Source: a virus | Taxonomy: Duplodnaviria; Caudoviricetes | DNA: 55,215 nucleotides | IMG/VR virus record: IMGVR_UViG_3300020045_003176 | Span: 1 to 55,215 of that record | Strand: one strand, 5' to 3' | Shown here: piece by piece, positions 1 to 55,215 of the stretch | How positions within the stretch are numbered: position 1 is the first letter of the stretch | How the letters are laid out: each line of letters begins with the position of its first letter | The notes under the pieces: model-generated | What the model was told of the DNA's origin: nothing | Database searches by the model: none | What the model saw: the letters and a program-made list of their open reading frames with translations, nothing else | Position numbers and translations under genes: made by a program

Positions 1-1
1 C

Positions 2-205
2 CGACTATCCCTCCGGCGAACGGGGGAATATGTCCTAGATGCGGATACAGTCTCAAGTCTCGGAGATGGAGATACGAACGCCGGGGCGCATGCCTTGGAC
101 AAGATGCGGGAAGAAATCAGGAAACATCGACAGTCGGGCGGATTGAGTAGCATACCACCTCGGGCCATGAGTCCGATGCAATATATGAAGAAAGCAGGTA
201 AATAA
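2..205 (+). CDS. 3' end of a virion/ejection-associated protein (partial)
   Basis: Own translation GEYVLDADTVSSLGDGDTNAGAHALDKMREEIRK...AGK*; this GEYV..D.VS.LG.G...AGA..L motif is typical of genes before ejection proteins in uncultured podoviruses; stop 1 nt before the next ATG; the first 24 nt may be chimeric. Confidence 0.6.
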   Translation, partial: RLSLRRTGEYVLDADTVSSLGDGDTNAGAHALDKMREEIRKHRQSGGLSSIPPRAMSPMQYMKKAGK

Positions 206-206
206 A

Positions 207-1925
207 ATGGGTATCTACGTTGCTGCGGATGGCAGTATTCAAATGACCCCGGAGGCACCGGCACAACCGCAAACTAGCCCTGCTGGTGGATGGCAAAATG
301 TTCCTCCTACACCCGCTCCATCTTATGACCCTTCAGCGCCTCCGCAACAAGGTACGAATCCGTGGGGGACAGGTCCGGTGATGCCTCCTGCCTATCCGTC
401 GCCGACGTATGGAACAGCACCGGGGATTAGAGCAAGCACGCCTCAGACCTACATTGCCGCAGATGGCAGCATTCAAATTCGACCACAGACGCAAGAGGCA
501 ACGCGTCCTTGGTGGGATGATGTCATGGACACGCCTAATATTCCTCCTGGGTATGTTCCATCGAATGCTGTTGCATCAAAGGGATATAACCCAGATGGTA
601 GTGGATGGGTAAATCAATCCGAGATTCAAGCAGGACAAGGCGATCAAAGCGGCCTCGCTGGACTCAAGGCTAAATTCGACCAACTAGTCAATTCCGGCGA
701 TCTTGCAGGAGCGAAGGCATTCTCTCAATTCCTCGGCCAATCTCCAGAGCAATACCAGAATCAACTTAACACCGTGGCAGGGGGCGGAACTGGCGGTAAG
801 AGTAGCACCTTTGTCGATCCAGGGCGTAGCGCGTTGCCGGGAGCTAATGCAAACAGCGGCATCCTCAGTAAATACAGCCAACCCGCCATTGACGAAGCCA
901 TCGCCTACATCAAAGCGAATGGTCAGCGCGACCCACAAGGAACAGCGCAACTCGCTGCCTCAAAAGGGATCAACGCCGCTGAACTCGCGGAACTGACGAA
1001 CCGAGCACTAGGCACGAATTATACTGCCGAGAACGCACAGGCGTTGATGACACAAGCGCAGAATCCGACTATCCCTCCGGCGAACGGGAATACTATTCTA
1101 GGTTCAGGAGGGCTACCTACCACTTTGGATGACTTCCGGCGCATGATGACAGGGGCAGGAATCACAGAAGCCAGCCAACCCTATCAGCCATACACCGGAC
1201 AACGGATACAGGGACTCGATCCACTCTCTGAACAAGCCTCCACCCTAGCCCAAGGAAATGTCGGCTCATGGAAGTCTGGATTGGACTATGCCGGGAAGAC
1301 CGCGCCGAGTCTGGTCAATGATTACATGGACCCGTACCAAGATCAAGTCACGGACAGGATTGCTCAACTCGGCCAACGTAACCTAACTGAGAAGCTGTTA
1401 CCTCAAGTCAATTCAACTTTCACCGGAGCAGGTCAATTCGGCTCAACGAGAAATTCAGACTTCAATAATCGAGCACTCCGAGACACCAATGAATCGATCA
1501 TGGGCGCACAAGGCCAATACCTAAGCCAAGGGTATCAGCAGTCAATGGACAACATCAATACAGATCAGACGAGAATGGCAAGTGTCGCTGGTCAAGGAGC
1601 ACAGTTAGGAGCAGCAGATGCCGCCTCACTGAATGCACTCGGACAGACGAATCAGCAACTCGGACAGAGCAATCTTGATCTGAACTATCAGAACTTCAAC
1701 GAGCAGAACAACTACCAAAAGAATCAAATGGACTGGCTGAACCAACTGGTAAAGGGAACGCCGAGTATGTCAGGATCAACATCTAGCCCGACCATTCCAG
1801 GCTATCAAGCTGCCCCTACTCCGCAACAGACCGGCAATCCACTCCTACAAGCCGCAGGGGCGTATGGTACGCTTCAGTCATTAGCGCCAGCACTATCGAA
1901 AGCCTTCGCAGGACCGGGACAATAA
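207..1925 (+). CDS. DNA ejection/pilot (internal virion) protein
   Basis: Gln/Gly-rich; YQPYTGQRIQGL, YMDPYQDQV and GAGQFGSTR motifs typical of podophage ejection proteins. Confidence 0.7.
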   Translation: MGIYVAADGSIQMTPEAPAQPQTSPAGGWQNVPPTPAPSYDPSAPPQQGTNPWGTGPVMPPAYPSPTYGTAPGIRASTPQTYIAADGSIQIRPQTQEATRPWWDDVMDTPNIPPGYVPSNAVASKGYNPDGSGWVNQSEIQAGQGDQSGLAGLKAKFDQLVNSGDLAGAKAFSQFLGQSPEQYQNQLNTVAGGGTGGKSSTFVDPGRSALPGANANSGILSKYSQPAIDEAIAYIKANGQRDPQGTAQLAASKGINAAELAELTNRALGTNYTAENAQALMTQAQNPTIPPANGNTILGSGGLPTTLDDFRRMMTGAGITEASQPYQPYTGQRIQGLDPLSEQASTLAQGNVGSWKSGLDYAGKTAPSLVNDYMDPYQDQVTDRIAQLGQRNLTEKLLPQVNSTFTGAGQFGSTRNSDFNNRALRDTNESIMGAQGQYLSQGYQQSMDNINTDQTRMASVAGQGAQLGAADAASLNALGQTNQQLGQSNLDLNYQNFNEQNNYQKNQMDWLNQLVKGTPSMSGSTSSPTIPGYQAAPTPQQTGNPLLQAAGAYGTLQSLAPALSKAFAGPGQ

Positions 1926-1928
1926 ATC

Positions 1929-3416
1929 ATGAACATAGACGAACTAGACCGCGTATATCAAGGGCCAAACTCCGGGCTAGGCGGCTTATCGTCCATAGCC
2001 GACAATACCAATGTCAGAACGACAGTCCCTAGTCCTTTGGATGGACTCAAAGGTGATCTAGATAAAGCAAGAACGACCGAAGCTAGCGCACTTGAGAGAC
2101 TTCGGAAGTCCTATGAAATTACGCCAGACGAAGAGGCTGCTAATACCGCTAACTTGTGGGGTGTGGCATCCAAAGCGTTGCTATCGGATGAACCTAGAGG
2201 TAGAGGATTTCTTGGTAGCGCATTAGCTGAAATGGGATCAGCCTTTGCAAAGGAAAAGAAATCGCAATTTGAAGCACAACGACAAAACAGAGAGAAGGGC
2301 GATGGTATTGAATATGCGAAAGCTGCGGATAGACTGAAGGCATTGGAAGGCAAGTATGCAGCGGCTATTACCAAGGGGCAGACCGGATCTAGTCAAGCTC
2401 CGTGGATTGTCATTACTGACAAGGATAAGACAAAATATCGCTTCAATAAACTAACCGGCGAGAAGCAACTTATTCCAAGGGATGAAGCGGAACGGTATGA
2501 ATCAGATGTCAAGAAGTATAGCGATTATCTGATTAGAACCGGCGATCCTGATTGGGACGAAAACGCTCATAAACGTGCCGCTCAAGAATCAGCGGCACGC
2601 ATGGCGGCTAGTGGTGGATCATCGGTGCCGTCCGCAATGCCAGCGGGAGGCGCACAAGTAGCATTGAATGGTGGGCAAGATCAGGCCGCATGGGCGAAAC
2701 AATTGGAAGCTGAAGGAAAGACGGCAGATGCGGAAGCGTTACGAGGCGCTTCGCCAGTGGTCACGCCCGTTCAAACACCATTTTTTACCGACAAGCGCGA
2801 TGAAAGGAAAGTAAAAACAGCAAGGGATGTCGCACAAGCACAGCAAGACGTTAAAGATAGTCCGGGGGCGACTAAGGGAGTTGAGGATAGGACTAGGGCT
2901 AAGGCTATCACGTCTGCTGAGGTTAAACAGTCGCTTTCAATGAAGGGAGTGATGGATAATCTTGAAGCTGCCGAAAAGATATTGACGGGTCCGATAGCGC
3001 CAACCGCTAGCGGAATCGGGAAGAAAATCGATAACATTGCTGCTGAGTTTGGTAAGTCTCCAGAAGGAGCAGTTCAAGCCAAAGAGTTGGTGAATATAGC
3101 AGCAGCATTAACCTCAAACGTGCCACGGATGGAAGGCCCACAATCCGATGCTGACCGAACATATTATGCTGAAGTAGCTGGACAATTGGGTGATGCAGGA
3201 ATCCCTGTAGATCAGCGTCTTGCGATGCTTCGTCAGTTCAAAAAGCGCATGTCACACTGGGACGAGAACGGGAAGTGGCATAAGAATCCAGAAGATGCAA
3301 AGAATGCTAATAAGGCAACACCAAGCACGCCTGCCGCTGCGCCAACTGCCAGCAGTGCGAACATAGAGGCTGCTAGAGCGTATTTGGAAGCCAGAAGAAA
3401 GGCTAAGTCGCCATGA
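1929..3416 (+). CDS. putative ejection (internal virion) protein
   Basis: 495 aa, Ala/Lys-rich helical; C-terminal PRMEGPQSDAD motif; second of three tightly packed genes. Confidence 0.55.
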   Translation: MNIDELDRVYQGPNSGLGGLSSIADNTNVRTTVPSPLDGLKGDLDKARTTEASALERLRKSYEITPDEEAANTANLWGVASKALLSDEPRGRGFLGSALAEMGSAFAKEKKSQFEAQRQNREKGDGIEYAKAADRLKALEGKYAAAITKGQTGSSQAPWIVITDKDKTKYRFNKLTGEKQLIPRDEAERYESDVKKYSDYLIRTGDPDWDENAHKRAAQESAARMAASGGSSVPSAMPAGGAQVALNGGQDQAAWAKQLEAEGKTADAEALRGASPVVTPVQTPFFTDKRDERKVKTARDVAQAQQDVKDSPGATKGVEDRTRAKAITSAEVKQSLSMKGVMDNLEAAEKILTGPIAPTASGIGKKIDNIAAEFGKSPEGAVQAKELVNIAAALTSNVPRMEGPQSDADRTYYAEVAGQLGDAGIPVDQRLAMLRQFKKRMSHWDENGKWHKNPEDAKNANKATPSTPAAAPTASSANIEAARAYLEARRKAKSP

Positions 3417-5560
3417 GCGAACTAGATGAAGCGCACGAAGCACTAGGCGAAGCGCTCTCAAAAGGAGACACGAAAACAGCAGACATGCTTGCTGAATTCA
3501 TTGAGGCGCAATCCGCATCGCCTACTGGATCACAAACGCCAAGTTACGACCCTCGCACGGCAGGATTACCACCAGAACCGACAGCTTCGGATACAGCATC
3601 AGTGTTCGACAAGGTAAAGGCTATGGCTAATACCGGCGCAGACATGGTGAAAAACTCTGTTGTTGCTCCTATCGGGAGTGCGGTATCGACCTTCGCGCCG
3701 AAGTGGGCAGAGAGGAATATTGCTCCTTTGCTCAGTCGGCCAAGAGATGATTTGGAACGTGAATACGCTGAAAATGCTGGACGATTCATGCGGGACATTG
3801 GCGCGGAATCGTTCCCTGGACTTGTCAATCAATTGTCAGCCGTTGGACGTGGTGCTAGGCCGCTGCGTGATGCGACGATCGGACGGATTAAACCCTCACA
3901 GAAGGCCGCGCCAAATCCAGTATTAGAAGCCACGGCGCGAGAAGTGATGGATGCTGGGTATAAGCTCCCGCCGAGTCTAATTCCAGGGTCTGGTGTAGTC
4001 CCTCGCGTGCTTGAGGGCGTTTCTGGGAAGTTCAAAACAAACCAACTAGCGGGCATCAAAGATCAGGTCACGACAGACGCACTAGCCCGTAAATACAACG
4101 GATTGCCTGACGATGCACCCCTTACGTCTGAAGCAATGCAACAGATCAGGAAAGATGCCTACGCGAAAGGGTATGAGCCGGTCGCCAAAGTCGGAGATAT
4201 CGCAACAGATAAAACCTTTGCGGCCACGATTGACAAACTAACTGATAACCGAAAGATGGCTGCTAAGTCTTTCCCTAATGCGGTCGCAGATGACATTACG
4301 CCAGTTATCCAAGCATTGAAAGTATCCAAGTTTGATGCTGGCGAAGCGTTGCAAATGACGCAGATTCTCCGCGACGAAGCGACTGCCGCTTATCGAACGG
4401 GGAATAACGCACTTGGTCAGGCGAAACGAGGCGCAGCTAAAGCGATTGAAGATCAAATAGAACGGTCATTGTCATTGCAAGGGAAAGATGGTGCGGAACT
4501 ATTAAAAGGATTCAGGGATGCTCGTACTCGTATGGCAAAGTCTCATACAACAGAAGATGCGATCCGCGAAGGCGGCGGTATGGTCGATGCCAAGGTATTT
4601 GGCCGCAGATTGCAAGCAGGCAAACCGCTAACTGAAGAGGGCGCAACTATCGGGAAGTTCGCTAATAACTTCAAGGATGTTTCTGGTATTCCTCAATCTG
4701 GGCATGCAAATCCATTTACTGTGCTTGATATGTTTACCGGTTTAGGGGGGGCAGGGTTTGCTAGTCCAGTAGCAGCGCTGCCCTTGGCGCGTGTTGCTGC
4801 TCGTTACGGAATCCTTTCAGACTTTGCGCAAGGAAGAATGAAACCAAAAGGACCGCCAGTCGTTGATAATTCACCGCGACCATTAGCACTGATGCCTGAA
4901 AATTTCCCTGCTGAATCCCTATACTCAAAAACGCCACCAGCACCTCAAGGGCGTGGCCTATTAAGCATCGCTGATGATCAGCCTATACAGCCACAAGGAG
5001 CGCCAGTAGGGGGTTTAGATTACCAAGTACAGCCAAGGCTAAAGCCGATGTTCGGGCCTAACGAAAGCCCGTTACAACTCGTTCCAAGGGATGTTCCAGT
5101 CGATAAGTCACTCTACCCAATGGGCGATAGAATGACTATGGAGTTTGCCAAGGATGTTCCCGAAGTCCCGCTAGGTCAAACTGGTGCATTAGACTTGGTT
5201 CGCCAAAATATCGGCAAGATAGAGAAGACCGGAGATATACCGAAAGCGCCACTCTACGAAAACACCGGAAGCGCGCTAGATCCGCTGAAACTCAGAGCTA
5301 CCGAAGGCGGCGCAGTGGCAAAAGCAATCGGCGATATCAATCGTATCGACTCACTTGAAAAGCCCACTCCAGCACAAAAGAGAGAAAGAGCCGCAGCAAA
5401 GAGATTTATCGAAGAGAACAAAGACCGCAGGCAATTAGCGGATCAATTGTTATACGAGGCGAATCAAAAGCGTGTCGTCAAGACTAACCGACCTTCACTT
5501 GGCGTACCTGAGCCAAAGATTGAAGCCCCTATGTTCGACTTTGACCCGAAGAGGCTTTAG
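3413..5560 (+). CDS. putative large ejection (DNA transfer) protein
   Basis: 715 aa helical protein, ATGA overlap, last gene of the late operon, converging on the early block. Confidence 0.55.
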   Translation: MSELDEAHEALGEALSKGDTKTADMLAEFIEAQSASPTGSQTPSYDPRTAGLPPEPTASDTASVFDKVKAMANTGADMVKNSVVAPIGSAVSTFAPKWAERNIAPLLSRPRDDLEREYAENAGRFMRDIGAESFPGLVNQLSAVGRGARPLRDATIGRIKPSQKAAPNPVLEATAREVMDAGYKLPPSLIPGSGVVPRVLEGVSGKFKTNQLAGIKDQVTTDALARKYNGLPDDAPLTSEAMQQIRKDAYAKGYEPVAKVGDIATDKTFAATIDKLTDNRKMAAKSFPNAVADDITPVIQALKVSKFDAGEALQMTQILRDEATAAYRTGNNALGQAKRGAAKAIEDQIERSLSLQGKDGAELLKGFRDARTRMAKSHTTEDAIREGGGMVDAKVFGRRLQAGKPLTEEGATIGKFANNFKDVSGIPQSGHANPFTVLDMFTGLGGAGFASPVAALPLARVAARYGILSDFAQGRMKPKGPPVVDNSPRPLALMPENFPAESLYSKTPPAPQGRGLLSIADDQPIQPQGAPVGGLDYQVQPRLKPMFGPNESPLQLVPRDVPVDKSLYPMGDRMTMEFAKDVPEVPLGQTGALDLVRQNIGKIEKTGDIPKAPLYENTGSALDPLKLRATEGGAVAKAIGDINRIDSLEKPTPAQKRERAAAKRFIEENKDRRQLADQLLYEANQKRVVKTNRPSLGVPEPKIEAPMFDFDPKRL

Positions 5561-5739
5561 TCTTTCTTCAACCTTGCCGCCATCCGCTTTGCCTTCTGTA
5601 CCCTAAGCCAGTATTGCTTATATGTCTCGCCTTGAATCCGTGGAATTAGCAACTTTTTCGGACGTACAAATAGTTGCTCGGCCGACGCCTTTATGTACAT
5701 CAAAGCGGCTTCTATTGAGGCTTCGGATAGATCGGTCAT
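5557..5739 (-). CDS. hypothetical protein
   Basis: ATGA-coupled end of the leftward operon. Confidence 0.5.
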   Translation of the reverse strand: MTDLSEASIEAALMYIKASAEQLFVRPKKLLIPRIQGETYKQYWLRVQKAKRMAARLKKD

Positions 5740-5966
5740 TCCACTTCCTTCTTCATGAAGTGCTCAAATATCGCCTTACCCATTGAATAATACGCGCCAT
5801 CGAGTTCTGTCCATTCGGAGATAATTGGAACTATTTTACGACGATCAGCCGAGTAACTTTTCCCGACTTCAGGCCAAGTCACAGTGATTTCATTTTCGGT
5901 GAATTCGACAATTGGGCCTACTTTAGCGCCATAAAGAAAAACCATGTCATGATATTTTTTAGTCAT
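5736..5966 (-). CDS. hypothetical protein
   Basis: Operon packing. Confidence 0.55.
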   Translation of the reverse strand: MTKKYHDMVFLYGAKVGPIVEFTENEITVTWPEVGKSYSADRRKIVPIISEWTELDGAYYSMGKAIFEHFMKKEVE

Positions 5967-6016
5967 TTAAGCGCCTCGTATCGTGTTCTAGGACGACTAC
6001 TAGAGCATTGTATCGG

Positions 6017-6196
6017 TCAGTCATCTTTACCTACTCCATGAATCCACTTCATCGGACCATACGCACAAGCACTAAACAAAGCAGCAACGACAAACCACCA
6101 TCCACTCTGATTGAGGATAAAGACAGCGTACCAACATCCTCCGAGCACGGCACCCTCATAGGATAGGATGTAGATAAGGTAGGTCAGGCTTTTCAT
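6017..6196 (-). CDS. small membrane protein (59 aa, not in ORF track)
   Basis: MKSLTYLIYILSYEGAVLGGCWYAVFILNQSGWWFVVAALFSACAYGP...; two hydrophobic segments; GAGGA SD. Confidence 0.6.
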   Translation of the reverse strand: MKSLTYLIYILSYEGAVLGGCWYAVFILNQSGWWFVVAALFSACAYGPMKWIHGVGKDD

Positions 6197-6205
6197 TTCG
6201 ATTCC

Positions 6206-6391
6206 TCAGTCATTATAAAACCTCGCCTCTTTAATAACTATTTCGTGATCCTCGTTAAATCCAAGTGTGACCTTTACGCCGTACTCCTTCAGAGTGTATT
6301 GACTGCTAATCGGAGTCTCTTGTTTAGCCTTCTCATTCCTAGACGCTTCTTCCAGAGATTCGTCCCAGTCGTCTTTCTTACGTAGGCTCAT
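6206..6391 (-). CDS. hypothetical protein
   Basis: ATGA overlap with the upstream gene. Confidence 0.55.
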   Translation of the reverse strand: MSLRKKDDWDESLEEASRNEKAKQETPISSQYTLKEYGVKVTLGFNEDHEIVIKEARFYND

Positions 6392-6618
6392 TCTTCATCC
6401 CCATACCCCATAACCACGCCAATCTTTTTGAAGAAGTAATGCTCGATCATTTTTACCTCGGCTTCAGTCATGCCGATCACAGCGAACAGAGAATCATCTG
6501 CACGGCGGCAGACACATCCTCTAGGCGTAACATGCTGGATAAGGTCTTGCAGGTCGCCTAGTTCTAATATTTCGCCAGTCATTTCGGTGGCTCCGATACT
6601 TCGATATATAGATCGCAC
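6388..6618 (-). CDS. hypothetical protein (start probably at MTGEI)
   Basis: Operon packing. Confidence 0.45.
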   Translation of the reverse strand: MRSIYRSIGATEMTGEILELGDLQDLIQHVTPRGCVCRRADDSLFAVIGMTEAEVKMIEHYFFKKIGVVMGYGDEE

Positions 6619-6733
6619 AACTCAGCTATTCGCGGAATGAATACCATCTTACCTCCCGGCCTAGTCTGCATAATAGCGATGGCTATTTCCTCGAACAGGT
6701 GTTGTCTATTCTCTGGAATGGTTAGATCGTCGT

Positions 6734-6949
6734 TCATTTCTTCACCCTGTTAAAAATGGCTAGTGATTCTTGCAAGTGCGCATCCAGTTCTTTCGCTACC
6801 CGGTCATAGCATTCAGGATTGTTGCACTCCTCGCCGCGCTCCTTCGTCCATCCACAGGGGCACGGTTCCCAGCAATCGCATGTTCCGACGCCTAATGATC
6901 CACATTTCACGCAGCAAGCGCTGTCGCTAATCATCGTTTCTAGGCTCAT
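6734..6949 (-). CDS. Cys-rich small protein
   Basis: GAGGTG SD; multiple CxxC/CxC. Confidence 0.55.
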   Translation of the reverse strand: MSLETMISDSACCVKCGSLGVGTCDCWEPCPCGWTKERGEECNNPECYDRVAKELDAHLQESLAIFNRVKK

Positions 6950-7132
6950 TTCGTCACCTCATTTAACCGTTTAACCTGCTTACCATTGCTTGCACAATGG
7001 ACGGAATAATCATCCATGTATAGCCGAACGCTACCCATCCCCAATTACTTGGCGTCAGTCCCCATCCATAAATCATGGTGAAAATAGACACAGGAATGAT
7101 GGATAGTGCAAAAAACAATACAATGAAAGCTT

Positions 7133-7360
7133 TCATTTCGGTGCTCCGCAGTTAGGACAATGACCGGTGTCTGCCGTGGAGGTTCGGCAGTATTCGCATG
7201 GTTTGACAACAGGGAGCATGGAGGCAGGATAGGACCAATGAGCCTGACCGCCGCCATTCGCAAGCACATAGCCCGCGCCACCGCACCCTCCACTCCCAAC
7301 GCCAGGGGTGACGAATGCGGCCCCGCCACTTCCTCCTCCGCCTCCACCAATACAGATCAT
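7133..7360 (-). CDS. Gly-rich protein with C-terminal zinc ribbon
   Basis: GGGGAGGGG SD; CEYC...CPNCG. Confidence 0.5.
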   Translation of the reverse strand: MICIGGGGGGSGGAAFVTPGVGSGGCGGAGYVLANGGGQAHWSYPASMLPVVKPCEYCRTSTADTGHCPNCGAPK

Positions 7361-7511
7361 TTCTTCCCCTCCCCACGTCTAACAATATACATCTCGCACC
7401 GATCCTCACCGGGCTTTACCTGGAATTCCTGGTACGCCTGCCACTGCCAAGCCGGTGCCGTGAATCGGTAACATGCCTCGCGGGACGGACAGGTCTTGTT
7501 GGAGCATAGGG

Positions 7512-7727
7512 TTATGTCGGGCATGACTTCGACCTATCACGAATGGCGCGAGCTATTTCAATTCCACCATTGACGAAACAATCTGCCGTTTCGGCGCATG
7601 CCTCACGTTCGTCAATACCGCCAACGGCGTATGCCAGCCGAGCAATATCGCGCACTTGGTCCAACGTATAAACGCCATCCGTGCGCTGACCATCGACAAC
7701 CTCGCACCAGTAGTCCTCAAAGGTCAT
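7512..7727 (-). CDS. hypothetical phage protein
   Basis: EREACA...IARAIR motif common in proteobacterial phage early regions; GGAGG SD. Confidence 0.6.
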   Translation of the reverse strand: MTFEDYWCEVVDGQRTDGVYTLDQVRDIARLAYAVGGIDEREACAETADCFVNGGIEIARAIRDRSKSCPT

Positions 7728-7981
7728 TAGTATTCCTCCTTCTCAAACGTGATAGGCATCGACAAGGGCAGCGGTACTCGCGTTCCGTCAGACTGCTCTA
7801 ACCACATGGCTGTGACCTTGACTTGTCTCGCCAGGGCTAGTTTCGTCGCCTCTTGCCATGCCAACCAGGCAGTGTGCGTCGGTAGCGCAAGGTATTCGTC
7901 ATTGCTTTCCAGTCTGCACATATTCCAGTCAATGGTCGAGTTCCGCATCCACGATTCAAACTGCTCTCTGCTGGTCATGGT
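7727..7981 (-). CDS. hypothetical protein (SREQFE/AWLAWQ type)
   Basis: Start trimmed to MMTSREQFESW region after GGAG SD; lambdoid nin-like family motif. Confidence 0.55.
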   Translation of the reverse strand, partial: TMTSREQFESWMRNSTIDWNMCRLESNDEYLALPTHTAWLAWQEATKLALARQVKVTAMWLEQSDGTRVPLPLSMPITFEKEEY

Positions 7982-8163
7982 TTCTCCCAGCCTATTATTT
8001 TGTGGCAGCAAACGCAGATCACGGCGCAGTACGGCAAGCCAAAACATTTGCGCCAATCAGATTGCACTTGCCCCCGCATAAAACTGGTGTCCGGCCATTG
8101 GCACTTCGGACATTCTACAAGTGCTTTCGGGCGGCGTTTGAGTAATGTGTATTCATCGCTCAT
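7975..8163 (-). CDS. zinc-finger-like hypothetical protein
   Basis: CPKC...CVCC; ATGA coupling. Confidence 0.5.
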   Translation of the reverse strand: MSDEYTLLKRRPKALVECPKCQWPDTSFMRGQVQSDWRKCFGLPYCAVICVCCHKIIGWEKP

Positions 8164-8357
8164 GGCTTCGCCTCCCTGTATTCGTCAGCAAGTAGCCCTA
8201 AATGTTCCCGCGATACGACTCGTCTAGCGGCATCCTCAAGAGCCATCGCAGCCGCTAGATTCAGAGCGTGGGTAATTGTTTTTGGAAACTCCGATACGTC
8301 GCGTACCGTGAATCCAGCTTCCTTGGCTATCGCCAGTGCTTGTTCGGTGGTGATCAT
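8160..8357 (-). CDS. hypothetical protein
   Basis: ATGA coupling. Confidence 0.55.
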   Translation of the reverse strand: MITTEQALAIAKEAGFTVRDVSEFPKTITHALNLAAAMALEDAARRVVSREHLGLLADEYREAKP

Positions 8358-8560
8358 TCCATCCTCGCAATCTCAGCCTTCAAGTCATCTCGCCCAGTTT
8401 TGTAAGCGAAGCGCCATGTTTCTCGCAAAGCAAAATCTAAGTTAGCGAACTCGTCGTGCGTATGAAGCCCAACTATCAGCGTCCCGATACCGCTGATAGT
8501 GAAGTACCCGACACCATTATCACCACCCTTGCCGTCTTGCTCCCAGCGTGAAGTGATCAT
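8354..8560 (-). CDS. hypothetical protein
   Basis: ATGA coupling. Confidence 0.55.
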   Translation of the reverse strand: MITSRWEQDGKGGDNGVGYFTISGIGTLIVGLHTHDEFANLDFALRETWRFAYKTGRDDLKAEIARME

Positions 8561-8874
8561 GGCATCTTCTCCCCTATGGCTGCCGTCGCACGGACGATGG
8601 CCCGCCGCGTTGAAGCTCGGTCATCATCCTCAAGTAGTTGCTCTGTGTACGGACCCATCCTTTGACCGACAACCACATAGACATCGCTGGTAAATGTGAC
8701 AATCAGGCGCAGTTTCACAAGAAGATGGAAGGACTCGCCGTCATCTAGAAGAGGATTCCAGATATCGTTATACCCTTCTTGCTGGACCCAATACCCCTCG
8801 TACTGGGGCATCCATTCACCTATGTCAATCCCTGCGGCCTTTGCTGCCAGCGTCAGAAGCTCTAGGTCAGTCAT
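8557..8874 (-). CDS. conserved phage protein (NinX-like, ELLxLAAKAAG...WNPLxDDG...TRRAIV)
   Basis: Recognisable motif set. Confidence 0.6.
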   Translation of the reverse strand: MTDLELLTLAAKAAGIDIGEWMPQYEGYWVQQEGYNDIWNPLLDDGESFHLLVKLRLIVTFTSDVYVVVGQRMGPYTEQLLEDDDRASTRRAIVRATAAIGEKMP

Positions 8875-9040
8875 TTCAGTACATCCTTAGCCACCAGCCC
8901 TATCCAGGTGCAAGCATGGTGGTTGTCGGTAATAGCGGCAATTGTTCCGTGCTTACATATCGCATGTGTCGGTGTGTCGCCCATCGTTGCTGGAACATAA
9001 CCGGCATCGAGTGCAATGCGCAATCTGTCGTCGTCATCTA

Positions 9041-9328
9041 TCATTTCAATATCTCCACCGCTTTAAGCGCGCCGGTCTCGCCGTCGAAAGTGACCTTACA
9101 ATTGTCGTCACTGTCTCGCACACCGTAGATACGGCTCGGTGTGATTCGGATATAGCCAACCTTATCCGGCTTAGGCTCGGGCTTGACGCGGTATTCGTTA
9201 TAATCAAAATTGAACGTCGGGCCTTTTGCCATAAGCCACGCATCGTGCATCGTTGCGGATCGATACTCAATAGCTCTCCCCTCTTTGTGCGCCGTGATAA
9301 CTTCTAACATCTGATCCAAAGTATTCAT
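9041..9328 (-). CDS. hypothetical phage protein (AxxEGxxIEY...YRVKPEP)
   Basis: Common phage family motif; ATGA coupling. Confidence 0.6.
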   Translation of the reverse strand: MNTLDQMLEVITAHKEGRAIEYRSATMHDAWLMAKGPTFNFDYNEYRVKPEPKPDKVGYIRITPSRIYGVRDSDDNCKVTFDGETGALKAVEILK

Positions 9329-9537
9329 ATTGCCCTCTTATTCCATTCGACAATAGCGGCTTCTACAGCACGTTTCTCCCACTCTTCAGGTGTTCCGCTT
9401 CCCGCAGTTTGAATACGGACATCCGGGCCAGCAGCACCGCAGCAGTGGCAATTCACCAAGCGCCACCGAAACGTGTCACCTTCAACCACTGTTACGTCAT
9501 TACTACCGCAGAATGGGCATGGCAGGACATCAGTCAT
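9325..9537 (-). CDS. lar: Lar-family restriction alleviation protein
   Basis: LPCPFCG...CHCCGAAGP...AIVEWNKR signature. Confidence 0.8.
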   Translation of the reverse strand: MTDVLPCPFCGSNDVTVVEGDTFRWRLVNCHCCGAAGPDVRIQTAGSGTPEEWEKRAVEAAIVEWNKRAI

Positions 9538-9706
9538 TCCGTCTCCAGTTCATTCAGTGCTTCTTGCAGGGCGATATCCTCATCGCAAACAAGCGCCGCA
9601 TTGATCAGCGATGCCTTTGCCGCCCGAGCAACAGCGATTAGCTTCATGGTTGTCGCGTGGGTAATTAAGCCATACCTGGTCTGCAACCATTCGATATCGT
9701 CTATGG

Positions 9707-9946
9707 TCACTTGGCTAACTCCTTAGCTACATTACCGATGAATCCTAGATTCTTCCCGCACTTGCGACAGATGGCATCGCATGCTGATGTTTCACGGACT
9801 CCGCCATCGTGCTTACATCGCCACTCACGGAACATGGAAGGGACGCAAGCCAAGAACAGAACGACGAGCGCCATCAGGGTCAATCCGATAGCTATGGCGA
9901 AATCAGCGACACCACGCATTATCCAGAAGCTGAAATAGTCACTCAC
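9707..9946 (-). CDS. membrane protein with C-terminal Cys motif
   Basis: One TM helix then CKH...CRKCG. Confidence 0.5.
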   Translation of the reverse strand: MSDYFSFWIMRGVADFAIAIGLTLMALVVLFLACVPSMFREWRCKHDGGVRETSACDAICRKCGKNLGFIGNVAKELAK

Positions 9947-9957
9947 AATTTCATCTC

Positions 9958-10152
9958 CTACGCCTTCCCTACATTGTCAGCCATCACGGTAAGAGCAAGC
10001 TCTTTCCCTCGCGCAGCTTCAGCCTTAAGTTCCTCAATCGCGTCGAGCGTTTGGTCTGGGTCGGAGCATCCGTCGTCACCAATACCAAGCGCCTCGTCAA
10101 TCGCCGCCAACGTCCTCACAGCCTGCTCAAACATCCTCTTGTATTCACTCAC
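9958..10152 (-). CDS. hypothetical protein
   Basis: Operon packing. Confidence 0.5.
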   Translation of the reverse strand: MSEYKRMFEQAVRTLAAIDEALGIGDDGCSDPDQTLDAIEELKAEAARGKELALTVMADNVGKA

Positions 10153-10409
10153 AATCCTGCTCCTTCAAAATATTCGACATCTTCCCGCAACCGCGAGCAC
10201 CCATCACATCTCCGGCTGATCTTGTAGTAGTCGGATCGACACTTGGTGCTCATGGTGTGGGGTATCCAGACGGCCTTTATCTCAAGTCTTCTCTGCTCAA
10301 TTGTGCGATGGACCATTACTTTATGTTCAACGTATCCATCTCGCGCTAAATGAGCGTCGCTGTAATCCTTTCGGTTATAGCATCCAGGATGGGCAGGCTC
10401 AGCACTCAT
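10149..10409 (-). CDS. Cys-containing hypothetical protein (start MSAEP)
   Basis: GCYNR...MSTKC...CDGC motif; overlaps the upstream stop. Confidence 0.5.
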   Translation of the reverse strand: MSAEPAHPGCYNRKDYSDAHLARDGYVEHKVMVHRTIEQRRLEIKAVWIPHTMSTKCRSDYYKISRRCDGCSRLREDVEYFEGAGL

Positions 10410-10626
10410 ACAATGACTCCAGATTATCGTCCAGCACCTTCTGGCACTCCGCATCCAGTTTCACCGCAGATCCGCCAATCTCTGCGAGAAGTGCGGCTGA
10501 CAGGATGAACGGATTGCATTGCCATGCCCGTCCATCTGGGGCGATCAGCGTCCATTTGCCTTCAGAACAGGCGCGAGGGACGCTTTCAACGAGGAATGAT
10601 GCGAAGTCGATTATCACGACTCGCAC
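10399..10626 (-). CDS. hypothetical protein
   Basis: WTLIAPDGR motif; operon packing. Confidence 0.45.
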   Translation of the reverse strand: MRVVIIDFASFLVESVPRACSEGKWTLIAPDGRAWQCNPFILSAALLAEIGGSAVKLDAECQKVLDDNLESLYEC

Positions 10627-10802
10627 GCCTTCATCAGCAACCGCATGGCAATCTCCGAGTGATGCCGGCCCTTCACGGCGATCAGGTTCAGAGCCGCTTG
10701 TTCGATCTTCTGGAGTCTGGCAATCTCCTTCGCTGACCGGCTGTTCTCAGCTTCGACGTTCTTGAGGAATGCCACTTCATCGTCGTTCAGTTCTGTGCTC
10801 AT
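10614..10802 (-). CDS. hypothetical protein
   Basis: NLIAVKGRHH motif. Confidence 0.55.
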   Translation of the reverse strand: MSTELNDDEVAFLKNVEAENSRSAKEIARLQKIEQAALNLIAVKGRHHSEIAMRLLMKACES

Positions 10803-11117
10803 TTAATTCCCCAACTCAATCCGCGCCCGTTCGTTCGCTTCAACGAGCGCCGCACGCTTGTTCGCTATGTGCGCCAGAATCACCGACTCGGCAAGCACTG
10901 GGCTTACGTCGAAAAGCCTATGCGCGTCCTTGCCGCAAGGGATGCCGAGTTGCAACTGCCGCACACGTCCGAAGGCATCGCGCAACGTCGGCGCGTATTT
11001 ATCAGGGTCAAGCCCAACGCGCTCGCGTTCGGCCTTCATGTCGGCCAGCAGTTTCTCTCCAGCGAGTATTTCGCGGTGGGCGGCATAAATGGCCAAGCAG
11101 GTTTCTTGTGTGATCAT
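10803..11117 (-). CDS. hypothetical protein
   Basis: ATGA coupling. Confidence 0.6.
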   Translation of the reverse strand: MITQETCLAIYAAHREILAGEKLLADMKAERERVGLDPDKYAPTLRDAFGRVRQLQLGIPCGKDAHRLFDVSPVLAESVILAHIANKRAALVEANERARIELGN

Positions 11118-11347
11118 TTATGCACCTTAGCGGTTTCATCGCGGTACAGCGGCGGTATCAGGTCGTTGGCTTCTTTGATTAGCGCTTTGACCATATCCGG
11201 CAATGTGTAGGCTTCATCGTCACTGCATACCCACTCGTCGAGCTTCTTAATGGCGTAAAGAATCCCATCCCGCCGCGCCCTCAACACCTCAATCTCGCGC
11301 TCGGCAATGCCGCGCTTGGCCAGTGACATTATGTCGATTTTGTTCAT
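11114..11347 (-). CDS. hypothetical protein
   Basis: ATGA coupling. Confidence 0.55.
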   Translation of the reverse strand: MNKIDIMSLAKRGIAEREIEVLRARRDGILYAIKKLDEWVCSDDEAYTLPDMVKALIKEANDLIPPLYRDETAKVHK

Positions 11348-11526
11348 AGGGCGACCTCTCGCAATACCTCAGTGAGTAATTGATTCACCAATTCATTCCG
11401 CGTTCGCAGGGTTATCAATTCGTTGATGTTATCTGAATACGCTTCCAGATGCCGGGCATTTTGCCTGCGAAGTTCGTCGTTCTCAATTTCCAGCTTTTGC
11501 ATCTTGCGTTCTTCGATCTTTGTCAT
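11344..11526 (-). CDS. coiled-coil hypothetical protein
   Basis: Heptad pattern, operon packing. Confidence 0.5.
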   Translation of the reverse strand: MTKIEERKMQKLEIENDELRRQNARHLEAYSDNINELITLRTRNELVNQLLTEVLREVAL

Positions 11527-11535
11527 TCGTCGCCC

Positions 11536-11937
11536 CTATAGGTCGATCTTTGTATCAATCCCATAAATTGCGGCAGTAGCGTTCAAAAACTCCAGCCAAT
11601 CGCTAAACTCGCGCACCTTAAACTTGCTTGTCCGTAATCCCAAGAGCACCATTCCTCCATCAATCCCCGGCGATATCCTGACCACTTCTTTCTTAAATGC
11701 TGCTGTTAGGATGTCCTTCCATTCTTCCTTTGTGAGCCATTCTAAAGCCCCATTTACGGGCCATTGTTTCTGCTTGGCAAAGCATTCAAGCATCGGCCAC
11801 TGGGCGGCATTCTGCTCTAATGAGCGTGTTGGTTCGCTGAATTTTGCGATCCATCCGTCTGGGCATGACATGCACAGTTCAGCCGCGATCCTTCTGGCTT
11901 GGTCATGGACTAGACGGATGATGCGCTTCTCGGTCAT
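11536..11937 (-). CDS. ninB: NinB/Orf recombination mediator
   Basis: TRSLEQNA.W...WKD...PGIDGG.V.LG.RTSK motifs; start trimmed to MTEKR. Confidence 0.85.
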   Translation of the reverse strand: MTEKRIIRLVHDQARRIAAELCMSCPDGWIAKFSEPTRSLEQNAAQWPMLECFAKQKQWPVNGALEWLTKEEWKDILTAAFKKEVVRISPGIDGGMVLLGLRTSKFKVREFSDWLEFLNATAAIYGIDTKIDL

Positions 11938-11938
11938 A

Positions 11939-12535
11939 TCAATCACGCATCGGCATGAGTATTCCTTCGCCGCCGTCAAAGGTAAAGTAAGCCGTTGCCA
12001 TTGGCCCAACTGGGACGGCAATCCTCATCCCTGGTAAGTCTGCAATATCCTTCAGGTATTTCAAATCATACGTTGATCCGCCTACCCTTATTCCTTGATA
12101 GGGCTTTAGTTTCTTTCCGTCACACTTATTGCACTTAGTCTTTTCTGAACGATCAATGCCATAACGATTCGATATCTGCCCTGATCCGTCGCACTCCTTG
12201 CAATCGTAAGTATGGCTTCCGTATTCAAACTCGCCTTCACCATCGCATTCATCGCATTCATACCCAAGTCCAGTGCCATCGCAGAATTTACATTTCTCGC
12301 CTTCTGGAAGAGTAGGGAACTCTACCCATGTATCGCTTTTGCGCTCAATAAACAGATCAGCTATGTTCCGTGGATGATCTGATTCATACGCTTCCACATT
12401 CTCCTGAATAGGCATTCGGACAGCAATATGTCCATTGGTCGCATAGAAGAAGTCTGGCCGACGAATGATATTGTTCAGATAGAACCGGATATCATTGACT
12501 CCGACGAATCTGGATAGTATCTCTTGTGCGGTCAT
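11939..12535 (-). CDS. protein with DnaJ-like CxxCxGxG zinc repeats in a clamp-like scaffold
   Basis: CKFCDGTG, CDECDGEG, CKECDGSG; ATNGH N-terminal and GILMPMR C-terminal motifs. Confidence 0.6.
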   Translation of the reverse strand: MTAQEILSRFVGVNDIRFYLNNIIRRPDFFYATNGHIAVRMPIQENVEAYESDHPRNIADLFIERKSDTWVEFPTLPEGEKCKFCDGTGLGYECDECDGEGEFEYGSHTYDCKECDGSGQISNRYGIDRSEKTKCNKCDGKKLKPYQGIRVGGSTYDLKYLKDIADLPGMRIAVPVGPMATAYFTFDGGEGILMPMRD

Positions 12536-12769
12536 GCTACGCTCACGGCACGAACTGCTTTAGGCTGGCGACCATTGGCAATCCGTGCTTCGCGTTTCGC
12601 CTTTTTCTTTGCTTCGACAGCGCGGTTCCATTGAGCAAGTCCGTATCGCAACTCGGCAGATGGTGGCGGTGGTTGATATTTATTCCCCTTTGGCGACGAA
12701 CTAACAGGAATATTAGTCATGCCATTCGAAGCCAACATCATGGCGATTAGTTTTGCGTACAGTTGCATC

Positions 12770-13153
12770 TCAATCCATCCTCGCTGTTCTAAGATTTGTT
12801 GCGGTAAAGTTCTCAAGGAACGCGATCACATCAATCAGATCATGTTCGCTCATCCGGTCTAGTAACTGGTCAATCCGATCACGCCGACAACCAAGGTCCG
12901 CCCCAGCCTGTTGAGTGGCGATCTGAACGGACTGGAGGGGATCAGTCGGAACAGAAACAACAGGCGGGGCGGATTCGTCAGCCGCTATTCTTGCGGCCAT
13001 GTAGTCTAGGTATTCAGCGTTTCGGCGCGTCACTTCCACAAGGATTGCCGCGTTTCGTTCTATCTCGGCTCTGACCTCTTGTGCGGCAAGATAACGACGT
13101 CGCTGGTCTTCGTGTGTTTTTATGATCATTTCAGTTGGAGTTGGGAAGTTCAT
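12770..13153 (-). CDS. hypothetical protein
   Basis: AGGAGG SD. Confidence 0.55.
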   Translation of the reverse strand: MNFPTPTEMIIKTHEDQRRRYLAAQEVRAEIERNAAILVEVTRRNAEYLDYMAARIAADESAPPVVSVPTDPLQSVQIATQQAGADLGCRRDRIDQLLDRMSEHDLIDVIAFLENFTATNLRTARMD

Positions 13154-13214
13154 TTCATCCTCCTATTAGTTGATATGTACTTCCATTAAATGCGCGGCTT
13201 AGTTAAGATAGCCA

Positions 13215-13622
13215 TCAAAACGGGATGTCGTCACTGAAATCGGAGAAATCACTCGCGCCGCTTGGTTCTGCTTGTGGCTTAGGTGCTGGCCGTTGAGCCG
13301 GTGCGCTGTCATGATCGGCCTTACCGAGTAGAGTCAAGTCATTCACTCGGACCTCTAGGGAGGATTGCTTCTGGCCTTCCTTATTCGTGAATTCCTTGAG
13401 CGTCAATTCCCCGCTGATACCGACAAGCTGACCTTTCAGCAGGTAGGATTTAACTCCGTCCGATCTCTTTCCCCAATACGAACAACGAACCCATGTCGTT
13501 ACGGATTTGTCTCCGAATCCAGATTTGACGGCAACAGAGAATTGGACAACACTCTCACCACTTGCGATAAAACGCTGCTCACAATCCTTGCCCAGATTTC
13601 CTGTGAAATTGAAGACGTTCAA
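13215..13622 (-). CDS. ssb: single-stranded DNA-binding protein
   Basis: GNLGKD OB-fold start, acidic DDIPF tail. Confidence 0.95.
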   Translation of the reverse strand: MNVFNFTGNLGKDCEQRFIASGESVVQFSVAVKSGFGDKSVTTWVRCSYWGKRSDGVKSYLLKGQLVGISGELTLKEFTNKEGQKQSSLEVRVNDLTLLGKADHDSAPAQRPAPKPQAEPSGASDFSDFSDDIPF

Positions 13623-14239
13623 TTTAGTTCCTTTATCGCATTGAGTTTAACAATCGTATCCTCGACTTCAGCAAGGAACTTTCTAACTTCTACTTCCATC
13701 GTTCCAAGCATGAAATCATCCTTCTGATAGCGGATGACGAACAACTTTAGATGATCTGGCATGCGTGGATCAAATGAGACAAAATCGCACCATTGCCGCC
13801 CCGTGCAAGCCATCTGCCAAAGCATCTGCGGACGGTATTTAGTCGGGACGACTCCGCGAAGAAGGTAGTCGATGTGCGTGGCCGTGTTGGGGCATTTGAT
13901 TTCAACAAGCCCATCATTCCCCACAAGGCCATCCGGTGAGGCACCAGACCATTCAATCGTCGGGTGCTTAACAAAGCCAACCTCCTCAACAACGGTATTG
14001 AATTTGACCTCGTAATGCGCTCTGGCAAATGGTTCGTATTCTGTGCCGTGAGCCATCGCGCTGTTTGTGAATGATTCGGCTATGTTTCCTGTCAGACGTT
14101 GGGCGACGAGTTCAGCCCGGTAATTCGCCCGTCCTGCCGCCTCGCCTACTTTGACCGTAGCCATGATATCTGACATACGGGAAGCGGTCGCCATGCCGAG
14201 ACGTTCCATCAGCCATGCTTCGGTGCCTTGTTCGTTCAT
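13619..14239 (-). CDS. YqaJ/lambda-type exonuclease
   Basis: QGTEAW..R.G..TAS, ASPDG, EIKCP motifs. Confidence 0.93.
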   Translation of the reverse strand: MNEQGTEAWLMERLGMATASRMSDIMATVKVGEAAGRANYRAELVAQRLTGNIAESFTNSAMAHGTEYEPFARAHYEVKFNTVVEEVGFVKHPTIEWSGASPDGLVGNDGLVEIKCPNTATHIDYLLRGVVPTKYRPQMLWQMACTGRQWCDFVSFDPRMPDHLKLFVIRYQKDDFMLGTMEVEVRKFLAEVEDTIVKLNAIKELN

Positions 14240-14844
14240 TTCTTCACCTCCATCGCGGCTTTGAATTTATCCTTTTCACGAGTGATGATCTTTAGTGCCG
14301 CAGGATCAGGAAACTTCATAGCCGCATCTTTTGCAATCAAGTAAGCTGTTTTCAGGTCGTCAATGTTGGCAGCGGCTTCAAGATTAGCGATATGATCGGC
14401 TAACGGAAACTCGGGCTTTTCACCATGCCTTGACTCGTCGTCCTCGCCGGTTTCTATCTCAAACAACTTCAGTACCGCATATTTCTTGGCATAACTGATC
14501 GCCTTCCCTGGAGCTTTGTCTTGATTGTCCATTGCATGCGATTCAATGCGGATTACTAGGTAATCTTTCGGGTCATCGCAATTGACGAAGGTAAAATCAT
14601 ACGTTGCTTCGTAGCGCAACTGCTTGGCGATTTCACCTTCTTTTGCAGGAGGGATAACGACAGCAGACGAAACCAGCGAAGGAATGATAAGAATCCCATG
14701 CTCTACCAAATGTTGCCGAATGATTCCCGTCACCTCGTCATGCGTGACAGCCTTATAAGATCCGCCGCCCGTTGATACGGATTTGTTCTTCTGGACGTAT
14801 CCAATAGCTTTACGGACTTCGTTGATGCGTTGATGCAAGTTCAT
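14236..14844 (-). CDS. erf: ERF-family single-strand annealing recombinase
   Basis: DKAPGKAISYAKKY...ETGEDDE motif; next to exonuclease and SSB. Confidence 0.88.
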   Translation of the reverse strand: MNLHQRINEVRKAIGYVQKNKSVSTGGGSYKAVTHDEVTGIIRQHLVEHGILIIPSLVSSAVVIPPAKEGEIAKQLRYEATYDFTFVNCDDPKDYLVIRIESHAMDNQDKAPGKAISYAKKYAVLKLFEIETGEDDESRHGEKPEFPLADHIANLEAAANIDDLKTAYLIAKDAAMKFPDPAALKIITREKDKFKAAMEVKK

Positions 14845-14860
14845 TTCGTTACCTTTCATT

Positions 14861-15073
14861 TCACCCTCCTATAATCTTCACAACAGCCTGACCAACAGCA
14901 AACGAGCCAGGCGGCGCTATCATGAGTCTGGCGCGTGACGTGCTTCCGTCGCCACGCAACACCGGGAATGCTTGGCTATGCTGGGTGGCGTAGCTGATCT
15001 GATCCGGTACGCAAACCATCCCCGGTGATCGCATCATTCGCGCCCAATGTCGATAGCTGAATGTGTATTTCAT
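14861..15073 (-). CDS. hypothetical protein
   Basis: ATGA coupling. Confidence 0.45.
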   Translation of the reverse strand: MKYTFSYRHWARMMRSPGMVCVPDQISYATQHSQAFPVLRGDGSTSRARLMIAPPGSFAVGQAVVKIIGG

Positions 15074-15264
15074 TGTGGTGCCTGATCAAGCCAACGGTCA
15101 TGCCTCAGATCGGCCAAGTCTTCTCTGGCCCTCTGTGCATCGGCTCGGTGGCGGCGAGCGGCTGCAAAATCACCGCGTTGTCTGGCTAAATGGTCATCGA
15201 CGAGTGCAGCGCGTTCTTCCCAGCGTAGCCACAGGCAAGCGATAAAGTGTGTCCATGCGTTCAT
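15070..15264 (-). CDS. hypothetical protein
   Basis: GAGGGG SD. Confidence 0.5.
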   Translation of the reverse strand: MNAWTHFIACLWLRWEERAALVDDHLARQRGDFAAARRHRADAQRAREDLADLRHDRWLDQAPQ

Positions 15265-15301
15265 TTGTCTTTCCCCTCAGAAAGGTAAGTTATGATGACT
15301 G

Positions 15302-16354
15302 CTATGTTTCTACCATAGGGCTATAGTCTCGATAATCCTTGAACAATAGCGAATCATCCGGCATCCTATACGTGCTCGCCATTGCTGCCAGACAGTCTTT
15401 AGCGGCCATTCCACCATACGAGTGTGGAGAGATTCTTATCATGTATCGCTTCGTCGTGCCATCCGGCTCTGGAGTTGAATTGAGCATATCGAGAACAATA
15501 ATCGGCTCATCTCCATTCTGTTCTTTGCGGTAGAGTTTTGCGGTACGAAGGCCAATTAATCCGTAATCATCTGGGAGTGAATGAATCAACTTTGAGCCAG
15601 ATTCACGGACATACCGCTCCATGCCGAAACGATCAACCATTACCCGTCGGATCTCGGCATTCGCTTCGGCATCAATAGCGGCTACGGTTATTTCGTTAGG
15701 CCGCTCGATGATGTATTCAGGCATATGAACGCCATGCCAATAGTATTGTTTCCATCCATCGGCGTAGGCCACCGCTGGCCCAGTCTCACAATGCAATCTG
15801 CCACTGTCATCAACAAGCAATATCGTGTGCCGATCAGTGGCAATCACAAGTCCATCTTTCGGCCACCACCAATGGCATGTTTTTGATTGCTCAAGCCATA
15901 AGTCAAGCGTAGATCGATCTTTCTCCGAGTAAGGGACTCCGATCTCGTTGCACAAATCGTAAAAAACCTCCCATGCACACCAATGCTGACCGGCTAAATA
16001 CGACAAATCGAGATTGTCCCCGAGATTGGCCCTGAGATTGGCCCTGAGATTGTCCCCGAGATTGGCCCTGAGATTGGCCCAGAGATTGGCCTCGAGATTG
16101 GCCCCGAGATTGGCCGGAAAACCGTCTTTAGAAATCGTCTTCATGATCGCAATCGCCATCCCGGCCTGCCAAGGTGATTGAAAGAACATGAATTTTGGCC
16201 GATCCTTGCCGATAGCCGCATACATCGCACTAATTGCAGCCTCGGCCTTGTCTCGATCAATAGGAGCGGTATTTCGACCAATAGCAAGCCATTCATCTCG
16301 CTTGGCTACCATCGCGGCTTCTTGGTCTGCGGTTAGTTTGGTAATCTTCGCCAT
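15302..16354 (-). CDS. DUF6745-domain protein with internal tetrapeptide repeats
   Basis: GRLHCETGPAVAYADGW..Y.WHGV and NAEIRRVM..RFG motifs. Confidence 0.8.
   Translation of the reverse strand: MAKITKLTADQEAAMVAKRDEWLAIGRNTAPIDRDKAEAAISAMYAAIGKDRPKFMFFQSPWQAGMAIAIMKTISKDGFPANLGANLEANLWANLRANLGDNLRANLRANLGDNLDLSYLAGQHWCAWEVFYDLCNEIGVPYSEKDRSTLDLWLEQSKTCHWWWPKDGLVIATDRHTILLVDDSGRLHCETGPAVAYADGWKQYYWHGVHMPEYIIERPNEITVAAIDAEANAEIRRVMVDRFGMERYVRESGSKLIHSLPDDYGLIGLRTAKLYRKEQNGDEPIIVLDMLNSTPEPDGTTKRYMIRISPHSYGGMAAKDCLAAMASTYRMPDDSLLFKDYRDYSPMVET
16010..16115. repeat. 9 x 12-bp tandem repeat (GAGATTG(G/T)CCNN) encoding (A/D)NLx
   Basis: Units start at 16010, 16022, 16034, 16046, 16058, 16070, 16082, 16094, 16106. 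Confidence 0.95.
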
Positions 16355-16356
16355 GA

Positions 16357-16686
16357 TTAATCCGTCACCCGAATCATGGCCGATGGGGAATACTGTGATT
16401 GAATCACGACCTGATATATCCCAGGAGGAATGCTCACCGTCGAGTGCTCTTCGTGCTTAAGCGCTACAGTCTCCATTGCTTGCAAGAAGCGCTCGGCACC
16501 GAAGCTGTAGATACGAGCGGATTCGTGCTCAGCGACTTTCACATTCTCGATGCGATGGTGATGCCCTGTTTTTTCTCCAAATGCCAATATGATCTTGTTG
16601 TGACCTTCGACCGCAAGTTGCTGCGCTTCCTGCGGGATCGAGGCGACAGCAACAACTAAGACATCTCCCTGCCGATATATATTCAT
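16357..16686 (-). CDS. His-rich small partner of DUF6745 (RQGDV/GExTGHxH/HEEH)
   Basis: Conserved motifs; GAGGG SD; first gene of the leftward operon. Confidence 0.75.
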   Translation of the reverse strand: MNIYRQGDVLVVAVASIPQEAQQLAVEGHNKIILAFGEKTGHHHRIENVKVAEHESARIYSFGAERFLQAMETVALKHEEHSTVSIPPGIYQVVIQSQYSPSAMIRVTD

Positions 16687-16869
16687 AACTATTCCCTCAT
16701 GGTTAAAAAAATTGGCTTGCCAAAGGCCCTTACTTGCTGGATATCCACCATTGCTCGGCGTTCCGAATATGTGGCCCTGTGCGGCGATGAATCTGCGTCT
16801 TATGTAGTCTGCTTTTTCCCACCGGACTTGAATTGACTGTTACCGGAATTGACGCTACCAACACGACGA

Positions 16870-16898
16870 AATATACGGATAAATAAGTATGTCGTCAA
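16870..16898 (-). promoter_or_regulatory. sigma70 leftward promoter
   Basis: Minus strand TTGACG-N17-TATATT. Confidence 0.65.
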
Positions 16899-16922
16899 GC
16901 GTTTTGTGCAATTATTTTCTAC

Positions 16923-16952
16923 TTGCAAGTATAAGGATAAATCTGCAATAAT
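16923..16952 (+). promoter_or_regulatory. sigma70 rightward promoter
   Basis: TTGCAA-N18-AATAAT with TGn extended -10. Confidence 0.45.
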
Positions 16953-16980
16953 GGAAGGCGATAAGTTTTGGAGCAGATCA

Positions 16981-17196
16981 ATGGCGGATAGCACGAAAAA
17001 GCCGACGCGGCGGCAGATGGAAATCTTGCAGATGGCCGCAGATGGTACGTCAAGCACGGATATCGCGGAAGAGACCGGACTAGCACAACTCACGGTGGAT
17101 AAGCATTTTTCCGATGTCTATAAAAGGATGAATGTCAGCGGAAGGGTCAGGGCGGTTGTGGTAGCGATCAAGAACAAATGGATAGTGGCGCGGTGA
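16981..17196 (+). CDS. stand-alone LuxR/GerE-type HTH regulator
   Basis: PTRRQMEILQMAADG.SSTDIA..TGLAQLTVDKH..DVYKRMNV; GGAG SD. Confidence 0.85.
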   Translation: MADSTKKPTRRQMEILQMAADGTSSTDIAEETGLAQLTVDKHFSDVYKRMNVSGRVRAVVVAIKNKWIVAR

Positions 17197-17537
17197 TGCC
17201 TAATCGAATGAAACGCGGCAGCATAGATTTAGCAAGACGCCTTTGCTACGAAATAGCAGGGCCGACAGACGAAACTGACGACATGAGCGGAAGCGGTTAC
17301 GGCAGCGTGGATATTGCAGAGATACTTTCGGCAGAGGTTGAAAGGCTGCGCGACATCTTGCGGATTGACCCCGGACGCCTTGAGATACGGATGTCGATTG
17401 ATGACCTTCATATCAAGCAGTTCATCCCCAAAACCGCACTTGATCGGGCTGGCAGTCCTCGCGGAATCGTTGAGCAACACGCGGCGCTGATGTTTTCGAA
17501 ACTCGAAGCTGAGATGGCGAAGAAATATGATGCATAA
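17196..17537 (+). CDS. hypothetical protein
   Basis: TGATG coupling. Confidence 0.5.
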   Translation: MPNRMKRGSIDLARRLCYEIAGPTDETDDMSGSGYGSVDIAEILSAEVERLRDILRIDPGRLEIRMSIDDLHIKQFIPKTALDRAGSPRGIVEQHAALMFSKLEAEMAKKYDA

Positions 17538-17610
17538 CGTGATATGAACACCTAAAACGGTGTGATACGTATTGAAAAGACAGGATATACACCTATTCGA
17601 TCTCCCCCTT

Positions 17611-17636
17611 TACCCCTTCCGAGGGGTATTTTTTTG
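17611..17636 (+). terminator. intrinsic terminator
   Basis: TACCCCT-TCCG-AGGGGTA followed by T run. Confidence 0.8.
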
Positions 17637-17702
17637 CCAATACTGATAAAAAGTAAATAGCGCGATTACTGGTATTCAGTGGCGAAACTACGGGTTAGCG
17701 GA

Positions 17703-17747
17703 TATTGCAGAATTTTCTTGACAGACTGCAATACGGTGGTTTCTAAT
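17703..17747 (+). promoter_or_regulatory. promoter with flanking inverted-repeat operator
   Basis: TTGACA(17718)-N18-TCTAAT; TATTGCAG(17703-10)/CTGCAATA(17726-33) brackets the -35. Confidence 0.6.
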
Positions 17748-17864
17748 ATGTGCCTCGCAAGCTCTGCCAAGCTTGAATGCATAGCTGGCAGGCATGTATT
17801 CAAGCCAAACGGGTGAGCACAAAAACAGCCCCTGGATGGTGGAAACTATCTAGGGGCTAACTAT

Positions 17865-18758
17865 TTGGAAACCATCGAGCTACACCCGCTTTGCTCACTT
17901 TTCCCACGGATGCGCGGAGAAGAATACAGCAAGCTCTGCGAAGACATCAAAGCTAACGGGCTTCGCTACCCAATCATCACACACAATGGAATGATCCTAG
18001 ACGGTGGAAACCGGGCTAGAGCGTGCTTCGATCTGGGGATTGAACCGATATACGAAGATTACACCGGAGATAATCTGGTCAGCTTCGTTCTATCAATGAA
18101 TCTGCATCGTCGGCACATGACGGCTGGTCAGCATGCCGCAATCGTCGCCAGTGCGCAGGACTGGTCTGCGGCTCAGAAAGTGGGAAATCCCCAATTCGGT
18201 AATGTTACCGGATTGCAAACCGTGGCAAGCCGATCTGCGGTATCCGGCGCTTCAGACAAGACTCAGCGCAAGGCTGACGCGGTTGCAAAGGCCGATCCAG
18301 AACTAGCTAAAGCCGTTGGGCATGGCGAAGTCAGCTTGGACGAGGCGCATAAACAGGTTAAGCCTGAAGCATCCACGCGCAAGAAGAAATCCATCTTTCA
18401 GAAGATCAAGGATGCGGTGAAGCCGAAACCTGAACCAATCATTGACGAAGAGTGGGTCGAAGATTACGAGAAAGAAGAAGTAAAGCAAGACGAATTGACG
18501 GACTTGCGCAACCAGAATGAGGTATTGCGCATCACTGCCGATGAATTGCTTGCAGAGAATACCGCGATGGGCAAGGTGTTCGATGCTGACGACCGATTAG
18601 CGGCATTGGTAGCGGAAAACAAAATGCTGAAGGCGCAGATCGATATCATGAAAAGCCGAATTGACGGACTCATGGGCGAGAAGAACGAAGCGGTACGACT
18701 AGTAAAGAGTTGGAAGGCTAAAGCCGAGAAGTTGGAGAAGTCAGTCAATGCAGGCTGA
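17865..18758 (+). CDS. ParB-like protein (ParB N-domain, HTH, coiled coil)
   Basis: HPLCSLFP, DIKANGL..PI, ILDGGNR, SMNLHRRH motifs; TTG start. Confidence 0.85.
   Translation: METIELHPLCSLFPRMRGEEYSKLCEDIKANGLRYPIITHNGMILDGGNRARACFDLGIEPIYEDYTGDNLVSFVLSMNLHRRHMTAGQHAAIVASAQDWSAAQKVGNPQFGNVTGLQTVASRSAVSGASDKTQRKADAVAKADPELAKAVGHGEVSLDEAHKQVKPEASTRKKKSIFQKIKDAVKPKPEPIIDEEWVEDYEKEEVKQDELTDLRNQNEVLRITADELLAENTAMGKVFDADDRLAALVAENKMLKAQIDIMKSRIDGLMGEKNEAVRLVKSWKAKAEKLEKSVNAG
18192..18215. promoter_or_regulatory. palindrome copy 1 (core CGGTAA-TG-TTACCG), parS-like/operator
   Basis: CAATTCGGTAATGTTACCGGATTG inside the ParB-like gene. Confidence 0.7.
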
Positions 18759-20277
18759 TCTGATCGAGCGCGAGGCGGCGAATTACGCCTCTTCGACGTT
18801 TCCACCGCCAAGGGATTTCCAGATTATTGCGCATGAAGCGCTAAGGCAAGGTGTTCGTGACAAGCACCGATTGCAAATGGTCTGTGCGCCAACAGGATCA
18901 GGTAAAACGTATCTCGGGATGCGAGTAATTCAAGAGTGCCTGGTGCGCGGAAAATCAGCGATATTTGTTTGTGACCGAACGACACTTATCAATCAGACAT
19001 CGGCTGTCGCTGACTCATATGGTCTGTCTGCGCATGGGATATTGCAGGCAAACAACTGGCGGACAGACCTAGATTCAAAATTTCAGATTGCAAGTTGTCA
19101 GACACTTGCTAGGCGGAATTGGCCTGATGCGGACGTAATCGTAATTGACGAAGCTCATACTCAATATGCAGCATGGGTCGATCATGTGCAAAGCTGTAGG
19201 GCTGTTGTTATTGGCTTGAGCGCCACGCCGTTTAGTGATGGACTCGGCAAGATATTTACCAATCTAGTGAATGCTGCCACGATGAACGATCTTACTGAAT
19301 CGGGCGTATTGGTGCCAATGAAAGTATTTTCGTGCGCGAAGATCGACATGCACGGTGCCGCGACGGCGGGCGGGGAATGGACCGATAAAGCCGCTGAAAC
19401 TCGGGGCATGGCAATCATTGGTGATGTGGTAACTGAGTGGGTAAAGTATGCCAGCACTCGGAAGACTATTGTATTTGGCGCGACGATTGCGCATTGCGAG
19501 GAAATGTGCAAGCAATTTAACGAAGCCGGAATTATGGCGGCAACATTCACATGCGACACCACGTTCGAAGAGAGAGCAATACTTTTAAAAGAGTACCAAA
19601 AGCCTGACAGCGCATTGCGTGTGTTGATATCGGTCGAAGCGCTCGCCAAGGGATTCGATGTCAAAGACGTTGAATGCGTTTGTGATTGTCGGCCCTTACG
19701 AAAATCTCTTTCGACAGCCATTCAGATGTGGGGCAGAGGTCTGCGGTCGTCGCCAGAAACAGGAAAGAAGGATTGCTATCTTTTGGACTTCTCTGGGAAT
19801 ATCGTTCGGTTTGCGGAGGATTACGCGGACATTTTCTACAATGGCCTTGCGGCACTTGATGCAGGTGAAAAGCTCGATAAAGTTATCCGAAAAGACGACG
19901 AGGAAAAGCCCGAAGGTAAAGCGTGCCAGAAATGCGGATACACACCATGCGGCAAGCGCTGTGTAGCGTGCGGATTTGAATTCAAACCCATGAACATGGT
20001 TGAGCATGAAGCCGGTGAAATGTCCGAATTCAAGGTAGGGAAAGCGACGGTAGGTAACAAGCTGGAAGTATGGGAACAATGCTGTACGCTGGTCAGAGGG
20101 CAAGGAAAGCCAGATACAGCAGCCGGGCGAGCGGCGCACCTTTACAAGAGCATTACTGGTTCATTCCCTCGACTCATGCCAGCATTTGAGGCAACGCGGA
20201 ACGTGCCGATCAGTCGTGGTGTTTTGAATAAACAACGAGCAAATTATATTGCCTATCGTGCGAAAGTTGCGGCATGA
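18748..20277 (+). CDS. SF2 DEAH-box helicase with C-terminal zinc finger
   Basis: APTGSGKT, DEAH, SAT, QMWGRGLR, CQKC..CVAC. Confidence 0.92.
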   Translation: MQADLIEREAANYASSTFPPPRDFQIIAHEALRQGVRDKHRLQMVCAPTGSGKTYLGMRVIQECLVRGKSAIFVCDRTTLINQTSAVADSYGLSAHGILQANNWRTDLDSKFQIASCQTLARRNWPDADVIVIDEAHTQYAAWVDHVQSCRAVVIGLSATPFSDGLGKIFTNLVNAATMNDLTESGVLVPMKVFSCAKIDMHGAATAGGEWTDKAAETRGMAIIGDVVTEWVKYASTRKTIVFGATIAHCEEMCKQFNEAGIMAATFTCDTTFEERAILLKEYQKPDSALRVLISVEALAKGFDVKDVECVCDCRPLRKSLSTAIQMWGRGLRSSPETGKKDCYLLDFSGNIVRFAEDYADIFYNGLAALDAGEKLDKVIRKDDEEKPEGKACQKCGYTPCGKRCVACGFEFKPMNMVEHEAGEMSEFKVGKATVGNKLEVWEQCCTLVRGQGKPDTAAGRAAHLYKSITGSFPRLMPAFEATRNVPISRGVLNKQRANYIAYRAKVAA

Positions 20278-21122
20278 CATTTACTGAATTTGCGCGCTGC
20301 CACGGTGTTGAAATTTCCGAACTACGTCAAGGTGACAAGATATACCGTTGCCCAACGACAGCACACCCACGATCTGAAAACGGTGCTTATTGGTTCGATG
20401 GTCGCAAAGGGTGGGCGATGAACTGGGAGACCGGAGAACCGGCCCAGTGGTGGAATGACGAAAACGCTAAACCTTGGACGGATCGAGAAAAGCACGAATG
20501 GGCGCGCAATCGAAAGTTGGCGGAAGCTGCCAAAGGGCAGGCTTACGATGAGGCCATAAAGAGGGCAGCAGTGGCGATAAAAGATGCAAGTAGGGGCACG
20601 CATCAATATCTCATTGAAAAGGGGTTCAAAGACGCGATAGGACTCATCGGATCAGACGGCGAACTGATCATTCCGATGCGCGATTGTCAGAGCGGTCAAT
20701 TACTTGGGTTGCAAACCATTGACCTAATCGACAACGTATGGAAAAAGAAGATGCTTCACGGCATGAGGGCGAAAGGTGCCGTGCTGAGACTCGGACCACC
20801 AAAAGCGGTCGAATCGTGTTTAGTTGAAGGGTACGCCGATGGATTGTCAGTTGATGCTGCCTTGCGTCTTCTTAAGCTAAACGCGGCTGTTGTGATCTGT
20901 TTTTCAGCAGGGAATCTTGTGTATGTGTCGCAACTTGTGACAGGGCGGCGATATATCTACGCGGACAACGACGTATCACGAACCGGGGAAAAGTCGGCAA
21001 TTGCAACCGGCCTACCCTATTGCATGAGTGACACCGTAGGAAATGATCCAAATGACGACCACCAGCAGAAAGGAATAATGGCCGTTGCAAAGAAGATTAT
21101 GGAGGCAAGGAAAAAGACGTAA
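20274..21122 (+). CDS. TOPRIM-domain DNA primase
   Basis: VEGYADG, ADND, D.ND motifs; coupled to the helicase. Confidence 0.88.
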   Translation: MTFTEFARCHGVEISELRQGDKIYRCPTTAHPRSENGAYWFDGRKGWAMNWETGEPAQWWNDENAKPWTDREKHEWARNRKLAEAAKGQAYDEAIKRAAVAIKDASRGTHQYLIEKGFKDAIGLIGSDGELIIPMRDCQSGQLLGLQTIDLIDNVWKKKMLHGMRAKGAVLRLGPPKAVESCLVEGYADGLSVDAALRLLKLNAAVVICFSAGNLVYVSQLVTGRRYIYADNDVSRTGEKSAIATGLPYCMSDTVGNDPNDDHQQKGIMAVAKKIMEARKKT

Positions 21123-21596
21123 AACATAACATTGGTCTATCGGGCTAAGTTGGTGAGCTAAAAGCGGAGTGTCCAGGCTGGAAATGCACGCGAAGAAACA
21201 TGGGTGCGGCATGTAGAACCTGGGTCAGCCAATAACGACGTTCTGGGATGTTGTGGATGTGCGCACAGAAGTTGCAGGCGCAAACTGGCGGTCAATAATA
21301 GGTGCTGTGCCCCCTTGGGTGGGAACGCAAATCCGTTCTTCAATGTGACGGTGTGAAGCGGCAGACGGTCTATTGTCCTCGGGACAGTGCAAGGCGGGCG
21401 TTTGGGTGCGTCCGCAAATCCGAGATTACTGAGTAGCTACGCCCTAGCGAAACGTGCCATGTGGCTCTACAAGTTCGGCTCCGGTCGTCATGTCGATTTC
21501 ATGGAAAGACCCCAACCCGATAATACTAATTGGGAAGGCGGTCTTTTGCCTGTAGATACAGTTCTCACCTGTAGTCATGATGGAGTTTGAGAGTAA
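21123..21596 (+). ncRNA. candidate structured noncoding element (RNA or origin)
   Basis: ~470 nt gap in a densely coding operon, with nested helices. Confidence 0.35.
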
Positions 21597-21785
21597 ATGA
21601 ATATCACTACCGGCCCCTTGGTCGAAGCATACGCCAAGAAGTTCAGCGTACCAGTCAGCGAAGTCCTAGAATGGATAGATGCTTACGTCCATGCGAAAGG
21701 ACTGCCTGACAACATGGAAATAGAACCTACCGAGCGCGAGCGTGCGACGTCGATTCGCGCCTACATGAAAAGGGAAACGGAATGA
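21597..21785 (+). CDS. hypothetical protein
   Basis: GAG-rich SD, ATGA coupling. Confidence 0.55.
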   Translation: MNITTGPLVEAYAKKFSVPVSEVLEWIDAYVHAKGLPDNMEIEPTERERATSIRAYMKRETE

Positions 21786-22003
21786 CCGCAGACGAACTAA
21801 AAGCAGCTAAGGAATACGCCACTGGAGTCCGCGACGGCTTCAAGACTGGAGGCAGAGAAGCCATGTCGGCCATGATCCTTGCCCTGGTAGCAGAGATAGA
21901 GCTTAGGGACCGTCTAGCGGCTGCTGATGCGCTAATTGCCGCAGGAAAGCGCAAGGCTGATTCTGCCGAAGAGTTGAATTTCCTGAAAGGACTGTTTCGG
22001 TGA
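21782..22003 (+). CDS. hypothetical protein
   Basis: ATGA coupling. Confidence 0.55.
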   Translation: MTADELKAAKEYATGVRDGFKTGGREAMSAMILALVAEIELRDRLAAADALIAAGKRKADSAEELNFLKGLFR

Positions 22004-22200
22004 GAACAGCAACGCCCGCATTAATTGAAAATTTACGATTCCTTGCAAGTAATGTTGCTTGGCCCGTAGTTGCACCAAATGCAGACGTGGTGATTGCTGA
22101 GGCAGCAGATAGGCTTGTTGAATTGCAACATCAACTGGATGTAATGAGGCAAGAATGCGAGGACTGGATGACACTATTCAAGCAAGTGAAAGGCGAGTGA
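22000..22200 (+). CDS. hypothetical protein (EAADRL motif)
   Basis: GTGA coupling. Confidence 0.55.
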   Translation: MRTATPALIENLRFLASNVAWPVVAPNADVVIAEAADRLVELQHQLDVMRQECEDWMTLFKQVKGE

Positions 22201-22253
22201 AATATATTTTCTCTGGCGCGTAAAAACTGCTTGTTTATCGGTATAATTTGCGC

Positions 22254-23636
22254 ATGGATAAAACATACGAAGAATTCTTAAACTTCAAGAGTCAGCACAC
22301 AGGTGGCGACGGATTTGCTCCAGTGTTTATGCCTGACTACCTAATTGACTTCCAGGAACATCTAGTCGATTGGTCGGTCAGGAATGGACGGACGGCAATC
22401 TTTGGGGATTGTGGATTAGGAAAAACGCTCCTTGAGTTTGTGTTTGCTGAAAACATCGTCAGGAAAACAAACAAGAATGTACTTCTTGTCACTGTCCTAG
22501 CGGTTGGCGCGCAGATGGTACTTGAGGCAGAAAAGTTCGGGATTGAGGTACATCGGTCGCATGATGGTAGGGTGTATCGAGGCATCACGATTACGAACTA
22601 TGAGCAGTTGCACAAGTTTAATCCGAATGATTTTGTTGCTCTCGTATGCGACGAAAGTTCGATCATCAAAAATTATGCCGGTATGCGCCGTGGTGAGATA
22701 ACGTCATTCATGCGCAAGATGCAATACAGGCTACTTGCGACAGCTACCGCCGCACCGAATGACTACTTGGAACTAGGAACATCCTCCGAGGCGCTAGGGT
22801 ATCTCGGACACATGGACATGCTGGCGCGGTTTTTTAAGAATGATCTGAACAACTCTGCTACGGGCCGGATGCGCGGCGAGGTTATCAAGTGGCGATTCAA
22901 AGGCCATGCCGAGTTACCGTTTTGGAAGTGGGTCTGCTCATGGGCGAGAGCGATCAGGAAGCCATCTGATCTAGGGTTTGATGATACCAAGTTCATCCTT
23001 CCGCCAATGATCGAGCAAGAACATTTAGTGCAAGTGAATTCGTTAGCGGATGGCATGTTGTTTGCGCTGCCTGCGGTTGGACTCAAGGAGCAGCGAGACG
23101 AGAGGAGGAGGTCAATCGTTGAACGATGCGAGAAAGTCGCTTCACTCGTCAATCATACCGGCGAGCAGGCATTGATCTGGTGTCACTTGAATGAGGAAGG
23201 CGACACACTGGAGCGGATGATACCGGATGCTGTTCAAGTGAGTGGATCTGACAGCGACGAGGCAAAGGAAGAGAAACTGCTCGCCTTTGCGAAAGGATCG
23301 GCACGGGTATTGGTCAGTAAGCAAAAGATAGCAGGATTCGGATTGAACTACCAAAATTGCCATCATGTTCTAGCGTTTCCTTCGCACAGTTACGAGCAGT
23401 ATTATCAAGGAATTCGACGTTGCTGGCGGTTTGGCCAAAAGCATCCGGTCAAGGTGGATATCATAACGACTGAAGGGGAGAACGGAGTATTGAAGAATCT
23501 TCAGAGGAAATCAGCGCAGGCCGACAAGATGTTTACCAATCTAGTCGCACAAATGAACGCATCCATGGCAATCGCTAGGCATACTAATTTCAACAAACAA
23601 TTGGAGTCTCCAGCATGGCTGTCTTCGATCAACTGA
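22254..23636 (+). CDS. SNF2-like helicase/ATPase
   Basis: GDCGLGKT, DESS, TATAAPND, QGIRRCWRFGQ. Confidence 0.88.
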   Translation: MDKTYEEFLNFKSQHTGGDGFAPVFMPDYLIDFQEHLVDWSVRNGRTAIFGDCGLGKTLLEFVFAENIVRKTNKNVLLVTVLAVGAQMVLEAEKFGIEVHRSHDGRVYRGITITNYEQLHKFNPNDFVALVCDESSIIKNYAGMRRGEITSFMRKMQYRLLATATAAPNDYLELGTSSEALGYLGHMDMLARFFKNDLNNSATGRMRGEVIKWRFKGHAELPFWKWVCSWARAIRKPSDLGFDDTKFILPPMIEQEHLVQVNSLADGMLFALPAVGLKEQRDERRRSIVERCEKVASLVNHTGEQALIWCHLNEEGDTLERMIPDAVQVSGSDSDEAKEEKLLAFAKGSARVLVSKQKIAGFGLNYQNCHHVLAFPSHSYEQYYQGIRRCWRFGQKHPVKVDIITTEGENGVLKNLQRKSAQADKMFTNLVAQMNASMAIARHTNFNKQLESPAWLSSIN

Positions 23637-24604
23637 TAACCGATAAGTTCGCTTTGTACCACTCAGGGTGCGTCGAGGTCATGCAGGATTTGCCGGAAAA
23701 ATCAATTGCGCTTTCGGTATATTCACCTCCATTTTGTGGCATGTATCAATATTCAAGCCATGAAAGCGACTTATCGAATTGCAAGAGTTACGGTGAGTTC
23801 TTTGATCACTACGCCTTTGTTGTTCATGAGATTGCCAGAGTCACCATGTCAGGCAGAATGACAGCGGTGCATTGCATGGATGTACCAAATAGCAACAGCG
23901 GAACAGACTCCTATCGTGACTTCCCAGGAGACATTATTCGACTTCATGAAAAAGAAGGATTCAAGTATGCGGGCCGGCACATGATATGGAAAGAACCGTT
24001 AGCAGTTCGATTGCGGACCATGCAGAAGAACTTAGCCCATTCATCACTGTGCGCTGACTCGATTGATTGCGGTGTCGCATCAGGGGATTACTTGCTGATC
24101 TTTCGTCGGAATGGGGAAAACAAAATACCTGTCGCGCATCCTGTAGGGATGTTGGAATACGCGGGAGAAAGAAAACCGCCTGCGGATATTCTCCATTATC
24201 GAGGATGGACCGGAAAGCAGACAGAGAATCGGTTCTCTCACTGGATATGGAGGCAGTACGCTGATTGCATGTGGGACGATATCAGAATGAATCGGGTATT
24301 ACCATACAAAGAAGCACGCGGAGCAGACGATGAAAAGCATGTCCATCCGTTGCAGTTGGATGTAATCGACCGGATTGTTGTTCTTCGCACGAATCCTGGT
24401 GAAACGGTTCTGACCCCATTTATGGGGGTTGGATCGGAGGCTTATTCGGCGGTGTCGTTAGGTCGGCGTGCGGTAGGTATCGAGTTGAAAGCGACTTATT
24501 ACCGACAAGCTGTTAAAAATCTGGAACTCGCAGCGGCTGGTGGTAGTCACTTTGCCGATAACCAGGAGTTGAAATTTGATGACGAAAACGGGTTAGCCGC
24601 ATGA
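23615..24604 (+). CDS. DNA amino-methyltransferase (N4C/N6A, beta class)
   Basis: SPPF catalytic motif precedes the PFMGVGS SAM-binding motif. Confidence 0.88.
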   Translation: MAVFDQLITDKFALYHSGCVEVMQDLPEKSIALSVYSPPFCGMYQYSSHESDLSNCKSYGEFFDHYAFVVHEIARVTMSGRMTAVHCMDVPNSNSGTDSYRDFPGDIIRLHEKEGFKYAGRHMIWKEPLAVRLRTMQKNLAHSSLCADSIDCGVASGDYLLIFRRNGENKIPVAHPVGMLEYAGERKPPADILHYRGWTGKQTENRFSHWIWRQYADCMWDDIRMNRVLPYKEARGADDEKHVHPLQLDVIDRIVVLRTNPGETVLTPFMGVGSEAYSAVSLGRRAVGIELKATYYRQAVKNLELAAAGGSHFADNQELKFDDENGLAA

Positions 24605-24789
24605 GAATCACTGAAATAGAATTCATCCGCACCTTCCAATCCATCCATCCGGTATCTGGCCTGGTTGGCGAATGGTACGCGATCCCCGGCGGTGGAGTAG
24701 CGCTGAAAGCAACGCTTGAGAAGTGGGCGCAAGAGAATGTGGTAAGGGCGCGGTTCAGGTCGTGGCGTGATTCGGTGGTGGAGTTATGA
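24601..24789 (+). CDS. hypothetical protein
   Basis: ATGA coupling. Confidence 0.5.
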   Translation: MRITEIEFIRTFQSIHPVSGLVGEWYAIPGGGVALKATLEKWAQENVVRARFRSWRDSVVEL

Positions 24790-24961
24790 CCGTATTAGTT
24801 CTCATCCTTCCCAACAACGAATATCAGCGATGGGAGAATCGCACAATGACGCATCATGTTATCGTCGAGCGAGAGCGGACGAAAGAAGAGATTGAGGAAT
24901 TTCGCGTAAATCCAAAGTCATGGATTAGTGAAGAACCTTGGGACGATGAGCCGGAGTACGC

Positions 24962-25207
24962 ATGAATAACCGAGGCGAGAATCATCACAAAGCGATCCTC
25001 ACGGATGACGATGTTCGGGAGATTCGCAGGCTAGGCGATAAACGTGAAGCCGTGAAAGAGGAACTAGAAGCCGCGATGAAGCAGGTCGAATCGCTGAAAG
25101 ACGAACTCCGAGAAGTCTATTCAATCTCCTCATGGGCAGAATATTACGGGGTCAGCGCGATTAATATTTATAATATTTTGGCGTACAAGACGAGGAATGA
25201 TGCGTGA
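24962..25207 (+). CDS. HTH-like protein (GENHHKAILT..DV..IR)
   Basis: Motif resembles the C-terminal DNA-binding domain of HNH homing endonucleases; GGAG SD. Confidence 0.55.
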   Translation: MNNRGENHHKAILTDDDVREIRRLGDKREAVKEELEAAMKQVESLKDELREVYSISSWAEYYGVSAINIYNILAYKTRNDA

Positions 25208-25392
25208 TTCGTTCTCGTGAAAGGAATAGGAGATGGCCAACAAAGGTAGGTACGCCAGGTAGCCGCTGGCATTGTTGATTTAATGGGAGTTGTGATCGGT
25301 CCTATAAGGGTGTTTCTGATCGCAGCTTTTGATACTCGGTGGCCGTCGATAAAAAAGAAGGCCGAGGAATTAAATAATAGGCTGATTTACTA

Positions 25393-25962
25393 ATGACCCG
25401 TCGCTGTAAAATCTGCAAGGAAAAGTACGAGCCGATTCGACCTCTCCAGGTCGCATGTGGGTTTCTTTGTGCAATGGTACTTGTAACTAGGCAGCGTGAA
25501 AAGAAGGCAGCGGCAGATGCAAAAGTTAGAGCGAAACAGCAGCGCGAGTCTGACAAGGAAAGGCGCGATGCACTCAGGAAGCCGCAATATTTCCTAAAGC
25601 GAGCAGAACATGCGGTCAATGCGTGGTGTCGCTGGCGAGATAGGTTCGAACCGTGCATTTCATGTGGCACGAACGATGCCGAAGAATGGCACGCTGGACA
25701 CCTAATTCCAGTCGGTGCCAGCAGTTTTAGCCGATTTGATCCTCTGAATATTAATAAACAGTGTCGCCAATGCAATTATTTTGGCGCTGGACGGGCTACA
25801 GACTACGAGGTAAGGTTACGTGCCAAGATTGGGAATGAGGCCGTAGAACGGCTTAAAAACGCGCCACGATTGAGAATATGGACTAGAGAAGAATTGCAGG
25901 CGATAGAAAAGGACTTTAAGCAGCGATTGAAAGATGGTATGAAAAATGACACCGTGGCATGA
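25393..25962 (+). CDS. ninG: NinG/Rap junction endonuclease
   Basis: RRCKIC, RD..PCISCG, WHAGH, RF..NI.KQC..CN. Confidence 0.9.
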   Translation: MTRRCKICKEKYEPIRPLQVACGFLCAMVLVTRQREKKAAADAKVRAKQQRESDKERRDALRKPQYFLKRAEHAVNAWCRWRDRFEPCISCGTNDAEEWHAGHLIPVGASSFSRFDPLNINKQCRQCNYFGAGRATDYEVRLRAKIGNEAVERLKNAPRLRIWTREELQAIEKDFKQRLKDGMKNDTVA

Positions 25963-26182
25963 ATTCGTCCGAGGCGAGCGACCATTACCGCCCATAGTCG
26001 GATCGTTCGCTGCGGCTAATCTCGCCCTGGAAGAGTACAAAGTCTGCCGAAAATGTCAGGGACCAGCGCAGCCGGTGAGTGCATTCCGGCGAAGGAAGGA
26101 CACAGGCGAATTGCGTAGCGAGTGTATCGAGTGTGAGAAATTGAGGAAACGGATAGCGAGGGCAAAGAATGGGAACGATTAA
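25946..26182 (+). CDS. zinc-binding hypothetical protein
   Basis: KVCRKC...F...CIEC. Confidence 0.55.
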   Translation: MTPWHEFVRGERPLPPIVGSFAAANLALEEYKVCRKCQGPAQPVSAFRRRKDTGELRSECIECEKLRKRIARAKNGND

Positions 26183-26441
26183 CCCGTTCGACCAATTTTG
26201 TTTCGGTATGAGGCAATTGCCGACTCTGGATAATTTGTATCCTGGCACAAAGACGATCCCGATGGTGCCAGTTCGTGATGTGCGCGACTATGAGATGAAA
26301 GTGTGTGACAGGTGCTTGTTTCCGAAAATCATTACCGCATTTGCGATCAGCAAGAAGACAAATAAAAACGGATTTATCGCATATCGAAAGCTATGCAAGA
26401 AATGTTACAACGAAACGCGACGAGTGATCAAGGGGAAGTGA
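26169..26441 (+). CDS. zinc-binding hypothetical protein
   Basis: KVCDRC...F...CKKC. Confidence 0.55.
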   Translation: MGTINPFDQFCFGMRQLPTLDNLYPGTKTIPMVPVRDVRDYEMKVCDRCLFPKIITAFAISKKTNKNGFIAYRKLCKKCYNETRRVIKGK

Positions 26442-26442
26442 A

Positions 26443-27192
26443 ATTATCCATTACCACGGCCTACCGATAACCCCAGGGAAGGCAGCTATGGCGGCAATCA
26501 GCGGTGGTCATCCGTTTATCTCTGTTCGTTACGCAGATCAACTCGGCTTAGCGCTCGAATGTTGCCAAAGTCTAGCGGTGGATAATAGCGCGTTCTCGGC
26601 ATGGAAAGACGGCAATCCGATAACTAATTGGGAATTCTATTACAAGTGGATTGCTGAACTTCACAGATACCCGCAATTTGACTTTGCCGTTATACCGGAT
26701 GTGATAGATGGCAACGAATCTGATAACGATGCATTAGTTGAAGCATGGCCTTGGCAGACCGCAAAGAATAAATGGGTTGGTGCTCCTGTGTGGCATATGC
26801 ATGAAAGCATTGATCGGCTTAAACGATTAGCACACGAATGGCCGCGTATATGCCTTGGCTCCAGTGGGCAATATTCGACTGTAGGTGATTATAGGTGGTG
26901 GAATAGGATGGCCGAAGCGATGAATGCGGTATGCGACAAACTAGGTAATCCAATTGCTAAACTTCATGGCCTGCGCATGCTGAACCCGGATGTGTTTTCT
27001 CGCCTTCCATTCTCCAGCGCGGACAGCACGAATATTGCGCAGAACGTGGGCATTGACTCAGCATGGAGAGGAACCTACACGCCGGCCAGCAAGGAAGTGC
27101 GCGCTCTAGTGATGCGAAATCGAATCGAGTCTATTCAGTCCCCGACATTTTGGGACAAGCAGGCCATCCAAGGAGATCTATTATGCGCGTAA
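26443..27192 (+). CDS. TGT/DpdA-like TIM-barrel transglycosylase (putative); ATT start proposed, first ATG at 26488
   Basis: IHYHG.PITP N-terminus; DNSAFS, PDVI, PVWH, LGSSG, HGLR, SADST echo the TGT-family motif order. Confidence 0.6.
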   Translation: MIHYHGLPITPGKAAMAAISGGHPFISVRYADQLGLALECCQSLAVDNSAFSAWKDGNPITNWEFYYKWIAELHRYPQFDFAVIPDVIDGNESDNDALVEAWPWQTAKNKWVGAPVWHMHESIDRLKRLAHEWPRICLGSSGQYSTVGDYRWWNRMAEAMNAVCDKLGNPIAKLHGLRMLNPDVFSRLPFSSADSTNIAQNVGIDSAWRGTYTPASKEVRALVMRNRIESIQSPTFWDKQAIQGDLLCA

Positions 27193-27431
27193 CGTATAGC
27201 CTGGAGATCACGGCAATTTGCCCGGTCGATAGCAAGCCAGATGTTTATGAATGCGTGATCGAATCGCGGCGAGTTATCCCGGTCGAGGACATCTTGAAGG
27301 CCGCACAAACTGTAAAAAACATGGTGTCGTATCAAGAGGAAATTTGTCAGGAACTGCACCGGAGTTTGGCATGTTGCGTGCGTCTGACGGGCTATCACAG
27401 CGGCGTGCGGACGGACGTTGTATGTGGATGA
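27183..27431 (+). CDS. QueF-like single T-fold protein
   Basis: 82 aa; CPVDSKPD (cf. QueF CPxTxxPD), VE, YQEE, HSGV; GGAG SD. Confidence 0.65.
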   Translation: MRVTYSLEITAICPVDSKPDVYECVIESRRVIPVEDILKAAQTVKNMVSYQEEICQELHRSLACCVRLTGYHSGVRTDVVCG

Positions 27432-27459
27432 TGGCGCGGAAACAGGGGAGACGGAAATA

Positions 27460-27855
27460 ATGGGAACGAACTACTACCTACATCAAAAACCAGACTGTGA
27501 ATGCTGCGGGCGGCCATTTGAGCCGTTGCACATCGGCAAAAGCTCAGGCGGATGGTGCTTTAGTTTGCACGTAATGCCTGATGACAACATCCACGATCTG
27601 GATGATTGGCGGAATGAATGGGCAAAGCCAGGGGCATTCATCCGCAACGAATACGGCGAGAAAGTTTCAATTGCTGAAATGGAATTAATTATCACGGTGC
27701 GGAGTGGGAAAAAGCCGCCGGAGTGGAGTCCTGGTGAGTATCGGAGCAACTACGGTGAGCCAGGACCAAATAATTTAGTGCGCCACGCGATTGGAGAATA
27801 TTGCATCAAGCATGGATCTGGAACGTGGGATTGCTGTACGGGAGAATTCTTGTGA
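27460..27855 (+). CDS. conserved phage protein (MGTNYY...LHIGKSS.GW.F...DEYG/NEYG)
   Basis: Recognisable motif set. Confidence 0.7.
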   Translation: MGTNYYLHQKPDCECCGRPFEPLHIGKSSGGWCFSLHVMPDDNIHDLDDWRNEWAKPGAFIRNEYGEKVSIAEMELIITVRSGKKPPEWSPGEYRSNYGEPGPNNLVRHAIGEYCIKHGSGTWDCCTGEFL

Positions 27856-28112
27856 GCGAATGGCAAATACTCCTAGCCCAGATAGATCAAGGACCAAGGC
27901 GATGGGGAGACGTGACATTGCAATCTGCTGCGGTAGGCCGAGGCAAGTCTAAGGCGCATGAGTTCATTGATGGAAAGCGGATATGTCTTGGGTGCGGCCA
28001 TAATAGGATGGCAAGGGAATACCCTACATACACGTCTAAATCCGGTGCAACTGTGCATAAAAGTCAGTGTCGGTTATGCCGAAATAAATCGCGTAGGGTG
28101 CCTAAGCAATAA
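27852..28112 (+). CDS. zinc-binding hypothetical protein
   Basis: GTGA coupling; CLGC...CRLC. Confidence 0.5.
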   Translation: MSEWQILLAQIDQGPRRWGDVTLQSAAVGRGKSKAHEFIDGKRICLGCGHNRMAREYPTYTSKSGATVHKSQCRLCRNKSRRVPKQ

Positions 28113-28116
28113 TATC

Positions 28117-28146
28117 TTGACCTGTACAAAATACCACTGGTAGAAT
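28117..28146 (+). promoter_or_regulatory. sigma70 promoter
   Basis: TTGACC-N18-TAGAAT with TGG extended -10. Confidence 0.7.
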
Positions 28147-28152
28147 TTACAG

Positions 28153-28700
28153 TATGGTATCCCGTGGAACGGATACACATAAGGGTTGGCGGAGTAGTCG
28201 GGAGCGATTACCGAGTCATGTGCATCCAACCCTGCATGTAACTTGATCCAAGCCGCCAGCTAATATGTCAAATCCAAAAGCCTGGCGACTTGAAAGAGTT
28301 ATGGGCTTTTTCTTTGCCCATTGTCCCGTGACACTGACGATACAGGACGTTGCCAACAGCTACGCACATGTTGGAACTGCGGGTAGTTGCCGCAGTCGGC
28401 CAAGCGGACGCTCCGTGAGCATACCCGGAGTGACCCGCTCCCCGGAAACGGATATACGAACCTAACGTCGAAAGGCGTTAAAGCACAGTAGCAAAAGTGG
28501 TGACGGCTTCCAGAACATCGGATATACCGGCGAGGTGGCAAACTACCTGCCTCGTTCGACGAATGGTCAGGCGACGGCATGCCCTGCCGAAAGCTCGGAG
28601 ATGAGCGGGGGTTCGGTAAAGGAGGCTGAACTGCTAAACCGTTGAGGCGTAGAACCCTCAAACCCATAGGCAGTGCGAGAGCCGGGTTAGGGTTATTGCG
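28153..28700 (+). ncRNA. candidate large structured ncRNA with c4/CI-like leader
   Basis: More than 12 hairpins, several GNRA loops, own promoter, no convincing ORF. Confidence 0.55.
28276..28315 (+). terminator. terminator/attenuator hairpin
   Basis: AAAAGCC...GGCTTTT followed by TCTTT. Confidence 0.55.
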
Positions 28701-28704
28701 CCCA

Positions 28705-28914
28705 TCATTCCCATGGCGGTTTCCCCTTTAGATCGGTCTTGACGTAATGCTTGCCAACGATAACACCTGACGAGCGCATGTTATGTGATGAATACGGCTT
28801 AGGCTTCTTGGGTGGATAGGGAGAATGCTTGACTACCGGATTCCTTGGTAACTCTTCTTGCAGCAACAAGGCGATAAGCTCCTTGTGCTTTGGAATCCGA
28901 TAGACCGTACTCAT
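28705..28914 (-). CDS. hypothetical protein
   Basis: End of the leftward operon. Confidence 0.45.
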   Translation of the reverse strand: MSTVYRIPKHKELIALLLQEELPRNPVVKHSPYPPKKPKPYSSHNMRSSGVIVGKHYVKTDLKGKPPWE

Positions 28915-28916
28915 GC

Positions 28917-29180
28917 CTACTCACGCATTGCAAGCCAAGCACTAACCTTCTCCGGCGATCCATGACAAGCCGCTGGAGCCTCGTTATAAAGGAATGCACA
29001 GAAGGCAGGAAGGTTCTCGATATTATCATCATCGGCCCGACCGCATGCCTCAGATAAGTTATTTTCGAGGACAGCCATCAAGAAGTCACCTGGTTCGATA
29101 TGTTCCTCGATGTATCGGATCAATCCGCCCATCATGAAATCACGGATAACAAAGTCACGGAATCGGTAAGTCATTTTCAT
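28917..29180 (-). CDS. conserved phage protein (PG.FL.AVL.N.L..A...AD)
   Basis: Recognisable motif; ATGA coupling. Confidence 0.7.
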   Translation of the reverse strand: MKMTYRFRDFVIRDFMMGGLIRYIEEHIEPGDFLMAVLENNLSEACGRADDDNIENLPAFCAFLYNEAPAACHGSPEKVSAWLAMRE

Positions 29181-29365
29181 TTCCCCTTTGGTGGATTCAA
29201 TCCAAATGCATGGATAAGCGCCTTCTCAACTACGCTACTTTGCGACTCATTCCCGCCTTCTCTGAGCCATCTAGCAAGCCATCGAGGTAGTTTGAGATAG
29301 ACGCCGATCCTTCTCATATCCTCATCTTTGATGCTAGGAGGTCGGCCTAAACGATGCCGGGTCAT
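29177..29365 (-). CDS. ribbon-helix-helix-like DNA-binding protein
   Basis: GRPP AT-hook, then beta strand VYLKLP and helices. Confidence 0.6.
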   Translation of the reverse strand: MTRHRLGRPPSIKDEDMRRIGVYLKLPRWLARWLREGGNESQSSVVEKALIHAFGLNPPKGK

Positions 29366-29574
29366 TGGTGTGCTACCAGATAGTTGATCCAGCCAGACCA
29401 GTATCCATAGTCGGCCAGCGTATAATCAACGACATCGACTGGAAAAAGATTATTCATGAGCGTGCGTGCTTCATTCCATGAATGGGATATTAAATAATCC
29501 TGACATGCTTGCCATCCGCGCTGCCGATTCTCGTGAATTTCTTCCTTTGCTGCGTTGAGATTTTGAATGCTCAT
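29362..29574 (-). CDS. hypothetical protein
   Basis: GAGGA SD. Confidence 0.55.
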   Translation of the reverse strand: MSIQNLNAAKEEIHENRQRGWQACQDYLISHSWNEARTLMNNLFPVDVVDYTLADYGYWSGWINYLVAHQ

Positions 29575-29733
29575 TTCGATTCCTCTTTAATCCAATCAGC
29601 AATAACCTTACCCGCTTGTTCCGCACACAAGCCAAAGTCAGCAATCAGCACGGTAACAATGATCTTGTAGTCCGTGCGTGATGCTAAGGCAGCTTCAATG
29701 TAGCGGTAAGCGGGTTTCACGGCAGCGATCCTC

Positions 29734-30015
29734 TTAATAACCATCCTGAGAGATTTCGTCGGCCATGTCGTTGAATTCGCGCATCGTTAGATAGCGAGCG
29801 TAGAAATTGCCACGATGATTACGGAAAGCCGCATAAACATCCTCGCCTTTATTATTTTTGTGATGGACTTCCCCGACCAAGAATGCGCCTCCAAGGTGTG
29901 CTGCGGGAGGTACGCAGCCTAATTGATCATCGTACATTGCTTCTGTTGTTGGAATCCAAGCATGAGGATTGTCACGCATCCATGACCATAATTGGTCCCA
30001 TTCGTAAGTATCCAT
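29734..30015 (-). CDS. DUF1419-like hypothetical protein (start MDTYE)
   Basis: TEAMY..L..VPP....GAFLVGE motif; AGGGG SD. Confidence 0.5.
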   Translation of the reverse strand: MDTYEWDQLWSWMRDNPHAWIPTTEAMYDDQLGCVPPAAHLGGAFLVGEVHHKNNKGEDVYAAFRNHRGNFYARYLTMREFNDMADEISQDGY

Positions 30016-30071
30016 TTGTTTCCCCCTAGTTAGTGCCAGCATCTGGCTGGCGTGGTAAAATTAACGCTGTT

Positions 30072-30653
30072 TCATCCCCATTGATCGGCCATTGCGTTTG
30101 CGATTCCTTGATATGTTCTACTCCGGTCTTTCCATCGATCTGGACTGGGAGGTAATTTGTTCTGTCCGCTCTTTGTTTGATTCGCTCGCCGTGTTTTATC
30201 GTTACCTTGTAAGCGATTTGTCTCGGTAAGTAGCGGCAATCGTTTCAGCCATAGACATGTTTTTTTGCTTGCATCTTCGCCGAAATGCCACGGTTGAATG
30301 ATTTGATCCGGTTTTCGTATGCGTGAAGAGATGCAACTAACGGGATTCTCAATGCCAATCTGGTCTATGTCTGAATTCATTAACATCCGAACGAAATCAA
30401 GCGCTAACTCTGTTTTATCTGATCGACCTACAATCCGACCATTCCAATGCAATCCACTGACGGACAGATAGGTACATGGTGGATGCGCTATCATTAAATC
30501 CCAGCGCGTTGCCAACATGTCCCGAATGTCGCCTCGATAATGATTACCTGGTCGCTCAGTTTCAAGCAGATCGCAACTCCATGCATCATGGCCTTTAGCA
30601 GCGAAGGCATCCCGAACGATGCCTGAATACTCGCAAGCAATCAGGACGCGCAT
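30072..30653 (-). CDS. short phage DNA cytosine methyltransferase-like protein
   Basis: VLIACEYSG, AHPPCT, ENP, QPWHFG, K.TCLW, RS.TY.GIA.AMA.QWG. Confidence 0.85.
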   Translation of the reverse strand: MRVLIACEYSGIVRDAFAAKGHDAWSCDLLETERPGNHYRGDIRDMLATRWDLMIAHPPCTYLSVSGLHWNGRIVGRSDKTELALDFVRMLMNSDIDQIGIENPVSCISSRIRKPDQIIQPWHFGEDASKKTCLWLKRLPLLTETNRLQGNDKTRRANQTKSGQNKLPPSPDRWKDRSRTYQGIANAMADQWG

Positions 30654-30900
30654 TCAATTTCTCCAATCGGATCAGCACTGACAGAAAAGAAAGGGAAACA
30701 CTGATCAACTAGAATATCCCGCGCATCGTATTCATCATCAGCAATAACGGTCGCAATTTCCTGCGCTCCTGTCCGAAGATTGATTACTGTGAATTGGTAT
30801 TCCATGTCGATTCCCCTTTGTCTGTTTGCCTACTGAGATTTCAGTATATACCACAAATAGGCCAAATAGTATGCATATGACCTATTCATGAAAATAAATA

Positions 30901-31107
30901 TTAGTCCTCGCAAACTTGATACGCTGGATCTGTCTCACGAAAGATTCGATGCAGCGCCGCACAGACACGGTTCCTGAAACGTGCCTCATGAGGGGTTGAA
31001 ATTGGAAGAGAGTGAGCTACTTCGAACATCGTGCGTCCTTCGCGCCATGCTTCCAAAGCGACTTCTTGAGCGGCGTTGAGTGTGACTTGCTGTGCGGTTA
31101 GTTTCAT
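30901..31107 (-). CDS. hypothetical protein
   Basis: GGGG SD before MKLTAQ. Confidence 0.45.
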   Translation of the reverse strand: MKLTAQQVTLNAAQEVALEAWREGRTMFEVAHSLPISTPHEARFRNRVCAALHRIFRETDPAYQVCED

Positions 31108-31198
31108 TTGTGATTCCCCCATGATTTATGATAAAATACAAAGTGATACGGCTTGTTGCTCATTAAAAATATACTACTTTTTTTGCTCTGTGTGCGAG

Positions 31199-31396
31199 CT
31201 ATGAAAAGAAATTTTCAGGTAGCCAGGTAACATGCTGAATTGTGTGCTTATCGCGCATAATTCCCGATGCCCAGCAAGCATTCGAGAATCCCCAATCAGG
31301 ATGGTAAAAGACAGTCTGCGGTAGGCCGATCCTGTTCGCTTCGTCCATGGCTGGTCTGTGTGCTTCGACTAGGACTCTGGCTGTATTCTGTTTCAT
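31199..31396 (-). CDS. hypothetical protein
   Basis: AGGAG SD. Confidence 0.55.
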   Translation of the reverse strand: MKQNTARVLVEAHRPAMDEANRIGLPQTVFYHPDWGFSNACWASGIMRDKHTIQHVTWLPENFFS

Positions 31397-31439
31397 GGAA
31401 ACTCTCCTGTAAAATAAATGTTCTGCTCATTGGAGCGAA

Positions 31440-31482
31440 CGGTCATGCGTAGCAAAAATCCCCCTTGAGCTACGCATGACCG
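31440..31482. other. 14-bp perfect hairpin (terminator or RNA processing site)
   Basis: CGGTCATGCGTAGC...GCTACGCATGACCG just past the DUF932 stop. Confidence 0.55.
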
Positions 31483-31489
31483 CTGTTTG

Positions 31490-32296
31490 TTAGGCCATCA
31501 GCTTGCGCATTTCCTCTGCGAGCGTCCAGAGGCCACGATTAATCGCCGTGTTCTGATCTATCCCGCTGATAGATTTTGTGGATACGTTCCGACGTTGGCC
31601 GAGTTCATTGACTTTGCGACCATGCAAACCGCCTTTAATGGCGTTTTCCTGAACGACGTTAAACACCGAGAACAGATCAGGTTTAGTATCTTCCTGGCGA
31701 CGCGGACGAAGCAATTGCGAGGCATCAAAGCCGGAATCTTCGGGAGATTCAAATCGGATAGCAAGAGCTGCCTTAGCAAAGGCATTAGCATGGTCACGGT
31801 TAAGCGTGAGTGACTTCATGCCACTGATAGACTCGGCCACGCGATCAAAGTCATTAACGATGCTGTACGCGCCTTCTATGACCTTATTCACGGCATCGCC
31901 CGAGTGACGTACGCGAATCTCGTTGTCTGTCTCGCCGCAGATCAGACCATTCGAGCAAACAAACCGATACACGCCAGCCATGATTTTGAACCCTGACGAA
32001 CCATCGTGAGAGTTGATCAAAATAACTTCCCGCGCCTCGGTAGAATCCATCTGATCGGCACGGCGGAAGCGCAAAAGATGCTTGTTAAATCCGGCTTTGC
32101 CTACGGTGCGAGTCCGAGAAGTAAAGGCCTGGACAGGCATAAAACCTTCTGAACGCATGCCATTGACGACATCAAGCGTGGGAATGTAGGTGTAACGCTC
32201 AGAGCGAGATTCGTGGGCCGATTCAGCGAAAATTGCCGGGGCCATACGCACCAATTCATCGGTCGAGAGTGCGGTAGCGGATTGTTGTTTGTACAT
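31490..32296 (-). CDS. DUF932/DUF945 family protein
   Basis: HESRSERY.YIPT, KHLLR.R, NSHDGSS, RFVCSNGL, N.GLW.LAE. Confidence 0.9.
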   Translation of the reverse strand: MYKQQSATALSTDELVRMAPAIFAESAHESRSERYTYIPTLDVVNGMRSEGFMPVQAFTSRTRTVGKAGFNKHLLRFRRADQMDSTEAREVILINSHDGSSGFKIMAGVYRFVCSNGLICGETDNEIRVRHSGDAVNKVIEGAYSIVNDFDRVAESISGMKSLTLNRDHANAFAKAALAIRFESPEDSGFDASQLLRPRRQEDTKPDLFSVFNVVQENAIKGGLHGRKVNELGQRRNVSTKSISGIDQNTAINRGLWTLAEEMRKLMA

Positions 32297-32455
32297 GATG
32301 TATCTCCTTGATTAAAAACAGCTTGGCAAAATTGCCGGTTAGAACAAACTAATTTCGATTAACGAGTGGAAACAAGCATTTGCAGAGATCATGCCTGACT
32401 GATAAGCCGCTCGGATAAGCCGGCTCAGTTCGGTGCGTCGGTCAAGGCTCATGAT

Positions 32456-32632
32456 TTACTCAACAACCCAGAACGTCGGGCCACTGACGGCGATTGATGA
32501 GCCATCGGAGAATGTGTATGTAGTCGTCTCAGTCGCCCAGTCGTTATCTACTTCGGCCTCTTTTGAATGAGCCAGCGTATCAAGCGCTACCGCATCATTG
32601 GCTGAGTTATAAACTTGTTCTGCTGTTGTCAT
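32456..32632 (-). CDS. hypothetical protein (start MTTAEQ)
   Basis: AAGGAG SD; YTFSDGS motif. Confidence 0.6.
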   Translation of the reverse strand: MTTAEQVYNSANDAVALDTLAHSKEAEVDNDWATETTTYTFSDGSSIAVSGPTFWVVE

Positions 32633-32672
32633 TTTGATTCTCCTTGTCTGTGTTTCGTTATCCAATGATTAG

Positions 32673-32700
32673 AGTATATACGTTAAATAGAGTAATGCAA
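32673..32700 (-). promoter_or_regulatory. leftward early promoter
   Basis: Minus strand TTGCAT-N16-TATACT. Confidence 0.55.
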
Positions 32701-32899
32701 TAGATCAGAGTAAATAAATCAATCCAGCCGACGAACGGTAGGTAGTAACTTATAAACTACTGAATTGATTGAACTAAATATAAGGAAAACGAAAAGCCAT
32801 TTGTTGCATCGCACAATGAACGAATAGCACACAGCAAAGAATTTATCCTGTAGAATCAACACATAAACTGCCAAACAGGCGGTATCGTGAATAGATCAG

Positions 32900-33373
32900 A
32901 TGAGAGCGCAAGCCATAGAATCTCTCAAGGACATAGATAGCTCGCTGATGGAGCTACAGATTGCCTCCCCACAAAGAGGGTCAATCGTCCTATCTAACGC
33001 CGAAAACATCATCCGCCAAGTCGCTGACGGCCTAATGCTCAAAGACATAGGCGCTCAGTACGGCATTAAACCCGCAACTATCTCAGATCAACTCAGCAAA
33101 TACCCCGTCTATCAAAGAGCCAGAATGATTGGCGCTGAAATGAGACTAGAGAAGAACTACGGGGAAATAGAGAGCGCAGAAGATGCTTTAGACGTAACTC
33201 GCGCACGCGAATCCTTTCGAGCTGCATCCTGGCTTGCTGAACGGGAATTCCCTGAGCGCTGGGGTAACAAAGCATCGCAAACTGTTGTTAATGTTCAACA
33301 AAACAACGTCCAAGTAGCTCCAGATGACCGTGATGCTCGCATAGCTGAGCTACTAGCGCGAGCCGGTAAGTAG
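32900..33373 (+). CDS. terS: terminase small subunit
   Basis: N-terminal HTH, Y.RAR, W.AER..P.RWG motif; upstream of TerL. Confidence 0.75.
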   Translation: MRAQAIESLKDIDSSLMELQIASPQRGSIVLSNAENIIRQVADGLMLKDIGAQYGIKPATISDQLSKYPVYQRARMIGAEMRLEKNYGEIESAEDALDVTRARESFRAASWLAEREFPERWGNKASQTVVNVQQNNVQVAPDDRDARIAELLARAGK

Positions 33374-33374
33374 C

Positions 33375-33398
33375 CTATCCGGTAACATTACCGAATAG
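33375..33398. promoter_or_regulatory. palindrome copy 2 (core CGGTAA-CA-TTACCG)
   Basis: CTATCCGGTAACATTACCGAATAG directly after the terS stop. Confidence 0.7.
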
Positions 33399-33425
33399 CG
33401 GAATGGTCAATTAGATCAATCATTT

Positions 33426-33956
33426 ATGGCAAATCCACCAGTCTGCAAAATATGCAAGACGGCTCATTGGTCCGGTCAGGGTCATTCGTGCGACGATAAA
33501 CCGAAGAAATCCGTTGATAAACAAGAGGATAGGGATAAGGCAGCGATCATAGACGACCTGCGCGTGAAGACGGCTGCGATCACTGGCAAAGCCGCTCCAT
33601 TGGTCACGCACTGCGTCAATTGTGCGACCAAAGACGGTGAGATTAAGCGCCAGACTGCTGATTTACTGGCCGCTAGTGCGCTCATTATCGAGCTGAGAGC
33701 GGAGATTGACGAGCTAACACGTGCTAACACTCTGCTAACAACTGCTAACACTCTGCTAACAGGGCGTGCTAACAACCTGCTAACAGCTAACACGCCTGCT
33801 AACACAATCAATCCTGTTAGCACTCAGCCTGCTAACACAACTGCTAACGTGCTAACAGATGCTAACAGCGCTGCTAACAAGCTAACAGACCGTAAAGAGT
33901 ACATGCGCGAGCTAATGAGGGCCAAGCGAGCGGCAAAGAAGGCGAGCAATGGATAG
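33426..33956 (+). CDS. Zn-finger/coiled-coil protein with basic C-terminal helix, containing a DNA repeat array
   Basis: CKIC..HW...H.C, CVNC, coiled coil, RKEYMRELMRAKR. Confidence 0.65.
   Translation: MANPPVCKICKTAHWSGQGHSCDDKPKKSVDKQEDRDKAAIIDDLRVKTAAITGKAAPLVTHCVNCATKDGEIKRQTADLLAASALIIELRAEIDELTRANTLLTTANTLLTGRANNLLTANTPANTINPVSTQPANTTANVLTDANSAANKLTDRKEYMRELMRAKRAAKKASNG
33713..33887. repeat. array of 16 GCTAAC motifs (15 direct, 1 inverted)
   Basis: Starts at 33713, 723, 734, 744, 755, 768, 779, 786, 798, 816 (inverted), 831, 843, 851, 861, 873, 881. Confidence 0.95.
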
Positions 33957-34203
33957 TTGGGATACGCTGATCGAGGCGTTCGAGGCAATCCCCCGAGTCG
34001 GCAAAGCGCCGCGCACAGGGAATCACGCCGACTATCTCAAGTGGCAATCTGAGTGTGACCGGCGAGATGTAATGATGCAAGATTGGATAGCTAGAGTGGA
34101 TGCGCTCCAGTCCGCTCAATCACATGGTGAGTATCAGACTCGGCAAGCCAAGCATTCATTTCTGGCCGACTCATCTCCACCGAACGGCTCAGAATTCAAC
34201 TGA
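33949..34203 (+). CDS. hypothetical protein
   Basis: Overlaps the upstream stop. Confidence 0.45.
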   Translation: MDSWDTLIEAFEAIPRVGKAPRTGNHADYLKWQSECDRRDVMMQDWIARVDALQSAQSHGEYQTRQAKHSFLADSSPPNGSEFN

Positions 34204-34243
34204 GCGTGCAACTGAGTTGCATTTAGGATGCTGATCCTGACAA

Positions 34244-35821
34244 ATGCTAACTGACGCTGAGATACTAGAGCTAGAGTCGCTGCTAGACCTACGCGACAAG
34301 GATCGGGCGGAACAGAGCCTATACGCATTCGCGCAACAAGCATGGCCGATCATTGAGCCGGGTACGGAGTTCGTACCTGGATGGCACCTGGAGCAGATCT
34401 GTCTGCACTTGGAAGCTGTATCTAATGGTGAGATTCGCAATCTCCTAATCAATATCCCGCCACGGCATTGCAAGAGCCTACTGGTATCAGTCCTATGGGT
34501 AGCATGGACCTGGATCAAACATCCATCACATCGATGGCTCTGCGCCTCCTACGCTGGCAGTCTGTCAGTCCGTGACTCTATTAAGTGTCGGCGACTGATA
34601 CAAAGCGACTGGTATCAAAAGCGCTGGCCGCTCGTCCTGACCGGCGACCAGAACGCCAAGACGTTTTTCGAGAGTGAGAAGGCCGGATACAGGATGGCAA
34701 CATCGGTAGGTGCTTCGACTACTGGTCATGGTGGCGACACAATCCTGATTGACGATCCAATTAACGCCCTGGACGCCTCATCCGATGCGGTCCTAGACTC
34801 AACCCTGGAGTGGTACGATCAAGCCATGAGCACGCGGCTCAATAATCCGCAGTCCGGCTCACGAGTCATCATCATGCAACGGCTCCATGAGCGTGATCTA
34901 TCTGGACACGTGCTGAAGCAAGGCGGATGGGAGCATCTTTGTCTGCCTGCCGAGTACGATGGTATCAAGCGTAAGACGGTCCTCGGACATTACGATCAGC
35001 GTAAGAAGGTAGGCGAGCTGCTCTGGCCTGGTCAGTACGGACGCGAGGAAATCGAGGATTTGAAGGTACGGCTAGGCCAGTACGGAACAGCCGGGCAGCT
35101 TCAGCAGATGCCTTCCCCTGCAGGTGGTGGAATCATCGATACGACCAAGTTCAAGCTATGGCCGAATGACCGCACCCTACCGCCGATGCTGTTTATCGTA
35201 CAGTCGATGGACACGGCTTTCACGGAAAAGACGGAAGGCGATCCGACTGGATGCTTGGTCCTTGGCATCTTTGAGTGGCAGAAGAAGCGCCGATGTATCT
35301 TATTGGATGCCTGGACCGAGCATCTAACGTACCCAAAGCTCCGGCAAAGGGTGATAGACGACTGGCACGCAAGATACAATTCAGACGCAACCTATGGCAA
35401 GGCAGGCAAGGCGGACATTTGCCTGATCGAGAACAAGGGGTCAGGCATGGCCCTGGTAAATGATCTTGGCTCAACTGGAGTCAGGGTAGCGAGCTACGAT
35501 CTACCAAGGGGTCAGAGGTCCGAACTGTCCAAGGTGGCCCGGGTGCATATCGTCACACCAATAATTGATGCTGGCCTATTCTACGTGCTGGAGTCGAAGG
35601 CTAGACCTGGACAGCCTGTCACATGGGCAGATGGGTTTATCAATCAGTGTAAGTCATTCCCTAAGGCAGAGCACGACGAATACCCCGATTGCCTCAGCAT
35701 GGGTCTGTATTACTTGGATGGATCAGGATGGTTTGACCTTCCAGTAGCCAGGGAGGATGACCTACCGGAACTAGACTATGATCGGGCTAGGAAGATGGCG
35801 GAGAATCCTTATGCGAGCTAA
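34244..35821 (+). CDS. terL: terminase large subunit
   Basis: IPPRHCKS Walker A, LIDDP Walker B, MQRLH, C-terminal DTAF...HDE.PD nuclease motifs. Confidence 0.95.
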   Translation: MLTDAEILELESLLDLRDKDRAEQSLYAFAQQAWPIIEPGTEFVPGWHLEQICLHLEAVSNGEIRNLLINIPPRHCKSLLVSVLWVAWTWIKHPSHRWLCASYAGSLSVRDSIKCRRLIQSDWYQKRWPLVLTGDQNAKTFFESEKAGYRMATSVGASTTGHGGDTILIDDPINALDASSDAVLDSTLEWYDQAMSTRLNNPQSGSRVIIMQRLHERDLSGHVLKQGGWEHLCLPAEYDGIKRKTVLGHYDQRKKVGELLWPGQYGREEIEDLKVRLGQYGTAGQLQQMPSPAGGGIIDTTKFKLWPNDRTLPPMLFIVQSMDTAFTEKTEGDPTGCLVLGIFEWQKKRRCILLDAWTEHLTYPKLRQRVIDDWHARYNSDATYGKAGKADICLIENKGSGMALVNDLGSTGVRVASYDLPRGQRSELSKVARVHIVTPIIDAGLFYVLESKARPGQPVTWADGFINQCKSFPKAEHDEYPDCLSMGLYYLDGSGWFDLPVAREDDLPELDYDRARKMAENPYAS

Positions 35822-36123
35822 CCCCACTGATCGGCCATCGATTGGGCAATGCCTTGGTAGGTTCGGCTCCTGTCTTTCCATCGTGTAGGACTAGGCGTTA
35901 ATTTGTTCTGTCCGCTGTTGCACTGATTCCCCCACCGTTCCCGTGCAACTCTCGCGCCGTTGCAGTTCGGGCAACCATACTTAATCACTACTCGCACATC
36001 GCCCTGATAGTGTTGTCCTGGTAAGTCGCTTTTCAATATGTCGCAACTCCATGCGTCATGCCCTTTCGCGGCAGAGGCATCCCGTACTCTTCCACTGTAT
36101 TCGCAGGCAACAAGCACCCTCAT
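35818..36123 (-). pseudogene. internally deleted paralog of the cytosine MTase-like gene
   Basis: N- and C-termini match 30072-30653; HPPC and ENP core missing. Confidence 0.75.
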
Positions 36124-36338
36124 GACCAATTAATCCTAACCCGCACCGCATCAGGCGTGAATACCTCGCTACCACGGATAATGGTTGGCCTCGCCTTCTG
36201 GTCACAATTACAAAATGAGGGGTTCCCGAAGTATGAATTAGCTGGACAGTCTCCCCAATGGGTATTGCCTGGAGCTAGGCCAAGGATAGTCCGCATTCGG
36301 GTATTGAGTCTTTCGGCGATGGTGTCTTCGTCGATCAT
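36120..36338 (-). CDS. hypothetical protein
   Basis: ATGA coupling. Confidence 0.45.
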   Translation of the reverse strand: MIDEDTIAERLNTRMRTILGLAPGNTHWGDCPANSYFGNPSFCNCDQKARPTIIRGSEVFTPDAVRVRINWS

Positions 36339-36580
36339 ATAGGCAGTCTCCCAGTATTAAGCCAATGTTCCATGCTCATGATGAGGCCTTGCACCTGTTC
36401 TCGGTCCAGGTGATGATCCTGTCCGACCCATAGATAACTGCTTCCCGGCTTATCCATTGAATCTTCGTAGTCACCAATGGCCGATGATTCCTGAATCAAT
36501 CGAGTGAATTCGCCTGGTTCATTTTGATACTTCTCTTCTTCTATTACGATGAATCCACGGTCAGTCTTTATGGCGCGCAT
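36335..36580 (-). CDS. conserved phage protein (T.RGF...QESS....WVG...HL.REQV..L)
   Basis: Recognisable motif. Confidence 0.65.
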   Translation of the reverse strand: MRAIKTDRGFIVIEEEKYQNEPGEFTRLIQESSAIGDYEDSMDKPGSSYLWVGQDHHLDREQVQGLIMSMEHWLNTGRLPI

Positions 36581-36583
36581 GAT

Positions 36584-36793
36584 TCACCCCTCTGAAAATA
36601 GCAGTGTCAGACTGCATATGGTCAATGGGTCACTCGGAAGCATTCCTAAATTCGTATCGTTGAGGATGAATTTCTTCAACTCTAGGTAATCCTCCATCGA
36701 CAGGATTGGATTCTTTAGTGTGGCGATACCGTCGAGATTGGCGACTTCTCCGATTCTCCTTTGTTGTATGGCGTGGTAGTGGTAGATGTACAT
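36584..36793 (-). CDS. hypothetical protein
   Basis: TAATG coupling. Confidence 0.55.
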   Translation of the reverse strand: MYIYHYHAIQQRRIGEVANLDGIATLKNPILSMEDYLELKKFILNDTNLGMLPSDPLTICSLTLLFSEG

Positions 36794-37011
36794 TATCCAT
36801 TCATCGCCTTAAACTGTTTCAGTGAAATAGGAATAGCGAACAGTAGAGCGTACTCTGATTGCTCGTCTAGTAATTGATTACAAGCGAGTGACTCGGCAGG
36901 ATGTTTGTCAGTGGCATAGCTATAGACAGTCTCGACGATGTATCCGCCAGACGCTACTCGCTCTTTCCTGATAGTGACTAGCCAGTATTGTTTAGCAGAC
37001 ATATCATCCAA
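36793..37011 (-). CDS. hypothetical protein
   Basis: Operon packing. Confidence 0.5.
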   Translation of the reverse strand: MDDMSAKQYWLVTIRKERVASGGYIVETVYSYATDKHPAESLACNQLLDEQSEYALLFAIPISLKQFKAMNG

Positions 37012-37225
37012 TCGCCATCATCATTGGGCCATCGTAGTTGTCAGTCACCAAGAATGTATGATGGCCTTCGCACGGAATGATCGGCACGCCGCACAGGACA
37101 TTGCCTGATCCCCTACGATACTCTGGGAACGCGTCAACCATATCTTGGTAGCACATGAATACCGCTAATGGTCTTGGTGACATCTGCCTCGTTATAGCGC
37201 CAACTAGCTTACCTTCAGTCATCAT
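37004..37225 (-). CDS. hypothetical protein
   Basis: ATGA coupling. Confidence 0.5.
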   Translation of the reverse strand: MMTEGKLVGAITRQMSPRPLAVFMCYQDMVDAFPEYRRGSGNVLCGVPIIPCEGHHTFLVTDNYDGPMMMAIG

Positions 37226-37446
37226 CTTTGGTCTCCTTCAACGCTAACAATTTTACCGCGCTCTTTCCGTATTGTTTGCGACCATGAACATGATGCGCAC
37301 GACCGAGTTATTGACTCCATTGCTGGTCCGTTATACCAAGTACCATCGGTGTCTTTCCATGCTCGATAGGCGTCGGCAGTGACCATTGAGCTGCCGGTCC
37401 AGTGAGGGCAATCGCAGACGGGGCAACGAGAGTAAATCTCCATCAT
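37222..37446 (-). CDS. zinc-ribbon hypothetical protein
   Basis: CPVC...CASC. Confidence 0.5.
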   Translation of the reverse strand: MMEIYSRCPVCDCPHWTGSSMVTADAYRAWKDTDGTWYNGPAMESITRSCASCSWSQTIRKERGKIVSVEGDQR

Positions 37447-37613
37447 TTCCCATTCAACATCTTAAACAACTTCATTGCCCCTGGTGGCGGGGTCTGTTTG
37501 CCTTCCTCCCATCGTGACCATGTCCTATGGCTAACCTCGACCTGTTTAGCGGCTTTGGCAATGGTTAGGCCGAGACTGTTTCTCAACAATTTCAGTTCGA
37601 TGCCGGTCATCAT
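37443..37613 (-). CDS. XRE/Cro-type HTH regulator (56 aa, not in ORF track)
   Basis: MMTGIELKLLRNSLGLTIAKAAKQVEVSHRTWSRWEEGKQTPP... Confidence 0.8.
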   Translation of the reverse strand: MMTGIELKLLRNSLGLTIAKAAKQVEVSHRTWSRWEEGKQTPPPGAMKLFKMLNGK

Positions 37614-37933
37614 GCGTACCACTTCTTGATCTTGTGATATTCCGCAACAACATCCCAGTATCCGAGCGATTCGAGTAGCGCAACTAGAACATCGTCTGCT
37701 CCGGTGTGTGCATATTCGTGGTCGTTATCATGCTGCAATACTATCAGTCTAGCCAGTGCTTCTTCTCTGGTCATGTTCATTCTTTCTTTGGTAATTTCCG
37801 TCGCAAACTCGGCAAGCATGTTGCGCATTGTGTCATTGATGAAGTCCCATCGTCCATCGCCTTTGTACTGTGCGAACCCGGCTTTAGCAGCGGCTTCTAG
37901 CCAGTGTTTAGGCCAACAGTGAATGATGGTCAT
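37610..37933 (-). CDS. hypothetical protein (C-terminal D.E.AH..AD.VL...WYA domain)
   Basis: Possibly a fusion of two small phage ORFs. Confidence 0.55.
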   Translation of the reverse strand: MTIIHCWPKHWLEAAAKAGFAQYKGDGRWDFINDTMRNMLAEFATEITKERMNMTREEALARLIVLQHDNDHEYAHTGADDVLVALLESLGYWDVVAEYHKIKKWYA

Positions 37934-38394
37934 ACATTTGTCTCCATGTTTTGCCGGACATCTTCCCCGCCCATCTTATTCATTCTGTCGTACAGCACTA
38001 CATTTGCCGTGGCCGCAAGATTCATACAACCATGAGTAGGAACATACACTACGTCACGGCACCAAGACAGCACACGCTCGCCTAACGTAGCGTCTTCAGC
38101 GCCGAAAATGTAAAACGCTCTCACTGGATGCACGTAACTCACCAAACTACGGGCACCAGACACCAAATCAATTGCCACTGGGACACAATCATACGGAATA
38201 ACTAGCCGTAAATCCTCAGTTTCAATCACTGGAGTCATCCGCCATTGCTTCTTTACATCGGTCGGCACTTTCCTCATCCTATGCCCAGACATGGCGACCA
38301 TTGCGGCACCGTAGCATCCAGCAGCGCGCATGACGCCGCCTACATTTGCAGAGCATTTGGGGTTATCTAGCCCGATTGCAGCAAACCCCCGCAT
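37930..38394 (-). CDS. SpoU/TrmH-family (SPOUT) RNA methyltransferase
   Basis: NPK..NVG.VMRAA (motif 1), YIFGAED (motif 2), VP..CMNLAATANVVLYD (motif 3). Confidence 0.9.
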   Translation of the reverse strand: MRGFAAIGLDNPKCSANVGGVMRAAGCYGAAMVAMSGHRMRKVPTDVKKQWRMTPVIETEDLRLVIPYDCVPVAIDLVSGARSLVSYVHPVRAFYIFGAEDATLGERVLSWCRDVVYVPTHGCMNLAATANVVLYDRMNKMGGEDVRQNMETNV

Positions 38395-38396
38395 GA

Positions 38397-38759
38397 TTAT
38401 CGCATCACCCTATACCCACGCCCTGCCATACAGTTCTTGACGACACTCCGCTGACCGTTATCGCCTTCCATTCCACCACCTAGCGCACCTGTTACTAGTC
38501 CTACTCTAGCGGTAGCGCCCTGATCGTAGCCTTTCCCTGCGGCTGCGGCAAGGATGGCACCGAACAATGCGCCAGCGATGGCACCTGCTGCGGCACTGCT
38601 ACCCGCTCCAGCGACTTGACTGGCGTATTGCTGGCATTCCCCTAGATCGGATTCCAGTCGGTTCAAATCCACTCCCTTGGTATCTACCAGAGGGCGATAG
38701 TTAGCTCCGGCGCATCCTGTGAGTGTCAGGACGATCATACATTTTGCTAGTGTTTTCAT
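38397..38759 (-). CDS. glycine-zipper lipoprotein
   Basis: Lipobox LTGC16, GAIAGALFGA zipper, C-terminal CMAGRGY. Confidence 0.8.
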   Translation of the reverse strand: MKTLAKCMIVLTLTGCAGANYRPLVDTKGVDLNRLESDLGECQQYASQVAGAGSSAAAGAIAGALFGAILAAAAGKGYDQGATARVGLVTGALGGGMEGDNGQRSVVKNCMAGRGYRVMR

Positions 38760-38777
38760 GATTATCTCCGGTGATTA

Positions 38778-39164
38778 TTAACTGAACTCCAGTGATTCGC
38801 CAGCTTTTGCGGCTTTTCGGCATCCTTTAATCCATTTGCGTGCTGTTGCTCCTATTCCTCCGTTGCGCTCAAGATGTCCGCCACCACCGCCCATATCATC
38901 AAGTTTTGGCAACAGCAACTCCATCTCATCGGCACATTTCGCAGCAAGGTATGGTGTAATTTCTCCCTCACAATCTCCGTGCGCTAGGAATTCAAACAGG
39001 CCAGGATGTGTTTCCTTGGAATAACCTTCTCCAAAGTGCCAGAACTCACGCCCGCTTACCGCGTCGCACCAATGGCCTTCGGTAGCCTTGCAAACCGACT
39101 CTCTGAACCTGTTGAATGCAGAATACGCGCCATCGAATGCGCCGTGTGAAACATCTAGTCCCAT
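38778..39164 (-). CDS. conserved phage protein (MGLD...Y..F..FR...H.DCEG)
   Basis: GAGGGG SD; recognisable motif. Confidence 0.7.
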   Translation of the reverse strand: MGLDVSHGAFDGAYSAFNRFRESVCKATEGHWCDAVSGREFWHFGEGYSKETHPGLFEFLAHGDCEGEITPYLAAKCADEMELLLPKLDDMGGGGGHLERNGGIGATARKWIKGCRKAAKAGESLEFS

Positions 39165-39211
39165 ATTATTCCCCCTCAAATCGTCACGGCGAATGCCACG
39201 ACCCAATACGA

Positions 39212-39240
39212 ACTATACGCCAATTTGGCATAGATAACAA
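39212..39240 (-). promoter_or_regulatory. leftward promoter of the accessory island
   Basis: Minus strand TTGTTA-N17-TATAGT. Confidence 0.55.
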
Positions 39241-39251
39241 GATGAATTGCA

Positions 39252-39271
39252 ATCCGGTAACATTACCGGAT
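39252..39271. promoter_or_regulatory. palindrome copy 3
   Basis: ATCCGGTAA-CA-TTACCGGAT between divergent promoters. Confidence 0.75.
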
Positions 39272-39287
39272 AGGCTAATGAATATCA

Positions 39288-39316
39288 TTGACGCGCTACC
39301 ATGATTTTGTTATACA
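39288..39316 (+). promoter_or_regulatory. rightward promoter for the portal operon
   Basis: TTGACG-N17-TATACA with TGn. Confidence 0.65.
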
Positions 39317-39335
39317 ATTGAGAATGATTCTCATT
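39317..39335. promoter_or_regulatory. Fur box 1
   Basis: ATTGAGAATGATTCTCATT, 7-1-7 core, over the predicted +1. Confidence 0.75.
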
Positions 39336-39339
39336 CGCA

Positions 39340-39555
39340 TTGGTACAAAGCATGGCCGCTCACAAGAAGCCGCACCGATCAATATGCTCTGACGTGAATG
39401 TATTGGCGCGAGGGGCGATCTACACACCGGATGGCAGTAATTGCCCAATGTGCCGCGATTACATCCCAAGTCAATCGTATATCGACTACCTGAAAATGAC
39501 TTATGGATGGGAATATCTGCCGGCTTTTGTCTATCATGAAGAGGTCACGGCATAA
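39340..39555 (+). CDS. small hypothetical protein
   Basis: CPMC; TAATG coupling to portal. Confidence 0.4.
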   Translation: MVQSMAAHKKPHRSICSDVNVLARGAIYTPDGSNCPMCRDYIPSQSYIDYLKMTYGWEYLPAFVYHEEVTA

Positions 39556-42182
39556 TGGCAGCGGTCAATCCATCTGACGAACGCGACCGGAACATTCCCG
39601 GTTTATCCGCTGACGAACTAGCCCCTCCTGATCCTGAAATTGAGGATATTGGCGAGGAAATGACCGAGAATCCCGATGGTTCGGTCACTATTCAAGACAC
39701 AGAAGAAGATGAACCGTCCGAAGGCGAGTTTTTCGACAATCTTGTACTCACATTAGACAAATCCGTTCTCGCATCCATCCAATTAGACCTACTGGAGAAG
39801 ATCGAACGGGACAAAGATGCTCGAAAGAAGAGGGATGACCAGTATGCTGAAGGACTCAAACGGTCTGGATTATCTGGGGATGCCCCTGGTGGAGCGCAAT
39901 TCACTGGAGCAAGTAAGGTCGTCCATCCGATTCTTGCGGAATCCTCCGTCGATTTCGCCGCCAGTGCCATTAAAGAACTCTTTCCCCCCGATGGACCCGC
40001 TAAATCGAAGTTACGAGGTAAAGAAACCGACGCCAAGAAGCTAACAGCGACTAGGAAGGCCAATTACCTCAATTGGCAGATGACTCGGGACATAGAAGAG
40101 TACCGTGATGAGCTAGAACAACTCCTTTCCCAACTCCCAATGGGAGGCTCACAGTATAAGAAGTGGCGACAAGATGACCAATTAGGCCGTCCAGCGGTTG
40201 AATTTGTCCCGGTGGATGACGTTTTACTCCCTTACGCAGCGACCAATTTCTATACCGCTGCCCGGGTGACTCATCGACAGCTTCTGACCCGTTCTCAGTT
40301 CGAGGAAAGGGTAGAAAGTGGGCTTTATGAGTACGACGGACCTGTGGATGAGAACGTCACAGACCCCGAACAGACAAGTTCCGAACAAGCCAATGACCGA
40401 ATCGAAGGACGGGAAGAAACCTGCTACAACGAAGACGGATTGAGGCTCATTTACGAGGTTTATACCTGGCGAAAGATCAAGGATGACAAACTATCGGAGG
40501 GCAAGAATGCGCCCTACATCATCACCGTCGATCCTGACACCTTGGCTGTGCTGGCTATTTATCGAAACTGGAAAGAAGGCGATCCACGCCTTAAAAAGCT
40601 CGACTGGTGGGTAGATTACGGCTTTATTCCTTGGCGGGGAGCCTATAAGTTAGGGCTGTTCCATCTTATTGGTGGATTAGCAATCTCTTTGACCGGAACC
40701 CTGAGAGCGCTTCTCGATTCTGCTCACATAAACAACGCCGCCACGATGCTCAAGCTCAAGTCTGGGCGAATGAGCGGACAGAACACAGGGATTGAAGTTA
40801 CCCAGGTTCAAGAAATTGACGGACCCGCAGGGATAGATGATATTCGCAAATTGGCAATGCCGATGCCGTTCAATCCCCCTTCTACGGTTCTCTTTCAACT
40901 CTTGGGATGGCTCACCGATGCAGCTAAAGGCGTCATTACTACCGCAGAAGAAAAGATCGCCGATGCAAGTAATAACATGCCGGTTGGAACTACTCTCGCA
41001 CTTATTGAGCAAGGCAGTAAGGTGGCGTCTGCTATACACGCACGGTTACATGCCTCCCAGCAGAAGTCGATGGAGATTCTATGCCGGATTAATTCAGTCT
41101 GGTTCGATGCCGAAAAGGCTAGAGAAGTCTTTGGAGACGAAGCTCCTACCCGAGAAGACTTCCTCAATTCAGAAGATATCCAGCCCGTAAGTGATCCAAA
41201 TGTCTTCTCGGACGCACAGAGATTTGCCAAGTGGCAAGCACTCTCGCAGATGTCTCAAGACCCGTCAATTAAATGGGACAGGTACGAAGTAGCAATGGAA
41301 GGTCTTCGGCTGATGAAAGTCGAAGATCCTGAAAGATATCTACCCGAAGTACCGAAACCGGAGATGCTGGAACCCGTCGAGGAACACGTCGCCGCGACCA
41401 AAGGAAAGCCACTCAAAGTATATCCGACTCAGGATGACTTGATGCACATTGCGGCTCACTTAAAATTCGCTACCGGGCCACTTTTGCAAGCCGCTGGCAT
41501 AATCATGCCTGCTGTTCCTATCCTCGTGGAGCATGTCAAAGAGCATATGATGCAATACTATCTGGAACATGCGAGTATTGCGGCTGAAACAGCGGAAAAA
41601 CTCGGTCAGGCACACGGCGCAGAGGCACAAACGCGAACATCTGACGTAGTAATGCAGACAATGACGCAGGAATTGCAGTCAATCATGCCACTTTTCCAGC
41701 AAGCACAGGAAATAGCTCAAAAAGCCGCGCAAAGTCAGACGCCTCCGATGGACCCACAGAGCCAAGTTGCACTCCAGTTGGGTCAGGCCGAGATTCAGCG
41801 GAAAACGACCTACGATCAAGGCATGCTGCAACTGAAAACGCAGGAAATGCAGGCGAATCAGCAAGCAGAGCAAGCCAGAATGCAGACAGAACAGCAAATT
41901 GGACAGATAGAACTTTCCATGAAGCAGCAACAATTAGCAGCGGATGCAAAATTAGCTGTTTTGGCGCAACAAGTAGAAGTCCAGAAAAATGCTGATGACA
42001 ACCGGCAAAAACAGATCACAGAACTTCGCAAAAACGCGGATGACAACAATTCAAACATCATAATTGAGGCAATGAAACAGCAATTAGCCAAGATGCAAAT
42101 GGATGTTGATGAAGCCAGGGCGCAACGAGCCGAACAAGAGCAGGAAGTCGAAGCAGAATCCACCGCTGGGACGAGTGAATGA
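39555..42182 (+). CDS. portal protein (P22-like, long C-terminal Gln-rich barrel)
   Basis: GAS.V.HP.L.E, ELFP..GP, R.L.DS...N, PVGTT.AL.EQ, PVSDPN motifs; 875 aa. Confidence 0.9.
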   Translation: MAAVNPSDERDRNIPGLSADELAPPDPEIEDIGEEMTENPDGSVTIQDTEEDEPSEGEFFDNLVLTLDKSVLASIQLDLLEKIERDKDARKKRDDQYAEGLKRSGLSGDAPGGAQFTGASKVVHPILAESSVDFAASAIKELFPPDGPAKSKLRGKETDAKKLTATRKANYLNWQMTRDIEEYRDELEQLLSQLPMGGSQYKKWRQDDQLGRPAVEFVPVDDVLLPYAATNFYTAARVTHRQLLTRSQFEERVESGLYEYDGPVDENVTDPEQTSSEQANDRIEGREETCYNEDGLRLIYEVYTWRKIKDDKLSEGKNAPYIITVDPDTLAVLAIYRNWKEGDPRLKKLDWWVDYGFIPWRGAYKLGLFHLIGGLAISLTGTLRALLDSAHINNAATMLKLKSGRMSGQNTGIEVTQVQEIDGPAGIDDIRKLAMPMPFNPPSTVLFQLLGWLTDAAKGVITTAEEKIADASNNMPVGTTLALIEQGSKVASAIHARLHASQQKSMEILCRINSVWFDAEKAREVFGDEAPTREDFLNSEDIQPVSDPNVFSDAQRFAKWQALSQMSQDPSIKWDRYEVAMEGLRLMKVEDPERYLPEVPKPEMLEPVEEHVAATKGKPLKVYPTQDDLMHIAAHLKFATGPLLQAAGIIMPAVPILVEHVKEHMMQYYLEHASIAAETAEKLGQAHGAEAQTRTSDVVMQTMTQELQSIMPLFQQAQEIAQKAAQSQTPPMDPQSQVALQLGQAEIQRKTTYDQGMLQLKTQEMQANQQAEQARMQTEQQIGQIELSMKQQQLAADAKLAVLAQQVEVQKNADDNRQKQITELRKNADDNNSNIIIEAMKQQLAKMQMDVDEARAQRAEQEQEVEAESTAGTSE

Positions 42183-42385
42183 GTACCAGCAATTTTATAA
42201 ATGCCAGTCATTTACAGGAATGGATGCGCTGTCACGATCTAACTCATGAAACGGCTGCTGACGCGCTTGGAATAGCGCGTAGATCATTGAATTATTACCT
42301 ATCAGGCAAGAAGCCAATTCCGCTCAAAGTGGGACTAGCAAGGATTGGGTGGGAAGTTGAACAAGGATTAAGGACCATTAACTAA
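42179..42385 (+). CDS. XRE-type HTH protein
   Basis: LTHETAADALGIARRSLNYYLSGKKPIP. Confidence 0.75.
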   Translation: MSTSNFINASHLQEWMRCHDLTHETAADALGIARRSLNYYLSGKKPIPLKVGLARIGWEVEQGLRTIN

Positions 42386-42396
42386 GGAGTATCACC

Positions 42397-42555
42397 ATGA
42401 AGGCAGTCAATCAGCACAAAGAAATGGCAATGGGCCAACCTCTCGCCAAGTCCCCCGCACCTATCGCCAAGTACAAGAAGGGTGGCCTCGTCAAGCCGGA
42501 ACCCATGCCAGCGAAGAAGGGCGGTAATCCGTTCGCCAAAAAGGAAAAGTGTTAA
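42397..42555 (+). CDS. small basic KKGG-motif protein (52 aa, not in ORF track)
   Basis: AAGGAG SD; YKKGGLV and AKKGG motifs. Confidence 0.65.
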   Translation: MKAVNQHKEMAMGQPLAKSPAPIAKYKKGGLVKPEPMPAKKGGNPFAKKEKC

Positions 42556-42738
42556 GTGGATCTAGTCACACTCCGAAAACAGTTTGTCGATCTTCAGAAC
42601 GAACACGCTCACGCGGCGATGTCATTCCCCTCATCTGACCCGTTTAGTCATGGGGTCAGTGTCGGCGAGTATCGAGCGTACAAATCAATCATCCAGGCTA
42701 TCACCGTAGCTTTGAAGGATGACGACGAGGACGAGTAA
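42556..42738 (+). CDS. conserved small head-module protein
   Basis: VG.Y motif, acidic tail, usual position before GroES-like gene. Confidence 0.6.
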   Translation: MDLVTLRKQFVDLQNEHAHAAMSFPSSDPFSHGVSVGEYRAYKSIIQAITVALKDDDEDE

Positions 42739-42752
42739 TTTTTTTAACCTGC

Positions 42753-42773
42753 AAATGAGAATGATTCTCATTT
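42753..42773. promoter_or_regulatory. Fur box 2
   Basis: Perfect 10-1-10 palindrome AAATGAGAAT-G-ATTCTCATTT, intergenic. Confidence 0.8.
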
Positions 42774-42831
42774 AGATTTACGGTGCCTTGTCCGACACAA
42801 GGAATAGCGCTAACCGAGCGATGAAGGAGTA

Positions 42832-43086
42832 ATGATGCAAGGCGATTTAGTAGAGGATCAGGAAACCATCCTGAAAACGACCAGTAAGGCAATGGGATTC
42901 ACCGAGGCATTCAATGCGCTCGACCTATTCCAAAAGGTTAGGCGATCCAACTGGTACAGCGGACGATACCTAATCATTGATGGGGATGACGATCCGGTTA
43001 TCCGGGTGATCGACGGCAAGAACAATTACATGTGGTCCCCGCTTCAAGAGGATTTGTTCGCCAAGAATTGGGAGATTGTGCGATGA
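42832..43086 (+). CDS. tad2: Tad2/DUF2829-like anti-defence sponge protein
   Basis: F.EA..L...KVRR.NW...W.P.QEDLFA.NWE signature; AAGGAG SD. Confidence 0.65.
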   Translation: MMQGDLVEDQETILKTTSKAMGFTEAFNALDLFQKVRRSNWYSGRYLIIDGDDDPVIRVIDGKNNYMWSPLQEDLFAKNWEIVR

Positions 43087-43484
43087 GCCTCGACCAATTC
43101 AAACAGGACAACTTTCCCGAGATTGAACCCGGCTGCAAGCCCTTTGGAGTTGATGTCCTGGTCCAACTAAAGACCACGCAGACGGTATCCAAGGGTGGGA
43201 TCTTCCTCGCTCGTGACACGCAAGAGGCCAACGATGAAAACACGATGGTTGCCAAAGTCATTCAACTTGGGCCGCTTGCCTACCGGAACAGGGACACCGG
43301 CGAACTCTGGCCGGAAGGGGTATGGGCTAACGCCGGGGATATTGTACTTGTACCTAAATGGGGTGGATTTAGATTCGGACGCACGCTACCCAACGGGGAT
43401 AAGGCTAGATTCTGTCTCTTCCAAGATAAAGAGCTTCGGGGTGGCTTGAATGAGCACTTCGAGGGGCTTTTGGAGGTGATATGA
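43083..43484 (+). CDS. GroES-like co-chaperonin
   Basis: P.G..VLV, mobile loop SKGGIFL, V..LGP.AY, W...GD.V. Confidence 0.85.
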   Translation: MSLDQFKQDNFPEIEPGCKPFGVDVLVQLKTTQTVSKGGIFLARDTQEANDENTMVAKVIQLGPLAYRNRDTGELWPEGVWANAGDIVLVPKWGGFRFGRTLPNGDKARFCLFQDKELRGGLNEHFEGLLEVI

Positions 43485-43708
43485 ACGCTCAAGAATTCAA
43501 CGAGGTAATCCAAAGCAGGCTAACGACGGTCATTGACGAGATTCACGAAATCAAAAGATCGGCCGCGCGCTTACATGGCTATGGGGGACTCTGCCAACAC
43601 GCATCGAATGCTTTGATACGTACAGCGATGGATATTCAAGCGCAATACCGTATCAATCAAGAACTAACCAGCGAATTTGAGGTAGGCAAAAAGCCTAATA
43701 AAACATGA
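43481..43708 (+). CDS. hypothetical protein
   Basis: GGAGGT SD, ATGA overlaps. Confidence 0.55.
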   Translation: MNAQEFNEVIQSRLTTVIDEIHEIKRSAARLHGYGGLCQHASNALIRTAMDIQAQYRINQELTSEFEVGKKPNKT

Positions 43709-44697
43709 GCACTGAAAATGAAGAACTTGAACTCAAAGAACAAGCAGATGGAACGGTCCATGTCACTGACCCCGGCGACAAGGGCGAGACTAACGCCACT
43801 GCCGATGACCAAGACGGCGACGATGAAGAGGGCAGTAGCGGCCAAGATGAAAGAACTTCCAATGTGGAAGCTGGCGATTCTGAGTCTGATGAAGTAAAGA
43901 ACCCCAAGACCGAACAAAACCGACTCCGCAGGGATGCTCGGAAACAAAGAGCACACGACCGTAATGAACGGATGATGTCCGAACTCAAGGCGAGGGACGC
44001 GGTAATCGCTGATCTGACGGCGAGGATTCAACGACAAGAGAGCAAGACGTCCGGTACGGAGATGGTTCATGTCGATGAGGAAATCAGGAAGAGTGCGGAC
44101 GCCTACAACTACTTCAAGAGACAGATAGCGGAAGCCCACGGCAACCCGGACGCCGGGACGATCATGGCCGACGCGACGGAGAAGATGGTACTTGCATCAA
44201 ACCGTTATGCAGATTTGAACCGCGTCAAGAAACAGATGATCGAACGGCAGAACCAGCCTCCGGCGATTGATCCTGTCCTACTTAAGAGGGGCCAGGATTG
44301 GGTCGCCAAGAATCCTTGGTACAACCCGAACGGTGGAGATGAGGACAGCGACATTGCTCTGGTCGTTGATAGAGCGCTCTTGAAAGAAGGCTGGAACGCC
44401 AGAACAACGGAGTATTGGGACGAACTTGATAAAAGGATTGCAAAAAGATTGCCACACAGGTATAAATCCAATTATACTAATGAGAATGATTCTCATTCGC
44501 AACAACGCCCGCGATCCGTCGTCACCGGATCTGGCCGCGAATCGAATGGATCAGGAAACGGAAGTAGCGGATATGTCCTATCCGCAGAACGGGTAGCAGC
44601 GATAAAAGAAGCCGGATTATGGGATTCACCAAAAGACCGCGCTGAAAGTATCAGACGTTATCGTCAATATGACAAAGAACAAGGAGCTACGAAATGA
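43705..44697 (+). CDS. putative scaffolding protein
   Basis: Acidic N-terminus, coiled coil, W..KNPW and EYW.ELDKR motifs; position. Confidence 0.65.
   Translation: MSTENEELELKEQADGTVHVTDPGDKGETNATADDQDGDDEEGSSGQDERTSNVEAGDSESDEVKNPKTEQNRLRRDARKQRAHDRNERMMSELKARDAVIADLTARIQRQESKTSGTEMVHVDEEIRKSADAYNYFKRQIAEAHGNPDAGTIMADATEKMVLASNRYADLNRVKKQMIERQNQPPAIDPVLLKRGQDWVAKNPWYNPNGGDEDSDIALVVDRALLKEGWNARTTEYWDELDKRIAKRLPHRYKSNYTNENDSHSQQRPRSVVTGSGRESNGSGNGSSGYVLSAERVAAIKEAGLWDSPKDRAESIRRYRQYDKEQGATK
44449..44497 (+). promoter_or_regulatory. internal promoter with Fur box 3
   Basis: TTGCCA-N18-TATACT followed at once by AATGAGAATGATTCTCATT (44479-44497). Confidence 0.7.
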
Positions 44698-45257
44698 ATC
44701 GCACTAAGGGCCTTATAGGCGGACAAGATGGGCGTCTGCGTAGGACAAGTGGAGACATATCTCGTAGCGATCCGCTTGGAGAAGATGCCGATCGCTCCAA
44801 AGACGGAACCGCACTAACCCCCGATGAGCGACAAGCACTGTTGCGCCAGGAGTGGGTGCAGAACATCCTCCCCGATATCCCCGCAAAACCCGGCTGGCAT
44901 CGTTGCTGGCTTTCCACCACGAATTCAAATGATCCGATTTACAAGAGGCAACAGATTGGCTACGTGCCGGTCATGATTGCCGACGTTCCCGGTTACGAAA
45001 GTTTCGCCCTCAAAGGTGGAGCATTCGACGGGGCCGTTCATTGTAACGAGATGATCTTGTTTGAAATCCCGATGGAAAGACACATAGACATGATGACCAT
45101 CTATCACCACACCATGCCTAATGAAGAAGAGGGCATGCTGAAGAAATCTCTGGTGCAAGATGCAGAAGACAGCGAAGGTAATGAGTTGGGCGAAGCATTC
45201 GGTGACGGTGTTCAAAATCTAGGCAGAAACAAACGACCTATTTTTGCACACATTTAA
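44694..45257 (+). CDS. conserved head-module protein
   Basis: PG...CW...GY.PV motif; position before the decoration gene. Confidence 0.6.
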   Translation: MNRTKGLIGGQDGRLRRTSGDISRSDPLGEDADRSKDGTALTPDERQALLRQEWVQNILPDIPAKPGWHRCWLSTTNSNDPIYKRQQIGYVPVMIADVPGYESFALKGGAFDGAVHCNEMILFEIPMERHIDMMTIYHHTMPNEEEGMLKKSLVQDAEDSEGNELGEAFGDGVQNLGRNKRPIFAHI

Positions 45258-45266
45258 GGAGTCATC

Positions 45267-45824
45267 ATGAGTTCAACAGCAGCGCCCTACGGCTTTATTG
45301 CCGTTCGGCACCCCAGCGGAAACCTCCGCGCCGATCCTTATCCTATTGGTACTGGTTACGCCACGGCCATAGGTAAAGGTGATGCGGTCATTCTCAACAC
45401 GGACGGAACCCTGAACATCGGGACAGCCACTAACGACATTCTCGGTATCTTCGCGGGTGTTCAATACACCGATGCAAACGGTGTTCCAACCTATTCGCCA
45501 AACTGGGTTGCATCGACCACGGCAACCAATATCGTTGGATGGGTTTATACCGATCCTGCGACGGTGTTCTCTGCTCAGGCAAACGGTTCTCTGGCTGCAA
45601 CGTCTGTAGGCGATCAGTGTGATTTGGTTGCCGGAACAGTCAATGCGACTACCGGACTCTCGACGATGGCTTTGAATTCAACGCCTGAAGGTGCTGGAGT
45701 TCAAGGTCAATTCCGAGTGATTGGACTTGATGGAGCGGTGAATAACGCATGGGGCGATACCTATACCCAAGTGCTTGTTCAGATCGCACAATCGCAGTTC
45801 GTAGCGAATAAGGTAGGAATATAG
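45267..45824 (+). CDS. capsid decoration/cement protein
   Basis: APYGF, I..GD.V, G.F.G..Y, DP..F..Q motifs; upstream of MCP. Confidence 0.7.
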   Translation: MSSTAAPYGFIAVRHPSGNLRADPYPIGTGYATAIGKGDAVILNTDGTLNIGTATNDILGIFAGVQYTDANGVPTYSPNWVASTTATNIVGWVYTDPATVFSAQANGSLAATSVGDQCDLVAGTVNATTGLSTMALNSTPEGAGVQGQFRVIGLDGAVNNAWGDTYTQVLVQIAQSQFVANKVGI

Positions 45825-45853
45825 GTTAGTCATATCCTAAGCGTCTTATTAAT

Positions 45854-46594
45854 ATGCCTTATTACTCATACCTGCAAGCAAGACCTAACCCGCAGAGCGC
45901 GTTTGACGTGTTCTATGTTGGGAAGGGTACGCTTTCTCGTTGCACTGATTTTTCACCACGTAATCCGCATCACGCCAATGTAGTTGCCAAGTACGGCGCA
46001 GAGAATATCCAAGTCGGTAAATTGGAATGTTCAACCGAAGATCTGGCATTTGAGCTTGAAAAAGGACTCATCAAATGTCTGCGCCGGATGGGAGTTGATC
46101 TTACAAACATTGCTGATGGTGGAAAAGGCGGATTCTTGTCTGGGGATCGTCATTTCACACGGACGATGCCAGATAAAGTAAATCGCGGTGAAAAGCACTA
46201 TGCATACGGAAAGCCTTTGAGCGCTGAAAGAAAGAAACAAATCAGCGATCACGGTAAAGCAGGGGCAAGTTATTTCATCAAGAATCCAATCGTCGCTGGT
46301 GAAACTCACCCGATGTACGGACGACATCATAGCGAAGAATCGAAGCAAAAGATGGCTATCGCTAATGCAGGAAAAACACCGTGGAACAAAGGAATCCCTG
46401 GGCCAAGTATCCCTCATTCATGGGAGGCGAAGATGAAAATTTCTTCCGCTAGGGCTGGCGGTAAGTGGATTACAAACGGTGAAGTTAATTCGTTCCTTAG
46501 AAAAGGGGTGGATCTGCCTGATGGATGGAGATACGGGAAGATTAATAAGGCGCTTGCGACAAGACAAGACCTACACAACATAAAGGAAAAATGA
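45854..46594 (+). mobile_element. free-standing GIY-YIG-like homing endonuclease with NUMOD3 repeats
   Basis: YSY...FYVGKG...R...E..LI...LTN..DGG; HPMYGRHHSEESKQKM. Confidence 0.85.
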
Positions 46595-46595
46595 A

Positions 46596-47510
46596 ATGTC
46601 CGGCATAATTTTACGGAGTAGCGACTTCCGCTCAATAGTCGCCCCGATCCTCAATCAAGCCTTTGATGGGATATATGACCAACGAGTCAATGAGTACAAG
46701 AAGGTCTTTTCGGAAGAAACAGGCATTGCCCGTTCCTACCACGAAGAACCCGTCCTGTACGGTTTTGGGTCTGCTCCCATCCTTCCCGATGGGCAGCCCG
46801 TTACGTATGACCAAGGCGGGCAACTGTTCGTCAAGCGTTACACCTACGATGTCTATGGACTGGCTTTTGCCATTACCAAAGTCCTTTACGAAGACGGAGA
46901 CCACATCCGAATCGGCACGACCTACTCCAAACACTTGGGCCAGTCGATGTCTGAAACGATTGAAACGGTCTGTGCAAACCATCTAAACCGTTTCAACAAC
47001 GGCTCTTATACAGGTGGCGACGGTGTAGCACTCTGTTCGACTTCTCACCCTGCCGCATCGGGTGGTAATCAGTCCAACCTTCTGACCGCAGCGGCCTTGT
47101 CCCAGACTTCTCTTGAACAGGCGATGACAACCATTCGTGCCGCAGTGGATTCGCGGGCAAAGAAGATCCGCCTTACCCCTAAGCGTCTGATCGTTGCTCC
47201 GGCGAATATGCTGGTGGCTGAAGTCCTTCTGAACTCGGTTCTTCGTTCAGGAAATGCCAACAACGATATCAACCCGATCAAGTCGATGGGTCTGCTCAGT
47301 GAGGCAGTCACGATGTCGCGTTTGACCTCGACGACCGCCTGGTTCGTGCAAAACGATGTTCAAAACGGCCTCAAGCTGTTGTGGCGTCGGAAACTCGAAA
47401 AGGGCATGGAAGGCGACTTCGAAACTGACTCGGTACGGTACAAATCGACTATGCGTTTTGGGTCGGGGTGGACCGATTGGCGCGATATCTACGGCAACGC
47501 AGGTGCGTAA
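46596..47510 (+). CDS. major capsid protein (HK97 fold)
   Basis: AAGGA SD; GGDGVAL.S.SHP, P..LIV.P, DF.T...YK..R...GW.DWR motifs. Confidence 0.92.
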   Translation: MSGIILRSSDFRSIVAPILNQAFDGIYDQRVNEYKKVFSEETGIARSYHEEPVLYGFGSAPILPDGQPVTYDQGGQLFVKRYTYDVYGLAFAITKVLYEDGDHIRIGTTYSKHLGQSMSETIETVCANHLNRFNNGSYTGGDGVALCSTSHPAASGGNQSNLLTAAALSQTSLEQAMTTIRAAVDSRAKKIRLTPKRLIVAPANMLVAEVLLNSVLRSGNANNDINPIKSMGLLSEAVTMSRLTSTTAWFVQNDVQNGLKLLWRRKLEKGMEGDFETDSVRYKSTMRFGSGWTDWRDIYGNAGA

Positions 47511-47544
47511 ACCCATTGCTCAATTTACTCAAAGGAAATAAATC

Positions 47545-49113
47545 ATGGCATTAACCAATTTTCCTAACGGGGTATCGAGCATGGGTGTTCCGGTCTTGGG
47601 AGGGCAAGTCCCAACCACGACCGGAAACTACTGGTTCGTTGATTCCGCAGGCACTGTCGGAGATGGTACGCAATCTACATCTCCTTTTCTAACCATCGCA
47701 GCGGCTGTTTCTGCGGCTACTGCTAACAACGGTGACATTGTTGTTGTTGCCGCTCGTCATGCTGAAACCATCTCAGGTGCCGCAGGCATTGCTTTCTCCA
47801 AGGCAGGCTTGACGTTCTTCTTCTGTGGTGAGGGGGCGAATCGTCCTACCTTCACCTTGGGGACTTCCACGGCGGCGACCATCACCGTAACCGGCGCGAG
47901 TACCAAATGGACCGGTGCTAAACCGATTATCGTTTGTGCGCTTGACAGCATTGTCAGTTGTATCGTCGTATCGGCGGCTAACTGTACTCTATCCTATGAG
48001 CATCAGGATACGTCAGCGACTGTTGAGGCAGTGACTTCGTTGCTGACCACGGCAGCGGCAGACAACCTGACAGTGGATCTGAAGTATATCGGCTTCCCTG
48101 CAGGTAATGCTTGCGTCGCACCAATCCAGCTAGTTGGATGTAATAACGCGGTCATTAATCTGGACTTCTACGGCCTAGCGAGTACGTCGGTAGTGAATTT
48201 CATCACCCCGGCTAGTTCGAATATCGAAGTATATGGCTACGCTTACAACGCCACGGACACGACTGGCGCCAAGCTGGTCGTGGATACGGTGGGTGGTAGC
48301 ACCTGGTTTGCTAACCTCTACGCTGGAGCCGCAGGCGCGCAGTTCTCTGGCGGATCGGGCGCGGCGATTGCGACTGACGACGTGCAGGCTCTGTTGGCTG
48401 TTCCGACAGCGGACGCTACCACGAACGTCTATGAGCGGGATGTAATCGGTATCAAGACAGATGCAGCGGTGACAGCCGTGGGGACTACCAAGTCCATCAC
48501 GGCTTACGCCAAGGGCTTGGTAACGATGAACACTGTTCAATCGGCGGATGCGACTAACAACGCCTTTGCCGGAGATGTTGTCGGTAACAAGACGGATGCG
48601 GCGGTTACTGAAGTTGGGACTACCAAGTCCTTGGCAGCCTACGCCAAAGGTCTGGTCGGCCAGATGTGGGCCAGCCCGATCTGTGTGGAGAAGGCTGACG
48701 GTGCGGTACTGAGTGGGGATGATCCTATCTTCACCATCTCTGGCGGCCCAGTTCGAATTTTGTCAATTACTGGCATCGTAACAACTCAGATTGGTGCCGG
48801 TACGACAAACGTCAAACTGGAGTTGGACACAACGACCCCATCGGCGACCGTGCAGATGAATGCTGGAGCGGTAGATATCGATGCAGACGCTGCTGGGACT
48901 TCGTATCGTTCCATCAACACCACGGGAATTTTCACACCAATTACCGCTGGATTTGTACTTATCGCCAATGCTTTTGCTGTGCTTGACACAGAGTACCTTG
49001 CCCCAATCGGAACGATTCAGTTTAACTCTGATGCGGCCCGTGCCGGAAACATCAAGTGGTATTTGAGCTACATCCCACTTTCCCCTAACAGCCGAGTCAC
49101 GGCAGCCGCCTAA
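47545..49113 (+). CDS. virion structural protein (head fibre/beta-helix-like) with 45-aa duplication
   Basis: TNFPNG start typical of post-MCP genes; PF.TI..A beta-helix cap. Confidence 0.6.
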   Translation: MALTNFPNGVSSMGVPVLGGQVPTTTGNYWFVDSAGTVGDGTQSTSPFLTIAAAVSAATANNGDIVVVAARHAETISGAAGIAFSKAGLTFFFCGEGANRPTFTLGTSTAATITVTGASTKWTGAKPIIVCALDSIVSCIVVSAANCTLSYEHQDTSATVEAVTSLLTTAAADNLTVDLKYIGFPAGNACVAPIQLVGCNNAVINLDFYGLASTSVVNFITPASSNIEVYGYAYNATDTTGAKLVVDTVGGSTWFANLYAGAAGAQFSGGSGAAIATDDVQALLAVPTADATTNVYERDVIGIKTDAAVTAVGTTKSITAYAKGLVTMNTVQSADATNNAFAGDVVGNKTDAAVTEVGTTKSLAAYAKGLVGQMWASPICVEKADGAVLSGDDPIFTISGGPVRILSITGIVTTQIGAGTTNVKLELDTTTPSATVQMNAGAVDIDADAAGTSYRSINTTGIFTPITAGFVLIANAFAVLDTEYLAPIGTIQFNSDAARAGNIKWYLSYIPLSPNSRVTAAA

Positions 49114-49124
49114 GGATAACTGAC

Positions 49125-49646
49125 ATGAGTAATATTGATCGTTTGGCATACAACAAGGCAGGCCAGTTATTCTCTGCATCCAACGTCGCGGCAAAGGTAG
49201 TTTCCGCTGTCGGGACGTCAATGACGGGGGTTATTCTCTACAACCCTACGGGGTCTGGAAAGACTCTCTACATTGTTGATGTAGGTTGGGCATGGACCAC
49301 GGCACCTGGGGCAGTTCATAACATCGGACTTGCTGTCATGGCACCGAATCCGACTGTTCCAACGAGCTTGACCGCTATCGGGTCGGGTGTGTTGAGCGGA
49401 CAGGGTACAGGCAATCGGGGTAACTCGGTGGCTCAGGCTTACGATGCGGCTACTGTCGCGGCGGCACCTGTCATTCAACGTATCTGCTTCGGTGCATCGT
49501 ATGGGTCAGGCGTTGGGGAATCACCCCATTGCTTGATTGATTATGTCGATGGTGCGTTGGCCGTTTCTCCGGGTGGAGTGATTTGTTTCGCTCGCGTCAC
49601 CACAGATGCAACAGGTGTTGGTTCGATCAGTTGGATTGAGCAGTAA
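49125..49646 (+). CDS. putative virion structural protein
   Basis: Beta-rich; L.NP.GSG motif; AAGGA SD. Confidence 0.55.
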   Translation: MSNIDRLAYNKAGQLFSASNVAAKVVSAVGTSMTGVILYNPTGSGKTLYIVDVGWAWTTAPGAVHNIGLAVMAPNPTVPTSLTAIGSGVLSGQGTGNRGNSVAQAYDAATVAAAPVIQRICFGASYGSGVGESPHCLIDYVDGALAVSPGGVICFARVTTDATGVGSISWIEQ

Positions 49647-49656
49647 AGGGGTTGTC

Positions 49657-50088
49657 ATGGCTCAAGTCACCGTCACGAAATTAAGTGAGGGGCCGGCGTC
49701 TGTCATTGTTCAGGTCGATTTACTGAACAATGACAACTCTCCTGAACTTGTCAATTACACGGTTCTCTCTCCGTCCATGTTGGACCCGCCTCTGTCCAAT
49801 ACCGCTCCTACCTTCCGTATTGCCCAGATTTGGTACTCAATGGCCTGGTTTGACATCGCCTTGAGTATGGGAGGGCCAGTCTATAAGCCGATCTGGACTA
49901 TGTCCAGGGATACCAGCAATCATATCGACTTCCGCGACTTTGGCGGTTTAACTGATTTATTCACCTTTACTCACCCCGTTCAGACTGATTCAGGGTCAAT
50001 TCAGATTACCACGAATGGATTTGCCACGGCAGGTTCAATGGGGCATTTTGTGCTTGAGTTAAGGAAACTTCGGAATGTCGGTCAGTGA
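49657..50088 (+). CDS. putative virion structural protein
   Basis: DF..FGG...G.I...T.G...LE.RK motif. Confidence 0.55.
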   Translation: MAQVTVTKLSEGPASVIVQVDLLNNDNSPELVNYTVLSPSMLDPPLSNTAPTFRIAQIWYSMAWFDIALSMGGPVYKPIWTMSRDTSNHIDFRDFGGLTDLFTFTHPVQTDSGSIQITTNGFATAGSMGHFVLELRKLRNVGQ

Positions 50089-50500
50089 GCGAATCCAGGG
50101 ACTCAGAGGGGATCGGTCGAGGGATAGTGTAGGTCTGTTCGGCTACCAGACCACTGGAGGAGGGGGATCGCTATCTGTCGTCCTGACTTCCCCGGATGAC
50201 GGTACGCCGACGAGTTCTGGAACGTCCAATGCACTGGTAACGAGTTCCGTAGGAAGCGGGATTCTTTATCGTGGATGCGTGAGCAATGGCGGTTCTTGCA
50301 CGAATGCACAGCTTATCGCTGGGACTGGGGGTAACTTGGTTGCTGCATCGTGCGGGAACCAGGCTATTACGGCTTCCGGTGTTCAAACCATAACGAGTAT
50401 CACAGGATTAGATTCAGCGACCACGTACCAAATCAAGTTCCTTGCCTACAGCGGAGGATTCTATTCGCTACAGTCTAGTGTGGATTTGACGACATCATGA
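50075..50500 (+). CDS. FN3/Ig-like protein (putative)
   Basis: ITGLDSATTYQI resembles the FN3 signature. Confidence 0.45.
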   Translation: MSVSERIQGLRGDRSRDSVGLFGYQTTGGGGSLSVVLTSPDDGTPTSSGTSNALVTSSVGSGILYRGCVSNGGSCTNAQLIAGTGGNLVAASCGNQAITASGVQTITSITGLDSATTYQIKFLAYSGGFYSLQSSVDLTTS

Positions 50501-51480
50501 CCACTTCAGGGACGGTAGCGACAACCACAATTCTTACGTCATCTCTGATCGAGCATGCGTATCGGAGAATAGGAAAACCCGCTTCTGCGCAGACCCCAGA
50601 AGGGGTGCAGATATGCCTTGAGTCTCTTTATCTCCTGCTTCTTGGATTGAGTAGTCGCGGGCTGAATTTATGGTGTATTGAGACAGATTATGTCAGTCTC
50701 ATCACCAATCAGGCGACCTACGCAATGCCAGCAGGGACGATTGATGTTCTGAATGTCGTCTATTCGCAACCCACTCAGACGACGGGAACGGATACAACGA
50801 CATCGACAACGACCAAGACTACCCTGACGAGTTCGACTTCAATCTATCGGATCGGTCTGGTATTCAGCACCATTTCAGCCAGTGATACGGTGGTTATCGC
50901 TTCCTCAACGGATGACATTACCTACACCACGCGAAGCTCAACAACGAAGACTGATTGGGCGACCAGTACAACGTATTGGATCAATCTCGATCCATTTGCG
51001 ACGGCGACGTATTGGAGAGTCAGCACCACTTCAACGTCTGCGGCGAGTACGTTCTACCTTGCCTCAAGCATTTACGATCTTCCGGTAACGATCTGGAATC
51101 GGGACACGTACTTTGCCATGAACAACAAGGGACAATCAGGACGACCATCAACAAATTATTACTATGAGAAGTTATTGACGCCTCAAGTAACTTTGTGGCC
51201 GGTTCCGACTAATTCCACGGATCACTTGACCATTGTACGTCACCGTCAAATCGAAGACATTGGAACTCTTACCCAGACGCTTGACCTTCCCCAAAGATGG
51301 CTAGAAGCGATCATCTGGCAATTGGCAGAGCGTTTGTGCTTTGAACTGGATGGAATAGACCCAACACGGATGGCGATGGTTTTAGATCGAGCAGCTCAGA
51401 ACTTGATTACCGCAGAGGGCGACGAAACGGATGGCGCACCCATATATTTTACGCCCTCAATATCGTGTTATACGTCATAA
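50497..51480 (+). CDS. head-tail adaptor/connector protein
   Basis: MTTSGT, RGLNLW, GRP..YY, LWPVP, P.RW..AI motifs. Confidence 0.7.
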   Translation: MTTSGTVATTTILTSSLIEHAYRRIGKPASAQTPEGVQICLESLYLLLLGLSSRGLNLWCIETDYVSLITNQATYAMPAGTIDVLNVVYSQPTQTTGTDTTTSTTTKTTLTSSTSIYRIGLVFSTISASDTVVIASSTDDITYTTRSSTTKTDWATSTTYWINLDPFATATYWRVSTTSTSAASTFYLASSIYDLPVTIWNRDTYFAMNNKGQSGRPSTNYYYEKLLTPQVTLWPVPTNSTDHLTIVRHRQIEDIGTLTQTLDLPQRWLEAIIWQLAERLCFELDGIDPTRMAMVLDRAAQNLITAEGDETDGAPIYFTPSISCYTS

Positions 51481-51489
51481 GACATTGTC

Positions 51490-51750
51490 ATGAGCTTCTA
51501 TCTACCTGTACGAACGAGTGGAACCGTTGCAATCGGGATATGCGCTCGATGCAACAAGAAGATGCAGTATTCCGAATTGGTTCAGGATCATGACACACAG
51601 CAATGGGTATGCAGAGAAGATCAGGACATTCCAGACCCGTGGAGACAACAACAGCGCGGGCCGGATTACATCAACCTCGACCATCCGCGACCGGATACAG
51701 ACATTTCAACAACGGTTGAAGAAGATGACGATCCACCTGTGCAGCGATAA
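51490..51750 (+). CDS. small zinc-binding virion-module protein
   Basis: ICARC...VC..D...PRPD. Confidence 0.6.
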   Translation: MSFYLPVRTSGTVAIGICARCNKKMQYSELVQDHDTQQWVCREDQDIPDPWRQQQRGPDYINLDHPRPDTDISTTVEEDDDPPVQR

Positions 51751-51759
51751 GGAAAAGAC

Positions 51760-52395
51760 ATGACAGCCGCTGCTTCGATGACGTTTGACTCGTTGATGGA
51801 TGACATTGAGATATACTGTGAGCGTTCCGATGAGCCATTTTTATCACAACGGCATAGATTTGTGATGATGGCAGAAAATAGGCTCGCCTCAGAAGTCAGG
51901 GGACTAGGCTTCCAGCAATACGTCACGACCACCATATCGTCATCAACCTTCGCCAAACCCGTCCGGTGGAGAGAAACAATCTCCCTGAATATCACCGTTA
52001 GCTCTCAGCGTGTTTTCCTTCAGAAGAGGGAATATGACTATTGCCGGGCTTACTGGCCGAATCCTGCCTTGACCGGGGTGCCGAAGTTCTACGCGGATTA
52101 CGAGTTTGAACATGCTCTGATCGTTCCGACTCCAGCCGCGACGTATTCCGCCGAACTAGCCTATTACGAAAGACCGGCTCCTTTGTCGTCAGAGAATCAA
52201 GAGAACTGGACGACGCAATATGCCCCTCAGTTGATTCTGTTTGCCTCACTTCTGGAAGCGCAACCCTTCCTGAAACGACCGGAACGGACAGTAGAGTTCC
52301 AGGCATTGTACGACAGAGCTTTGGCAGGAATCACACAAGAGAGCCTTCGACGGGTATCAGACAGAGTATCAGTTAAAGGAGGCGCGGCAGAATGA
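51760..52395 (+). CDS. tail adaptor/tubular protein
   Basis: AENR, G.PKFY, PTP, NW....P...L...L.EA motifs. Confidence 0.7.
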   Translation: MTAAASMTFDSLMDDIEIYCERSDEPFLSQRHRFVMMAENRLASEVRGLGFQQYVTTTISSSTFAKPVRWRETISLNITVSSQRVFLQKREYDYCRAYWPNPALTGVPKFYADYEFEHALIVPTPAATYSAELAYYERPAPLSSENQENWTTQYAPQLILFASLLEAQPFLKRPERTVEFQALYDRALAGITQESLRRVSDRVSVKGGAAE

Positions 52396-54794
52396 CGACG
52401 TACACAAATGTTTGGGGTGATGACACAATCCCCCCTTCCGAGTATTCCTATGCTGCTGTTTCACTGACAGCCAACACGACATTTGAATGGCCGCAGTTAG
52501 CTACTTCAGCTAATCTCATTGCCCAGTTGATGGAAGTCACGGCGACGGACGCAAGTTCGTTTGTCCTGACCATGCCAGCGGCGAATCAAGTCTCGACCGC
52601 CATGCCAACACTCATGCGGAATCTTGGGTCGGCCACCTTCACGGTATCAGATAGTACGGGTGGAGTAATCACGACGATTGCATCAGGAGTCGGGAAGCTC
52701 ATCTACATCACTTCAAACGCGACTGCCGCTGGAGTGTGGGCTTCCCTTACATACGGAACCGGGTCATCTTCAGCAGATGCGTCGGCTCTGGCCGGGTATG
52801 GAACTAAAGCAACCTCGGCGACACTTTCAACCAAGATAGCGGTTACGACTAAGGGATCAAGTTGGACCGTCGCTACGACTGACCGGGCGACCCTGTTTGT
52901 CTCAACATCTGGAAGTATAACCGCATCACTCCCAGCAGCAGCGACCGCAGCGACGGACTTCTTTGTCGGTATGAGGAATTCAGGGACTGGGACACTGACG
53001 ATTGATCCGAACGGGGGAGAGACTATCGATGGGGAAGCGACCCTAGCCATAGCCCCTGGAGAATCTGCTTACGTCGTCTGTTCAGGGACTACTTGGTACA
53101 CACTTGGGTATGGTCGGTCAGTTCAATGGCAATTCACTAAATTAGTGAAGAGTGTCACTGCTGGAGGAACGATCACCCTCACGGCGGCGGAAGCGAATAA
53201 CAAGCTTCTTCAATTCACGGGTTCTCCTTCTGACAATATCATTATTGTTGTCCCTGACGTGGTAGCTGTTTATTACTGTCAGAACACGTATTCAGGGGCT
53301 AATACGCTTGCGATCAAGACCGCTTCAGGTGCATCTGTCACTACGGCGGCATTGTCAAAGACCATCGTTTATTGCGATGGGGTTGATGTCGCTCAAGCAC
53401 AGACGACCGCAGCACCAGCAGCAAGTCTATCAGGCGGGACAGCGGGGGCGATTCTTTACCAAGTAGCTCTGGATACGACAGGATTCTCGGCGGTAGGCAC
53501 CACGGGAGATATTGTCGTATCAGGGGGGACGGGTGCGCCGACATTTACCACCAGTCTAACCGTTGCGCAAGGTGGGTCAGGGCGAGTTACAGGGACTACG
53601 GCGTACTCCTTGATTGCCACAGGAACGACAGCCACAGGCGCACAACAGACCTTAGCGAATGGTGCGACTACAGAGATACTCGTCGGGGGCGGGGCGTCTG
53701 CTTTGCCCGTATGGACAGCCGCAACCGGATCAGGATCACCCGTCAGAGCAACCAGTCCAAGTCTCACCACACCGAATCTTGGAACGCCTTCTGCGGGAGT
53801 TCTCACTAATTGTACTGGAACGGCTTCAGGACTCACCGCAGGGAATGTCACAACCAATGCGAATCTGACCGGGGCAGTAACCTCTGTTGGAAATGCTACG
53901 TCACTCGGCTCATTCTCATCTGCGAATCTTGCTTCTGCATTAACAGATGAAACTGGAAGCGGATTGGCAGTATTCGCTACTTCTCCAGTTCTTACTACTC
54001 CTAATCTTGGAACGCCTTCAACTCTGGTCGGAACGAATATCACCGGCACGGCGGCAGGTCTTACGGCGGGTGCAGCGACTACTGCAACGACAGCGACGGT
54101 AGCGAATGGAGTAGGCTCCGCCACTACCACCGGAAGCGTATCAGGAGCGACTGCGCCAGTGATCGGGCAAGCCTTGATTGCGACAAGTTCAACAGGGGCG
54201 ACTTGGCAGAATACGCCCGGGGGTGGAGATGCGCTCACTGCTCAACCATTAAGCCAATTCGCGGCGACGACTTCACTCCAACTCAAAGGGGTGATATCCG
54301 ACGAAACCGGATCTGGATTGCTTGTTTTCGCTACGGACCCGGTACTAACTACTCCGAACATTGGAACACCTTCAGCCGGGACACTTACGAATTGCACCGG
54401 ACTCCCGGCAGCGGGCGTATCAGGCACAGCACTTGTCTCCGCAGCGATAGGGACGACCGTACAAGCCTATGACGCGGACTTGACGACGTGGGCGGGGATT
54501 GTGCCGGGGGCAAACGTAGGAACGGCTCTGGCAATAGCGGTAGGGTCAGCGGGTGCGTTTGTTACGTTCAATGGAGCGCTAGGGACTCCATCAAGCGGGA
54601 CTCTCACGAATTGTACGGGATTACCCGCCGCAGGGGTGACAGGAACCGCAGCAATTCTCGGGGCGAATTCCTTTACAGCTTTCATCTCGGCCCAGAATGC
54701 CGCCGTAAATTCAACTTGCCGCTTCTCCAATTCAAGTACTCCTGATTGCAATCGAGCAAGTTGCTCTTTCGCAACGGCTCTAGCAATCAGGTGA
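52392..54794 (+). CDS. tail fibre protein (genuine only to about 54680)
   Basis: Thr/Gly/Ala-rich; repeated LTTPNLGTPS..LTNCTG and DETGSG..VFAT units. Confidence 0.8.
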   Translation: MTTYTNVWGDDTIPPSEYSYAAVSLTANTTFEWPQLATSANLIAQLMEVTATDASSFVLTMPAANQVSTAMPTLMRNLGSATFTVSDSTGGVITTIASGVGKLIYITSNATAAGVWASLTYGTGSSSADASALAGYGTKATSATLSTKIAVTTKGSSWTVATTDRATLFVSTSGSITASLPAAATAATDFFVGMRNSGTGTLTIDPNGGETIDGEATLAIAPGESAYVVCSGTTWYTLGYGRSVQWQFTKLVKSVTAGGTITLTAAEANNKLLQFTGSPSDNIIIVVPDVVAVYYCQNTYSGANTLAIKTASGASVTTAALSKTIVYCDGVDVAQAQTTAAPAASLSGGTAGAILYQVALDTTGFSAVGTTGDIVVSGGTGAPTFTTSLTVAQGGSGRVTGTTAYSLIATGTTATGAQQTLANGATTEILVGGGASALPVWTAATGSGSPVRATSPSLTTPNLGTPSAGVLTNCTGTASGLTAGNVTTNANLTGAVTSVGNATSLGSFSSANLASALTDETGSGLAVFATSPVLTTPNLGTPSTLVGTNITGTAAGLTAGAATTATTATVANGVGSATTTGSVSGATAPVIGQALIATSSTGATWQNTPGGGDALTAQPLSQFAATTSLQLKGVISDETGSGLLVFATDPVLTTPNIGTPSAGTLTNCTGLPAAGVSGTALVSAAIGTTVQAYDADLTTWAGIVPGANVGTALAIAVGSAGAFVTFNGALGTPSSGTLTNCTGLPAAGVTGTAAILGANSFTAFISAQNAAVNSTCRFSNSSTPDCNRASCSFATALAIR

Positions 54795-54850
54795 TCCACA
54801 TCGCTTTGTGAGTACGACGGGTGCATTTCATTGTCTGGCAAACCACTCAT
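54665..54850 (-). CDS. 5' part of a coiled-coil protein gene in inverted orientation
   Basis: GGGGAAGGGA SD; MSGLPDNEMHPSY...EMKAVKEF then runs into antisense fibre sequence. Confidence 0.5.
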
Positions 54851-54893
54851 TCTTGTTCCCTTCCCCGGTCTTTGCCGGCGATTGTTTAAAACG

Positions 54894-55214
54894 CTACAGC
54901 GTGCAGACCTTGGCCTTTTTCCAAGTGATGATATCTTTACCGTAACCGATCCAGATGTCCGCGCCGTGGTATTCTGCAAAATCCCCATCACCAATGTTGA
55001 TGTCCAATTCCCCATCAAAAGTATGGCTCATCGTGGGTGAGTTATCTACTCCGTCGTACAGCCTAAAGCCCCCTCCGGGCTTCTTGACGAAGGCTTGACC
55101 ACCGAACAGCGCGACGACCCAGACGCTGAGTTCTTGGCCGTTCTCTTGAGGCGTCGGGACTATCTGCGCGGAGACGCCTGACCTGTCGTTCCTGGTGCAA
55201 TAAATCCCTGCCTC
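54894..55214 (-). CDS. 3' part of a hypothetical protein (partial)
   Basis: Own translation ...LSVWVVALFGGQAFVKK...ADIWIGYGKDIITWKKAKVCTL*; open to the window end. Confidence 0.55.
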   Translation of the reverse strand, partial: EAGIYCTRNDRSGVSAQIVPTPQENGQELSVWVVALFGGQAFVKKPGGGFRLYDGVDNSPTMSHTFDGELDINIGDGDFAEYHGADIWIGYGKDIITWKKAKVCTL

Positions 55215-55215
55215 T

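Follow-up and report, generated by a model that had tools for sequence, protein, structure and literature searches.

One of the parS sites of Bacillus subtilis lies inside spo0J, and in the linear plasmid-prophage N15, which has SopA (a ParA), the centromere sites of SopB are dispersed. In phage λ, ori-λ is located inside gene O, midway in the gene of its binder, as described in the excerpted part of PMC8508860. KorB-OB of plasmid RK2 and Noc-NBS, to the extent covered by the excerpts of PMC11790492 and PMC12704722, have a ParB fold without a cognate ParA operon and many dispersed palindromic sites per replicon, in or near promoters.

Here we analyse a ParB-like gene with an internal palindrome in a 55,215-nucleotide stretch of phage DNA, hereafter the window, whose record is about 71% complete. 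Like chromosomal ParB (Spo0J) and parS, protein and site combine an N-domain and HTH fold with a palindrome of 16–26 bp that can be located in the protein's own gene, and with dimeric binding, which we infer for the phage protein. Unlike in ParB-parS, the phage protein has no ParA, no match to PF02195, replaced catalytic residues in boxes I–III and a coiled-coil C-terminus, and its site has a fixed place in an inserted linker, is normally the sole copy and has a helicase and a primase as neighbors. With λ O and ori-λ, the locus shares a cis site midway in the binder's gene, within an interdomain linker (in the relatives too), as well as a gene position between the immunity switch and the Nin region, followed by genes that bring in a helicase. 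The fold is, however, unrelated to that of λ O, a single palindrome replaces four iterons and an AT-rich region, and the phage's own SF2 helicase and primase take over from P and host DnaB; a role as initiator is putative here. As with the SopB sites of N15, a ParB-type palindromic site is scattered into other functional regions of a phage genome, yet N15 is a plasmid prophage with SopA, whereas the window has no ParA and the dispersal is peculiar to one phage. The resemblance to KorB and Noc, within what the excerpts of PMC11790492 and PMC12704722 describe, lies in the ParB fold without ParA operon and in a palindromic site near promoters (here site 3); unlike their many sites per replicon, the phage family normally has one, which is intragenic, and three only in the window. 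A KorA-like partner was not seen for the phage protein, and in place of a KorB-type operator network at promoters the window has one promoter-proximal copy.

A ParB-fold protein in a helicase-primase operon

The ParB-like protein comprises a ParB/Srx-type N-domain (residues ∼1–82), a conserved helix, a variable linker, an HTH (∼120–165) and a C-terminal coiled coil (195–296). Its AF2 model has a mean pLDDT of 76.9, with values of 79–94 in the N-domain; the linker in whose coding sequence site 1 lies is a low-confidence region directly before the HTH helices, which the model places at residues 120–127 and 131–143 and which Foldseek aligns within the DNA-binding domain of ParB. In Foldseek searches with this model, all ten matches at E≤0.001 were to ParB, Spo0J or Noc (E-values down to 9e-5, probability 1.0), aligned over 179–192 columns; the next matches were to KorB (E=0.02–0.03, likewise at probability 1.0) and PadC (E=0.04), and the first non-ParB match appeared at E=0.2. 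In profile comparison the protein matched Spo0J (1vz0) weakly (E=0.016), with GGNRYRA aligned to GERRYRA, while PF02195 (ParB_N) gave no match even at E≤10 and the NCBIfam models none at E≤0.01. The label ParB-like, given by the sequence-only reading, therefore holds for the fold, by which the protein, as modeled, is ParB-like, but finds no counterpart in PF02195.

The box motifs are only partly ParB-like, with FPR for QPR, GGNRxRA for GERRxRA and ANLHRR for ENLQRE: the arginines and the asparagine are retained, and glutamate and glutamine are replaced. In canonical ParB, the acidic and glutamine residues of boxes I–III serve CTP hydrolysis. Among 25 sequences, FPR, GGNRxRA and ANLHRRH were invariant or nearly so, aligning to GERRYRA and ENLQRE of 1vz0. 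Searches yielded 1363 homologues at E≤0.001, and the family, which is mostly viral, corresponds to an Atlas cluster of 1016 members. Relatives carry source names such as 'ParB/RepB/Spo0J' or 'plasmid replication/partition related protein', and several are integrated proviruses or reside in bacterial chromosomes. In line with the earlier reading, no ParA was found: the ParA-type ATPase families PF13614 and PF01656 had no match in six frames of the window (∼71% complete record), with positive controls in 14 of 14 genomes.

The gene is followed by those of an SF2 helicase, which is RadD-like and has invariant cysteines in its 4-Cys ribbon, and a Toprim-type primase (Table 1). These two are the co-conserved neighbors of the family (71 and 67 of 135 homologous loci, respectively), every other gene of the window being found at no more than 12 of the 135. 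The cultured Acidovorax phage AP1 (32% identity) has the order repressor, small genes, ParB-like gene, helicase, primase; in the window, NinG lies downstream. No iteron family or AT-rich tract was found around site 1, and the cumulative GC-skew minimum near 16–17 kb tracks gene orientation and is uninformative on the origin.

Table 1. Positions of the palindrome copies and associated features in the window.
Feature	Position	Strand	Sequence	Description
ParB-fold protein gene	17865..18758	+		297 aa; ORF, translation, AF2 model, Foldseek
Site 1	18192..18215		CAATTCGGTAATGTTACCGGATTG	within the ParB-like gene; residues 110–117 (QFGNVTGL), linker preceding the HTH
HTH coding region	18222..18293	+		residues 120–143; recognition-helix residues D131, K132, R135 co-vary with the half-site
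SF2 helicase	18748..20277	+		ResIII and Helicase_C, C-terminal 4-Cys ribbon; start overlaps the ParB-like stop
Toprim-type primase	20274..21122	+		Toprim_3 E=1.5e-5 (below cut-off); PHROG DNA primase 9e-23
Site 2	33375..33398		CTATCCGGTAACATTACCGAATAG	between probable terS stop (33373) and next ORF (33426)
Divergent promoter region	39212..39316			minus strand TTGTTA-17-TATAGT (39240–39212), promoter scan; plus strand TTGACG-17-TATACA (39288–39316), by eye
Site 3	39250..39273		CAATCCGGTAACATTACCGGATAG	precedes the −35 box of each divergent promoter

Three copies of the palindrome in one phage

The 14-bp core CGGTAAYRTTACCG has three exact matches in the window (18197–18210, 33380–33393, 39255–39268), at the starts previously reported from the sequence. 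None of 100 dinucleotide-preserving shuffles contained any match (expected 0, observed 3), and a search of the window allowing up to two mismatches returned no fourth copy. The 9-bp half-site ATYCGGTAA occurs six times in the window, always inside the three sites, against an expectation of 0.61. Each copy is a 24-bp near-palindrome whose arms mismatch at one position and whose center, TG/CA, is asymmetric. Sequence comparison reproduced the 22 identical bp that copies 1 and 3 had been said to share in opposite orientation; copies 1 and 2 have 20 bp in common, and site 3, together with its flanks, is chimeric, combining the right half of site 1 with the left half of site 2.

The placements proposed for the three copies were also recovered. 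Copy 1 lies just before the HTH, and copy 2 begins 7 bp past the stop of the probable small terminase (Sf6_terminase E=4.3e-5, below Pfam's cut-off; PHROG terS 1.8e-6). Copy 3 lies between divergent promoters, 16 bp and 9 bp upstream of the two −35 boxes, of which the minus-strand one comes from the promoter scan and the plus-strand one was read by eye from the sequence and is absent from the scan's list. The leftward promoter faces small genes, the rightward one a 71-aa ORF and the portal gene, assigned by its PHROG profile (phrog_1216, 5.9e-14).

In 26 other whole records or genomes, among them AP1 (complete), two at 100% (G011, G024) and one at 94% (G028), we found one copy, a tandem pair (spacing 30–39 bp) or, in two relatives, a second copy ∼570 bp upstream, in front of the gene; the sole copy outside the gene region was on another contig of G006. 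None of these 26 had matched distal copies by terS and portal, no palindrome precedes the portal gene of the single portal relative identified (74% identity), and within 10-kb flanks of relatives the site was never beside terminase genes. The three-copy layout is thus, as far as the sequences tell, a peculiarity of one phage. Copies at terS and portal are no family feature, and a lack of matched intragenic and distal copies in homologues is what the earlier reading had named as its refutation; on these homologues its link of replication to packaging and late transcription fails as a general mechanism, and for this phage alone such a link is a possibility.

The intragenic palindrome is a family rule and matches the HTH

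Among 126 parsed loci (92 non-Methylobacter-type and 34 Methylobacter-type), the linker before the HTH contained a palindrome of 14–32 bp at the threshold score of ≥8 in 75 of the 92 non-Methylobacter-type homologues, and 82 of the 92 reached a score of ≥7. These linkers hold 52 distinct palindromes, whose arms vary by lineage while the symmetry is kept, at a position homologous to site 1; AP1, for instance, has a 25-bp palindrome there. Scores of ≥8 were obtained for 51 of 57 linkers, compared to 25 of 1140 random 105-nt windows. In the Methylobacter-type clade, where the helicase is absent, the palindromes are eroded (score ≥8 in 1/34). It is essentially this one clade that ties loss of the palindrome to loss of the helicase; among helicase-less loci whose flanks are long enough, 13 of 40 retain a good palindrome, and some helicase-less palindrome loci adjoin a DUF1376 (YdaU-like) replication protein, Rha or a PAPS-reductase-like protein.

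The palindrome is under selection as DNA and not as peptide, since one and the same 14-mer can fall in either of two codon phases: GTGCAACGTTGCAC in phase 1 at 16 loci and in phase 2 at 10, CGGCAACGTTGCCG at 7 and 3, with an identical HTH class in both phases. Pairing in a transcript does not account for it well either, as a reading of the palindrome as an mRNA hairpin meets arm mismatches without G-U bias (9 GU, 14 AC and 36 transversion-type against 529 Watson-Crick) and AACGTT cores with base-specific conservation beyond pairing alone.

The half-sites fall into classes that correspond to residues of the recognition helix: GTGC goes with [VIL]R..K (26/26 loci), CGGT with [DE]K..R (19/19), CGGC with [ED]R..R (12/12) and ACGC with HR..Q (3/3). 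In these four main classes, no HTH class is common to two of them (60/60 loci), so that the co-variation of palindrome and HTH sought in homologues is present; the 17 half-site classes of one or two loci mostly have residues of their own. Comparisons of phylogenetically independent pairs, on a tree built with linker and HTH masked, gave 6/6 (p=0.031), ∼9 same, 0 opposite and 1 unchanged (p=0.004), and 7/7 (p=0.016). Part of the co-variation is cassette linkage, given that fewer than 100 bp separate the site from the HTH.

Because the half-site matches three recognition-helix residues one-to-one, we consider it very probable that the ParB-fold protein binds the palindrome in its own gene. The co-variation with its HTH residues makes this protein, rather than another HTH protein, the likely binder. 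The only other HTH gene nearby, an upstream LuxR-type gene, was rejected as a candidate: it is missing from all 135 homologous loci (0/135) and so cannot explain the conserved site. The main new result, from sequence comparison, is this family-wide intragenic palindrome matched to the HTH.

What the site may be for

Our favored explanation, to which we assign a probability of about one half, is that the protein whose gene holds site 1 has the palindrome as its cognate DNA site, and that this site is the starting or loading point of a replication module. The C-terminal coiled coil would provide a dimer fitting a two-fold symmetric site of 20–26 bp, and the sequence-tolerant linker would host the site next to the HTH codons; since it lies just upstream of these, binding module and target would travel as one cassette in mosaic phage recombination. 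The site heads the conserved operon of ParB-like protein, SF2 helicase and Toprim primase, where lambdoid phages keep their replication genes, and would be a cis-acting start or loading point at which the ParB-fold protein nucleates, possibly gated by NTP. We favor an origin-type site because in nearly all relatives the palindrome is the sole copy in the genome and stands at the head of the helicase-primase operon; a role of site and protein in replication seems quite possible, if tentative. In this phage the site would have been copied twice, bringing the protein also to two further places, the divergent promoters of the portal region and the terS 3' end, where it could modulate transcription or organize DNA. 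Against an origin speaks that a single palindrome, lacking both iterons and an AT-rich unwinding element, would be unlike λ-type origins, that the helicase is predicted to be SF2 (RadD-like) and no classical replicative hexamer, and that extra copies at a promoter region suit a regulator better. The protein may also assist replication modules without being their initiator, because the palindrome is kept at helicase-less loci beside other genes. A more specific form of the favored reading, in which the protein is the origin-recognition or loading factor of an SF2-helicase/Toprim-primase replicon, with a palindromic origin in its own linker and a three-residue code of at least a dozen orthogonal pairs, is rather doubtful.

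A regulator, as proposed in the earlier reading, is still a live rival, if an unlikely one: a KorB/Noc-like, NTP-gated sliding clamp that loads at the palindrome, closes, slides and represses or organizes neighboring DNA. From the intragenic site it would regulate the early operon to which its gene belongs, and in this phage sites 2 and 3 would extend this control to the packaging and late operons. Noc and KorB are among the Foldseek matches, the GxxRxRA and NLxRR motifs are kept nearly invariant, the window has no ParA, and the distances of site 3 from the two −35 boxes and the upstream second copy in two relatives would suit a regulator, as would the long-range silencing by KorB that is documented in the excerpted part of PMC11790492. 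The 26 other records, however, show no operator network, with the intragenic copy alone, and PF02195 has no match. The replaced acidic and glutamine residues of boxes I–III (FPR, GGNR, ANLHRR), whose role in canonical ParB is given above, also argue against a clamp, as do a C-terminus modeled as a coiled coil and not as a ParB or KorB dimerization domain, and the lack of an identified KorA-like partner. The site could also be a parS-like centromere for plasmid-like maintenance, acting together with host SMC or with a ParA that is either the host's or unrecorded. One unique palindrome per genome beside its ParB is the usual layout of such systems, the source names of relatives point the same way, and the window is only ∼71% complete; yet the window lacks a ParA, the conserved partners are a helicase and a primase instead of a ParA-type ATPase, and several relatives are integrated or chromosomal and need no partition, so that we regard this as highly improbable. 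Least probable is that the palindrome is an mRNA hairpin, the site of another factor or a recombination or packaging signal, its correlation with the HTH reflecting cassette linkage. The joint inheritance of neighboring site and HTH, the abutment of site 2 on terS and the chimeric site 3, which hints at recombination there, are compatible with it. In addition to the mismatch pattern and conserved cores described above, it is opposed by the four main half-site classes, which never share an HTH class, by the absence of the sole other nearby HTH gene from homologous loci, by site 3 being upstream of both predicted promoters and probably untranscribed, and by the relatives, whose sites are never beside terminase within the 10-kb flanks.

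Implications

If the favored reading holds true, a large, mostly viral ParB-like family would gain a definite DNA target and a role that can be tested. This family was probably missed by a recent fold survey based on PF02195, as described in the excerpt of PMC12704722, because it is invisible to that model. It would offer a set of naturally occurring HTH variants with matching palindromes, with specificity readable from three residues, useful for the study of specificity switching in proteins of the ParB type and as compact orthogonal ParB/parS pairs for DNA labeling. It would also be a second, unrelated case, after λ O, of a site placed inside its binder's gene, keeping cis and trans elements joined in mosaic genomes. 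Should the origin-recognition reading be correct, the family would consist of phage replication initiators of a new class, with the ParB switch as their basis, and the extra copies in this phage would be secondary loading points tying replication to packaging and late genes.

The ParB-like protein

The product of the ParB-like gene has no match to the Pfam ParB family even at E≤10 and none in NCBIfam. A profile built from 25 homologues matched Spo0J weakly (1vz0, E=0.016), as well as Myxococcus ParB, with DGGNRYRAC aligned to AGERRYRAA and ANLHRRH to ENLQRED. In Foldseek searches of its AlphaFold model (mean pLDDT 76.9; see table) against PDB, all ten matches at E≤0.001 were to the ParB family (including pNOB8 ParB-N, Myxococcus ParB with CDP, Spo0J and Noc), followed by KorB and PadC at E=0.02-0.04. 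The alignments with ParB, Spo0J, Noc and KorB extend over about 160-190 columns and span the N-domain and the HTH domain. In the model the C-terminus is a coiled coil, and in the three nucleotide boxes acidic and Gln residues are replaced. The ESM Atlas cluster of the protein has 1016 members, 74% of them viral, and carries the automatic name ParB/RepB/Spo0J. Judged by the predicted structure, "ParB-like" is correct for fold and architecture, with the protein outside the curated family. The sequence-only reading had called the protein ParB-like and had seen no ParA; the ParB-family matches over both domains bear out the former, and the latter agrees with our search for ParA-type ATPase genes, which found none in the window, a record about 71% complete.

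The Atlas record begins at residue 16 (ATG at 17910), a start with which box I of the ParB-like domain would be lost. Homologues show little or no variation at residues 4-15 (ELHPLCSLFPR), so we take TTG at 17865 or a nearby codon to be the real start. The ParB partners of phage T-dioxygenases were considered as the same case and rejected, because those ParBs are described in PMC13229309 as having no DNA-binding domain.

Three copies of one near-palindrome

In this linear IMG/VR record of 55,215 bp (estimated completeness about 71%), CGGTAAYRTTACCG occurs exactly three times; there are no further copies in the window at 2 mismatches, and 100 of 100 shuffles of it gave 0 matches, so the earlier description of a three-copy palindrome was accurate. 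The 9-bp half-site ATYCGGTAA is found six times, always within sites 1-3, against an expectation of 0.61. All three sites are 24-bp near-palindromes of the form C[A/T]AT[C/T]CGGTAA-(TG/CA)-TTACCG[G/A]AT[A/T]G, and in opposite orientation site 1 has 22 bp in common with site 3 and 20 bp with site 2. Site 3 is chimeric: its left half, together with three flanking bases, is identical to the right half of site 1 (ttgCAATCCGGTAA), and its right half, together with four, to the left half of site 2 (tagcCTATCCGGTAA). Such a make-up suggests recombination within the palindrome as the source of the copies.

Positions of features in the window and in the ParB-like protein
Feature	Position	Remarks
LuxR/GerE-type HTH protein	16849-17196	115 aa; directly past a divergent promoter pair at ~16.87-16.95 kb
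Terminator-like hairpin	17611-17628	precedes the inverted repeat
Inverted repeat	17771-17805	17 bp; arms 1 nt apart, 82% complementary; in the 330-bp gap that precedes the ParB-like gene
ParB-like gene	17865-18758 (+)	297-aa product
N-domain	residues 1-82	confident in AlphaFold model
Low-confidence stretch	residues 83-118	AlphaFold model
Helices	residues 120-127, 131-143, 145-152, 158-165	AlphaFold model
Single long C-terminal helix	residues 195-296	AlphaFold model
Site 1	18192-18215	CGGTAAYRTTACCG at 18197; codes QFGNVTGL, residues 110-117 of the ParB-like protein
SF2 helicase	18748-20277	
Toprim primase	20274-21122	
N6/N4 DNA methyltransferase	23615-24604	
DpdA-like transglycosylase	26488-27192	PHROG "queuine tRNA-ribosyltransferase", 6.6e-65
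Second methyltransferase	30072-30653	
Site 2	33375-33398	CGGTAAYRTTACCG at 33380; starts 7 bp past probable terS
Small-gene block	35818-39206	~11 small minus-strand genes between terL and portal gene; right edge is site 3
Site 3	39250-39273	CGGTAAYRTTACCG at 39255; between predicted leftward promoter and rightward TTGACG-17-TATACA promoter

The intragenic palindrome in homologues

We found 1363 homologues of the ParB-like protein at E≤0.001 and obtained DNA for 56 IMG/VR loci and 79 loci in bacterial genomes. Together with the window these gave 136 sequences, all but one (L138) with a tblastn match; 126 of the 135 matched sequences could be anchored and 9 were dropped as truncated or degenerate. 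Palindromes were scored in the linker, defined as the stretch that separates the conserved ...IVASAQDW helix from the HTH. In the IMG/VR set plus the window, 51 of 57 linkers contain a palindrome of score ≥8, compared to 25 of 1140 windows of 105 nt taken at random from these loci. For the usual HTH type (n=92), the score is ≥8 in 75 and ≥7 in 82 sequences, with 52 distinct palindromes. Their arms vary by lineage, both arms altering jointly; examples are AATCCGGTAACGTTACCGGATT, ATCAAAGTGCAACGTTGCACTTTGAT, TCAAGCGGCAACGTTGCCGCTTGA, CCAATTACGCAACGTTGCGCAATTGG and TCAAGTGCTCCCGGGAGCACTTGA. The linker accommodates many different sequences. Further, a 25-bp palindrome occupies the corresponding position in the more distant Acidovorax phage AP1 (32% identity), a cultured phage and the sole isolate among the relatives found.

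Two variants depart from the single palindrome. One is a tandem duplication of the site-coding segment within the gene, seen in L019-L024, L027 and L035, as well as in L034 and L131; it yields either two identical palindromes 39 bp apart with the peptide GNPQFGKITGLQT doubled, or two differing palindromes 30 bp apart. A Methylobacter-type clade of 34 homologues (L080-L126, from Methylobacter and Methylococcaceae genomes) has the HTH SGVG[HQ]RTQQ and no helicase downstream; its linker palindrome is eroded, with a score ≥8 in 1 of 34, and the remnants often retain an outer CAATT...AATTA.

GTGCAACGTTGCAC occurs in two codon phases, as ..CNVAP.. at 10 loci and as ..SATLH.. at 16, and so does CGGCAACGTTGCCG, as ..GNVAG.. 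at 3 loci and as ..ATLP.. at 7. A single 14-mer read in two codon phases argues that the constraint acts on DNA. In the 12-bp arms of 49 distinct palindromes we counted 529 Watson-Crick pairs, 9 mismatches of G-U type (sense strand), 14 of A-C type and 36 of transversion type, which carry no mRNA-hairpin signature.

The probable binder of the site

The HTH motif S-G-A-S-x1-x2-T-Q-x3 opens the recognition helix (model residues 131-143), and across 118 loci half-site positions 4-7 map one-to-one onto x1, x2 and x3. Half-site GTGC is accompanied by [V/I/L] R .. K at 26 of 26 loci, CGGT, the class of the window, by [D/E] K .. R at 19 of 19, CGGC by [E/D] R .. R at 12 of 12, and ACGC by H R .. Q at 3 of 3; the other 17 half-site classes, of one or two loci apiece, mostly have a residue combination of their own. 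Two-fold symmetry is kept in every class, no HTH class has two half-sites among the four main classes, and the HTH class is unchanged between both codon phases. A self-encoded site had been proposed from the window, with co-variation with HTH residues as a check; at the level of sequence this co-variation is seen at 60 of 60 loci in the four main classes, where the half-site matches the recognition-helix residues of its own protein.

We masked linker and HTH, computed a FastTree protein tree and compared phylogenetically independent pairs on it; these pointed in the same direction in 6 of 6 cases (p=0.031), in about 9 of 10 with 0 opposite (p=0.004) and in 7 of 7 (p=0.016). As site and HTH are <100 bp apart and can move as a cassette, the pairs are co-inherited and need not reflect separate mutations. 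The sole other HTH gene near the window locus, of LuxR type, was rejected as encoding the binder, being conserved at 0 of 135 homologous loci; its product is probably part of the switch of the phage. From the match between half-site and HTH, and the absence of the LuxR-type gene from all 135 loci, we infer with a probability of about 0.85 that the palindrome is bound by the ParB-like protein whose gene contains it.

Distal copies

Window positions 17-40 kb had no megablast match among 50,697 phage records. Single-protein scans of IMG/VR yielded no close relative of the ParB-like protein, one portal relative, and terL relatives only at ≤42% identity. As these searches turned up no close kin, distal copies were compared in other relatives. 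At the 56 IMG/VR loci we scanned ±10 kb around the homologous gene for the locus-specific 14-mer, allowing ≤1 mismatch; its only further copies were one ~560 bp upstream (L017) and tandem duplicates. In whole scans, five virus records had the intragenic copy alone, one of them (G001) with an additional upstream copy. Four of five bacterial genomes (5.7-11.4 Mb) had one copy and the fifth (G006) three, two of them 574 bp apart and the third on another contig. Four virus records and one 4.4-Mb genome (100% complete provirus included) had a single copy or two in tandem, separated by 39 bp, and the complete AP1 genome a single copy, even at 3 mismatches in 19. Ten more virus records, two of them ≥94% complete, had a single 10-bp core, apart from a tandem pair and an extra 10-mer lying 2.6 kb off, which has no match to the locus 14-mer in the ±10 kb scan. 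In these 26 whole records or genomes, no phage or prophage region thus contained dispersed copies; the sole exception of any kind is G006, with its copy on another contig. The 15.4-kb locus of the portal relative (74% identity) contains no palindrome scoring ≥9.

The interpretation in the sequence-only reading therefore stands in part: the ParB-like protein, its self-encoded cognate site and the lack of ParA are retained, whereas the link to packaging and portal fails as a family trait, copies near terS or portal being absent from the 26 other records or genomes. The co-variation between such copies and the intragenic palindrome, which it put forward as a check, is seen in none of the scans, nor at the locus of the portal relative. 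Distal copies are a peculiarity of this phage.

Two related IMG/VR contigs (L170 and L177, 45-55% complete) carry a perfect 22-bp CGGTAA-class palindrome (AATCCGGTAACGTTACCGGATT) inside an ORF of >2,600 aa, at 829-846 and 6878-6895, respectively; the examined parts of these contigs hold no ParB-like gene. This palindrome could be another phage's distal copy. An IMG/VR scan for TCCGGTAANNTTACCGGA matched 35 contigs with one site apiece; 9 sites lie within ParB-like genes and the remainder look like mostly chance matches. In a metagenome scan, the site 20-mer had 9 matches, about chance level by rough estimate, none in a ParB-like gene and none resembling the window beyond the site. The 1,089-bp metagenome contig L199 has 25 nt in common with site 3.

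A role in transcription or organisation suits the positions of sites 2 and 3 better than one as additional origins. Site 3 is upstream of both predicted promoters, 16 and 9 bp from the two -35 boxes; the rightward promoter was read by eye from the sequence and is absent from the list of the promoter scan. Together with the location of site 2 at the 3' end of terS, this placement keeps alive, for this phage, the reading of the ParB-like protein as a KorB-like regulator, putatively the sliding clamp of the sequence-only reading. The small-gene block bordered by site 3 is an unusual interruption of the packaging and head module.

Gene neighbourhood and known systems

Among 22 genes compared from 15.3 to 28.1 kb of the window, the SF2 helicase and the Toprim primase alone are co-conserved with the ParB-like gene (71 and 67 of 135 loci, any other gene ≤12), and the helicase start overlaps the stop of the ParB-like gene. 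The helicase family has invariant C393, C396, C405 and C408 near the C-terminus, a zinc ribbon, and its best NCBIfam resemblance is to the RadD repair helicase. A link to the DpdA-like or methyltransferase genes was rejected, as these are present at only 2-3 of 135 homologous loci; they indicate that the phage probably modifies its own DNA. The inverted repeat upstream of the ParB-like gene may be an operator of the replication operon.

With ParB, the protein has its predicted fold and its putative palindromic target in common. In spo0J the site likewise lies within the gene itself, a design common to spo0J and lambda O. Noc and KorB are ParB-fold proteins that work without ParA (PMC12704722 and PMC11790492, respectively). 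We found no literature on an intragenic palindrome in phage ParB-like genes; coverage was partial, and the supplementary trees of PMC12704722 may include the family. What seems new is a large viral family, not covered by PF02195, whose intragenic site is fixed and normally single-copy; the reading of that site in two frames, the putative three-residue recognition pattern and the conserved helicase-primase partnership also seem new.

Likely role in replication

The gene order in AP1 (Xre-type repressor, divergent small genes, ParB-like, helicase, primase), and NinG downstream in the window, place the ParB-like gene in the lambdoid O/P slot. In lambda, ori-lambda is embedded in the gene of its own binder O, ahead of the replication genes (PMC8508860). 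Similarly, a unique cis site here heads a helicase-primase operon from inside the gene of its putative binder. Unlike the lambda origin, it is a single palindrome, and iterons or an AT-rich element were looked for and not found, which speaks against an origin-type site. GC skew was discarded as origin evidence, since it tracks gene strand and is uninformative.

Among loci with ≥2 kb downstream, 56 have helicase and palindrome, 12 helicase and a weaker palindrome, 13 a palindrome without helicase, and 27 neither. Some helicase-less loci carry instead Rha, a PAPS-reductase-like protein or a DUF1376 (YdaU-like) replication protein, so the ParB-like protein may be an accessory of replication modules and not the initiator. 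The erosion of the palindrome in the helicase-less Methylobacter-type clade, essentially one evolutionary event, would fit a replication-linked site. The lambda O-like arrangement favours an origin-type or loading site, and as such the intragenic palindrome would serve the helicase-primase operon that it heads.

What the first reader, a model, noticed from the sequence alone, without database searches (positions are those of the whole stretch)
28316..28700. Large hairpin-dense ncRNA candidate with GNRA loops
Seen: ~380 nt almost fully tiled by stems: ACTGCGG/CCGCAGT (28376-96), GCGG..CTCCG/CGGAG..CCGC, CCG-GAAA-CGG (28442-51), TAACGTC-GAAA-GGCGTTA (28463-80), CGAGG/CCTCG with an inner GCAA loop (28531-54), CGGCA/TGCCG, GCTC/GAGC, GTTCGG/CTGAAC, AACCC..AACCC/GGGTT.GGGTT (28653-94). 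G-U pairs favour the + strand. It sits behind its own promoter and leader at the junction of convergent operons. I do not recognise it as tRNA, tmRNA, RNase P or an intron. Inference: an undescribed large phage RNA (ribozyme, scaffold, protein sponge or replication primer).
Basis: partly seen in the sequence, partly recalled or inferred. Interest (0 to 1): 0.8.

Follow-up and report, generated by a model that had tools for sequence, protein, structure and literature searches.

The report
Orphan structured RNA candidate in phage
A gene-free 0.6-kb stretch between two converging gene blocks of an uncultured phage probably makes a folded non-coding RNA, but only one partial relative was found, so its shape and job remain unproven.

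Summary
The stems are there. Seven of the nine listed helices are in the minimum-energy fold. No ORF in the 592-nt gap 28113-28704 looks coding, and no Rfam family, tRNA or tmRNA matches.

For an RNA gene:
- The promoter at 28117-28146 is the best sigma-70-type site in the 55 kb.
- Folding of 28400-28637 is specific to the + strand. The 144-nt domain 28494-28637 gives z -3.40 on + against +0.58 on -, with MFE frequency 0.18, reached by 2 of 2,296 background windows.
- Three GNRA-capped hairpins lie on the + strand only.
- One 165-nt public contig repeats 28569-28611 with one change, while its flanks diverge.

Against:
- Fold energy is not an outlier in this genome, and a coding window scores the same.
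- 28150-28400 is not + specific.
- A terminator-like hairpin (28276-28318) lies between the promoter and the flagged stretch.
- No other relative turned up in any collection, so covariation could not be tested, and no RNA data exist.

Verdict: a plausible orphan structured phage RNA reached by read-through. Confidence 0.4, function unknown.

The parts
28117..28146 (+). Sigma-70-type promoter, TTGACC-18 nt-TAGAAT with an extended -10 TG. The predicted start is near 28152-28154.
   Evidence: 10 of 12 matches, TG; only 3 sites of >=10/12 on both strands of the 55 kb, and this is the only one with TG. The start site is inferred from spacing and was not measured.
28152..28275 (+). Promoter-proximal leader: a 6-bp hairpin at 28157-28176 and a multibranch structure closed by 28184-28192/28253-28261.
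   Evidence: 28152-28318 folds at -58.1 kcal/mol, z -2.91, 2 of 200 shuffles as good; the - strand of 28150-28297 folds as well (z -3.29), so the signal is not strand-specific.
28276..28318 (+). Terminator-like element: an A-tract, an interrupted stem capped by GAAA (28276-28310), then the U-tract UUUUUCUUU.
   Evidence: present in both MFE and centroid folds; -13.3 kcal/mol for 28268-28318, z only -1.57. The simple terminator scan does not call it. On the - strand this hairpin is not the preferred fold. Its function is inferred.
28301..28396 (+). Four short hairpins (28301-21, 28323-48, 28353-74, 28376-96). The first competes with the terminator-like stem.
   Evidence: pair probabilities 0.44-0.93.: + z -1.37 against - z -3.59, so this part gives no support for a + strand RNA.
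28403..28480 (+). A 12-bp bulged hairpin (28403-28439), CCG-GAAA-CGG (28442-51) and the 7-bp GAAA hairpin (28463-80).
   Evidence: pair probabilities 0.96-0.99, 0.60, 0.94; 28400-28495 + z -2.91 (2 of 200 shuffles) against - z +0.16.
28496..28635 (+). Multibranch domain. A three-segment closing helix (28496-501/28630-35, 28504-11/28621-28, 28517-23/28611-17) leads to a junction with four hairpins (28529-51, 28552-74, 28575-89, 28593-606).
   Evidence: -59.8 kcal/mol, MFE equals centroid, MFE frequency 0.18, z -3.40 (1 of 200 shuffles); - strand -35.7, z +0.58; frequency >=0.18 in 2 of 2,296 background window-strands; a strand difference this large in 5 of 383 windows. Prediction only; there is no covariation.
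28569..28622 (+). Block kept in the only relative found: two short hairpins (loop UGCCC; GAGA tetraloop) joined by AAA, the G-run, and the 3' strand of the third closing-helix segment.
   Evidence: one 165-nt contig of coded run X1 lies on 28569-28611 with 1 other letter. The contig continues on both sides with letters the tool reports as unlike the window. By eye, 10 of the next 11 letters match after a one-letter shift, which extends the block to 28622.
28646..28702 (+). Long terminal hairpin (about 21 bp in four segments) ending 3 nt before the stop codon of the convergent ORF 28705-28914(-). It may be the 3' end or a two-way transcription stop.
   Evidence: pair probabilities 0.95-0.99.: + z -3.99 (0 of 200 shuffles), - z -2.59. 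No U-tract follows on either strand. Its role is inferred.

Best explanation
The flagged stretch is the distal part of a promoter-driven, ORF-free transcription unit of about 550 nt (about 28152 to about 28703, + strand). It sits at the end of the early-right operon of an uncultured lambdoid-like phage.

A strong sigma-70-type promoter fires into the gap. About 125-165 nt downstream a GAAA-capped hairpin with a U-tract would stop part of the transcripts. Polymerases that read through would make a folded non-coding RNA. Its well-defined part is 28400-28703: a 12-bp hairpin, two GAAA hairpins, a 144-nt multibranch domain and a long terminal hairpin that abuts the convergent gene.

I read this as a stand-alone structured RNA gene of a new and so far orphan family. 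It would be expressed conditionally behind a promoter-terminator gate, in the way tRNA genes sit behind the late promoter and its terminator in Shiga-toxin phages (recalled, not from a call). It would act in trans through the conserved block 28569-28622, most likely as a binding platform for a protein or another RNA.

Shown: absence of coding signal, the promoter motif, strand-specific fold statistics for 28400-28637, GNRA enrichment, and one conserved block.
Inferred: transcription, read-through, the 3' end, and any function.
For: 1. No gene. The gap ORFs (66 aa +, 122 aa -) score -0.20 and -0.22 with no frame preference, while 21 training genes score >=0.10 in frame. The 8 ORF fragments have no PHROG or Pfam hit; the best E-values are 0.2 and 0.096. 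The 122-aa ORF has no homologue.

2. Promoter. It matches 10 of 12 positions and has an extended -10, and is unique in the window in combining the two.

3. Strand-specific folding of 28400-28495 (z -2.91 against +0.16) and 28494-28637 (z -3.40 against +0.58, a 24 kcal/mol difference).

4. The 144-nt domain is unusually well defined. Its MFE frequency is 0.18; the background median is 0.009 and the 99th percentile 0.089, and 2 of 2,296 window-strands reach 0.18.

5. GNRA hairpins. Three with stems >=5 bp lie on the + strand of the gap and none on the - strand. The whole window has 31 on both strands, so 0.16 are expected per 558 nt.

6. One conserved block. A public contig keeps 28569-28611 with one change while its flanks run on unlike the window. 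By eye the flanks are still alignable: 19 of 29 letters on the left and 17 of 29 on the right. Two one-letter length differences either side of the block would break any reading frame across it.

7. No match to any described RNA family, tRNA or tmRNA, so it is not a mis-filed known RNA.
Against: 1. Fold energy is not exceptional for this phage. GC-corrected 400-nt windows over the region lie at -0.9 to -2.1 sd, while coding windows reach -3.0. 12 of 766 arbitrary 144-nt window-strands reach z <= -3.4, and my window was chosen in phase after the fact.

2. A coding window (48385-48528 +) has the same energy (-59.8) and MFE frequency (0.19). A second triple of GNRA hairpins lies in coding sequence at 49257-49578. 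These signals therefore do not by themselves mark an RNA gene.

3. 28150-28400, which includes the first 85 nt of the finding, folds as well or better on the - strand.

4. A terminator-like hairpin lies between the promoter and the flagged stretch, and no other promoter-like site of >=9/12 lies in the gap. The stretch may be little transcribed.

5. No covariation. The searches for relatives gave:
- nothing in GenBank phages, plasmids or E. coli genomes;
- nothing in 11 related viral records, by BLAST, nhmmer, tblastx and a covariance model;
- nothing confirmed in IMG/VR, JGI metagenomes or GTDB genomes by pattern scans.

6. In the one hairpin where the relative's changes can be read by eye (28552-28574), the upper stem keeps pairing (C-G to U-G), but three changes break the predicted lower stem unless its 5' strand shifts by some nucleotides.

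7. No U-tract follows the terminal hairpin.
Confidence: 0.4

Rival explanations
1. Ordinary junction spacer. The gap is the non-coding seam between two convergent transcription units. It holds a promoter for a short leader RNA (about 165 nt) that ends at the 28276-28318 terminator-like hairpin, and a stop hairpin (28646-28702) for the minus-strand block. The 330 nt in between would be weakly or not transcribed, and its hairpins are what 55% GC sequence gives.
For: The terminator-like hairpin lies upstream of the flagged stretch. No second promoter lies in the gap. Fold energy is within the range of coding windows of the same phage. The stretch is absent from 11 related phage records, and the immediate neighbours (69 aa, 103 aa) have no relatives either, so this is a fast-changing seam.
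Against: The 144-nt domain is in the top 0.1-1% of the window for fold definition and strand asymmetry. GNRA hairpins cluster on one strand. A block of 43-54 nt is nearly unchanged in a relative whose flanks have diverged, which chance spacer sequence should not be.
Confidence: 0.3
2. Late-promoter unit of the lambda PR'-6S-tR' type. The promoter and its short terminated leader would be the phage's antitermination-controlled late promoter. The structured stretch would be part of the long leader, or a relic of it, read only by modified polymerase. The minus-strand block 28705-32631 would be a later insertion between it and the packaging genes at 32900.
For: Position: it lies on the same strand as NinG and 2.2 kb after it, at the very end of the early-right operon. 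It has a strong sigma-70 promoter with an extended -10 and a terminator-like hairpin about 125-165 nt downstream. No sigma-70-like site of >=9/12 precedes the terS operon at 32632-32899. In relative L005 the homologue of the 131-aa gene lies about 440 nt before terS-like and terL genes.
Against: No Q-family protein was found. Pfam gave no hit for the three genes upstream, PDB sequence searches were empty, and the model of the 131-aa protein has no fold match (best E 1.4). The next + strand genes are 4.2 kb away, behind a block of ORFs on the opposite strand of which two have family matches. This reading does not explain the conserved block.
Confidence: 0.15
3. DNA-level site. The conserved block and surrounding palindromes would act as double- or single-stranded DNA, for example as a replication origin, a protein-binding site or a recombination site lying in a quiet zone between two terminators.
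For: The 43-nt block is kept at the nucleotide level while its flanks diverge. The zone lies between a terminator-like hairpin and a terminal hairpin. Several hairpins in 28150-28400 and at 28646-28702 are equally stable on both strands.
Against: There are no iterons or repeated boxes; only two short direct-repeat families of 14-19 nt at 79% identity. No integrase or replication initiator lies next to it. No copy exists elsewhere in the window. The domain that holds the block is stable only as + strand RNA with G-U pairs. The relative's flanks are homologous rather than unrelated, unlike an attB site (by eye).
Confidence: 0.1
4. One or more small protein genes hidden in the gap, such as the 66-aa ORF 28265-28465 (+).
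For: ORFs of 30-122 aa exist in the gap.
Against: Codon scores are like off-frame sequence and show no frame preference. No ribosome-binding motif precedes the 66-aa ORF (read). The 8 fragments have no Pfam or PHROG hit. The 122-aa ORF has no homologue. The 66-aa ORF was not searched in the large protein set.
Confidence: 0.03

Closest known systems
GOLLD, ROOL and OLE: large 'ornate' RNAs of bacteria, phages and prophages (PMC5737381 and bioRxiv 10.1101/2024.12.08.627333; I saw only the search listing and the start of each abstract)
   Same: It is an ORF-free stretch of several hundred nucleotides in a phage. It is predicted to form many helices with GNRA tetraloops and a multibranch domain, and its function is unknown.
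   Different: No covariance-model match to these or any other Rfam family, even at E<=10. No tRNA genes lie nearby. Only one partial relative is known, against hundreds for those families. The well-defined part is shorter, about 300 nt.
Lambda late promoter PR' with its 6S RNA and terminator tR', and the tRNA genes that lie behind tR' in Shiga-toxin phages (recalled from general knowledge, no call)
   Same: It lies after the nin region, on the same strand as NinG. It has a strong constitutive-type promoter, a short leader ending in a terminator-like hairpin, and a structured RNA-coding stretch beyond it that only read-through would express.
   Different: No Q-family antiterminator was detected. 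No lysis or packaging genes follow on the same strand. The terminator is weak and only predicted.
P1 c4 and P4 CI immunity RNAs
   Same: A structured RNA directly behind a promoter, with a possible attenuator.
   Different: Those RNAs act on target sites in protein-coding mRNA downstream. Here no + strand gene follows for 4.2 kb. The family was not tested by any model here.
ColE1-type RNA II replication primer with RNA I (recalled)
   Same: A promoter-driven, highly folded, non-coding transcript of about 550 nt.
   Different: No RNAI match in Rfam. The scan found no convergent antisense promoter in the gap. Replication genes are 5-10 kb away. An origin function was not testable.

Membership tests
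Any Rfam 15 family (including GOLLD, ROOL, OLE, HEARO, group I and II introns, RNase P, 6S, riboswitches) | Covariance-model score at or above the family's gathering threshold | tested here: not met
   0 matches in the whole window at gathering thresholds. At E<=10 there are three hits over 28050-28800, 28480-28650 and 28140-28420: two CRISPR-DR hits at 16 bits against a cut-off of 45, and one lncRNA hit at 8 bits against 75.
tRNA / tmRNA | Cloverleaf or tmRNA architecture found by ARAGORN | tested here: not met
   0 genes in the window.
Self-splicing intron (group I or II) | It interrupts a gene whose two halves join into one reading frame | tested here: not met
   The upstream ORF ends with its own stop at 28112, before the promoter. 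The longest + strand ORF in the 1.5 kb downstream is 66 aa (29100-29300).
Lambdoid late promoter unit (PR'-6S-tR') | Strong sigma-70 promoter at the end of the nin/Q region | tested here: met
   (promoter). (NinG at 25393-25962, same strand).
Lambdoid late promoter unit (PR'-6S-tR') | Intrinsic terminator that ends a short leader RNA | tested here: inconclusive
   A GAAA-capped interrupted hairpin plus U-tract at 28276-28318 is present in the MFE and centroid folds. Its z-score is only -1.57 and the terminator scan missed it.
Lambdoid late promoter unit (PR'-6S-tR') | Q-family antiterminator gene directly upstream | tested here: not met
   No Pfam family for 27177-27431, 27460-27855 or 27801-28112. 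PDB sequence searches found nothing meaningful. The model of the 131-aa protein (pLDDT 74.5) has no PDB fold match with E<1. The 103-aa Zn-ribbon ORF was not modelled.
Lambdoid late promoter unit (PR'-6S-tR') | Late (lysis or packaging) genes downstream on the same strand | tested here: not met
   The next + strand genes start at 32900 (terS-like). 28705-32296 is occupied by ORFs on the - strand, of which the DNA methyltransferase and the DUF932 gene have family matches.
RNA partner of a nearby protein (retron msr-msd, omega RNA of TnpB/IscB, bridge RNA, type III antitoxin) | An adjacent reverse transcriptase, TnpB/IscB, recombinase or toxin gene; tandem repeats for type III antitoxins | tested here: not met
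   None of the 30 ORFs scanned against Pfam is such a protein. There are no tandem repeats in the gap.
Structured ncRNA in general | Helices supported by compensatory changes in homologues | not testable with these tools
   The only relative is one 165-nt contig, of which 103 letters are visible.

The most novel reading that the evidence does not exclude
The stretch is the founding member of a new family of large structured phage RNAs, with a well-defined part of about 300 nt built around a five-way-junction domain. It would be expressed only when polymerase reads through a promoter-proximal terminator. It would therefore be a conditionally made RNA machine or decoy (for example a ribozyme, or a sponge for a host defence or RNA-binding protein) and not a leader or spacer.
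Probability: 0.3. Interest if true: 0.6.

Novelty: new variant of a known kind. Interest (0 to 1): 0.35.

Why it matters
Large structured RNAs of phages, such as GOLLD and ROOL, are among the least understood RNA classes, and each new family widens what RNA is known to do without protein. If this element is real, it adds a family with an unusual control layout: a strong promoter, then a terminator-like gate, then the folded RNA. It would also give a small, sharply defined 144-nt domain that is easy to probe and to solve.

If it is not real, the case still teaches something. In this phage, coding windows reach the same fold statistics and the same GNRA clustering. Hairpin density and tetraloops alone are therefore weak grounds for calling an RNA gene.

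Tried and rejected
Known RNA families. Rfam at gathering thresholds and at E<=10, plus ARAGORN, gave nothing usable. The two CRISPR-repeat hits (E about 5, - strand) are chance-level, so I dropped an 'RNA anti-CRISPR' reading.

DNA similarity.
- No match in GenBank phages, plasmids or E. coli genomes.
- No match elsewhere in the window itself or in this scan's earlier findings.
- 11 related viral records were negative by blastn and nhmmer, whole-record BLAST (best E 0.07, matches of 14-24 nt), tblastx (best E 0.29) and covariance model R1. R1 was built from a single sequence and finds only itself in the window.

Collection scans.
- The antisense 122-aa ORF served as a six-pattern probe. IMG/VR gave 15 stretches, JGI metagenomes 415 and GTDB genomes 248; none was confirmed.
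- Exact sub-blocks of the conserved core gave 0 hits in IMG/VR, metagenomes and genomes.
- A loop-only degenerate pattern gave 3 IMG/VR hits (L019-L021) without the stems, so they are chance.

Neighbour genes used as anchors. The 87-aa gene gave 2 loci and the 131-aa gene 9 loci, none with the element. The 69-aa and 103-aa ORFs have no relatives.

Other readings tested.
- Invertible segment: no flanking inverted repeats.
- Pseudogene: no translated similarity.
- Q-like antiterminator upstream: not found.
- Repeated hairpin motif 28160-78 / 28439-57 (79% identity over 19 nt): by my own rough estimate about 0.2 such pairs are expected by chance, so I dropped it.

Sequencing runs. No RNA holder is listed. 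One run (X1) is listed; its kind 'RNA?' is a guess and its share is 0.03. Laid on 27000-30000, it covers only 28569-28611. The parts without cover say nothing.

Papers. I made one search and saw only the listing and the start of the abstracts. No paper was opened, and supplements are closed.
Full report
CONTEXT

The window is one IMG/VR virus record of 55,215 b, linear, with a CheckV completeness of 71. It is far from any cultured phage: the best large-terminase match in GenBank phages is 41% identical, and there is no nucleotide match.

The gene order is lambdoid-like:
- A + strand early-right operon from about 17865. It holds helicases, a Toprim primase and a DNA methylase, NinG at 25393-25962, a DpdA-like phrog_887 protein at 26488-27192 and three small Zn-ribbon ORFs. 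It ends at 28112.
- A block on the opposite strand from 28705 to about 32630, in which the DNA methyltransferase and the DUF932 gene have family matches.
- Packaging genes from 32900 on the + strand.

The finding lies in the 592-nt gap 28113-28704 between the two converging blocks.

The hairpins exist. Seven of the nine listed stems are in the RNAfold MFE of 28300-28710, with mean pair probabilities of 0.60-0.99. Two are not:
- The supposed GCAA tetraloop is a CAAA loop on a different stem.
- The local GTTCGG/CTGAAC hairpin gives way to long-range pairs.

The gap carries no coding signal. Its ORFs score like off-frame sequence. The eight ORF fragments hit nothing in Pfam or PHROGs. The 122-aa antisense ORF has no homologue at near or shorter lengths.

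The promoter TTGACC-18-TAGAAT with an upstream TG is one of only three sites of >=10/12 on both strands of the window, and the only one with an extended -10.

IS IT MORE THAN CHANCE?

The answer is mixed. The 411-nt stretch folds at -157.4 kcal/mol, with z -3.09 on the + strand and -0.89 on the - strand. Against the phage's own background it is unremarkable:
- After a GC regression, 400-nt windows over the region lie at -0.9 to -2.1 sd, and coding windows reach -3.0.
- 12 of 766 arbitrary 144-nt window-strands reach z <= -3.4.

Splitting the gap is more informative:

| Segment | + strand z | - strand z |
|---|---|---|
| 28150-28297 | -2.34 | -3.29 |
| 28298-28400 | -1.37 | -3.59 |
| 28400-28495 | -2.91 | +0.16 |
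| 28494-28637 | -3.40 | +0.58 |
| 28640-28706 | -3.99 | -2.59 |

The first two segments fold as well or better on the - strand. The next two are strongly + specific. The 144-nt domain 28494-28637 folds at -59.8 kcal/mol on + against -35.7 on -, its MFE equals its centroid, and its MFE frequency is 0.18. A frequency that high is reached by 2 of 2,296 background window-strands. A strand difference that large is seen in 5 of 383 windows.

GNRA-capped hairpins with stems >=5 bp number 31 in the whole window on both strands. Three of them (28292, 28470, 28598) lie on the + strand of the gap and none on its - strand.

The controls cut both ways. A coding window (48385-48528 +) has the same energy and frequency, and another GNRA triple lies in coding sequence at 49257-49578. 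My windows were also chosen after seeing the fold.

A GATE BEFORE THE FINDING

Another first-stage note on this window (e1-6370901) mentioned a U-tailed hairpin, so I folded 28152-28318. In both the MFE and the centroid there is an A-tract, an interrupted stem capped by GAAA (28276-28310) and the tract UUUUUCUUU. On the - strand this hairpin is not preferred.

It is weak (z -1.57) and the simple terminator scan misses it, so I call it terminator-like and nothing more. No other promoter-like site of >=9/12 lies in the gap. If it works, the flagged stretch 28316-28700 is transcribed only by read-through.

RELATIVES

Nothing similar was found in:
- phages, plasmids or E. coli genomes;
- 11 viral records that share the flanking 87-aa or 131-aa genes;
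- IMG/VR, JGI metagenomes or GTDB genomes, by pattern scans.

The one exception is a 165-nt contig of a coded public run (X1; its kind is a guess). It lies on 28569-28611 with a single different letter and then runs on, on both sides, with letters the tool reports as unlike the window.

Reading those loose ends by eye, the flanks are still homologous:
- Left: 19 of 29 letters identical.
- Right: 10 of 11 identical after a one-letter shift, then 7 of 18.

This gives a block of about 54 nt (28569-28622) that is almost unchanged inside sequence diverged to about 60%. One-letter length differences on both sides of the block would break any frame that spans it.

The block covers two junction hairpins (loops UGCCC and GAGA), the AAA between them, and the 3' strand of a closing-helix segment of the 144-nt domain. 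The partner strands are not visible, so covariation cannot be tested.

In the one hairpin that is visible on both sides (28552-28574), the upper stem survives a C-to-U change as a wobble pair. Three changes break the predicted lower stem unless its 5' strand is shifted.

WHAT IT MOST LIKELY IS

My best reading (confidence 0.4) is a promoter-driven, ORF-free unit whose read-through product carries a structured RNA of a new, orphan family. Its well-defined part is 28400-28703, and it ends in a long hairpin that abuts the convergent gene. The layout recalls structured RNA genes placed behind a late promoter and its terminator in lambdoid phages (recalled knowledge). The conserved block is the best candidate for the working surface. 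Transcription, read-through, the 3' end and the function are all inferred.

RIVALS

- An ordinary seam with a short leader RNA, two stop hairpins and chance structure in between (0.3).
- A lambda-type late promoter and leader (0.15). Position, the promoter, the terminator-like hairpin and the lack of a sigma-70-like site before terS fit. There is no Q-family protein and no late gene downstream on the same strand.
- A DNA-level site (0.1).
- Hidden small genes (0.03).

COMPARISON WITH WHAT IS KNOWN

The element behaves like the large ornate RNAs of phages (GOLLD, ROOL; listing and abstract starts only) in being long, ORF-free and helix-rich. It fails the membership test for every Rfam family. 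It is not a tRNA or tmRNA, not an intron, and has no partner protein of the retron, TnpB, IscB or recombinase kind among the 30 ORFs scanned against Pfam.

Earlier reports of this scan describe similar orphan candidates in other uncultured phages. They are unrelated in sequence and add no evidence here.

VERDICT

This is a plausible but unproven orphan structured RNA. The claim of strand specificity is right for the distal 240 nt only. The 'own promoter' claim needs the caveat of an intervening terminator-like hairpin. The functional guesses have no support. Interest is 0.35. If a deeper search confirmed a family with covariation, it would deserve about 0.6.

Noticed in passing
window 25946-26182, 26169-26441, 27801-28112 (+): Three small paralogous Zn-ribbon ORFs (CxxC...CxxC with a basic tail) are spread through the end of the early-right operon. 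The first two weakly resemble the N-terminal part of endonuclease VII/HNH families (PHROG E 2e-4). The third, directly upstream of the promoter, has no relative in IMG/VR or GenBank phages.
   Followed up: partly
window 26488-27431 (+): A DpdA-like protein (phrog_887 'queuine tRNA-ribosyltransferase', E 7e-65) is followed by an overlapping 84-aa ORF (phrog_37496). This suggests a 7-deazaguanine DNA-modification module.
   Followed up: no
window 27460-27855 (+); L004-L012: A conserved 131-aa family (motifs MGTNYYL, LHIGKSSGGWCF, HG-GTWD; 60-79% identity in 8 IMG/VR relatives) has no Pfam family. Its AlphaFold model (pLDDT 74.5) has no PDB fold match (best E 1.4). In relative L005 it lies about 440 nt before terS-like and terL genes.
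   Followed up: partly
window 31393-31536 (+), inverted repeat 31440-31453 / 31469-31482: This is the strongest fold signal of the whole window (z -9.2). It comes from a perfect 14-nt inverted repeat with a 15-nt spacer, just downstream of the DUF932 gene.
   Followed up: no
window 48385-48528 (+) and 49257-49578 (+): Inside late structural genes, one 144-nt window has the same energy (-59.8) and MFE frequency (0.19) as the candidate domain. Three GNRA hairpins with stems >=5 bp cluster nearby. Several + strand windows at 48.4-50.4 kb have z below -4. These are strongly structured mRNA segments, or a caution for fold-based calls.
   Followed up: no
window 17601-18000 and 17761-17904 (+): A very stable stretch lies just before and over the start of the first early-right gene at 17865: -60.9 kcal/mol with MFE frequency 0.11, and GC-corrected z -3.0.
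   Followed up: no
window 27500-29500 and 28000-34000: Canonical intrinsic-terminator motifs are fewer than in shuffled sequence: 0 against 1.8 expected, and 1 against 5.6 expected. This phage may rely on hairpins without U-tracts or on factor-dependent termination.
   Followed up: no
L007 3836-3880: A relative carries a near-consensus promoter (TTGACA-17-TACAAT) with the same 11 letters running from upstream into the -35 hexamer as the window's promoter. There it is followed within 30 nt by a ribosome-binding site and a 116-aa ORF, not by an ORF-free stretch.
   Followed up: partly
window 5560-7045 and 21123-22247: Two further stretches have no ORF of 100 aa or more. The finding's gap (28113-28704) has no sequence similarity to it.
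   Followed up: no

Follow-up and report, generated by a model that had tools for sequence, protein, structure and literature searches.

Fur-box-like palindromes at three promoter-like elements in the head module of an uncultured phage

The phage studied here is known as an uncultured-virus record that is estimated to be 71% complete, with 29% of the genome missing. In the window, which is the whole 55,215-nucleotide stretch of DNA that was analysed, no tRNA gene was found and no integrase or resolvase. A search for nucleotide relatives among cultured phages gave a single 94-nt match and nothing else. The nearest cultured relatives are Caulobacter phages, to one of which the capsid protein has 64.5% identity. 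A metagenome scan with an alignment of the putative scaffold returned 235 pattern matches, none of which was confirmed. Two sets of relatives were scanned for the sites described below: L004, Caulobacter phage RW, MW202545 and 80 others found by capsid (83 in all), and 80 more found by portal. Three palindromic sites lie in the head module, and they are listed here with the surrounding genes and features; all promoters are consensus sequence matches.

35818-39206, minus strand: inverted accessory island, upstream of portal
39253-39270, no strand assigned: second palindrome, TCCGGTAACATTACCGGA, of unrelated sequence, 18 nt upstream of the P1 (portal promoter) -35
39288-39316, plus strand: promoter-like element P1, TTGACG-N17-TATACA; the -10 is of the extended type, preceded by TGT; identified by sequence and regular expression
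39317-39335, no strand assigned: putative Fur box 1, ATTGAGAATGATTCTCATT, 18/19 to the consensus
39352-39555, plus strand: small ORF, 67 aa from ATG or 71 aa from TTG at 39340
39555-42182, plus strand: portal protein (phrog_1216, E 5.9e-14; 74% identity to L004)
42179-42385, plus strand: 68-aa HTH protein (HTH_3, 18.4 bits, below the Pfam cut-off of 23; phrog_2328, E 3.8e-4)
42753-42773, no strand assigned: putative Fur box 2, 21-bp palindrome AAATGAGAATGATTCTCATTT, 19/19 to the consensus
42832-43086, plus strand: Tad2-like protein (Thoeris anti-defence; PF11195, E 1.6e-9)
43032-43484, plus strand: GroES/Cpn10-like co-chaperonin (PF00166, 1.8e-6), found in 63 of the 83 relatives
43705-44697, plus strand: conserved protein of the head module, a putative scaffold judged by gene position only, containing P3 and box 3
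44449-44478, plus strand: promoter-like element P3, TTGCCA-N18-TATACT, inside ORF 43705-44697
44479-44497, no strand assigned: putative Fur box 3, AATGAGAATGATTCTCATT, a perfect 19-mer
44694-45257 and 45267-45824, plus strand: two conserved head genes downstream of P3
45854-46594, plus strand: NUMOD3 homing endonuclease, downstream of P3
46596-47510, plus strand: major capsid protein, downstream of P3, 64.5% identity to Caulobacter phage RW

Profile matches bear out the portal, Tad2-like and GroES names given in the original prediction, whereas its scaffold and decoration names come from gene position only. The phage capsid also resembles a protein of MW202545 annotated as major capsid protein. 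The small ORF, for which no family match was found, is the first gene after box 1, and the Tad2-like gene is the first after box 2; neither has a homologue in the 83 relatives. The arrangement probably came about when the inverted island separated the portal gene from the terminase operon and new genes entered; new promoters of host type would then have been needed, all bearing the same operator.

The 17-mer TGAGAATGATTCTCATT occurs in three exact copies on the plus strand, at 39319-39335, 42756-42772 and 44481-44497, as had been predicted, and the perfect 21-bp palindrome expected before the Tad2-like, GroES and putative scaffold genes is present at 42753-42773. Over the whole window the 17-mer has six matches, including reverse-strand images at 1-2 mismatches, against 0.24 expected, and none of 100 dinucleotide shuffles reached six. 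A whole-window scan at up to 5 mismatches in 18 found, beyond the three sites, only a box at 39323 and a match with 5 mismatches at 37425. The box at 39323 is weaker and overlaps box 1 with a 6-nt shift. Three exact copies are far beyond chance, which counts in favour of an operator function.

The positions of the sites relative to the promoter-like elements are similar at sites 1 and 3. Box 1 begins 0 nt after the -10 of P1 and lies over the expected +1, and box 3 begins 0 nt after the -10 of P3 with the same geometry. P3 is the top promoter-like match (10/12) in the 36-48 kb region, and its position inside the putative scaffold ORF, directly before site 3, agrees with what had been claimed. 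P1 was not listed by the automated promoter scan, its final -10 base being A. At site 2, two weak hexamers, TGCAAA and TAGATT, stand 17 nt apart, and the 17-mer occupies this spacer exactly; the hexamers form P2, which scores 7/12 by manual reading and is absent from the automated scan list. That all three sites are at promoter-like elements of the head module supports the proposal in part, and the low score at site 2 weakens it. Promoter-like matches are also not enriched in the region, with 10 found against 13.2 in shuffles. The weak P2, the absence of P1 from the scan list and the lack of enrichment count against an operator function. A shared promoter type was considered and rejected, as no site other than 1 and 3 has the unit made of TTATACWA and the box.

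Box 3 lies within coding sequence, where it reads N-E-N-D-S-H-S in frame. Together with P3, it sits between LPHRY and RPRSVVTGSGRE of the putative scaffold, in a hypervariable linker whose length in relatives ranges from 0 to about 22 aa. Given the peptide, the codon choice that produces box 3 has a probability of about 0.001. The variable length of the linker and the codon choice indicate that it is the DNA sequence of box 3 that is maintained.

The motif is a 9-1-9 inverted repeat with a 7-1-7 core. The Fur consensus of Xanthomonas campestris, AATGAgAATcATTctCATT, was derived from Fur-regulated TonB receptor genes (PMC1790865). Boxes 2 and 3 agree with this consensus at 19/19 positions and box 1 at 18/19. 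In a second study (PMC6056675), TGAGAATGATTCTCA is the box of the Enterococcus faecalis EF3082-85 iron transporter, which is up 12-18 fold in a fur mutant, and the 15-mer core is identical between that box and the phage motif. The perfect 19-mer was found in at least 120 bacterial loci. Among the matches listed, 110 of 121 bacterial sites lie outside long ORF calls, and the Pfam families found in the 144 flanking ORFs of the listed matches include Plug (15), TonB_dep_Rec (13), ZnuA (7), FTR1 (6), FeoB (4), FUR (4) and Peripla_BP_2 (4). Identity to the published consensus and the presence of the same 19-mer beside bacterial iron genes support the original assignment of the motif as a Fur box.

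Boxes of this quality are infrequent in the bacterial genomes sampled. At one mismatch or fewer, the sampled genomes carry 0-2 boxes each per 1-7 Mb, compared with 3 in 55 kb in the window; the higher density in the phage counts in favour of Fur operators. At this threshold, any box was found in 11/81 genomes in the order of G002 and in 11/301 in the class of G001. The reversed-pattern control was found in 0/81 genomes of the G002-order sample and, tallied in the G001-class sample only at up to two mismatches, in 2/301. Even at up to two mismatches, only 47/301 of the alphaproteobacterial G001-class genomes have a box. The nearest cultured relatives infect Caulobacter, and this low frequency counts against the Fur reading.

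No Fur homologue (PF01475) was found in the window of this record, estimated to be 71% complete, so a Fur that binds the boxes would be the host's. Alternatively, the palindromes may be bound by a dimeric regulator encoded by the phage, either the 68-aa HTH protein or a product of the missing 29% of the genome, with the likeness to Fur being coincidence or mimicry. Palindromes of 15-19 bp are common targets of small HTH dimers. The HTH gene shares a module with the boxes, weakly matches phage repressor families (phrog_2328) and, with 0 homologues in the 83 relatives, is as unique to this phage as the boxes are; this shared uniqueness and the missing 29% both count against the Fur reading. However, the HTH_3 match is below the Pfam cut-off, and no homologue of the HTH protein was found in 118 other viral loci that carry the box (1.03 Mb). 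A regulator of this kind would also leave the 19/19 match to the Fur consensus, and the marking of iron genes across bacteria by the same 19-mer, to coincidence or mimicry. A better candidate for the site of a factor of the phage's own is the second palindrome, which is found three times (18195, 33378 and 39253; 0-1 mismatch), a number reached in 0/100 shuffles; it is probably the site of a phage-encoded factor. We consider it unlikely that the three boxes serve a regulator of the phage.

At these positions, the boxes are not shared by the relatives examined. At up to three mismatches, 0 boxes were found in L004, RW, MW202545 and the 80 capsid relatives, covering 1.04 Mb, and a box anywhere was found in 1 of the 80 portal relatives. 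The original prediction had named absence from relatives as a refuting observation, and at homologous positions the boxes are indeed absent from these 83 + 80 loci, which counts against the Fur reading. The Fur box is not a conserved trait of the phage family, and boxes at these positions are, judging from the sequences compared, specific to this lineage. The absence is softened by eight related contigs with a box at the 5' edge of the terminase-portal operon. Seven of these are among the 118 viral loci found by the box alone; they encode portal homologues of this phage family and carry the box 3.3-4.6 kb upstream of portal, whereas no such portal homologue occurs in the 49 control-pattern loci. 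The eighth, L418, is from an independent sample. This recurrence at the edge of the packaging operon in related contigs counts in favour of Fur operators.

Beyond the family, the perfect box is present in at least 118 other viral contigs, compared with 49 for the reversed control pattern, and is nearly always intergenic. A terminase lies near the box in 14/118 loci against 0/49 in the control, but we do not conclude that boxes are generally enriched near phage terminase genes, because each locus is a short piece and the search covered a single terminase type. Co-transfer of the box with cargo was considered and rejected, since the 118 loci contain 0 homologues of the Tad2-like protein, the small ORF or the HTH protein. 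The centre base is G or C in 118 of 132 viral matches, compared with 12 of 49 for the control. Every box with a G or C centre contains a GANTC site, and a link to methylation was dropped because the phage methylase (23615-24604) is only distantly CcrM-like (43 bits against a cut-off of 830).

The preference for a G/C centre also bears on a further possibility, in which Fur plays no part: the sites may be dispersed short repeats, or RNA hairpins that signal processing or attenuation. A 30-nt unit common to sites 1 and 3, TTATACWAWTGAGAATGATTCTCATTCGCA, suggests copying. An A/U-rich hairpin of 8-9 bp could fold from the palindrome, and a T-rich stretch follows site 2. Sites 1 and 3, however, are followed by CGCA and not by a T run, and no terminator-like site was called at any box or elsewhere on the plus strand between 39.3 and 45 kb. 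Identity to the Fur consensus and the centre preference point instead to a protein site, and an explanation by repeats or hairpins seems very improbable to us.

The original interpretation is supported in part, and we lean, with slightly better than even confidence, towards repression of the head-module promoters by host Fur. The three palindromes would be operators for the host ferric uptake regulator (Fur), and a Fur dimer bound at each box would block RNA polymerase. Box 1, over the +1 of P1, would control the small ORF and portal. Box 2, in the -35/-10 spacer of the weak P2, would control the Tad2-like, GroES and putative scaffold genes, and box 3, over the +1 of P3, the conserved head genes and the capsid gene. 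Head-module transcription would be repressed by Fe2+-bound Fur and released when Fur is iron-free or outnumbered. What the analysis shows is the three sequences, their agreement with the Fur consensus, their placement close to promoter-like elements and their lineage-specific origin; from these we infer Fur binding, repression and any benefit to the phage. What a phage in which no integrase was found would gain from silencing its head genes in iron-replete cells is not obvious, and this counts against the reading.

A variant of the operator reading, and not its opposite, sees the main role of the boxes as that of a Fur sponge or copy-number timer. With replication, hundreds of perfect boxes would pull Fur away from host operators, freeing host iron uptake and the phage head promoters at once. 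In a Fur titration assay (FURTA), a single box carried on a multicopy plasmid can be enough to lift Fur repression of a reporter. This principle, the density of near-perfect consensus sites relative to the sampled bacteria, and the tandem arrays that stand in front of no gene in other viral contigs (three boxes spaced 30 nt apart in L122; another array in L103) are all in keeping with titration. The phage itself, however, has only three sites. Each is found at a promoter-like element that points in the sense direction, as would be expected of operators more than of decoys, and a main role as a sponge appears unlikely. In its fullest form, the scheme would combine a replication-driven timer with a sponge. 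Host Fur-Fe would keep the head promoters shut early, and phage copies would then outcompete the few, weaker host operators, turning on the head genes and the host iron-uptake regulon together without a late activator of the phage's own. Many environmental phages, among them the relatives with a box at the packaging operon, would make sporadic use of this principle. We give this fuller scheme only a slim chance of being right.

Repression by host Fur, if it occurs, can be set beside several known systems. Host iron repressors control phage cargo such as toxins and metal transporters; Fur controls stx1, and DtxR controls the corynephage tox gene. Morons are a promoter and a cargo gene inserted into late operons. 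Boxes 1 and 2 resemble moron promoters in lying directly before genes absent from the 83 relatives, the small ORF and the Tad2-like gene. Unlike in morons, no terminator-like site was found after either gene, so the promoters would also drive portal, GroES and the putative scaffold, and box 3 precedes conserved genes.

In lambdoid coliphages, a fur box precedes sitABCD (PMC6969025). The likeness of sitABCD, stx1 and tox to our case is a host iron-repressor site on phage DNA. Those genes are accessory cargo expressed from prophages, whereas here all three sites are at promoter-like elements of the head module and no integrase was found in the window. The phage sites, with one differing position in box 1, have the same sequence as the Fur boxes of the X. 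campestris TonB receptors (PMC1790865) and E. faecalis EF3082-85 (PMC6056675), as a 9-1-9 palindrome at a promoter-like element. In contrast to the boxes of bacterial iron genes, they precede portal, chaperonin, putative scaffold and capsid genes, with no iron gene nearby. CtrA-binding sites in phages of Alphaproteobacteria, for which 'lytic deferment' was proposed, are a further parallel (PMC9437464): sites for a global host regulator lie in phage control regions, with a proposed link to host state. CtrA relates to the cell cycle and its sites are described there as common within the phage group, while the Fur boxes here relate to iron and are lineage-specific. Conservation of the regulon, as for the CtrA sites, was not found for the Fur boxes at homologous positions in relatives. 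Induction of phage genes has also been reported for a fur mutant of Shewanella, in an account that shows no site (PMC3790847).

The original prediction knew of no case of Fur control of core structural genes, and our literature search likewise turned up none in which core virion genes have Fur operators on their promoters. As a model system the phage is weakened by being uncultured. Iron is often a limiting nutrient in natural waters. If host Fur does control the head module, the amount of virus produced there would be tied directly to cellular iron status, and, with iron so often limiting, models of viral lysis and nutrient turnover would be affected. The perfect box is carried by at least 118 further viral contigs and the control pattern by 49, which suggests that phages use Fur more widely than has been described.

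The + strand of the window carries just three exact copies of the 17-mer TGAGAATGATTCTCATT, starting at 39319, 42756 and 44481, each inside a palindrome (site or box 1, 39317-39335; 2, 42753-42773; 3, 44479-44497). At up to 3 mismatches, 6 strand-matches were observed against 0.24 expected, and none of 100 dinucleotide shuffles reached 6. The exact-match count and the shuffles agree with the original prediction of an identical 17-mer present three times in the head module, and the observation of the three sites is confirmed. With flanks, sites 2 and 3 read AATGAGAATGATTCTCATT and site 1 reads ATTGAGAATGATTCTCATT; site 2 widens to the 21-bp palindrome predicted before the Tad2-like gene, as read directly from the sequence. 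When the 19-mer was searched for throughout the window, with as many as 5 of 18 mismatches allowed, only the three sites, a weaker overlapping box at 39323 (6-nt shift) and a match at 37425 (5 mismatches) came up. The window, linear and 55,215 bp long, is the whole of an IMG/VR virus record with an estimated completeness of 71%; no Fur homologue is encoded and no integrase was found in it. The portal, Tad2, GroES and capsid genes named earlier hold by family matches and identity, and the scaffold by position only.

Genes around the sites
35818-39206, minus strand: about eight small accessory genes, forming an inverted island between terminase and portal
35818-36129, minus strand: methyltransferase fragment in the island
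37930-38394, minus strand: SpoU-type methylase in the island
39555-42182: portal (phrog_1216)
42832-43086: Tad2-like, first gene after box 2
43032-43484: Cpn10/GroES
43705-44697: putative scaffold
45854-46594: NUMOD3 homing-endonuclease gene, preceded by conserved head genes and followed by the capsid gene
46596-47510: major capsid protein, 64.5% identical to the capsids of Caulobacter phages RW, GB2A, RLK and KcrB, and also to an MW202545 protein annotated as major capsid protein

Identification of the motif as a Fur box, as first proposed, is supported. The window 19-mer is the reverse complement, at 19 of 19 positions, of AATGAgAATcATTctCATT, the consensus from Fur-regulated TonB-dependent receptor genes of Xanthomonas campestris (PMC1790865). 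The EF3082-85 iron transporter of Enterococcus faecalis has TGAGAATGATTCTCA as its box and is up 12-18 fold when fur is mutated (PMC6056675). When one genome per bacterial species was scanned, the perfect 19-mer was found at 120 loci or more. Among the matches listed, it occurs in Massilia, Janthinobacterium, Rhodoferax, Polynucleobacter, Nitrosomonas, Methylophilaceae, SAR86, Lysobacterales, Trichococcus, Ilumatobacteraceae and others, and 110 of 121 sites lie outside long ORF calls. The 144 ORFs flanking these listed sites (starting within 300 nt and reading away) gave Pfam matches to Plug (15), TonB receptor barrel (13), ZnuA (7), FTR1 (6), FeoB (4), FUR itself (4) and Peripla_BP_2 (4). Such neighbors mark the 19-mer as the iron-regulon operator of many bacteria. 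In the order of a Massilia genome (G002), 11 of 81 genomes carry one or two boxes at up to 1 mismatch, and none carries the reversed control, the same word written backwards. In the class of an alphaproteobacterial genome (G001), a box is found in 11 of 301 genomes at up to 1 mismatch and in 47 at up to 2; at up to 2, the reversed control is found in 2 of 301.

The analysis shows that the sites match the Fur consensus, that the motif keeps company with iron genes in bacteria, how the sites are placed, and that the word is conserved at the DNA level. The best-supported explanation, held with moderate confidence, is that iron-loaded host Fur would bind the three predicted operators and repress head-module transcription. 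What a phage with no integrase found would gain from this is not evident, which counts against it. Near-perfect boxes are rare within any single sampled bacterial genome, and the 55-kb phage has three. A Fur sponge or copy-number timer would be a variant of host Fur binding rather than its opposite, and we consider it unlikely. That the three copies are functionless repeats or RNA hairpins seems very unlikely.

Upstream of site 1 lies TTGACG-N17-TATACA, with TGT just before the -10. The TTGCCA-N18-TATACT predicted directly before site 3 was recovered by the promoter scan (10/12) as the top promoter-like match in 36-48 kb. At both sites the box begins at the first base past the -10, and a 30-nt unit is common to them. 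At site 2, two weak hexamers, TGCAAA and TAGATT, are set apart by exactly the 17-mer, a reading by eye that is absent from the promoter scan; this weak element, P2, counts against binding by host Fur. Promoter-like matches in the head region are not enriched (10 vs 13.2 in shuffles), and P1 (before the small ORF 39352-39555 and portal), P2 and P3, the elements at boxes 1, 2 and 3, therefore stay predicted promoters. Site 1 sits in a divergent control region that also carries another palindrome, TCCGGTAACATTACCGGA, found in three copies (18195-18212, 33378-33395 and 39253-39270) with 0-1 mismatch, which 0 of 100 shuffles reach. The last copy is 18 nt upstream of the portal-promoter -35, so this promoter has two different dyads. 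Each box with a G or C center has one GANTC site, a CcrM-type methylation word (in the window, 39319-39335, 42756-42772 and 44481-44497). Nothing supports a role of methylation in Fur binding, since the phage N6_N4 methylase (23615-24604) is only distantly CcrM-like, at 43 bits against a cut-off of 830.

The 83 relatives compared were L004, the closest found (portal 74% and putative scaffold 65% identical), Caulobacter phage RW, MW202545 and 80 capsid-found IMG/VR loci. No box was found at up to 3 mismatches in L004 (11.4 kb) or in the 80 loci (1.04 Mb; six matches at 4), or at up to 5 in RW (24.5 kb) and MW202545 (24.9 kb). Absence from relatives had been named as evidence against Fur boxes; it is seen in all of these, and one of 80 portal relatives and seven box-found portal-family loci carry a box elsewhere. 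This lack of conservation counts against host Fur. Four related contigs (L288:8855, L301:8855, L304:8855, L310:4203) have in common AATGCGCATTATTGACATT, a conserved word that differs from the Fur consensus at 4 positions and stands ~146 nt ahead of the capsid gene.

Homologues of the portal, GroES, putative scaffold and capsid are present among the 83 relatives, and none was found there for the small ORF that follows box 1, for the HTH gene (42179-42385) or for the Tad2-like gene that follows box 2. The boxes might be bound by a phage-encoded protein such as the 68-aa HTH protein, whose gene is, like the boxes, unique to the window phage; its homologue is, however, absent from all 118 other box-bearing loci listed, and we find such a binder rather unlikely. 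The homing-endonuclease gene has weak matches in only 3 of the 83 relatives and is thus an insertion. In L004, the genes between terminase and portal are on the same strand as portal. The absence of the box-adjacent genes from relatives, together with the inverted island, suggests that the boxes arrived with a lineage-specific rearrangement, which appears to have created the need for new head-module promoters.

Box 3 falls between two conserved motifs, LPHRY and RPRSVVTGSGRE, in a linker whose length ranges from 0 to about 22 residues across 72 aligned matches; comparison with L004 shows an 18-nt insertion and a divergent stretch in the window here. With the codon usage of the phage itself, the exact codons chosen for the peptide NENDSHS have a probability of about 0.001. 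What is kept in box 3 is the DNA word, not the peptide.

The 17-nt core with any center base was found in at least 118 viral contigs, with several copies in 11 of those listed, versus 49 contigs, none with several copies, for the reversed word. Among the matches listed, 118 of 132 have G or C at the center (12 of 49 in the reversed control), 126 of 132 sites lie outside long ORFs, and the flanking ORFs are mostly small, without assigned function and with no iron genes among them. Seven of the 118 listed loci encode portal homologues of the window phage's family (47-56% identity in L024, L037, L106 and L115; about 30% in L120, L053 and L028), and none of the 49 reversed-control loci does. In all seven, the box is 3.3-4.6 kb upstream of portal, where the terminase-portal operon has its 5' edge. 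An independent sample covered 80 portal relatives (897 kb), 46 of which had 4.6 kb or more of upstream sequence. Of these 80, only L418 carries a box (AATGATAATCATTCTCATT), once more 4.4 kb upstream of portal, and none has the reversed control. At about 2% in this sample, Fur boxes are rare in the family; where present, they mark the beginning of the packaging and head genes.

Other layouts were seen among the viral contigs. In L020, L046 and L075, a Fur-type box is just downstream of TGGCAC-N5-TTGC words resembling sigma-54 promoters, three of them around one box in L046. Five low-GC contigs (L009, L040, L068, L069, L071) share the order TTGACA-N17-TAAAAT/TATAAT, CGGCGCC, perfect Fur box, with the box about 11 nt past the -10. 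Tandem boxes occur in L122 (1811-1890, three, 30 nt apart), L103 (13593, two adjacent), and L027 and L078 (pairs 42 nt apart), and could be arrays for cooperative binding or titration.

Control of phage cargo by iron repressors is established, as for stx1 and the corynephage tox gene. In lambdoid phages, a fur box precedes sitABCD, again placing the iron repressor on cargo (PMC6969025), and sites for a global host regulator, CtrA, in phage control regions have already been described (PMC9437464). In a Shewanella fur mutant, phage genes are reported to be induced, with no sites given (PMC3790847). As the original prediction had it, our literature search found no report of Fur operators on portal, scaffold or capsid gene promoters.

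What the first reader, a model, noticed from the sequence alone, without database searches (positions are those of the whole stretch)
45822..46598. Homing endonuclease looped out by a long-range RNA helix that rejoins decoration and capsid cistrons
Seen: 45838-53 (TAAGCGTCTTATTAAT, ending at the endonuclease ATG) pairs with 46541-56 (ATTAATAAGGCGCTTG): 16 bp with 2 G-U pairs, so the signal is specific to the mRNA strand. Outer pairs GTC/GAC and TAGGTT(45822-27)/GACCTA(46568-73) put the upstream TAG about 10 nt from the capsid SD (46583). The endonuclease has no SD, and no group I core was seen. Inference: a non-splicing way to hide a ~750-nt selfish insert, which blocks its own initiation and preserves translational coupling, or is excised by RNase III.
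Basis: partly seen in the sequence, partly recalled or inferred. Interest (0 to 1): 0.7.

Follow-up and report, generated by a model that had tools for sequence, protein, structure and literature searches.

The report
Stem-closed homing endonuclease cassette in phage
A selfish endonuclease gene sits between two head genes of an uncultivated phage, and its two ends are predicted to pair as RNA and cover its own start site; this is a plausible but unproven long-range form of a known way of keeping such genes quiet.

Summary
45838-53 pairs with 46541-56 (16 bp, 2 G-U), extended by 11 outer pairs that start at the upstream stop codon. The stem has pair probability 0.85-0.99 in five folding contexts of up to 2.5 kb.

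It encloses a NUMOD3, GIY-YIG-like homing endonuclease gene. That gene is absent from 79 of 79 related phage loci, where the two head genes abut.

A helix of this strength is not rare in the window. Its placement is:
- The start-to-end pairing score is 29, against at most 7.5 for 23 other genes of the window.
- No control among 276 neighbouring genes reaches 20.
- Shuffle tests give p of about 0.001-0.003.

Covariation cannot be tested, because the nearest endonuclease homologue is 41% identical. The stem is not a family trait (0 of 91 other family members reach 20). It is not strand-specific, since the antisense RNA folds the same way. Similar closures occur in 6 of 179 other endonuclease genes, three of them next to group I introns.

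Best reading (0.45): a long-range variant of start-site sequestration. RNase III excision and ribosome hand-over to the capsid gene remain untested.

The parts
45267..45824 (+). Upstream head gene (185 aa), possibly a cement or decoration protein. Its stop codon TAG is at 45822-24.
   Evidence: It is an ORF. It matches phrog_37556, of unknown function, and has no Pfam hit. The nearest named Atlas clusters are phage cement families at scores of 0.81-0.84, which is a lead only. It is syntenic with the gene before the capsid gene in 79 relatives.
45824..46580 (+). Approximate extent of the inserted cassette (about 757 bp). The boundaries are inferred, with TA microhomology.
   Evidence: I compared the two junctions with empty alleles, in which the upstream stop overlaps the capsid SD 13-16 nt before the ATG. 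The boundaries were placed by eye.
45822..45836 (+). Outer 5' strands of the stem: 6 + 3 + 2 pairs, including the upstream stop codon.
   Evidence: Pair probabilities are 0.82-0.99.
45838..45853 (+). 5' arm of the 16-bp core, directly before the endonuclease ATG.
   Evidence: The arm is about 55% unpaired in nascent transcripts and 1-2% unpaired once the 3' arm exists.
45854..46594 (+). Homing endonuclease gene (246 aa): an N-terminal GIY-YIG-like nuclease domain, NUMOD3 repeats and a disordered C-terminal tail.
   Evidence: NUMOD3 scores 54 bits against a cut-off of 20.4. It matches phrog_314, homing endonuclease. Family alignment A1. In the AlphaFold model, residues 1-88 have pLDDT > 92 and residues 231-246 have pLDDT < 50. 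GIY-YIG fold hits are weak.
45857..45863 (+). Weak inner extension of the stem just after the AUG; it pairs with 46530-46537.
   Evidence: Pair probabilities are 0.42-0.64.
46541..46556 (+). 3' arm of the core. It lies inside the endonuclease ORF at codons 230-235, where the non-conserved tail begins.
   Evidence: The closest homologues end about 11 residues earlier. The tail is low-confidence in the model.
46558..46573 (+). Outer 3' strands of the stem.
46583..46589 (+). Shine-Dalgarno region of the capsid gene, inside the last codons of the endonuclease ORF.
   Evidence: Read from the sequence. Predicted unpaired fraction is 0.94 with the stem formed.
46596..47510 (+). Major capsid protein gene. 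Its ATG lies 1 nt after the endonuclease stop TGA (46592-94).
   Evidence: Phage_capsid_4, E 7.5e-13. It is 64-77% identical to capsid genes of 82 loci, including Caulobacter phage RW.

Best explanation
A free-standing homing endonuclease cassette of about 757 bp was inserted exactly at the stop/SD junction between a cement-like head gene and the major capsid gene. In the late polycistronic mRNA, the two ends of the cassette pair over about 720 nt. The stem is interrupted and has 27 strong pairs: a 16-bp core plus 11 outer pairs.

The stem closes the cassette into its own RNA domain and buries the 16 nt in front of its SD-less AUG. De novo initiation on the endonuclease gene would therefore be strongly disfavoured once the 3' arm has been transcribed. 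The endonuclease could then be made only in small amounts, either in the interval before the 3' arm appears or when ribosomes terminating at the upstream stop open the stem base. The capsid ribosome-binding site stays single-stranded.

Shown: the insertion, the complementarity, its thermodynamic dominance in silico and its unusual placement.
Inferred: that the stem forms in vivo and that it lowers endonuclease translation.
For: - Insertion: 79 of 79 related loci that carry both flanking genes have them 13-154 nt apart and have no endonuclease. Their junctions are shown.
- Stem stability: it is in the MFE and centroid folds, and core P is 0.85-0.99 in 5 of 5 contexts.
- Energy cost: forbidding the 3' arm region costs 17.4 kcal/mol of ensemble free energy, and forbidding the 5' arm costs 12.8.
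- Timing: the 5' arm is about 52-57% unpaired in transcripts that end before 46535, and 1-2% unpaired in transcripts that end at 46560 or later.
- Placement within the window: the expected number of start-region bases paired to the end region is 28.97. The other 23 genes of 450-1100 nt in the window score at most 7.51, and 19 of them score <= 0.1.
- Placement against controls: 0 of 276 control genes reach 20 on this measure.
- Shuffle tests: shuffling the leader gives an equal or better duplex in 8 of 3000 trials, and synonymous recoding of the tail in 2 of 3000.
- Room to evolve: the 3' arm lies in a C-terminal tail that homologues lack and that is modelled as disordered, so it is free to evolve as RNA.
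- Other endonuclease genes: start-to-end closures of >= 20 occur in 6 of 179 others against 0 of 276 controls (Fisher p 0.0035). L109 is a clear case: SD and AUG are paired with P about 0.99, and 0 of 1500 shuffles match it.
- Precedent: local hairpins that sequester the RBS are documented for I-TevI, I-TevII, I-TevIII, segB and mobE (PMC2988022, passages read). An RBS held in a long-distance interaction is documented for the MS2 maturation gene (PMC4615214, passages read).
Against: - There is no comparative support for this stem. The nearest homologue is 41% identical, and the protein is seen on this contig only.
- The closure is not a trait of its own family. Of the 91 further loci collected as relatives of the window endonuclease, only L109 reaches 20, and its protein belongs to the classic GIY-YIG family; the highest among the other 90 is 19.
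- Excluding intron-linked cases and the window itself, enrichment among endonuclease genes is only 3 of 176 against 0 of 276 (p 0.058). Two of those three (L203, L204) are AU-rich and fail a shuffle test.
- By plain duplex energy the gene ranks only 5th of 94 ORFs.
- Many equally strong helices exist by chance in the window.
- The antisense strand forms the same stem.
- The AUG itself sits in a 3-nt internal loop (unpaired 0.90).
- Equilibrium folding ignores ribosomes and folding kinetics over 700 nt.
- With the arms blocked, the start region is still only 47-70% unpaired.
Confidence: 0.45

Rival explanations
1. Chance complementarity with no role. The leader and the tail happen to match, and the first reader picked this match out of a 55-kb window.
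For: - My arithmetic expects about 0.7 such 16-bp helices per strand of the window, and 1 was observed.
- There are 7 helices of >= 16 bp and 824 helices scoring at or below the core's -18.3 kcal/mol value on my own stacking-energy scale on the + strand.
- The duplex-energy rank is 5th of 94.
- Control genes reach scores of 12-19 in 9 of 276 cases.
- There is no covariation and no family conservation.
Against: - The placement is extreme: 29 against at most 19 in 276 controls.
- Shuffle tests give p of about 0.001-0.003 for this pre-defined pair of regions.
- The stem falls on the one gene class in the window for which RNA occlusion of the start is already known.
- The stem ends coincide with the insertion boundaries.
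Confidence: 0.2
2. A relic of origin, or a DNA-level inverted repeat. The cassette brought its closing stem from an earlier home, for example the ORF-bearing peripheral loop of a group I intron, or it carries terminal inverted repeats that act in DNA. Either way the stem has no present role in this mRNA.
For: - The stem is equally formable on both strands.
- Both arms lie inside the inserted DNA, near its ends.
- Three of the six other strong closures (L200, L225, L231) sit directly after a full Rfam group I intron match.
- The insertion looks recent, being unique among 79 relatives.
Against: - No intron core is left.
- GIY-YIG homing needs no terminal repeats (established knowledge, recalled).
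- Pairing is best at the inner ends of the arms rather than at the outermost ends, which is unlike transposon inverted repeats.
Confidence: 0.15
3. An RNase III processing stem. The double-stranded stem is cut, which separates the upstream and capsid messages and leaves the endonuclease message without its leader and stop codon. The insert would then be functionally removed at the RNA level.
For: - The stem has 27 strong pairs with small internal loops, including 16 continuous pairs.
- A cut would leave the capsid message with a short, open leader (SD unpaired 0.94).
- Long stems that loop out whole RNAs and are cut by RNase III are established for rRNA operons and for phage T7 (recalled, not from a call).
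Against: - There is no expression or end-mapping data.
- The host and its RNase III preferences are unknown.
- Two searches for papers linking free-standing endonuclease genes to such stems found none.
Confidence: 0.12
4. Restoration of translational coupling. Ribosomes ending at the upstream stop at the stem base are passed across the stem to the capsid SD, 9 nt beyond the other base, as in the empty allele.
For: - The geometry is as described.
- In the closest empty alleles the upstream stop overlaps the capsid SD, 13-16 nt before the ATG.
- L109 has the same layout: stop, 3-15 nt, stem, 15-25 nt, SD.
Against: - I know of no such hand-over in bacteria.
- A terminating ribosome would itself melt the outer pairs.
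- The capsid SD is open in every model, so independent initiation suffices.
Confidence: 0.05

Closest known systems
RBS-sequestering hairpins of phage homing endonuclease genes (I-TevI, I-TevII, I-TevIII, segB, mobE; PMC2988022, passages read)
   Same: - It is an endonuclease gene carried on a long polycistronic phage message.
- The RNA structure covers the translation start region.
- The expected result is very low endonuclease synthesis.
   Different: - The known cases are local hairpins around a consensus SD, bypassed by a late promoter inside the structure.
- Here the partner strand lies 687 nt downstream in the tail of the same ORF.
- There is no SD.
- No promoter-like site was found on the + strand (phage-specific promoters are not covered by that scan).
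Endonuclease ORFs looped out of peripheral helices of group I introns
   Same: A helix closes the whole ORF into a side domain so that the surrounding RNA keeps its layout. I saw this in L200, L225 and L231, next to Rfam intron matches.
   Different: - There is no ribozyme core.
- The insertion is intergenic.
- Nothing needs to be spliced.
Long-distance interaction that holds the RBS of the MS2 maturation gene (PMC4615214, passages read)
   Same: - A non-local pairing occludes the start.
- Translation is expected only before the structure has formed; my in-silico time course agrees.
   Different: - In MS2 the partner is upstream and about 100 nt away, and it is supported by covariation and mutants.
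- Here the partner is downstream and about 700 nt away, and it is untested.
RNase III processing stems that enclose rRNAs or separate T7 messages (recalled)
   Same: A long interrupted double-stranded stem formed by sequences flanking a large looped-out RNA.
   Different: There is no evidence of cleavage, and the continuous stretch is only 16 bp.

Membership tests
Free-standing GIY-YIG / NUMOD3 homing endonuclease gene | NUMOD3 DNA-binding motifs | tested here: met
   PF07460 scores 54 bits against a cut-off of 20.4; 23 of 24 family members match.
Free-standing GIY-YIG / NUMOD3 homing endonuclease gene | GIY-YIG catalytic domain | tested here: inconclusive
   PF01541 finds nothing in the window at E <= 1. 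LEM-3-like GIY-YIG matches weakly in 11 of 24 members, best E 0.0099. A PDB profile search gave 0 hits. The confident N-domain model gives only weak Foldseek hits to UvrC GIY-YIG (TM 0.53), I-TevI (TM 0.50) and a GIY-YIG restriction enzyme, all at E > 0.1.
Free-standing GIY-YIG / NUMOD3 homing endonuclease gene | Present/absent polymorphism at a conserved site between intact genes | tested here: met
   79 of 79 relatives lack it, and the flanking genes are intact.
Free-standing GIY-YIG / NUMOD3 homing endonuclease gene | Cleaves the empty allele near the insertion site | not testable with these tools
   This needs an enzyme assay.
RBS-sequestering regulatory hairpin of phage endonuclease genes | The structure occludes the start region | tested here: met
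   In silico only. Positions -16 to -1 are paired with P 0.91-1.0, and the start region is 28% unpaired. The AUG itself lies in a 3-nt loop.
RBS-sequestering regulatory hairpin of phage endonuclease genes | Local hairpin around a consensus SD | tested here: not met
   The arms are 687 nt apart and there is no SD.
RBS-sequestering regulatory hairpin of phage endonuclease genes | An internal late promoter gives transcripts that lack the inhibitory strand | tested here: inconclusive
   No sigma-70-like site lies on the + strand in 44500-47800. Phage-specific promoters are not covered.
Group I intron carrying an endonuclease ORF | Ribozyme core | tested here: not met
   No Intron_gpI match at E <= 10. 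The same search method finds introns in L200, L222, L225 and L231.
Group I intron carrying an endonuclease ORF | Interrupts a gene that must be spliced | tested here: not met
   The insertion lies between a complete upstream ORF and a complete capsid ORF.
RNase III processing stem | About two turns of double-stranded RNA | tested here: inconclusive
   16 continuous pairs, and 27 pairs in an interrupted stem.
RNase III processing stem | Cleavage within the stem | not testable with these tools
   No sequencing run was listed.
Conserved regulatory RNA structure | Covariation among relatives | not testable with these tools
   There is no relative above 41% identity among 5.8 billion proteins, and none in the viral or metagenome contigs.

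The most novel reading that the evidence does not exclude
The stem acts as a splicing-free 'topological excision' of a selfish gene from an operon message. By closing the insert into a side domain, it restores the spatial neighbourhood of the upstream stop and the capsid ribosome-binding site. Terminating ribosomes might then re-initiate across the stem, as a bacterial analogue of ribosome shunting, or RNase III might physically remove the insert. Free-standing endonuclease cassettes with such closures would also be the raw material from which intron-borne endonuclease loops arise, or the reverse.
Probability: 0.1. Interest if true: 0.8.

Novelty: new variant of a known kind. Interest (0 to 1): 0.45.

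Why it matters
Homing endonuclease genes that land inside essential late operons must avoid harming their carrier. Two ways of doing so are known: splicing (introns, inteins) and local hairpins that silence the endonuclease.

If the helix is functional, a stem that closes the whole free-standing cassette over 0.7 kb would be a third, simple solution. It would also link free-standing and intron-borne endonuclease genes.

The survey here suggests that such closures are a minority feature of endonuclease genes: about 4% at the strict threshold, against 0 of 276 neighbouring genes. It also suggests that each closure arose separately. The idea can be tested with reporters and structure probing.

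Tried and rejected
- **Covariation was impossible.**
  - A protein search gave a nearest homologue at 41% identity.
  - Viral and metagenome scans gave at most 31-45% identity over parts of the protein.
  - L109's own relatives are at most 48% identical.
- **Sequencing runs:** none was listed for 45500-46900, so there was no look at expression, RNA ends or an empty allele in the same population.
- **Family conservation** of the stem was rejected.
- **Plain duplex energy** between start and end windows has little power; the gene ranks 5th of 94.
- **Counting helices** shows the core helix alone is not unusual.
- **Strand specificity from the G-U pairs** was rejected.
- **Overall structuredness of the insert is not special.** Each z-score below rests on only 20 shuffles.
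  - Insert with arms: z = -3.96.
  - Insert without arms: z = -3.05.
  - 821 nt upstream: z = -3.15.
  - Capsid gene: z = -0.41.
- **No + strand promoter- or terminator-like site** lies in 44500-47800.
- **No paralogue of the endonuclease** exists in the contig.
- **An early small sample overstated the closure rate.** It gave 4 of 16 closures in the classic GIY-YIG family. A larger sample gave 2 of 73, both intron-linked.
- **Literature:** five full-text searches found no paper describing a long-range stem that closes a free-standing endonuclease gene. Supplementary files were not seen.
Full report
**What is there**

The window is a 55,215-bp viral contig. Around the finding, all genes lie on the + strand:
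- 45267-45824: a 185-aa gene. It matches phrog_37556, of unknown function, and has no Pfam hit. The nearest named Atlas clusters are phage cement proteins at 0.81-0.84, which is a lead only.
- 45854-46594: a 246-aa gene with NUMOD3 (54 bits, cut-off 20.4) that matches phrog_314, homing endonuclease.
- 46596-47510: the major capsid gene (Phage_capsid_4, E 7.5e-13).

The capsid gene is 64-66% identical in DNA to that of Caulobacter phages RW, KcrB, RLK and GB2A and an uncultured siphovirus. In those records, the gene before the capsid gene abuts it.

**The endonuclease gene is an insertion**

I examined 82 related loci: 2 GenBank records and the 80 best IMG/VR capsid matches out of more than 599. 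Of these, 79 carry both flanking genes; 3 are cut off before the upstream gene. All 79 have the two genes 13-154 nt apart, and none encodes the endonuclease.

In the closest empty alleles the upstream stop overlaps a strong SD 13-16 nt before the capsid ATG. Comparing the two junctions by eye places the insert at about 45824-46580. The upstream stop is rebuilt as TAG. The endonuclease ORF runs through the right junction into the old spacer, where it ends 1 nt before the capsid ATG.

The protein has no paralogue in the contig. Its nearest homologue among 5.8 billion proteins is 41% identical.

Alignment of 24 family members (A1) shows a conserved N-terminal nuclease-like domain, NUMOD3 repeats and a C-terminal P-x-G-W-x-x-G motif. 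The closest homologues stop a few residues after that motif, while the window protein continues for about 17 residues.

An AlphaFold model gives pLDDT > 92 for residues 1-88 and < 50 for residues 231-246. GIY-YIG membership is likely but not shown:
- PF01541 finds nothing.
- LEM-3-like GIY-YIG matches weakly in 11 of 24 members.
- A PDB sequence profile search gave 0 hits.
- Foldseek gives only weak hits to GIY-YIG domains.

**The stem**

In a 1001-nt fold the pairs are as follows:

| 5' strand | 3' strand | Pairs | Probability |
|---|---|---|---|
| 45822-27 | 46568-73 | 6 | 0.82-0.98 |
| 45829-31 | 46563-65 | 3 | 0.99 |
| 45835-36 | 46558-59 | 2 | 0.93-0.96 |
| 45838-53 | 46541-56 | 16 | 0.91-1.0 |
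| 45857-63 | 46530-37 | 7 | 0.42-0.64 |

The AUG sits in a 3-nt internal loop between the 16-bp core and the weak inner pairs.

The stem is in the MFE and centroid structures of the 821-nt fold. It keeps a mean core probability of 0.85-0.99 in five contexts up to 2511 nt, and it is in the MFE in four of those five.

Both arms lie inside the inserted DNA. The 5' base of the stem coincides with the left junction, and the 3' base lies 7-9 nt from the right junction. The 3' arm encodes residues 230-235, exactly where the non-conserved, disordered tail begins.

No Rfam family, and in particular no group I intron, is found.

**Is it more than chance?**

The helix alone is not:
- It is the only 16-bp helix with <= 2 G-U at spans of 100-1500 nt on the + strand, but my arithmetic expects about 0.7.
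- The strand holds 7 uninterrupted helices of >= 16 bp, and 824 scoring at or below the core's -18.3 kcal/mol value on my own stacking-energy scale.
- By duplex energy between start and end windows, the gene ranks 5th of 94 ORFs.

The placement is unusual:
- I scored each gene by the expected number of bases from -40 to +4 of the start that pair with bases from -100 to +24 of the end.
- The endonuclease gene scores 28.97. The other 23 genes of 450-1100 nt in the window score at most 7.51, and 19 of them score <= 0.1.
- Dinucleotide shuffles of the leader equal the real duplex energy in 8 of 3000 trials. Synonymous recoding of the tail does so in 2 of 3000.

- The reverse complement forms 14 of the 16 core pairs at P >= 0.89.
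- Its duplex energy is -31.6 against -30.3 kcal/mol for the sense strand.

**Predicted consequences**

- Forbidding the 3' arm region raises the ensemble free energy by 17.4 kcal/mol; forbidding the 5' arm raises it by 12.8.
- In transcripts that end before 46535, the 5' arm is 52-57% unpaired. Once 46560 is reached it is 1-2% unpaired. Initiation would therefore be easier only while the gene is still being transcribed.
- The capsid SD is unpaired 0.94 with the stem, 0.91 with the 3' arm blocked and 0.66 with the 5' arm blocked. The stem may help the capsid start a little, but it is not needed for it.

**Comparative survey**

The stem itself has no relatives, so I asked whether other endonuclease genes are closed in the same way. 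I applied the same score to each set. In the table, probability sums were used and for the window gene; the other rows are MFE pair counts (the window gene's MFE count is 29). Positives were re-checked by probability sums.

| Set | n | Result |
|---|---|---|
| Window gene | 1 | 28.97 |
| Distant relatives from the viral and metagenome scans | 22 | 21 score <= 2.49; L109 scores 23.07 (MFE count 33) |
| Non-duplicate members of the window's own family | 69 | maximum 19; 6 reach >= 12 |
| Relatives of L109 | 15 | 27, 24, 20, 14 and eleven zeros, one of them a 39-aa fragment |
| Further classic GIY-YIG genes | 73 | 21, 20, 18, 18, then lower; 57 zeros |
| Neighbouring genes of 400-1200 nt (controls) | 23 + 126 + 20 + 107 = 276 | maximum 19 |

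Rows dropped before counting:
- Before, 13 of the 35 candidate loci: 8 as duplicates, truncated or interrupted ORFs, or lacking an ATG, and 5 (L111, L112, L113, L116, L118) because the run stopped at its time limit and was not resumed.
- In some searches: 11, 3 and 7 loci, as duplicates, incomplete ORFs, or ORFs too near a contig end.

Statistics:
- At >= 20: 7 of 180 endonuclease genes against 0 of 276 controls (Fisher p 0.0014).
- Without the window: 6 of 179 (p 0.0035).
- At >= 12: 20 of 180 against 9 of 276 (p 0.0013).

However, L200, L225 and L231 (and L222, which scores 13) lie directly after full-length Rfam group I intron matches. There the closure is the familiar intron helix that loops out the ORF. 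Without those three, the figures are 4 of 177 (p 0.023), and without the window as well, 3 of 176 (p 0.058).

Of the three remaining cases:
- L109 is convincing. SD and AUG are paired at P about 0.99 to a segment 36-58 nt before the stop. No shuffle out of 1500 matches it. It sits between two structural genes, with the same stop-stem-SD layout.
- L203 and L204 are AU-rich and do not pass the shuffle test.

In L109 and its 48%-identical relative L200, the 3' arms lie on opposite sides of the same protein motif. These closures are therefore not inherited from a common ancestor.

Caveats:
- Rfam was run only on 18 positive loci.
- L165 and L166 are near-duplicates but were counted as two.
- The two kinds of score (probability sums and MFE counts) are mixed.

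**Reading**

The data fit a long-range variant of a known theme. Phage endonuclease genes on polycistronic messages are kept quiet by RNA structures over their start (PMC2988022, passages read). An RBS held in a long-distance interaction, and usable only before folding completes, is known from the MS2 maturation gene (PMC4615214, passages read). Endonuclease ORFs in introns are looped out by peripheral helices (PMC2585584, abstract seen in the listing).

I rate start sequestration by cassette closure at 0.45. The rivals are:
- chance, 0.2;
- a relic or DNA-level repeat, 0.15;
- RNase III excision, 0.12;
- ribosome hand-over, 0.05.

None of the functional readings could be tested here. No sequencing run was listed, and no close relative exists.

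Five full-text searches found no description of such a closure around a free-standing endonuclease gene.

Noticed in passing
L109:2345-3084 (metagenome locus): A second free-standing GIY-YIG endonuclease gene lies between two phage structural genes. Its strong SD and AUG (2357-2375) pair at P about 0.99 with 3054-3074, which is 36-58 nt before its own stop. No Rfam intron was found, and 0 of 1500 shuffles match the duplex.
   Followed up: partly
L200:1109-2139, L225:2128-3547, L231:2047-3277, L222:2022-3193: In each locus a full-length Rfam group I intron match lies directly upstream of a GIY-YIG endonuclease ORF. The start region of that ORF pairs with the ORF's own end (scores 27, 21, 20 and 13). 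The ORF therefore appears to sit in a 3'-terminal looped-out helix of the intron.
   Followed up: partly
window 45856-45872 / 46535-46551 and 45914-45926 / 46570-46582: There are alternative long-range complementarities. One is a second register in which the 3' arm pairs with the first codons after the AUG. The other is a 13-nt match between the YVGKG-motif codons and the 13 nt just before the capsid SD. Either could compete with the main stem.
   Followed up: no
window 46061-46079 and 46582-46600: A 19-nt direct repeat (15 of 19 matching) links the codons of the family's invariant LEKGLIKCL motif to the capsid SD/ATG region. It is probably chance.
   Followed up: no
window 47545-49113: A 522-aa ORF after the capsid gene has no Pfam or PHROG match. 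It contains an internal repeat of about 45 aa (a TDAAVT..GTTKS..AYAKGLV motif occurs twice). Strong complementary segments fall inside it: 48508/48635 and 48399/49217.
   Followed up: no
window 43032-43484: This 150-aa ORF is at the position where relatives annotate a GroES-like co-chaperonin (RW gp090c, and 'chaperonin 10 kd subunit' in MW202545). A phage-encoded co-chaperonin upstream of the head genes.
   Followed up: no
L122, L170 and other family loci: Several endonuclease genes of the window's family end exactly on the stop/SD junction of the next gene, with a TAA overlapping AGGAG. This suggests the family repeatedly targets stop/SD/start junctions.
   Followed up: no
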